This document shows, one piece after another, positions 1-32,222 of a DNA stretch of 32,222 nt. Both the position numbers and the translations under genes were made by a program. The notes below the pieces were generated by a model. That model made no database searches. It worked only from the letters and a program-made list of their open reading frames with translations, and had not been told where the DNA came from. Source of the DNA: Macrostomum lignano (taxonomy: Eukaryota); the NCBI GenBank assembly GCA_002269645.1, contig NIVC01004888.1, forward strand, positions 1-32,222. Reading direction: 5' to 3'. Position 1 is the first letter of the stretch; each line of letters opens with the position of its first letter.

Positions 1-1277
1 GAAATAGCTCAAATGTACCATCACAATAATATATATATATATGCAGCAATATACAAAAGTAAGCCATTATACTCTGGCTATGCCACTGTATACCACTGTA
101 AGATACATAAATAGGTTGAAGGTGGTAATGGCCTACCAGGTAAGCCATAGTCAGGATCATGGCATGCCTATGCTAGAACAAATCTTATCAAAGATAGTTT
201 GATTGTACCATGTGCTAGAACTTTTTTGAAAAAAACAAACACAAAAATTTGTATTTTCCCTTTAAAAAAATACTAGTAAAAACTTTTATTTGAATCTGTT
301 GTATAGAAAAACAACATTAATGTATTTTAATTTAAAATGCCATCAATATACTGGCAAACAAAAAAGTGCTAATTATGCATTAGACAAAGCATCATTTGTT
401 TTTTATTTGGCACTTCACAATATTTTTATACTTTCTGTATTGAATTCAATCTTGTTTGACTATTCTTGAATTCCAAGCCCATTTTTGAAATTTCAAGAAT
501 TTCTCAAAATGATCAAAAAAAGACCCAAGTCTCAAAATTTTGAGATTGAGATCAAGGTTTTGGTCAAACTCTAGTGCATACTAGCAATCAGCGCGCCACC
601 AATTAGGGAGCCAAAAAATGCAGTATAAGTTTTTTTTAATAAACTACATGTAGCAATCTCTTTGCAATATCCCTCAGAAGTCCCTTATAAGACTTGACAT
701 GTCACCAATTCCCCCCCCACAAGCCTTAACATATCAACTTCCAATGCCCCCTATAAGCCTTGAAATCTTAAAAAATCTGTCAACCTTCTAACCTTAACCC
801 TAACCCTAAAGCATTGACAATTCAATAATTCTCCCCAAGAGTTATTATAGCATTACAGCATTATAGCGATTCCCTGTAAGCCTTGACATTGTAGGGATTC
901 CCAAATGAATCTCTTAACTTCAACATGACACTTTTTTATTTTTACATTACGCTTCTTCTATCAGCGACCCCCCATGAGGAGCCAACAAACAATGTAATAA
1001 AAAGTTTTGAATAAACAACATGTAGCTTCTGACTTTAGCCTTAACATCTCAGTTATTCCCCCATGAGCCTTGACATCTCAGCTATTCCCCCGTAAGCTTT
1101 GACATCAATAGTAATTCTCCCTAAGAGTCATAGCATGCAGTTTATGTGATGTTTTTAACATGACATTTCTTTTATGTCTGATATAATGCTTCTTTTGTCA
1201 AGGCTTTATTCTGCTTTTGAATAAACTACATGTTTAAACTATAGCTTCTCTTTGCAAAAACCTTAGCAATCCCTTAT
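1..1277 (+). repeat. Terminal direct repeat, copy 1 (matches 30952..32222)
   Basis: Base 1 (gaaatagctcaaatgtaccatc...) recurs at 30952, and the match runs to the last base of the window (...ccttagcaatcccttat = 1261-1277). The differences I found are small indels. Confidence 0.97.
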
Positions 1278-1330
1278 GAGTCTTGACATCTCAGCTATTC
1301 CCCTTGCAAGTCTTGACATTTTAGCTATTC
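579..1330 (+). repeat. Left arm of a long imperfect inverted repeat (partner ~5200..6224), built from degenerate aagccttgacatctcagctattcccc subunits
   Basis: tactagcaatc...ttagggagccaaa (579-615) and caatgccccc...gtcaaccttctaacc...gggattcccaaatgaatctcttaac (743-920) are reverse complements of 6224-6190 and ~6045-5850. Confidence 0.85.
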
Positions 1331-1429
1331 CCCTTGCAAGTCCTGACACATATATATATATATTCTAGACATTATAGACATGACATTTTTAGTATATAGG
1401 ATTTAGTGTATATCACTCCTAAAAAATAA

Positions 1430-2060
1430 TGTGCATATACACCTGACCCATACTCCAGGTCATGTAATATATACCTGAAAATTTAGGCATGCATTAGCCT
1501 TGTATGCCAAAAGTAGATGTGCATAGTTGGCATACATCACTCCTAAGAAAATACACCTGGCATGCACTTTATAGAATCATGCAGAAGAGTTATTGTGAAG
1601 TAGAAAAAAAGTGAAAAAAGTTTCTTATTATACATAAATTTCTGGCTTTCCGGGTTTTTAAGATTGTAATAAGGTATTTAAACAAATCTTTACATGTATC
1701 AATTTTCTACTGTAAAAAGTATAGCCAAAAAAGCAGAAAAATGAACCAAATTATCTGTTAAAAATGGTATATTACACAATAAAAAGCAAAAGAGGTTATT
1801 TTATTGTCACAATGTAAAAAAGGTCATTTATTGTTGCAACACTATCAAAGTTTTAAGAATAAGCATGTGCTAAATTTTTTGGCATGCATTTATAACTACC
1901 AATTTTTGTTTGGGCATGCATCCAGTATGATCCAGACAATGGCACCTGGCATGCATTGTATAGAATCATATAGAAAAGTCAGTGTTAAGTAGAGAAAGGA
2001 TGAAAAAAAGTTCATTTTTAAGCATAAATTTCAAGCCTTCCAGTTTTTTGAAGCTTGGGG
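1430..2060 (+). repeat. Decayed dispersed repeat copies. 1553-1670 and 1943-2060 are direct copies; 1445-1540 resembles 30655-30750 and the right end of the 7858-8344 MITE.
   Basis: Visual alignment: acctggcatgca..tatagaatcat..aagtaga..gaaaaaa..cataaattt occurs twice, and tcatgta(a/g)tatat(a/g)cctgaaaattt occurs near 1460 and 30675. Confidence 0.7.
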
Positions 2061-2098
2061 AGGGGAGTGGGATAATCTGAGGGCCCCATTCCTCTCTC

Positions 2099-2650
2099 GA
2101 GATTAGCACTACCTCAGCCCAGATTAGCCCAATTGGCTCCAGATTAGCACTAACTCCCCACAGATTAGCACTATTGCCCCCAAGATTAGCACTTAGTGCT
2201 AATTTGGGCTAAGTTGTGCTAATATGGAACAAATTGGGCTAATCTGGGGGAGTAGTGCTAATCTCTGGGAGTAGTGCTAATCTGGAGGGGTGGGGCTAAT
2301 CTGGGCAGAGTGCTAATTTTGGGGTAAGTGGTGCTAATCTTGGAGTGAGACTTGCTAATCTGGGTGGAGTGCTAATCTGGAGCAAAGTGTGGCTAATCTG
2401 GGGTGAGGTAGTGCTAATCTGGGGGAGCGAAATGGGGCTAATCTGGGCTGAGTCCTAATCTAGAAGGGAGTGGTGTTATTTTGAGGGAGTAGCGCTAATC
2501 TGGGATAGTAGTGCTAATTTGATAATGTTAATTTGGAGAAGTGGTGCTAACCTGGGGGAGGAAAGTCTAATCTGAGGGAGTAGTGCTAATCAGGAGGGGA
2601 ACTTGGGAAGTAGTGCTAATCTGGCGGAGTAGTGCTAATCTGGGGACAGT
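2099..2650. repeat. ~20-bp G-rich minisatellite (gtgctaatctggg core) with a head-to-head orientation switch at 2194
   Basis: 5 copies of (c/a)agattagc(a/c)c at 2101-2192, then the palindromic junction attagcact-t-agtgctaat (2185-2203), then about 20 copies of gctaatctgg to ~2650. Confidence 0.9.
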
Positions 2651-2921
2651 AGAGCAAAATCTGATGGTAGTCCTTGTGTCAGTTTTTTTGCACAATTATT
2701 GCAAAATTTAATATTTTTGATTATTTTTGATTATAATATTTAATATTTTTGAATGTAATTTTTGATTAATGGAAATCAACATTTTGGATAATTATAGTAA
2801 GGTTGCTGTTATGCCAAAATAAAAACCAATTGGTGTCATTTTCAAGGCTCCCCAGAGGGGGGGGGCTAAATAGCTAGTCATTTCCTTCCTTTATTTTCCA
2901 ATATACTAAAATCCAATATAC

Positions 2922-3363
2922 TAAAAATGAAAATCTTGTATGTTTGTACACAATCGATTATCTCCAGAATGGCTTAACCAATTTTCATGAGACTTGCACT
3001 GTTCAATCAGAAATTTTCCTGTGACGGTACATGTGTCTTGGCTAAGAAATTGCTCGATGCTAAAGGCATTAAATATTCGAAAAACATGCTTTTTTGCAAA
3101 GGTCAAGCAAACTTTTTGACTTGAAATGCATTGTAAGTTTTTTATATAATAAAAATGAAAATCTTGTGTTTGTACACAATCGATTATCTCCAGAATGGCT
3201 TAACCAATTTTCATGAGACTTGCACTGTTCGATTAGAAATTTTCCTGTGACGGTACATGTGCCTTGGCTAAGAAATTGCTCGATGCTAAAGGCATTAAAT
3301 ATTTGAAAAACATGCTTTTTTGCAAAGGTCAAGCAAACTTTTTGACTTGAAATGCATTGTAAG
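2922..3363 (+). repeat. Near-identical tandem duplication, period ~229 bp
   Basis: aaaaatgaaaatcttgt...acacaatcgattatctccag...gacttgaaatgcattgtaag occurs at ~2923-3137 and ~3151-3363. Confidence 0.92.
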
Positions 3364-3754
3364 AATGCTAGAAAAAAAAAACTGACTAGTTGAATTCTGA
3401 TTCTGAAATAGATTGCATCATAACTGAATTGTAACTCTGACTTGAATTGCATCACAGTATTGAAAATGCAGTGTGGAAGCGTAGCACCAGACTTGATTTA
3501 GATTGCGTAACCATATTGTTAACTGATACTGACTGACTGAGAAATTGATTATGTCATAACTGCCTCATGTGATTTACTCTATGCTTGGAGTTTTGAAACT
3601 TATAATTATAAGTGCTAAAATTCATGTTTGGATTTTAGCTGAGAGCTAGCCTTGAGGTAAACAGACTGAACTGCTAAATGCAGGGACAAAGGTTTGAATT
3701 TTTAGAGAGTAAAGTTTTTTTAATTAAAGCTTTTGAACGCCAAGAAAACTAAAA

Positions 3755-5185
3755 ATCATGGAAGCGTCATGTAAAAAATCATAGAAGCGTTATGTAAACA
3801 ATCATAGAAGTGTCATGTAAAAATCATAGAAGCGTCATGAAAAAATCATAGAAGCGTCATATAAACAATCATTGAAGTGTCATATAAACAAGCATAGAAG
3901 CATCATGTAAAAGATCATAGAAGCATCATGTAAACAATCATAGAAGTGTCATGTAACAATCATAGAAGCGTCATATAAACAATCATAGAAGCGTCATGTA
4001 AAAAATCATAGAAGCCTCATGTAAACAATCATAGAAGCGTCATGTAAAAAATCATAGAAGCGTCATGAAAACAATCATAGAAGCGTCATGTAAAAATCAT
4101 AGAAGCGTCATGTAAAAAATCATAGAAGCATTATGTAAAAAGCATAGAAGGGTCATATAAACAATCATAGAAGCATCATATAAACAATCATAGAAGTGTC
4201 ATATAAACAATCATAATTGCATCATGTAAAAAATCATAGAAGCGTCATGTAAACAATCATAGAAGCATCATGTAACAATCATAGAAGCGTCATATAAACA
4301 ATCATAGAAGCGTCATGTAAAAAATCATAGAAGCGTCATGTAAAAAAATCATAGAAGCGTCATGTAAAAAGCATAGAAGCGTCATATAAACAATCATAGA
4401 AGCGTCATATAAACAATCATAGAAGTGTCATGTAAAAAATCATAGAAGTGTCATGTAAAAATCATAGAAGTGTCTTGTAAACATTCATAGAAGGGTCATA
4501 TAAACAATCATAGAAGCATCATTTAAACAATCATAGAAGTGTCATATAAACAATCATAATTGCATCATGTAAAAAATCATAGAAGCGTCATGTAAACAAT
4601 CATAGAAGCATCATGTAACAATCATAGAAGAGTCATATAAACAATCATAGAAGCGTCATGTAAAAAATCATAGAAGCATCATGTAAAAAAATCATAGAAG
4701 CGTCATGTAAAAAGCATAGAAGCGTCATATAAACAATCATAGAAGCGTCATATAAACAATCATAGAAGTGTCATGTAAAAAATCATAGAAGTGTCATGTA
4801 AAAATCATAGAAGTGTCTTGTAAACATTCATAGAAGCATCATGTAAAAAGCATAGAAGCATCATGAAAACAATCATAGAAGCGTCATGTAAAAAATCATA
4901 GAAGCATCATGTAAAAATCATAGAAGCGTCATGTAAACAATCATAGAAGCGTCATGTAAAAATCATAGAAGCATCCTGCAGAAATCATAGAAGCGTCATG
5001 TAAAACATCATAGAAGCGTCATGAAAAAATCATAGAAGCGTGATGTAAACAATCATTGAAGTGTCATCTAAAAAGTCATAGAAGTGTCATAAAAAAATCA
5101 TAGAAGCCTCATTTAAAAACTAATGAAAGTGTCATTTAAAAATTAAAAAGCGTCATGTCAGACATGAAGGGTGTCATGTAAAAAT
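3755..5185 (+). repeat. 22-23-bp satellite array (catagaagcgtcatgtaaa(c/a)aat), roughly 60 copies
   Basis: Directly visible tandem periodicity. Longer variant runs are themselves duplicated (~4140-4500 vs ~4480-4850). Confidence 0.97.
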
Positions 5186-5199
5186 TAAATGCAGCTATA

Positions 5200-6224
5200 A
5201 TGTTGTGCTAGGGAGAAAAACTGAGACGTAAAGGCTTTCAGAGAATAACTAAGATTACGGGGGGGTTTCTAAGATGTCAAAGCAAAAGTCAGAAGCTACT
5301 TCAAAGTTCATGTACTTTACTCAATTTTTATTGCATTCTTTGTTGCCTCGCCACAGGGGGGGAGGGCGCTGATAGAAGAAGAGTCATGTAAAAAAAGTAG
5401 CACTATATAAGGCCTATACATAATAGAAAAGTCATGTCAAAGTTAAAAGATTCATTTGGGAATTGCTACGATGTCAAAGCTTGGTGGAAATCGTTATAAT
5501 GCTGTGATTCTTGAAGAAGGAATCACTAAAATGTCAAGGCTTAGGGGAGAATAATTGCTGAGATTTCAAGGCTTTAGGTTGGGTTAAAGTTAGGTTTAGG
5601 TCAAGTATGGGTTGAGGGTTATATTTTATCAGGTTTCAAGGTTAATAGAGGATTTTTAAGATTTCAAGGTTTATGAGGGCCATCACTGACATGTCAAGGC
5701 TTATAGGGGGAATAGCTAAGATGTCAAGGCTAAATTTAGAAGCTATATATAGTTTATTGAAAACTTTTTATTACATTATTTGATGCCTCCTTAGGAGAGG
5801 GATTGCTGATAAAAAAGCGTAATGTAAAAAATAAAAGAAGCTTCATGTCAATGTTAAGAGATTCATTTGGGAATCCCTACAATGTCGAGGCTTATAGAGA
5901 ATCGCTATAATGCTATAGTAGTACTATAATGACTCTTAGAGAGAATTACTAAAATTTCAATGCTATACAATTATACAGTTAGGGTTAGGCTAGGGTTAGA
6001 AGGTTGACAGGTATTTTTAGATTTCCAAGGCTTATTGGGGGCATTGCTAAGATGTGAAGGGGGAAATTGATATGTTAAAGCTTGTGGGGGGGAATTACTG
6101 ACATGTCAAGGCTTGACATGGTTTGACAGGAAATTTTTTAAGATTTCAAGGATACATGTAGCTTATTAAAAAAACGTGTATTGCATTTCTTTGGCTCCCT
6201 AACGGGGGGCATAGATTGCTAGTA
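5200..6224 (-). repeat. Right arm of the long inverted repeat; contains two diverged tandem copies of a ~450-bp subunit
   Basis: Reverse complement of 579-1330. Internal duplication: gctgata..aagcgt/gagtcatgtaaaaa..agattcatttgggaat occurs at ~5365-5465 and ~5805-5875. Confidence 0.8.
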
Positions 6225-6390
6225 GTATTACTATTAGGCCCTAGCAGTGAAAATTATAATAGGGCTTAAAGAGACAGGAGAGCTGCCCCATTACAATATC
6301 AAGTATAAAGTGCTACATTGCAAAAAGAGTAAATAAACTCAATAGAAATAAAAACTTTTTGCTTTTGATTAAAAGTAATCATACATAGTA

Positions 6391-6630
6391 CCTAGTCCAA
6401 CTCCTAAGGGCCAAAAAGCATTGCGAATTAGAAATTAGTAGGCCTAGGGGCCTATCTAGTCCTAAGGGCCAAAAAGCATTACATAATTTTTCATAACTTT
6501 AAAATGAAAGACCAAAAAGAAGCTTAAGTCTCATTAAAGTCCATGATATTATTGTATTTTGAGATCAGTATATTCCTATTCACTCATTACTTATTTAAGA
6601 TTAGGAGTCTTTTTAGGAGTTAGGACTAGG
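6391..6630. mobile_element. Putative 240-bp MITE with TA target-site duplication (Tc1/mariner-Stowaway-like)
   Basis: Left TIR CCTAGTCC-AACTCCTAA at 6391; right TIR reverse complement CCTAGTCCTAACTCCTAA ending at 6630. TA flanks both ends (6389-6390, 6631-6632). No ORF. Confidence 0.55.
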
Positions 6631-7857
6631 TAGGTAACAAATAAGAAGTGGTGTAAAATACTTTATCGAAATGGGGATTATCACAGAGAAGAAATGTCGC
6701 AATTGTACTAATATGGTTTAACAAGTTTTATAATTTTTAGATAAACACAGACTGTCAGTTATTTAGGAATGTTTTAAAACTTCATAGTTGCCATAAATTT
6801 TAGTGATCTGTAAGATTTCGTAGAACGATGATGATATTTTAAATTTGCGCAACTTAACAAAAAACTGCCGTAAATTTAATAACAAGATTTTTAAATAGAA
6901 AAACGTTTTTAATACAACTTTTTTCTAATGTTTACTAGTAATCATTTTAAAAAATTGTCAGGAATTGTAAAAGTTGTAGGTTTGGCACAGTTTTGTAAGA
7001 TTAATTTCAAGAATCAAATTGATTCTAGACTTTGATTCGCGCAATCGCTCGGTTGTTGATTTCGCAATGTGGTTCAACAGAAAGTTGCAGTCCTCGTTTA
7101 TATTCCTCGTCCTCGTTAAGTTTTAGGCCTATTCCTAATATTTAAAGCATGATATTTAATAATAATAGTAGTTTATAGCTTATTATTGATAATTTGAAAC
7201 AAAAAAGCACACTTTTTTCACAGAATTAGTCAACAATCAATTGGGATTGGATTTTAACAAGTAGATGGAGGATGGACATGGAAATGTTATAATACAATAC
7301 TATTAGTCTATTAAATATTTAAATAGGCCCAAGAAAGATGTATCATGTATGCATTGATGGCTTGATACATTATTCATTATTCCTAGCATCACTTAGCATC
7401 ATTGACTTTTAGGCTAGGCCTAGTCTTTATCTTTATTAAGAGTGAGTTATTACATATTAGGCAGGGGCAATGATTTGCAGAAAAAGAGCATTGCAAGCAA
7501 GTGTTGGCAGGAAAAAAAAGTGGCATTCTTCTCAAATTGTTTGTTATTTAAACTATTGTTTTCAATGTTTTTTGCTTTTTCCATCTAAAAAGTTGATTTT
7601 AACATGTTTTTGTTTAGGCATTCCCCAAGCTATTAAAACAATAAAATTAACAACTTTGTTTTTTGCACTTTTTTCATTTCTAGCAATTCCCAATGATTCC
7701 TAGCAATTCCTAGGCCTAACAATTCAGAGCAATTTCTTGTGATTCCTAACAATTCCTTTATTTATTTAAAATAATTCCTAGGCCCTAACAATTCAAAGTT
7801 TCAAAGTTTTTTATTTTAGTTCCAGATTAGTGCTGAAATCCAGGACCAGGGTCAGGA

Positions 7858-8344
7858 CCATAGTGTGGATCATGCTAAGTGCACGCGAGAAACGACCCAA
7901 AGCTAATTCCCAAAAGCACGCCGACGACAAGCGAATGCACGCCGATAAATTAAAATTCAAATTGAAGACAAAAAACGTATTTTAAATTGCATTGTGTAAA
8001 ACAAAGCAACAAACGATGTACAAAAGAAATGATATATCTTTAAAAACGTGTATTTCTCATACATTAATGTATTTAAATAAACACTGTTTATTTACAATAG
8101 TTTTTTTCAAAAGTTAAATACAATAATACGTATTTTATGTCTGCTTACCATTGCATTGGCAGCTTTGCCACATCAGGTGGCAGGCACGCGGCACGCGGCG
8201 CATGCCAGGCACACCAGTGTATTTATGTAGTGTGCATTATGCATGCCAAATGCATGCCACTTACCTAATCGCACGCCGGTGCACGCCACTTTTGAAAATG
8301 CACGCGGGAAAATTCTCGCGTGCACTACATGATCTACACTATGG
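7858..8344. mobile_element. 487-bp non-autonomous DNA transposon (MITE) with ~33-bp TIRs and an 8-bp TSD (hAT-like by TSD length)
   Basis: Left TIR CCATAGTGTGGATCATGCTAAGTGCACGCGAGAA; right TIR reverse complement CCATAGTGTAGATCATGTAGTGCACGCGAGAA. Perfect flanking direct repeat GGTCAGGA at 7850-7857 and 8345-8352. Confidence 0.85.
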
Positions 8345-10094
8345 GGTCAGGATTGTGTACCGCTGTACGCCGGAACAAAAATTGCTTCCGTAGCTCATGC
8401 GCACTAATATATACCAACAAACTTTTTATCACATTCAAAAATATACAAAAATTACAAATCTGCAACTAATATTAAAATTAAAAGCTTGCAAAACTTTAAT
8501 ATTTTTAAAACTTATGTGCTAAAACTGAAAATCTTATACTAAGCAATAGAGAACTAGGGGCCTAGTTTATTTCAACTATTTTTGTTTTACTTTTACTTTC
8601 CTAGAAAAGTTTAACCTGGTTTTTTTAATTTAGTTTTCCATTTTTTTCGTAGAGGCCACGCGCCAGCTATTCTTTCTGACCAAAATTTAGCTACTATAAC
8701 TATGTACATTGAGACTATGCCAAATGCAAACTTAATCATTTTTGTATGCTAATTATATACATGTAGATTGATTGTTGGGACTTGGAACTTTTGGTCCCAC
8801 CTACTAGTCTCGGCAATTGCAATATGCCAAGAGGGCATGCCAGGCCCCTTTGTATGCCAAGTTGTACGCCAATGGTATAATCTAATGTATACCATCTGGA
8901 GTCTGGATCCAGGAATTGTGTTGTCTAATATGACAATAATGCTTGGAAGTGTCTATGGCCCAAAGGGATAAGTTGGTTAAAGGGAAGGGAAGTATAAGCA
9001 TTTAGACTTATGTTCTTACTACTAAGTTTTTGGTATAGGTCTATCAATACTATGCTAGGCCTAGGAGGCTGCCTGGCTGGCAACACTAAATCCAAACTTG
9101 CTATACAACACTTTCAAGCTAACTAAAAAATATGCTGATATCAAGAAGAATGTCAAAAAAGCTTGTTTGGCAATTTTCTTGCAGAAAATTTACTCATGGG
9201 GTAAATACTTATACACTTTAGAAAAATCTTAGTAAAGGCCTAGGTAAAGCTAAGTAGGAAAATCTTGGCAAATAAATCTTGGACTTGGTAAGCTTTTTAA
9301 CATGTCCTAAGGCAAAAAAGTCATCCTATATTGACTAAAAATACAAAAAAATTGATGACTATTGTCTAAGTTATATGCCAAATGGAATTACCTAATTGAC
9401 AATTGACATAGTGACCACATTTAAATTTAAAGGTCCACTGATTAGCTAGTTGACAAATTGACCTGAGGGTAATAACAATTTGATTAGGATCCTAGAATGC
9501 TTTATTTTGTCTAAAGAAAGGAAAACACTTGTAAGGCCTTTTTTGATAAATTATAGAAGTCTAAATATAAAACAAACCTATATTATAATGTTTATCTATA
9601 GTCTAGCTAATCTAGCTAGGATAGATATATCAAAATGTTAGCTATAAACCATATATTGTATTACTCGTAGAATAGCTAGATTAGCCACTAAGGTATATAT
9701 ACTTAGCAAAATAGCTTTCTACTTTTAGTAGCAATAAAGAATACATAAGCCTAAGCTATTATATAAGAATAAAGATAGCTAAAATGAATTTGATAAGTTT
9801 AGAAGCTAATCTTACAAATATAAATGGCTTGATAATTTGTTTAGCCATAATATAATATTAGCCATTGTACAAAGCAGATTTAAGGTTGAAAAACTGAAGG
9901 TAGGCCTAATAAAATTAGGTAATAGCATAGGAATAAAGCTTCTATGTAATGTAGAATTAGAGGGTTTAAGCTTTGAGATTCAAACCAATACTTGTAAATA
10001 AGCCTTGTCTTTATAAATATACTAAAATAATTCAGTTTAACTTACTATTGAACTGAAAGTTGTTTGAATGCAAATGTGCTAAGTGGCCTATCTA

Positions 10095-10680
10095 GTTATT
10101 CTAGTATATCCATATACTAAAAATGCTTTGTATATGTATGTAATAAATTTTAGGAAAAAATAGTTTAACCAATTTTCTTCAAAGTTGCACCATTCAATTA
10201 GAAATTTGCATTGTAGGTAAGAAATTGCTAAATGCTATAGGGATTAAATATAACAAACATGATTTGTGCAAAGGTAAAACAGCTCTTCTGACATGAAATG
10301 CATTGTAAAAATGCTAGAAAAAAACTGACTGATTGAATTCTAATTTTAAAATAGATTGCATTGCACTAAGCTTTTTACTGGCCAAATTTTGACATGTCAT
10401 AGTTTGAAAATGCAGTATGGAAGCATAGCACATGACTTGATTTATATTGCATAACTATATTATTAACTTTAATAGACTAGTATTGACTTGACTAAGAAAT
10501 TGATTGTCATAACTGCTTTGTGTGACTTAATTCTGACTTAGTATGAGTATTAAATAAGTGCTAAAAATTCATTTTATAAAATCAACCAAAGCTACCTGGA
10601 TATAAACAGACTACACTGCCAATGCAAAAACCTAGGTTCAAATCTTTGTAATTAATTTTTTTATCCAAAGCTTTTACTAA
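10095..10680 (+). repeat. Diverged dispersed copy of ~3150..3740
   Basis: Shared blocks in the same order: ttaaccaattttc, gaaatgcattgtaa.aatgctagaaaaaa, gaaaatgcagt.tggaagc.tagcac, agaaattgatt..gtcataactgc, taagtgctaaaa.ttcat. Confidence 0.85.
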
Positions 10681-10714
10681 AATATTCATTAAATAATTAT
10701 TAAATAGCAAAAAG

Positions 10715-11095
10715 GATTTTTTTGAACTAGCTGAGATATGGAATATTGCACTAGCTAAGAAAAGGACTATTGCACTAGCTTAGAAAATAATTATTGCACT
10801 AGTTAAGACAGATTATTGCACTGGTTGAAAAGGATAGCCACCCTTGCCAAGCTTTTAGCCAAGCTTAATATTGCAGTGGCTGATACATAGATTATTGCAC
10901 TAGCTTAGAAAGGGATTATTGCATTACCTGAGAAAGCTATTATTGCATTAGCTGAGGAAATTGTTGCATTAGCTACTTGCTTTCTGGTGGATGCTTGCTA
11001 TCTGAAGGGGGGGTGTTTGATATCTCAGGGATGCTTGCTATCCGGGGGGGGGGGGTGCTTGCTATCTGTGGGATGCTTGCTATCTGAGATATTGT
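10715..11095 (+). repeat. Degenerate short tandem repeats: ~21-bp attattgcactagct units, then gatgcttgctatc units
   Basis: About 10 (t/a)attgca(c/t)ta motifs at 10740-10970 and 4 tgcttgctatc motifs at 10990-11085. Confidence 0.7.
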
Positions 11096-11568
11096 AACTA
11101 TCAGTCAGATTTCTGACTGATATATTGTTTTATAACCTAGGCTTGCATTTTTGGTGGCATGCATAAATGTTGAATAAAAGCATTTTTTAATTGTTTTAAT
11201 ATTCCAACATACATGTATATTGTTATAATAATGGCATACATAAGTTTATAAAATAAGTATATGCTATCAGTTTCTCAAATAGTAAGCTGCTTGTTGACTT
11301 TAAGCTTGAAAGTTAAAGACTTGAAACTTTGTTTCAAGCTAATGGACATCATTTTGAGGATTTATCATGAGTCTGTCTCTCCTTTGTTTGATGTACTGTT
11401 AACAAAAGTGTTATTTTTTTAGTTTATACTTGGGTTTGGCTACCCTGTTTCGGTCCTCAGAGACTGTAAAATGGGGCCAGATACTCTGCTAGCATTAAAA
11501 ATTTACCAGCATATGACAAATAGTTTTAACCCAGTTTCAAATCGCTCACAAAACAATGGACTTATTGC

Positions 11569-12033
11569 ATGTCTGATCAAGCGTCTCACAGTAGACAACG
11601 CGAAGCTGCGGCCGCCGCCGCCGCCGCTCGCATTGCCAGCAGCGACGAGGACGACGCCAGCTCGAATGGCGACGATGAGGACAGTCTGGACTTTGATCCG
11701 TCTTATTATGACAACACGGACGAGGATATGCTAGATGGAGCCAGCGCCGACTGTCGCTCGCAACCTCAGCATCAGGAATATGAGACTCTATCTGTGCCGC
11801 AGGTTGAGCAGCTGCTCAACGAAGCCGTTGAAGCCGCCTGCTCAGCTCTGGAGCTTCGTCCTGCCACAGCCAGGCGATTATTAATTGCCTATAATTGGAA
11901 TTTGGCCGCTTTGGAAACCGAATGGCGTCGGGATCGGCGCGCGGTGATGCAGAAGGCGCGGATTTTGCCGCCAGATCCCTGCGTGTCCGGTGCTCAGCGT
12001 CCGCCGCTGGGGGCGCCGATGCCTAAGCCACAG
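11569..12033 (+). CDS. ARIH2: Ariadne-2 RBR E3 ubiquitin ligase, exon 1 of 4 (acidic N-terminus with poly-Ala, UBA-like region)
   Basis: MSDQ...acidic tract...ARRLLIAYNWN matches the Ariadne N-terminal/UBA-like segment. Donor CAG|gtagac, 465 nt, phase 0. Confidence 0.85.
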
Positions 12034-12301
12034 GTAGACTAATATCGATTACATTGTGCGCGTTGGGGGATATAATCATAAAAATCTACAGGGGGCTGTG
12101 GTGCACCCTGGTGCGCAATGCTTTCGGTGACTTCATCCCGCAACACCAGCGCTGAAGCAGATCTGCCTATTCTGCTGACTTCTGAGCATATACAAGCCTG
12201 TCAATACTGTACGCAGGATTACACAGGATTTGCAGCGGCTCTGACCTTCTAATCGCTAGCCGTGATGCCATTTACGAAAATCATTAAATCAAGAATGGCA
12301 T

Positions 12302-12900
12302 GGTAGATACAGTAGGTATTGCTATGGGTAGATACAATAGGTATTGCTATGGGTAGATACAGTAGGTATTGCTATAGGTAGATACAGTAGGTATTTCTAT
12401 GGGTAGATACAGTAGGTATTGCTATGGGTAGATACAGTAGGTATTTCTATGGGTAGATACAGTAGGTATTGCTATGGGTAGATAAAGTAGGTATTGCTAT
12501 TGGTAGAAAAAGTAAGGTATTGCTATTGGTAGATACAGTAGGTATTGCTATGGGTAGATGCAGTTGGTATTGCTATAGGTAGATACAATAGGTATTGTTA
12601 TGGGTAGATACAGTAGGTATTGCTATAGGTAGATACAGTAGGTATTTCTATGGGTAGATACAGTAGGTATTGCTATGGGTAGATACAGTAGGTATTTCTA
12701 TGGGTAGATACAGTAGGTATTGCTATTGATAGATACAGTACGTAGGTATTGTTATAGATAGATACAGTAGGTATTGCTATAGGTAGATAAAGTAGGTATT
12801 GCTATGGGTGGAAATAGCAGGTATTGCTATGGGTAGATATAGTAGGGTATTGCTGAGTAGATAAAGTAGGTATTGCTCTAGGAGGATATAGTAGGTATTC
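12302..12900 (+). repeat. 25-bp minisatellite (gtagatacagtaggtattgctatgg), ~24 copies, in ARIH2 intron 1
   Basis: Directly visible tandem array. Confidence 0.96.
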
Positions 12901-13103
12901 TTATTGGTAACTATAAATATATATGGCTATGGTAGACAGTAATAATTATGGTAAATAGAGAAGCTGAAAAGGCATAGACAGGACAGGCTCTTACTCTTAA
13001 TGCTGTGATAGACAGCTTTATATAGTCTTGATATAAAATGAATGAATTAATTACGTTAGTAAAAAGCTACATACCCTAATGCCAAATTCGCTTCTTAATG
13101 CAG

Positions 13104-13595
13104 GTAATGCAGCCAGGCATAGCCTGCCAAATCTGCTGCCTACCAACCAGCCCAAACGTGACAGTCAAAGGCTTAGCCTGCGGTCATGTTTTCTGCACAG
13201 ACTGCTGGCAGGCCTACGTAGCCACCCAGCTGCAGGCTAGCAAAGCCGATGTACAGTGCATGGAGCGGGACTGCGCACTGCTGGCCACTGACGATCTAGT
13301 TCTAGCCTGCCTGACCGATCCGGCTGTAAGGCGAAGATTTCACGAGGTTTCATTCCGAGCCCAGATTAGTTCGCATCCTCAGCTGGCCTTCTGCACTCGG
13401 TCGGATTGCACCGGCGTGCTGAGGGCTAAACAGCGGGACGCCAGGCTGGTTGTGTGCGCCCAGTGCAAGTCGGCGTTCTGCTTCGCCTGCGGCTTGGATT
13501 ACCATGCTCCGACTGATTGCGCTCTGATTAAACGGTGGCTGTTGAAGTGCAGAGACGATTCGGAGACTGCTAATTATATAAGCGCGCATACTAAG
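13104..13595 (+). CDS. ARIH2: Ariadne-2 exon 2 (RING1 and IBR domains)
   Basis: CQIC...LACGHVFCTDCW...C (RING1); CTRSDC...CAQC...FCFAC...YHAPTDC (IBR); WLLKCRDDSETANYISAHTK is ARIH2-diagnostic. Acceptor cag|GTA follows a cctaat branch-like site (in-frame alternative acceptor at 13113). Donor AAG|gtgaga, 492 nt. Confidence 0.95.
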
Positions 13596-13611
13596 GTGAG
13601 ACTTGCTGACA

Positions 13612-14525
13612 GGCGGACAGACATACACTGCAACAGCAGACAGACACTGCAACAGCAGACAGACACTGCAACAGCAGACATACACTGCAACAGCAGACAG
13701 ACACTGCAACAGCTGACAGACACTGCAACAGCTGACAGACACTGCAACAGCAGACAGTCAGACACTGCAGACAGACAGACACTGCAACAGCAGACAGTCA
13801 GACACTGCAGACAGACAGACACTGCAACAGCTGACAGACACTGCAACAGCAGACAGTCAGACACTGCAGACAGACAGACACTGCAACAGCAGACAGACAC
13901 TGCAGACAGACAGACACTGCAACTGCAGACACTGCAGACAGACAGACACTGCAACAGCAGACAGACACTGCAATAGCCGACAGACACTACAACAGCAGAC
14001 AGACACTGCAATAGCAGACAGACACTACAACAGCAGACAGACACTGCAATAGCAGACAGACACTACAACAGCAGACAGACACTGCAATAGCAGACAGACA
14101 CTACAACAGCAGACAGAGACTGAAACAGCAGACACTGCAACAGCAGACACTGCAGACAGACACTGCAACAGCAGACAGACACTGCAAAAGCAGACAGACT
14201 GCAACAGCAGACACTGCAGAAAGAAAGATACTACAGACAGTCAGATAGACACTTAAAACAAAGAGACAGGCGGTCAGACAAGATAGGTTCAGTTGGACAG
14301 CTAGATATGTACAAAAAAGACAGGTTCAGACAAGACAGACCTTCTATGGTAGTCCACACAGTCCACACATAGAAGACAGCAGGTCCAGACAACAGAAAAT
14401 GCAACTTCAGACAGACAGGTAAGGAAATACCAACAACCAGGTCCAGACATGAAAGACAAACAGACCCAGACATAAAAGACAGGCAGGTCCAGACGACAGC
14501 AAAGACAACTTCAGACAGACAGATA
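13612..14525 (+). repeat. 19-bp GACA-derived minisatellite (caacagcagacagacactg) decaying into GACA-rich sequence, in ARIH2 intron 2
   Basis: Tandem array to ~14230, then a degenerate gacag-rich tail. It is the source of the spurious Cys/Gln-rich ORFs in the track. Confidence 0.95.
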
Positions 14526-14639
14526 ACCAGATCACAAAAGCCAGCTTGTTTGAATACTGTCGAAACGCAGTTTTAGAAAGTCTGTAAATGCTGTCATCCT
14601 AGTTAGCACCAAAACGAACACTCTAACCTCCCAATCCAG

Positions 14640-15101
14640 GACTGTCCAAAATGCGGAGTTTGCATCGAAAAGAACGGCGGCTGCAATCATATGCAGTGCT
14701 TCAAGTGCAGATTCGATTTCTGCTGGGTTTGCCTCGGCGACTGGCGTCAGCACGGCAAAGATTTCTACGAGTGCAGCAAGTACAAAGAGAATCCGTCGAT
14801 GCTTAGCGAGGCCGCCGCAGGCGCCCAGGCTCGCGAGGCGTTGCGCAAATATCTGCACTATTTCACCCGCTGGGACAATCACGGCAAGTCGCTGCGATTG
14901 GAGGCCGACGCTTTGAAAAAGATTCGCGACCGAATTGAAGAGCGCGTCATGCTGAGCGAGGGCACCTGGATTGATTGGCAGTACCTGATTGTGGCGGCTG
15001 AGATGCTGCGCCGGTGCCGCTACACCCTGCAGTACACCTACCCGTACGCCTATTTTCTGCCTAAGGGTCACGTGCGCAAGGAACTGTTTGAGTATCAGCA
15101 G
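14640..15101 (+). CDS. ARIH2: Ariadne-2 exon 3 (RING2/Rcat with catalytic Cys, Ariadne domain)
   Basis: [35 protein letters not shown]; catalytic Cys codon at 14682-14684; GTWIDWQYL and [13 protein letters not shown]. Acceptor ccag|GAC after ctctaac; donor CAG|gtgagt, 462 nt. Confidence 0.97.
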
Positions 15102-15139
15102 GTGAGTTTAAGTTAAAATAAAGTTTTCTGTACTGTCCA

Positions 15140-15580
15140 TTGAAAACGATACCGTGACAAGAATAGCTGAAGAATCGTTGCAAACAATTGTCTAGTGACT
15201 CTAGCGACTCTGGATTCTGGAACGACTCAAAACGCGTCAAATGCGACAGAGAGGCTGAATCGTAGAGTCGCAGAATCGTAAAAGAGTCACGGTAGATTCG
15301 TCCAAGAATCTCTGTGTTGGCGCTTAACTTTCACCGGGGATGTGACTCTAATTTCATCAAGCAACGCAAATGCGCCTCAAGCACAACTTTGTGACTAGAG
15401 TGGTTTCAGAGTCGCAGACAATAAAACGCTTTAAAGTGACTCTTAGGTGACTCTTTGACGACTTTATGGCGACCTGTACCGTGACATCTCGTAGTTTTAG
15501 AGTCTTCTAGAGTCACTTCTTTTCTATTTTACCTGAGTTTCCTGAGTTACCTGCAACGACTGAAACGACTTTGGGCCGAG
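15140..15580. repeat. GACTC/GAGTC-rich low-complexity, partly palindromic segment in ARIH2 intron 3
   Basis: Many gactc/gagtc motifs in both orientations, e.g. agtgactctag (~15195) vs ctagagtcact (~15505). Confidence 0.45.
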
Positions 15581-15764
15581 GCAAGGGACCTTTTTGGCCT
15601 AGGTACCATGGAAGTCATGTTGCCAATGACTTTTCAACTTTACTTGTTGCCATTCTGAAGTTGGACCCAGGATGCCAAATTAAAATTGGAGTAATCTGTA
15701 AATATGGAGTCTGCAGAATTCTTTGACTAGCTGGCATCCTGGTTTTCAATTTGGCACTACAATT

Positions 15765-16067
15765 GCGATGCCCAGTGGTTAGAGCGTCGGACTCACGACT
15801 GAAAAGTCGGGGGTTCGATTCTCGGTCCACTCGGAACAATTTGGGTCCTTGAGCAAGGCACTTAACTCTGCATTGCTTCAGTTCACCCAGCTGTAAAATG
15901 GGTGCCAGCATTAGTTGGGGTAATTGAGGGTGTGTGGCAACCCCCAGTCCTTGGACTGAACAGCCGTACGCAGCCTTCAGATGCGCCGCGCAATAGCTGT
16001 GGCTGAGCTGTCGGTTGCACATCTGCCCATTATAGGTGTAAGTGTAATCAGTTATTATTATTATTAT
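15765..16067 (+). mobile_element. tRNA-derived CORE-type SINE in ARIH2 intron 3
   Basis: Pol III A-box region cccagtggttagagcg and B box ggttcgattc (15812-15821). MIR/CORE-like domain ccttgagcaaggcacttaactc..tgcttcagtt..ctgtaaaatggg (~15847-15902). (TTA)5 tail at 16052-16066. Confidence 0.8.
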
Positions 16068-16354
16068 ATGTGATGCTTAAAAAACCCTGGCTTATCAATT
16101 TTACACTTGATAGCAACACGATTGAAGAGAATAAAGTTTAATATAGAGAACGGAAAGGTAGAATGTCTAGCAATAGCACAAGGACGTATTAGACTAGTAT
16201 AAGAGTCGTTTGAATTTTAAAAAAAGTTAAATGAGTCGCGTAGAGTCTTGTTGGGAGACAGTTTTTGTAGCATTTTTAGTATCTAATATATTTTCTACTA
16301 ACAGTAGTGTTAAGGGCAAAAGCGTTTGACTCTAACCATTTCTGTGTTCAACAG

Positions 16355-16498
16355 GCTATGCTGGAGAAAGCTGTCGAAGATCTGTCCTTCCTTATCGAGC
16401 GGGCCGATCTGTCGGATCGGTCCCATCGGGGCCAGGTTGAAAACCAGATGTTCCACTGCGAGAAGATGCGCGAATTCCTTGTTAAGGAGTTTCACTGA
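16355..16498 (+). CDS. ARIH2: Ariadne-2 exon 4 (C-terminal Ariadne domain and stop)
   Basis: AMLEKAVEDLSFLIERAD...VENQM...FLVKEFH* matches the ARIH2 C-terminus. Acceptor aacag|GCT after ctctaac; frame is consistent with exon 3. Confidence 0.93.
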   Translation, partial: AMLEKAVEDLSFLIERADLSDRSHRGQVENQMFHCEKMREFLVKEFH

Positions 16499-16579
16499 CT
16501 CATTCACGCAACGACTTTTTTACTTTGCGTTGTTTTCAATTTGTTCAAATTGTTCATGCGTAATAGATCGGAAATTCCC

Positions 16580-16826
16580 AGAGTGAGATGGGTATCCTAG
16601 GTGGATAGAGGTGAGTGTCCTATGTAGATTTAGGTGGGTGTCCTATGCAGATTTACTCGTATGTGGGTGTCCTAGTCGGGGTGAGATAGGTGTCCTATGT
16701 GGGGTGAAACGGTTGTCTTAGGCGGAGTCAGTTGGGTGTTTTAGATGGGGTGGGGATGTGTGTTCTAGCCAGACTGAGATGGGTAATCAAAAAGGAGTGG
16801 GTGGGTGTTCTAGCCAGACTGAGATA
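16580..16826 (+). repeat. Degenerate gggtgtcctatgt tandem repeat downstream of the ARIH2 stop
   Basis: About 8 g(g/a)gtgt(c/t)cta motifs at ~20-bp spacing. Confidence 0.6.
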
Positions 16827-16827
16827 G

Positions 16828-16928
<101 letters not shown>

Positions 16929-18583
16929 CTTACTCTAATTTCAAAGCCGTGTAAAGTTTGGATCCACCGATCTTAACTCCAACTCAAAGACCCCTAATTA
17001 ATCCCAAAATTTGTCGCCCTAGTGCCGTAATGCTTCCGTTTCGTGAGCACGAAATTCCATGCGGGCATGCAGATTACGGAAGCAATTGCTCCCACAATAG
17101 GGACGCTTGTCCCATTGAGAAGATGGAAGAAACACGGATGAATTCCCCTATATACTCAAGTCGCTGAGCTAGGCGAGGTGTTTCAGTGTTGAAAGGAAAG
17201 CCTTTTGTCTATGCAAATGCAACCGGCTGGTCAATCGCTGTTGTGGGCGGTGGTGTTTGGTGGTGGGCAGTTGAGTGTGAAGAGTCCGGTTCGTTCGGGG
17301 GGTTGCTTTGACCCTTCCGCTTTCGCGAACAACATATTAGACTGCGTAGTTTTTGTATAGTAGACTAGCGCGGCTCACCACCCCCCCCTCGGGTAGCTCA
17401 CCCTCCAAGTTCTTGTCATATAGCCCGAAGGTCTACGACTCAACACCCGCACCGCTGGACTGGGGAGTTCTAAGGACACGTGGCCACCGACTCTAACCGG
17501 TTTTAATCGAGCAAATGCGTCCCTCTACCGGCAGCTCAAAAAGAGAAGAGGCCAAGTGAGAGAAATGGAGAGACGCTGGCCTCTCATCTCTTTGATTCGC
17601 GGCTGTTTAGCTGAAGGGCCGGAGTTCCCTACAGAGCGAGCGCGTGCCCTGCCCGCGTCCGGCTCTGAGCTGAAGCATCCGTCACTGGCCTCCGATATTT
17701 GACTGAATAGTGGGCCGACTATTCTTTTAAAAGCAAGCAGAAAATATTGGTATTGTTGCAGAAAGATCGTTCGTCGATGGGGTCTGTATCTATCAGTCTC
17801 TCCTATGCGCTGAAGGGATATTAGAGCCAACACTTCACGCCTCCCTGTGTGGCAGCTCTGAGCAAACATGGGTCTACCGCCAGTTGTGGAGGCAGTCCTC
17901 TGCGCACACCTGAACTCCCAAATCGCCAGCCCCGAGCACACGGAGCCAAAACAGTTCACTGTTTCCATAACCAGCGAGTCCCAGTGAGTTTTTTGACTCC
18001 TCCATCTTTGGGGACTCCTCTCACTGGATAGTCTGGCCGCGTGTCTTTCAGCGCCTCTGTCAACAAACCGAGCGAGACAGACAGAGCGGTGACTGCAGGC
18101 GTTCGACGTCCTGATGTGTAAAAAATATGATAAAACCGCATGCGTATTGAATCTGCTATGAATCTGTCTCTGACTGTCTCTCTCTATTAGACAATGGTTA
18201 GCTGAGACAGAACTTTGGCCCGCATAATCCCAGAGAAATAATCCCAATTATATTCCTCCCTTAACCCACTCGTCAGTCAGCTAGCAAGGTAAGGGAGGTG
18301 TGCTGAGATCGCGGGCCCTGTTGGCAAACAATCATGCAATACTCTGGCACCACTCGATGCAAACTCACCGCAAACCGCCAGCACACGGCTGCTTATTTCT
18401 GCGTGAATGAGGCGGCTGAGTGAGTGGGAGAACCTGCACAACTGATGAGGACCCACTCGCGAGGACACTTTGCAGACACTTTTCATCCACTTAACCCGCC
18501 TAGATAGCCAGCCTCTCACTGCCTCATCACCTGATGCTGAAGCAGCGAGGGCCTGCTCAAGAGAACACTGGAGCTTCCCTACC

Positions 18584-19212
18584 AAAAATATGTTACTTAT
18601 TGAGCGCTTGCGTCCTGCGCGCTCAAGTCAAAGAAATATGTTTACTAATTGCGCGCTTGCGTCCTGCGCGCTCAAGTCAAATAAATGTTTACTAATTGCG
18701 CGCTTGCGTCCTGCGCGCTCAAGTCAAATAAATGTTTACTAATTGCGCGCTTGCGTCCTGCGCGCTCAAGTCAAAGAAATATGTTTACTAATTGCGCGCT
18801 TGCGTCCTGCGCGCTCAAGTCAAAGAAATATGTTTACTAATTGCGCGCTTGCGTCCTGCGCGCTCAAGTCAAAGAAATATGTTTACTAATTGCGCGCTTG
18901 CGTCCTGCGCGCTCAAGTCAAAGAAATATGTTTACTAATTGCGCGCTTGCGTCCTGCGCGCTCATGTCAAAGAAATATGTTTACTAATTGCGCGCTTGCG
19001 TCCTGCGCGCTCAAGTCAAATAAATGTTTACTAATTGCGCGCTTGCGTCCTGCGCGCTCAAGTCAAAGAAATATGTTTACTAATTGCGCGCTTGCGTCCT
19101 GCGCGCTCAAGTCAAAGAAATATGTTTACTAATTGCGCGCTTGCGTCCCGCGCGCTCAAGTCAAAGAAATATGTTTACTAATTGCGCGCTTGCGTACTGC
19201 GCGCTCAAGTCA
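18584..19212 (+). repeat. 47/49-bp CpG-rich minisatellite, 13 copies (aaagaaatatgtttactaattgcgcgcttgcgtcctgcgcgctcaagtc)
   Basis: 13 cores counted by eye; near-identical, abutting with no spacers; two length variants. Confidence 0.97.
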
Positions 19213-19789
19213 TGCGACCCACAGGAAAAATTGCTGCTCCAGATTCTGCTTCAAAGTCTCCTTGGCTGCAGGATCCACATCAAGAATCTCGTGCTTCCGC
19301 GGCTAATCCGTGCACGGCGGAGCAAAAACGGAAAGCGAAAATATCGTGTTGATTCGAACAATCTCAAAGCAAAACAGGCACAAAACGTTGCCGCCAAGAG
19401 ATGCCATCAGTTTTCTGAGCAGGCCTTCCTACTCACCTGCTGCTTTGATTTGATTCCGTGATTGACAAGGCTCACGATTTTTAAATCTATTCAAAATTGC
19501 AGCGATCTACGCTTCCAGTTGTTTGTAAACAGCAATGCCAGTGCTCTGCCGTTGTGAAGGACTACGGTTGAAAGAGAGAATAAACAGAAGACTTGAGGAA
19601 ATCGCAAAGAAAAGCAAAAATTTCCCGTGCTTTGCCGGCAAAAGAGACAATGCCTGCCGAATATCAAGAAAGTGCCAAACATGCTGGCACGCGATTATCT
19701 TTGTTGTGTTTTCTTCTCGGAGTATTTATAGCTTTTTCTATTATCTTCTGTCTAGGTCACCTTACGGTATTGAATTTTCCGTGTCTCTA

Positions 19790-20110
19790 CATCTACATCT
19801 CTACTCCATCCCATCCCGTTCGCTACATCTCCCTCTTCCTCTTCATTCTCTCCTGCCTCTCTCCACCTTCATTCTCTCTACTCTCTCCAAATTATGTGAA
19901 TTTATCCCTCCATTCTCGCTAACCTCTTCCTCTCTTTCTCCACTTTTCCTCTACCTCTCTCTCTCTCTCCCTCTCTACTCCCCCTCTACCCCTACCTCTC
20001 CCTCTCCACTCCCCTTTTACCCCCATCTTCCTCTCCACTGCCCATTTACCACTCCCTCTCTACCTCTTCCTCTGCACTCCGTCTACCTCTCCCTCTCTGC
20101 TCCTCTGCTT
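19790..20110 (+). repeat. C/T-rich low-complexity tract
   Basis: Polypyrimidine ctctcc/ctctac runs. Confidence 0.9.
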
Positions 20111-20950
20111 CCGTCCGCAGTCATATCAGCAATCCGACACACCCACCCGCCAGCTCCATGATAGCTATGAGTGACACAGCACGCCTGTCAATAAACCCAT
20201 TTTTGGAACAGTAAAAACAGTAACTGGCTACACAGTACACGTCTCCCCATTTCCCCAGTCAGACATTTGTTTGACAGGGCCAATGCCGAAACCAGTAACT
20301 GACGCTTGACCTCTGTTGCCCCTCGACTTCTATTGTTTTTATTTGTCAAGTTTTGTTAGTTTTTTGTTGCCAAGCCGGTAAGTAACTCCGCGATCTATGC
20401 AATACGGAGCCAAGACTGCCGCTCCGCTCCTGAATTTCGGATGGATAGTCAAAAGACTCTGTGGGTCACCAAATGTGTAAGAATATTAAACAGTTACTGG
20501 AATAGACAAGTGATTTCTTACGAACAGCTGCAAATTATTTCTGCATGCAACATCATCAATTGCTAAGTGCCTCAACAGCGAATCGTTTAACTCCTTGATA
20601 ATTAGCGCTGACAGAGCAGACCCTCGCCTCAACAAGCTGCCCGGTGGGGGCGCCATCATTGACCAAGGCGGTAAAAGGCATCGGGCATGATCTTGGCAGA
20701 CTGGAGACCCTTTGTTTCCTACTGACGCCACTGCGGAGCTCTCGCCGCTTCAGGCACCTGGCTGGCTGACCAGAGACTGCGCGACCCGCTGGTAACTCTG
20801 TCAGCTGTTCGTCTGCTGCCTGCCGCAGCTGACTGTCTATGTTGGGGACTGCAGGGCGATGCATTATGGCTTGACTGCTTGAAATTTATTATGCTCTTTC
20901 GTGACTAACCAGACCGGTTTGAGGTATCCCTGGGAATATACAGTAGCAGT

Positions 20951-21027
20951 ATAGATATATAGATAGATAGATAGATAGACAGATAGATAGATAAATAGAT
21001 AGATAAATAGATAGATAGATAGATAGG

Positions 21028-21062
<35 letters not shown>

Positions 21063-21063
21063 G

Positions 21064-21122
<59 letters not shown>

Positions 21123-21123
21123 G

Positions 21124-21154
<31 letters not shown>

Positions 21155-21155
21155 G

Positions 21156-21186
<31 letters not shown>

Positions 21187-21187
21187 G

Positions 21188-21222
<35 letters not shown>
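20951..21222 (+). repeat. (GATA)n microsatellite with gaca/aata/ggta interruptions
   Basis: Direct. It is the source of the LSIY-repeat ORFs on the - strand. Confidence 0.99.
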
Positions 21223-21883
21223 CGAAGACACAGATGCAGGCACAATTGCTGATAATAGGTCCCGCTAAGCAAGGTGAACTGTGCAATAATTGGGATTCAG
21301 ACGCGTCACCCCTTCAATCCGATTCATCCATTAGCAAGCCTTTGTATTTGAAAAGCAAGATAAGAAAGTTACAACTGCAATATCGGCAACAATGAGCATC
21401 CATCTAAAGTTAACGCCAGACCACCTTTTGTCAGGTCACCCTGGCTGAGCAACATGCAGTTGAAAGTGGCTGACAGACCGCATCAATCACACCAGCAGGT
21501 AACTGTGCAGCCACCCTGGCACTTAACGCCTGGCTGCACATTAACCCCATTTATTGCGCGTCACATATCGATAAACAAGAAGACAGGCAAATAGAAGGAA
21601 ACGCGTTAAAAACTTGAAGAAGCACAAAAATCAAGCCTTCTTTTGCTGCGGCTTTAAACAGAGACAGATAAAACCTGACGCACAATGTTTGATCAGGCTG
21701 TGAATCAGCGTTTAGGTGAAAATAGGCGAAGCTGAAACTACGCGTAATCTACTAATGGACTTCCCCACCATGGAGTTTTAAACCTGGAGTACCAACGGAT
21801 TGCATCATCCACTCCCGAGTCCGAAGTGCCAATGGCTGGATCAACTATGCATCAGCGAAATAACATTTTGTTAGCAGCAGTAT

Positions 21884-22250
21884 AGACAGACAGACAGACA
21901 GACAGACACTAAGATAGACAGACAGACACAGAGACACTAAGATAGACAGACAGACAGACACTAAGATAGACAGACAGACAGACACTAAGATAGACAGACA
22001 GACAGCTAGACAGCTAGACAGACACTAAGATAGACAGCTGACAGACAGTCAGTCAGACAGACAGACAGACAGATAGACAGACAGACAGAGACAGACAGAC
22101 AGACTTAGTGACAGACAGACAGCTAGACAGACAGACAGACAGCTAGACAGACAGACAAACACGAAGACAGACAGACAGACACTAAGATAGACAGACAGAC
22201 ACTAAGATAGACAGACAGACAGAAAGACACTAAGACCGACAGACAAGCAG
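21884..22250 (+). repeat. Compound (GACA)n / gacactaagata microsatellite
   Basis: Directly visible. Confidence 0.95.
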
Positions 22251-24040
22251 AGAGACATCAGAAGAGACACTTGGTCAGTAATAACATGATAAAATTAGCC
22301 CTTAGCAGCGAGGAGAAATCCAGGAAAAAGGCATCGAGTAAAAATCAGCACAAAGCCAGTAGCCAGGAGCGCATGCATGGCGACGCCTGGAGGCTACATA
22401 GTAAATGAAAGATTGCCGGGCCCAGATAAGAGAGAATCAGCTGGAGACTGCATGCAGGCTCGCCACTCGCCCCTTGAGAGGAAGCGAAGTGACCAGCAGC
22501 CAGCCGCAATGCCCCAACCCCGCCACCTCTTCGGCCGCTATACAAAAACCGAAAGCGTCGAAATTTGGGAGGCAGAGCGCGCGGGAAAATTTAATTTAAT
22601 AATAATATATAAAACCGCGGCTTCCTCAGTATAGGGAGCTGGCTACCACCGTGAGCTTAACACGCAGGGGTTGGAGGGCGAGTGAGGATGTAATAATACG
22701 ACAAGGCGAGATCCTCGAGTTAGATTATACGGCCAACCAATGTCAGATGTGATTACCGCGACTAAAAATCTAAATAGTGAGGAGAGGCCCTCCCAACTCC
22801 CATCTCTCTCGTTGACTATAGCTGCGCGAGGGATCCTATCCCAGCGGTGGGAGGTTCGCACTTCCTAAACCTTCCCTTAATATTATCCCGCGAAATATCG
22901 TGGTCCCCGCTTTTTGGAGCCGCGAGCTCGAGGCATCGTGTGCTCGCGCGGGGCCGCTTTAATGCAATTTCTCCTGCCGTGCTCACACAAAGCGGAGACT
23001 CACGCAGCTTTATTTATTATCCTACCGGCTTGCTGAATATGCGCGGCAAGCCATCCCGGAAATCGAGAGGCACTGAAGCTATAAATTGCAGCAGCAGTAC
23101 CCACCGTAAAAAATATACAATTATTAGCGAGCAGAGCTTATAGATTATGAAGTAAAAACAACACCATGTTTCCTGCTATAAGAGAGATCGGTGCAGCAGT
23201 ATAGCTGAGGACACTTTAATGACCCGCTGAGCTGGTAGTGACAGAGACTACATTCTGTCTGCCTTAATCCCGCCTGACCTAGTCATCATAGCTAATATCT
23301 GGCTAATCCATCAAAGACCCTACATAGCATCTGCCCGCGTAAAAGTTGAAAATAACTGCAGTAGCTTTTGCAAGCTCGTGTATTGCATGTACATACTCGT
23401 ACTGCACGACAACTTCCAGGGCCAATGTACGTCCAGGAGACTCAGCGACGGGGGTCGTACTCTGTCCACCCGCCTTTCAGTTTGAAAGATAAATGATGAA
23501 TAATAAGTCGAGTCTGGAAATCTCTAAGCCGATGTTAACACTGTCACAGATAGGAAGGAAAGAACATACATTAAATACGCATCCCCTATCCACTTGAATA
23601 TCCATTTCTGTTCCAAGAAAGAAATACTAGACTGAGAAATAAGCCGGCAGAATTCTAGTTTATAAGATAACATCTCCGCTATGGCCCCGATCAGGCCTGC
23701 GCGCCACCATATGGACAAGTATTTGTCCGGGTCGGGCGGCAGGCTAAATGTAAACTTAGCGAGCCAAAAAGCTGCAACTGGGAATGATTTTTTTATAATC
23801 CCACGCCCGCCCGCCCAGCCAGTTATGTTTACACAGTGCGAGCTAGATGATAAATGTAATCCGCAGCGCAGATTTACATATATATCCTACTACTGCTAAG
23901 CTAGTTAACATGACCATCATCAGTTGCCAAAGAGCACACATATGCATACACCTATCGCTTTCTTGCTGCACACAAGACTTTGCTGCTGATGTAGCGCGCT
24001 TCAAGTTTTGATAAAGAGATTGCGCGTCTTCTAATGCGCT

Positions 24041-24388
24041 AAATTTATTATTTAACCATGAAAAAACTATCCCCACTAGACTACTGAACAAAACTGTTAA
24101 GTAGGTAGGTAGCGCAAATAGCAGCTACAATCTACGATAGGTTAGTCTTACATAATAATACATCTGCCGCAAATTGTATTTCACCAAACTGGCGCAGTTA
24201 AAATGAAAGTTAAAATTTATTATTTAACCATGAAAAAACTATCCCCACTAGACTACTGAACAAAACTGTTAAGTAGGTAGGTAGCGCAAATAGCAGCTAC
24301 AATCTACGATCGGTTAGTCTTACACAATAATACATCTGCCGCAAATTGTATTTCACCCAAACTGGCGCAGTTAAAATGAAAGTTAAAA
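24041..24388 (+). repeat. Near-identical tandem duplication, period 172 bp
   Basis: aaatttattatttaaccatgaaaaaactatcccc...ggcgcagttaaaatgaaagttaaaa starts at 24041 and again at 24213. Confidence 0.95.
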
Positions 24389-25454
24389 CACTGTTGTTGC
24401 TAAAAAGCATTTTTACAACAATAAATATGCCAGTAAAAATAACTGTCACATAGTATACAATGATATAATTATATATCTCAATAGCGTAACAATAGGTTTC
24501 AGAATTTTTGCTCCAATGCTAAACAAGGTTGCGCATGAAAATGCCAATATTAGAATAAGGAAGATGCCAGAATTATGAAGACTTAGTAGACGAAGAAATG
24601 AAAAAAAAAGGAATGCCACACTGACAGAGACGCTAGCAATGCTGGGTAAGTGAAGTACAGTATAAAAGTAGAATTTAATTTAAAAAGCTTTAATAAAACA
24701 TTATAAGATTTGTTCAGAAATATTTTGTTTTATTTATCAAGTTCCAAGGAAGGATTCCATCGGTAAGAAATATCTAGCTATAAGGATTATAAGGATAAAG
24801 GTGAGCTTTTATTAATAATATATACGAGTACTATTGTACTATTATGATTACAACATAAATTGAACACAGACCGGTAGACACAATGCCACTATAAATACAG
24901 AGCTATCTTTCTGTGTTACAGCGTGCCACGTGTATCAAATTGAGTTTTGCCATCCTGAACTTGGCACCCGGTTTTTTAAACTGAATACCACTTTGAAATT
25001 TAATATCCATATTTTTTGAAATTCTATTTTATATAAAGTATCAATAATCTTGTGGCTCTGGAGCCCTACACTCGTATCTAAGTTAAAATCACTGAGTTGC
25101 GTCTAGAGTGCATCTAAGTCAGTAAGTAATTCTGACGCCTAGAAAAGCTAGATACAAAAGAATATAAAAATTTAAGAACTAAAACAGACACACGCATTCG
25201 TAAAAATGCACAAAACTATTTGTTATACTGTAGCTAACTTGGCATTATAGTAGTTACAATCAAACAGAACAATTAATTACACAATAGAATACGGTATACA
25301 TGAGAGATTAATTCCGAAAACCAATTAACATAACAAGTACAAAAAACCAACTATTTTAATTTGATATTGCAAAAACACGCACAACAAAACTGGTAATAAT
25401 TAGTAAACATTGACATGATTTATAGTAGATAATAACAGTCATTTTTTGGGTGAT

Positions 25455-25690
25455 AGAGGATCTGGAAAGGAAAATAAAGATCTAGGGCGGTAAATGAGAA
25501 TCTCGAAGGATAAATGAGGATCTGTAGGGATAAATGAGTATCTGGGAGGGAAAATAAGACTCCGGGAGGGTAAATGAGGATCTGTAAGGATAAATGAGGA
25601 TCTAGGAGGGCAAATGAGGATTTTGGAGGGCAAATAAGACTCCGGGAGGGTAAATGAGGATCTTTAAGGATAAATGGGGATCTGAGACGG
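25455..25690 (+). repeat. ~20-bp gg(g/a)taaatgaggatct minisatellite, 3' of the TMEM168 stop
   Basis: Tandem units of the same family as 26270-26875. Confidence 0.85.
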
Positions 25691-25834
25691 CAAATGAATT
25701 AAAGAGTAAAAAAAGATCTGCAAGCATAACTGGGAATCTTATGATAGGCCTCTGATGGTAAAAGACCTGACTAATTGCGCATTTTAGCTCGTAATTGCAA
25801 CCCAGACATCCCAACGGCCGACATCTCTAATGCC

Positions 25835-26160
25835 CTACAGTTGCACTAGTCGAAATCCTAGCCCAGTATCCAGAGCGGCGGGCGGGCACAGGCGCATTCT
25901 CAGGCGTCGGACGGCGTTGCACAGCGGACTGACCAGACGGAGCGACGGCGCCCTGAGCAGAGGGCAACTCGCTGTGAGTGCCGGCAGCAGGCAGCGGCAG
26001 GGCCTGGGCAGAGCCGAGTCCCAGAATTGTCGGGCACCAGACTGGCTTGGACGGGTAAGCTTGAAGTCCACCCAGGCTCGGGACACCGCGTATTGGAGAC
26101 CGAGTCTGCCCGGTCGCTTGCCTGCGGCGGGGGAGGGAGCGGCGGCTGACTTGTGAAGGT
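25835..26160 (-). CDS. TMEM168: TMEM168 exon 3 of 3 (C-terminus and stop)
   Basis: LQYAVSRAWVDFKL and terminal CPPAALDTGLGFRLVQL* match the TMEM168 C-terminus (VYGVSKRWSDY, LPTVLDTGQGFKLV, recalled). Acceptor ccccag|ac; phase fits exon 2 (G|AC = Asp). Confidence 0.88.
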
Positions 26161-26269
26161 CTGGGGATGCTTACTGGGGATGTTGGAGGCTTAATGGGAG
26201 TCTGAGGATTTGGGAGAACAAATACGGAGATTGATGAAAAAAACTATTCAATATGAGGATTCGGTAGGG

Positions 26270-26875
26270 TAGATGGAGATCTGGGAGGGTAAATGGGAGG
26301 GCAAACAGAAATTTGGAAGGGCAAATGGGGTTCTAGAAGGGTAAATGGGGATCTGAGAGGGTAAGTGGGGATCTAGGAGGGTAAATGGGGATCTGGGAGG
26401 GTAAGTAGGGATCTAGGAGGGTAAATGGGATCAAGAAGGGTAAATGAGGGCAAACGGGAATCAAGGAGGGCAAATGGGGATCTGGGAGGGTAAGTGGGGA
26501 TCTGGGAGGGTAAATGGGGATCAGAGAGGGTAAATGGGGATCTGGGAGGGTAAGTGGGGATCTAGGAGGGTAAGTGGGGATCTAGGAGGGTAAATGGGGA
26601 TCTGAGAGGGTAAGTAGGGATCTAGGAGGGTAAATGGGATCTAGAAGGGTAAATGAGGGCAAACGGGAATCAAGGAGGGCAAATGGGGATCTGGGAGGGT
26701 AAGTGGGGATCTGGGAGGGTAAATGGGGATCAGAGAGGGTAAATGGGGATCTGGGAGGGTAAGTGGGGATCTAGGAGGGTAAATGGGATCTAGAAGGGTA
26801 AATGAGAGGGCAAACGGGGATCAGGGAGGGCAAATGGGGATCAGGGAGGGCAAATGGGGATCTGGGAAGGTAAAC
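26270..26875 (+). repeat. 20-bp G-rich minisatellite (ggagggtaaatggggatctg), ~30 copies, in TMEM168 intron 2
   Basis: Directly visible tandem array with higher-order duplication. Confidence 0.96.
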
Positions 26876-26984
26876 TAGACAGTGGATTCCCATAGGTGAA
26901 ATGGGAAGCTGAGATTGGGAAATGTTTCTAGAGCGTTAGAACTAGAATTCGGAGAATGTGAACAAATACTTCTATAAGTCTCAC

Positions 26985-27505
26985 CAGTCTTAGCGGCCCG
27001 CAGCAGCTCCTGCTGCTGAGCAGCCGCCTGCTCGCATTCGCTAGTAAACAATTTAGTAAACTCTTCCAACTGTCCGTTGTGAGTCTGCAATGCCAGACAG
27101 ACATTCCTAGGCAGACTGCGCACTGCCGACAGCCACCGGTGCCCATTGGACGAGTCCACAACCAGCAGCAGGCGGCTCTCGTCTCCGCGACCTTCTTCGT
27201 CATCGGAGGCAGACGCGGAATCTTCCGAAGCCGTGGCCGCTTCTCTCCACAATTGCAGCAGAGCCTCCAGGCCCAGACAGGCGCCGCCAAAGAAGGCCCA
27301 GGCGCCGGCCGAGTCAGTCGGTCCGCAATAGTACACAACGTACGTATCGTAGCGCTGCTTGTCTGGCGTGCGTTGACAGAAAAATTGGCGCAATTTTTGT
27401 TGAACTAAATCGCGAGATAAACCGGAACTGTTCAAATCGCAGCCGAAGCTGGTTAATAGATGGCTGCTGAAGAAGTACTGGATGCTGTCCAGCTGACGGG
27501 TGCAC
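26985..27505 (-). CDS. TMEM168: TMEM168 exon 2 (soluble C-terminal domain)
   Basis: QLDSIQYFFSSHLLTSFGCDLNSSGLS...RYDTYVVYYCG...RLLLVVDS matches TMEM168 (AIQRFF...YGCDYSTSGLS...HDTYILYYSG...RLIIVLDS, recalled). Acceptor ttccag|G and donor ACTG|gtgaga; 521 nt; phases consistent. Confidence 0.92.
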
Positions 27506-27689
27506 CTGGAAAGTAGGCGCGTTTCTTAGAAGTATTTGAAATAGCGATTTCCTGGAAATGCTCAGAAGCCGGTTAAATAAACTGTTCCACGTTTGGGCGA
27601 TTTTTATTAGAAATGGGTTCGAAGTTTGAATGAAGCTTGATTTTTAGAAATTGTAATTGTCTTGGAAATTTTTTCTCAGAAGCTTTATT

Positions 27690-27915
27690 TGTGATTCTTG
27701 GAAAACGTTCTCCGATTCTTAGAAACTTTTCTCTGATTCTTGGAAGCTGTTCAAGTGTGATTCTTGGAAAATGTTGCTGAATGATTCTTAGAAACTGTTC
27801 TCCGATTCTTAGAAGCTGTTCCGGTGTGATTCTTGGGAAAAGTTTCTGAATGATTCTTAGAAACTGTTCTCTGATTCTTAGAAGCTGTTCCGGTGTGATT
27901 CTTGGAAAAACTGTT
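27690..27915 (+). repeat. ~21-bp minisatellite (gattcttagaaactgttctcc) with ~65-bp higher-order structure, in TMEM168 intron 1
   Basis: About 10 gattctt(a/g)gaa units. Confidence 0.9.
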
Positions 27916-27974
27916 ACTGTGTAAGTCTTGGTTTAACAATCAAGTACAAAAGCATAAAAATACATCCAACAAAC

Positions 27975-29593
27975 CTTGCCAGCTGTTTCCGATGAGCAGT
28001 CGGACTCTGCAGCAGCACCACAGTACTGCCGCTGCCGCCACCGCCTCCGACATTGTTGAAAAAGCCAGTGCTAGCACCAGGGGGCAGTTCGGGACTAACC
28101 AAACCGTAGGCTAGACAGGTACCGCCAATGCATTCGGTCAGTCTGGTGCAAGTGGCCAACAGCACGGCATCGCAGGAGATTCCAATAGCTAGCAGAGCTA
28201 AAGAAGCTGGAGATCGAGTCTCCCAGGTCAGACAGACTAACAGACAGCTGGATGATAAGCTAAGCCATAGCAGTCTGCAGCCTAACTGTGCCAAGTATCT
28301 GAGTCCGCGAGCTGCCAACAGTGCTGGTGCCGACTGAGCAGTGGGCTTCGACTCCGACTGTCTAAACAGCCGGCACAATCGCCTAGTGAACTGGTGCAAC
28401 AGTAACAGTCGGGCTAGGTGGAATGCAAGATAAGGACAAGCCGACACAGCGTAGAATGGCAGCATGAGCACGTGCTGAGGATGAGCCACAACAACTGTAG
28501 CTCCAATCGCTAGAGCTGATATATCCAAGCACAGCAGCATCGCGTACACAATATGATGCAAAAACCAACGCTGCCAAGCCGACCACCACAGTTCTACAAC
28601 TGAAGCCGATCCGGAATCTAACAGAGCGGCGCCCAGCTGCCTATACAGATACATTAGTAGCGGAGTTAAACTAGCGTGCAGCTGAATCGAATGCAATAGA
28701 TAGACGCAGGCCGCAGATAATAGCAGAGCATTAGCCACCGCTAGCCAAGAGCGCAGCCGCAATAAAACAATAGTTAAGCACAGGCAAGCGTTAAACAGAG
28801 CCAATTCCCACCAATGCGATTGTTCAATTAAAGATATTGAGAATCCAATCTGTTCCCACAGTTCCTGTTTGCTTAGTAGGCTGCCGTATTGCGAGCTGCC
28901 GCTGTCCCTACCGGTCCCAATCGCCTCCCCGATGAGTCCTTCGCTGCCATCGGCTGCAGTTAGATCGTCTACTGTTTTCGGCAGGGTGGCATCAGCGCCA
29001 GCCGCGGCGGACTGTCTGCGCGACACAGTCAACGGATAGACAATGCGAACAATGACAGAGCGAAGCATTGATGCAAGCACCGATAGCAGCATCAGACAGT
29101 TGATTGTCTGCTCAACTGATTCACTGCTAATAGGATGCAGCGGTCCAACGACAATAGGCTTAGCTCTGATCCCGCCCATTGGAATACGCCTGCCAGCCTC
29201 GACATCAAACGAAGTTTCTAAACTGGCGCTGTGGAAACAGCCCAGACCAAGAAAATAACCAATCCACAGGTGATATAGTATAGGCCTGGCCTGTGCCAGG
29301 ATGGATAACAATCGACTCTTGCCTTGCAGAGCAATTAATAAACAGAATATGGCCAAACAAGCACCCGAGATGCAATACAGTCTAATGGCTTCAGTGCCTC
29401 GACTGTACAGTGAGTAGCCAATGCCGCACAATAACAGACTGGATGATGCGATGTCCAAGAAGGCAGCAATGGAGCAGCCACGCATTGCAGCTCTGGCTCC
29501 ATCAATGTTCACACCATAGCGACGGGCGATGGCATTGAGCTGGCCTGCCCGGAGACGCAGCCGCTCGCGACAACTCAATAAGTATTGACGCAT
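27975..29593 (-). CDS. TMEM168: TMEM168 exon 1 (multi-pass transmembrane region)
   Basis: Hydrophobic helices with TMEM168-like motifs (LWIGYFLGLGCF, LLSKQELWEQIGFSI, LRLRSWLAVAN, LLAARGLRYL, ECIGGTCLAYGLVSP). First in-frame ATG at 29593; donor GCA AG|gtttgt, phase 2. Confidence 0.9.
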
Positions 29594-29844
29594 CAATGTT
29601 ATGATCAAAATTACTACAATAAATTTATTTGCAAATATAAACAATCATAGTCCAGTTTCTGAATTGAAACACTGTTAAATCAATTTTCTTTTTTAGATGG
29701 TAAGAAACTTCTGGTTAATAATCAGATATCCTATTTTTGGTAAATGTTATAATGTAGATGTTATAAAATAAATGCTTAATTCTTTCAGATGCATTTAAAT
29801 TTCAAATTTAAAGACACAATATATAACTAGAATACTTAGCTTAA

Positions 29845-29902
29845 TCTTTGGGGCATATCATATCAACAATTTATATATATATCATATGATATGCCCCAAA
29901 GA
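29845..29902. other. Perfect 19-bp inverted repeat with a 20-nt spacer (hairpin/cruciform), upstream of TMEM168
   Basis: tctttggggcatatcatat (29845-29863) / atatgatatgccccaaaga (29884-29902). Confidence 0.9.
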
Positions 29903-30404
29903 CTAGTATATGCCATGATTTAAGCTAAGTTGTTATTAAGCTTAGTATGCTAGGGACTCCTTATATGTGCCAGAATTTTCTATGGCAAAGGCCACTTTCT
30001 TGACTAACTAGAGCTATCTATAAGAAAATCTATATAATCTACATTTGACAGAAAAGTTAATGCCCAAAGTTTTACTTGTCCAATAATGCATAACAAATAC
30101 TACCAACTTTATATGATACACTCGTACTATTACTACTAGTATATAATATAGTAATTATTAGACAAGTAATGCATTAAAAGATAAGTATAGCAAGAACAAA
30201 AGACACTGTTACAGCAGTGAAATCAGTCTTACAAAGAAGAATAGATAGGCTAAACCTGCCACAACTCACAACTTGATGACATTAATAGGATTGTGTTAAA
30301 AAAGAGCAAATCCCATACATCACACTCATACATGCCCAACACCCATCTGACTTGTCTGAACTAGATGGGTGAAATGGCTGCCGGCCAAGGTAAGTTGCAA
30401 AATT

Positions 30405-30540
30405 GAAAATGCAAAAACAAAAAATTGGGGGAAGAAAGAAAGGAGAGGAAAAGAAAATGAAAAGAAAGGAGAGAAGAGAGAGGGTGGAAGAGGAGAGAGA
30501 AAGAGCAAGAAAAGAAAAGAGAAAAGGCAAGAAAAGTCAT
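30405..30540 (+). repeat. A/G-rich low-complexity tract
   Basis: aaag/gaga runs. Confidence 0.85.
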
Positions 30541-30951
30541 ATACAAAATGAAAATTGAGTCGCAATTGAAAGTAACTAAGTCGCAATCGGGAGGAACTAA
30601 GTTGCAAATCTGGACAAAACTAAGTCACACTGGACAGGTGAAATTTTGATGTTAGGCATGTATGATCACACTCTGGATCATGTAGTATATGCCTGAAAAT
30701 TTGGGCAATGGGCATGCATTGGCTTTGCATGCCAAAAGTAGGCATGTACAATAGAGTCTAACTGAGATTAGATTTTTGTTTTCAAGGCAAGATTGAGTAA
30801 GAATTTTATAAAAAATTCAAGATTGAGAATAAGTTAAACAAGAATTGGAGATCCAGCTGCAATTGTATATTTGTACAGAATGAATAGTATCTACAATAAG
30901 ATATATATACAATTTAGCCTATATTATAAATAAGTAGATAATAAAACAAAA

Positions 30952-32222
30952 GAAATAGCTCAAATGTACCATCACAATAATATATATATATATGCAGCAA
31001 TATACAAAAGTAAGCCATTAACTCTGGCTATGCCACTGTATACCACTGTAAGATACATAAATAGGTTGAAGGTTGGTAATGGCCTGGCCTACCAGGTAAG
31101 CCATAGTCAGGATCATGGCATGCCTATGCTAGAAAATCTTATCAAAATAGTTTGATTGTACCATGTGCTAGAACTTTTTTGAAAAAAACAAACACAAAAT
31201 TTGTATTTTCCCTTTAAAAAATACTAGTAAAACTTTTATTTGAATCTGTTGTATAGAAAAACAACATTAATGTATTTTAATTTAAAATGCCATCAATATA
31301 CTGGCAAACAAAAAGTGCTAATTATGCATTAGACAAAGCATCATTTGTTTTTTTATTTGGCACTTCACAATATTTTTATACTTTCTGTATTGAATTCAAT
31401 CTTGTTTGACTATTCTTGAATTCCAAGCCCATTTTTGAAATTTCAAGAATTTCTCAAATGATCAAAAAAAGACCAAGTCTCAAAAATTGAGATTGAGATC
31501 AAGGTTTTGGTCAAACTCTAGTGCATACTAGCAATCAGCGCCACCAATTAGGGAGCCAAAAAATGCAGTATAAGTTTTTTTAATAAAACTACATGTAGCA
31601 ATCTCTTTGCAATATCCCTCAGAAGTCCCTTATAAGACTTGACATGTCACCAATTCCCCCCCCACAAGCCTTAACATATCAACTTCCAATGCCCCCTATA
31701 AGCCTTGAAATCTTAAAAAATCTGTCAACCTTCTAACCTTAACCCTAACCTAAAGCATTGACAATTCAATAATTCTCCCCAAGAGTTATTATAGCATTAC
31801 AGCATTATAGCGATTCCCTGTAAGCCTTGACATTGTAGGGATTCCCAAATGAATCTCTTAACTTCAACATGACACTTCTTTTATTTTTTACATTACGCTT
31901 CTTCTATCAGCGACCCCCCATGAGGAGCCAACAAACAATGTAATAAAAAGTTTTGAATAAACAACATGTAGCTTCTGACTTTAGCCTTAACATCTCAGTT
32001 ATTCCCCCATGAGCCTTGACATCTCAGCTATTCCCCGTAAGCTTTGACATCAATAGTAATTCTCCCTAAGAGTCATAGCATGCAGTTTTATGTATGTTTT
32101 TAACATGACATTTCTTTATGTCTGATATAATGCTTCTTTTGTCAAGGCTTTAATTCTGCTTTTGAATAAACTACATGTTTAAACTATAGCTTCTCTTTGC
32201 AAAAACCTTAGCAATCCCTTAT
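30952..32222 (+). repeat. Terminal direct repeat, copy 2 (matches 1..1277)
   Basis: Colinear with 1-1277; differs by small indels, mostly in homopolymer runs. Confidence 0.97.

Follow-up and report, generated by a model that had tools for sequence, protein, structure and literature searches.

The Canu assembler yields bubble contigs, which are mostly redundant and contain the variant region alone; it does not resolve repeats diverged by less than about 3% unless reads span them (PMC5411767). The Mlig_3_7 assembly of Macrostomum lignano was obtained from PacBio data with Canu 1.4 (errorRate 0.04) and Pilon (PMC5730564); most of its 4-copy blocks are erroneously expanded, having only 3-fold read coverage, and 36% of its scaffolds are chimeric (PMC10733133). 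The window analysed here (32,222 nt) is an entire contig of this assembly, NIVC01004888.1, which a preliminary description had presented as a circle or a collapsed tandem unit carrying ARIH2 and TMEM168. Its comparison with the remaining contigs suggests that it most likely (with a probability of about 0.6) records an ordinary duplication, head to tail, of a ~31-kb chromosomal locus with two genes, and not a free circle.

Gene content and terminal overlap

The features of the window are listed in Table 1. The product of ARIH2 matches the Pfam families IBR, IBR_1, RING and Ariadne and shares 49–53% identity (over 87–98% of the query) with ariadne-2 of many animals, i.e. a similarity at the orthologue level, which confirms the identity proposed earlier. 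The name given to the second gene stands only as a database name, as M. lignano proteins 98% identical to its product are called 'Transmembrane protein 168' in UniRef; the product has no Pfam match, and a word-based search gave no homologue outside Macrostomum. When the ends of the window are joined, the starts of the two genes face each other across a spacer of 12,875 bp with 33% GC (46.6% in the rest of the window), in agreement with the ~12.9-kb AT-rich block described before. Scans for tRNA genes and Rfam families gave no matches.

Table 1. Features of NIVC01004888.1, with positions given in the window.
Feature	Position	Strand	Remarks
R, head copy	1..1277	.	~10 private indel errors compared with NIVC01000076.1
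Main spacer part, AT-rich (33% GC), minisatellite-rich	1278..11568	.	together with 29645-30951, 12.9 kb in total
ARIH2 (ariadne-2, RBR E3 ligase), PAA46382.1	11569..16495	+	Pfam, protein similarity, annotation
ARIH2 coding blocks (approximate)	11569/11620-12036, 13101-13595, 14634-~15100, ~16289-16495	+	
19-bp minisatellite, ARIH2 intron 2	13618..14213	+	
Left side of J: 47-bp minisatellite 3' of ARIH2	16750..16825	+	two units
J filler 'AG'	16826..16827	.	2 nt, belonging to neither side; breakpoint sequences read directly
Right side of J: pure (ATCT)25 array, 3' of TMEM168	16828..16927	+	
Region b	16928..24487	.	7.6 kb, sole substitution-diverged part
172-bp repeat	24041..24388	.	2 copies in the window, 1 in NIVC01000076.1
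TMEM168-like gene, PAA46383.1	25838..29644	-	annotation, protein similarity
TMEM168-like coding blocks	29644/29590-27974, 27513-26980, 26122-25838 (annotated third block)	-	
R, tail copy	30952..32222	.	~21 private indel columns compared with NIVC01000076.1

A BLAST comparison of the first 3 kb of the window with its last 3 kb aligned the two copies of the terminal repeat R over 1289 columns at 97.6% identity, with 1 mismatch, 24 gap openings and 30 gap bases. This match is far above chance expectation, and its limits are exactly the limits of the window, as the preliminary description had stated. The unit length obtained from the overlap (~30,951 bp) agrees with the ~30.95 kb given there, and so does the nature of the differences, i.e. 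small indels (24 events, each of 1–5 nt, and about one substitution), among which both indels quoted as examples were recovered (an A-run at 270 and TGGCC at 129/31080). At each of these differences, one end of the window matches the 150-kb contig NIVC01000076.1 of the same assembly and the other carries a private indel. Since all the differences are private to one end, the redundancy can be read as consensus noise on an assembler overlap, and the matching ends are, as judged from this comparison, such an overlap and not a biological repeat; the same sequence has been read twice with independent indel noise, as had been supposed. Missed-adapter read-through of a SMRTbell template was ruled out, as the window has no internal inverted (forward-reverse-forward) symmetry; no long inverted repeats were found in it, the longest non-microsatellite arm being of 118 nt.

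Chromosomal counterpart of the window

NIVC01000076.1, which has its own flanks (P and Q), holds the window path 24213->30951->1->16825 continuously and with one copy of R, and outside tandem arrays the two sequences show no substitutions along this path. A single 21-kb alignment places window 24213->30951->1->14213 at positions 68822-89792 of the record, window 13641-16825 matches at 99.75%, and window 24488-31079 contains 1 difference in 6.6 kb; altogether, the two contigs share ~23 kb of identical sequence. In four-way site patterns for the ARIH2 side, zero substitutions were private to the window or to NIVC01000076.1. An attempt to separate the ARIH2 copies by protein failed, as their products are identical except at the gene-model ends. 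The spacer is native chromosomal DNA, collinear and identical in NIVC01000076.1, and a structural difference between the two copies concerns the 19-bp array of ARIH2 intron 2, which spans 0.6 kb in the window vs ~1.85 kb in NIVC01000076.1.

The joined order 30951->1278 with a single R copy is thus present in an independent contig, with distinct flanks on both sides, and the join through R is not novel. Likewise, the head-to-head arrangement of ARIH2 and TMEM168 across the AT-rich block, previously ascribed to circularisation or tandem joining, is the native order in 3/3 large paralogous contigs, and circularisation is not its source. Unique chromosomal flanks, which the preliminary description had named as evidence that would contradict it, were found in part, i.e. 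on both sides of this sequence in NIVC01000076.1.

The junction

What is novel is the tail-to-tail adjacency of the two genes within the window. Collinearity with the window is lost at 16825/16828 (junction J) in 5/5 chromosomal loci, and this adjacency is therefore not the native linear order for which it had been taken. On the ARIH2 side, the second 47-bp unit is cut after ...CCAGACTGAGAT, while in the chromosomal copies this minisatellite consists of roughly 10-15 units and runs into flank Q. On the TMEM168 side, the chromosomal ATCT arrays comprise 66-100 units, some of them variant, with flank P in front of them. J was searched for in the three paralogous contigs and is absent from them, flanks P and Q being found there instead; both flanks are in turn absent from the window. 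No ATCT/AGAT array occurs in the 10-kb Q flanks of contigs 1852.1 and 75.1, and with neither P nor Q in the window, a repeat-mediated false overlap at J was ruled out.

Both arms of J derive from one locus, in which ~31 kb separates them and their orientation is the same, and J joins the distal to the proximal end of the segment head-to-tail, as a tandem segmental duplication requires. Arms of this kind would hardly ever arise by random ligation into a chimera, and J looks like an end-joining or replication-type breakpoint. Thus, the proposal of a circle or tandem unit holds in one part, as a cyclic contig path implies a head-to-tail junction (i.e. a tandem duplication or a circle), and not in the other, as both the join through R and the head-to-head order are native.

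Region b

Directly to the right of J and its ATCT array lies region b, which differs from NIVC01000076.1 at 43 substitutions and 13 indels outside tandem arrays; in the 4-copy comparison, 29 substitutions are private to the window. The region is about as far from the NIVC01000076.1 version as the other paralogues are (29 private sites vs 7), and the 172-bp repeat forms a sharp border between it and the identical block. A breakpoint mutation cluster (kataegis or BIR-type) as the source of b is unsupported, as the listed sites read as a mixed spectrum in which transitions are about as frequent as transversions. Contig-end errors, by contrast, amount to 30 indel bases to 1 substitution, and since the differences in b are of the substitution type, unlike these errors, a separate physical copy probably exists. 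The larger ORFs of region b gave no Pfam matches.

Origin of the contig

The following course of events would account for these observations. NIVC01004888.1 would be a Canu cyclic or 'bubble' contig, in which R is one stretch of native intergenic DNA placed at both ends, the low-coverage consensus at these ends having left its indel errors. The cyclicity would come from one real head-to-tail join, J, between the 3' flank of ARIH2 and the 3' flank of TMEM168, with breaks inside the 47-bp minisatellite and inside the (ATCT)n array, respectively, and a 2-nt filler. It would most likely reflect a chromosomal tandem duplication, fixed or polymorphic, of the ~31-kb TMEM168-ARIH2 segment, situated on the chromosome of NIVC01000076.1 or present as a variant haplotype of that chromosome among the worms sequenced. 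The first unit would then read P-(ATCT)75-a-(20-kb block)-short 19-bp array-J, and the second would continue after J as (ATCT)25-b-(same 20-kb block)-long 19-bp array-minisatellite-Q. Because both units contain the same 20-kb block, which exceeds the length of nearly all reads and what contigs can resolve, Canu would have produced one path that skips a unit (NIVC01000076.1) and a leftover loop (the window). The overlap, the error nature of its differences, the chromosomal context, J and the b island are seen directly in the sequences; we infer read support for J, linkage of both units in cis and a copy number of two.

Three points bear against such a duplication. Firstly, NIVC01000076.1 is itself a path from P to Q without interruption; should a spanning read confirm this, the loop would have to be located elsewhere, be polymorphic or be circular. 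Secondly, b is diverged while ~23 kb is identical, and a simple recent duplication would predict otherwise; the duplication would therefore need inter-haplotype exchange or later gene conversion. Thirdly, the 3-fold read coverage of most 4-copy blocks and the 36% of chimeric scaffolds in this assembly (PMC10733133) also count against it.

It is unlikely that the window is purely an assembly artefact, with J as a chimeric read or misjoin, the window as an erroneous fourth copy, no duplication or circle, and the locus truly present three times (in subgenomes S, L1 and L2). The 3-fold coverage of most 4-copy blocks and the share of chimeric scaffolds (PMC10733133) would fit such an origin, as would the ~23-kb identity with NIVC01000076.1, the (ATCT)25 array being a perfect 100 bp, and the position of both breakpoints in tandem arrays, which are common failure points of assemblies. 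However, the sides of J have no common sequence able to give a false overlap, and a random chimera of two points in the same orientation, 31 kb apart in one locus, would be very improbable. Moreover, the private substitutions of b show a spectrum unlike that of errors, and the 19-bp array and the 172-bp repeat have lengths of their own; a separate physical copy therefore probably adjoins J.

A duplication of two units is also preferred over a higher-order tandem array, i.e. a true amplification in which the assembler would have collapsed at least three 31-kb units. A cyclic contig fits any number of units, but annotation lists just four copies of TMEM168 and four of ARIH2, each contig having one of either, and a large copy excess is also at odds with the ML2-derived UniRef set and with the 3-copy norm, making an array quite improbable.

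The cyclic path, the single head-to-tail junction, the absence of flanks P and Q from the contig and the uninterrupted, non-duplicated chromosomal path in NIVC01000076.1 would also be expected of an extrachromosomal circular DNA (eccDNA) of ~31 kb, excised with intact ARIH2 and TMEM168 by the joining of two tandem arrays and abundant enough to be assembled. Homogeneous high-copy circles are a priori improbable in bulk wild-type worms. A recent excision from the NIVC01000076.1 locus predicts identity, yet b deviates from that locus at 43 non-array sites, and likewise from all chromosomal copies found; the lengths of three arrays also deviate from those in NIVC01000076.1. None of the four annotated copies proved to be a linear source locus with both b and flank P, and a tandem duplication containing a 20-kb identical block would produce a cyclic contig just as readily. 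Such a circle is therefore very improbable, and it is highly improbable that wild-type M. lignano stably keeps an abundant ~31-kb circle with both genes intact which has diverged from its chromosomal source in the 7.6 kb adjoining the closure junction. The terms 'amplified' and 'extrachromosomal' of the preliminary description found no support in an assembly in which most 4-copy blocks are erroneously expanded (PMC10733133).

Finally, the chance that the genes lie between two true copies of a dispersed 1.27-kb repeat (LTR or transposon ends), represented by R, is practically negligible, for although the contig has a direct repeat at its two ends and, at 5686-6224, a degenerate partial copy in inverted orientation, R lacks natural boundaries, its copies differ by error-type indels only, NIVC01000076.1 crosses both limits at ~100% identity with one copy, and the paralogues are likewise collinear across them (L004 aligns across 30952, and L001 across 1277 into 1278-1348).

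Significance

The value of these results lies chiefly in curation: NIVC01004888.1 should be counted neither as an independent fourth ARIH2/TMEM168 locus nor as a circular replicon. M. lignano has a neopolyploid genome, and copy-number errors are known to hinder gene knock-outs and expression analysis in this species. The contig is also an example of the way in which 'circular' contigs arise in the redundant Mlig_3_7 assembly from exact repeats that exceed the read length. Should J be real, it would mark one concrete structural difference, namely a tandem duplication of ~31 kb whose two breakpoints fall in tandem arrays; new biology would be implied only if the window were confirmed to be a circle.

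Comparison with known systems

The window resembles the overlapping-end and bubble contigs of Canu in having the same sequence at both ends, with errors gathered in low-coverage ends, and in being small, mostly redundant with a large contig and limited to the variant region (PMC5411767). Unlike Canu contigs with end overlaps, it is not a replicon (plasmid, organelle genome or virus) but carries two nuclear host genes, and its cycle closes through a rearrangement junction. With the erroneous fourth copies of Mlig_3_7 it shares the setting, as the three large copies fit S/L1/L2 and the window is largely identical to one of them (PMC10733133); it differs from them in its own J, private b substitutions and array lengths, because of which it is not merely the same reads assembled twice. 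Like eccDNA and double minutes, it follows a cyclic path of tens of kb with full genes and a junction without long homology; unlike eccDNA, its sequence sits in a flanked chromosomal contig and matches no found source locus exactly. From tandem segmental duplications it departs in the paralogue-level divergence of the 7.6-kb region b beside an otherwise identical sequence, for which haplotype exchange or gene conversion would be needed. It is like them in having whole genes in the unit and both breakpoints in tandem arrays, and the single head-to-tail junction, with its 2-nt filler and no homology, is of the kind seen in tandem duplications formed by end-joining or template switching.

Ends of the window and their chromosomal counterparts

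Aligned end to end, the two copies of the sequence present at both ends of the window (R) span 1289 columns, of which 1 is a mismatch; the 30 gap bases fall into 24 events. This bears out the preliminary description of a 1.27-kb repeat with small indels. The first and last bases of the window are also the outermost bases of the match; the offset between the copies sets the unit length at ~30,951 bp and, because of the indels, the repeat scan split the match into fragments at offsets 30944–30946. At every position where the copies differ, contig NIVC01000076.1 agrees with one of them, the indel columns private with respect to this contig numbering ~10 in the head copy and ~21 in the tail copy; the interior (24488–31079) shows 1 difference from it in 6.6 kb. 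NIVC01000076.1 and the paralogous loci L004 and L001 are collinear across the limits of R. Since R has no natural boundaries and its differences are private to one copy, it is an arbitrary spacer stretch present twice in the layout, with low-coverage consensus noise. Long-read assemblies with a cyclic layout typically show just this: one sequence placed twice, with a noisy end consensus. Elsewhere in the spacer, the inverted partial R copy and the flipped 23-bp minisatellite (table) stem from old local rearrangements (inversions or duplications) or belong to a spacer repeat element.

The ARIH2/TMEM168 pair was also found on NIVC01000075.1 (278 kb), NIVC01001852.1 (148 kb) and NIVC01000076.1 (150 kb), below 75.1, 1852.1 and 76.1, head-to-head in all three and 35, 24 and 12.9 kb apart, respectively; the 12.9-kb spacer is that of the window. 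A single 21-kb alignment containing one R copy pairs 76.1 with window 24213→30951→1→14213, and the next segment in order, 13641–16825, shows 99.75% identity; tandem arrays excluded, 1 substitution (window 1765) separates the two in ~21 kb. The passage through one R copy and the gene order of the large contigs show that both the R junction and the head-to-head order are native to the chromosome, and the earlier idea that circle or tandem joining brings the genes head-to-head falls. In the ARIH2-side four-way site patterns, 46 sites in 2.4 kb set the window and 76.1 apart from 1852.1 and 75.1; neither the window nor 76.1 has a private site. On this side 1852.1 pairs with 75.1 as its sister, and 76.1 is the outlier; 76.1 as subgenome S, with 1852.1 and 75.1 as L1/L2, would fit.

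Features of the window and of corresponding sequences
Position (nt)	Window	Other copies or remarks
1–1277	R, head copy	
3751–5158	23-bp × 62 minisatellite, spacer	Orientation reversed in 75.1
5686–6224	Inverted ~540-bp partial R copy, spacer	~80% identical to 31.7–32.2 kb (= ~750–1270)
13098–13976	ARIH2 exon-2 frame open ~380 nt into 19-bp intronic minisatellite	Misleading 292-aa ORF
to 16825	Two 47-bp units, second cut after ...CCAGACTGAGAT	3' of ARIH2: ~10–15 units, then flank Q (171-aa gene)
16818–16835	AGATAGATCTATCT	Perfect 14-nt palindrome, centre GATC
16826–16827	AG	None
16828–16927	Pure (ATCT)25, then sequence common to chromosomal copies	3' of TMEM168: flank P, then (ATCT)66–100 with variant units
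16928–24487	Region b, from J to 172-bp repeat	46–53% GC
20951–21222	(ATAG)68	
25838–27435	TMEM168 model (807 aa) splices ~26980 → 26122–25838	Skips 20-bp minisatellite 26318–26874
27914–29644	Long ORF, minus strand	98% identity to Macrostomum lignano protein
30952–32222	R, tail copy	

Gene models

The window is the whole of contig NIVC01004888.1 (32,222 bp; assembly GCA_002269645.1), and the products annotated on it in the cluster listing are PAA46383.1 (TMEM168-like) and PAA46382.1 (ARIH2). The ARIH2 protein, encoded within 11569–16495, carries IBR, RING and Ariadne domains (Pfam) and is 49–53% identical to ariadne-2 across animals; this identification is solid. The protein is the same in all four copies, gene-model ends excepted, and adjoining non-coding bins differ by at most ~8% in substitutions. 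The name TMEM168 was taken from UniRef names only, and the TMEM168-like product had no match in Pfam. The 3' end of its gene model is uncertain: the open frame past ~26980 continues to a stop at 26875, and ML2-derived UniRef models have 714–715 aa.

The novel junction

In all five loci first compared, collinearity with the window is lost at one point, 16825/16828 (J), both sides of which were read directly. The path is indeed cyclic, as previously proposed, but the novel join lies here and not at 30951→1. Both P and Q were absent when searched for in the window, and no ATCT/AGAT array occurs in the 10 kb of flank Q on 1852.1 or on 75.1; a repeat-driven false overlap at J is therefore excluded. 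The points joined belong to one locus, share their orientation and are separated by ~31 kb. This is the geometry expected of a tandem duplication or circle, and chimeras from random ligation would hardly ever show it. An artefactual J is unlikely, yet this reading is kept alive by read depth, which gave 3-fold coverage for most 4-copy blocks of Mlig_3_7, and by the 36% of scaffolds that are chimeric (PMC10733133).

In the palindrome at J, native ...GAGAT is followed by the filler and then by the opening ATCT units; it could have arisen by chance or be left over from fold-back or templated insertion. The (ATCT)25 and (ATAG)68 arrays, mutual reverse complements 4 kb apart, make up a long but imperfect inverted repeat of microsatellite sequence; the pair is also present in all three chromosomal copies.

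Between region b and its 76.1 counterpart there are 43 substitutions and 13 indels (tandem arrays excluded), with transitions about as frequent as transversions in hand-counted site lists. Substitutions outnumber indels here; contig-end errors show the opposite, an excess of indels. Over the 5383 clean columns of the four-copy comparison, private sites number 29 in the window, 7 in 76.1, 23 in 1852.1 and 24 in 75.1, and 7 sites unite the window with 76.1. Array lengths are also window-specific: the 19-bp ARIH2 intronic array spans 0.6 kb vs ~1.85 kb in 76.1 (three-fold), the 172-bp repeat has 2 copies vs 1 and the ATCT array 25 units vs ~75. This substitution pattern and these lengths indicate that a physically separate copy adjoins J. 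Simple recent duplication does not explain paralogue-level divergence in b beside ~23 kb identical to 76.1. Possible sources are exchange between two haplotypes whose identity by descent is confined to the right of 24.4 kb, gene conversion at a later stage, or partial averaging of the 76.1 consensus in this stretch of low divergence.

The region itself, 3' of TMEM168, is GC-richer, and there the paralogous contigs are ~0.3–1.7% apart (tandem-array bins excluded) vs 2–8% in introns and spacer; the 46 sites per 2.4 kb separating 76.1 from the other two at ARIH2 shrink to 7 per 5.4 kb. It holds no annotated gene, and its ORFs lack Pfam matches. The low divergence may reflect constraint, a transcript missing from the annotation, or gene conversion between the paralogues.

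Proposed structure

The short-range links P–a (a being the 76.1 version of b), short array–J–b and long array–Q are reliable. The simplest single molecule fitting all of them would be P–a–(20-kb block)–short array–J–b–(20-kb block)–long array–Q, in which the block would be the same in both units. Canu would then yield a large contig skipping one unit and a cyclic leftover, both ends of which reach into the block and overlap each other. Mlig_3_7 was produced from PacBio reads with Canu 1.4 (errorRate 0.04), Pilon polishing and SSPACE scaffolding (PMC5730564); without spanning reads Canu does not separate repeats of <~3% divergence, and minority variants leave it as small contigs that are mostly redundant (PMC5411767). 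Given the identical block, this behaviour would lead to the large contig and cyclic leftover seen. We assign a tandem duplication, fixed or polymorphic, a probability of about 0.6; a polymorphic one in pooled worms would yield the same contigs. So would a higher-order array of more than two units and a free circle, both improbable. Neither "extrachromosomal" nor "amplified", as the preliminary description had it, is supported. According to the assembly's authors, blocks duplicated at 95% identity or higher total 180 Mb (PMC5730564). The window is an ordinary assembly feature, and its source is probably an ordinary segmental duplication in a genome noted for redundancy.
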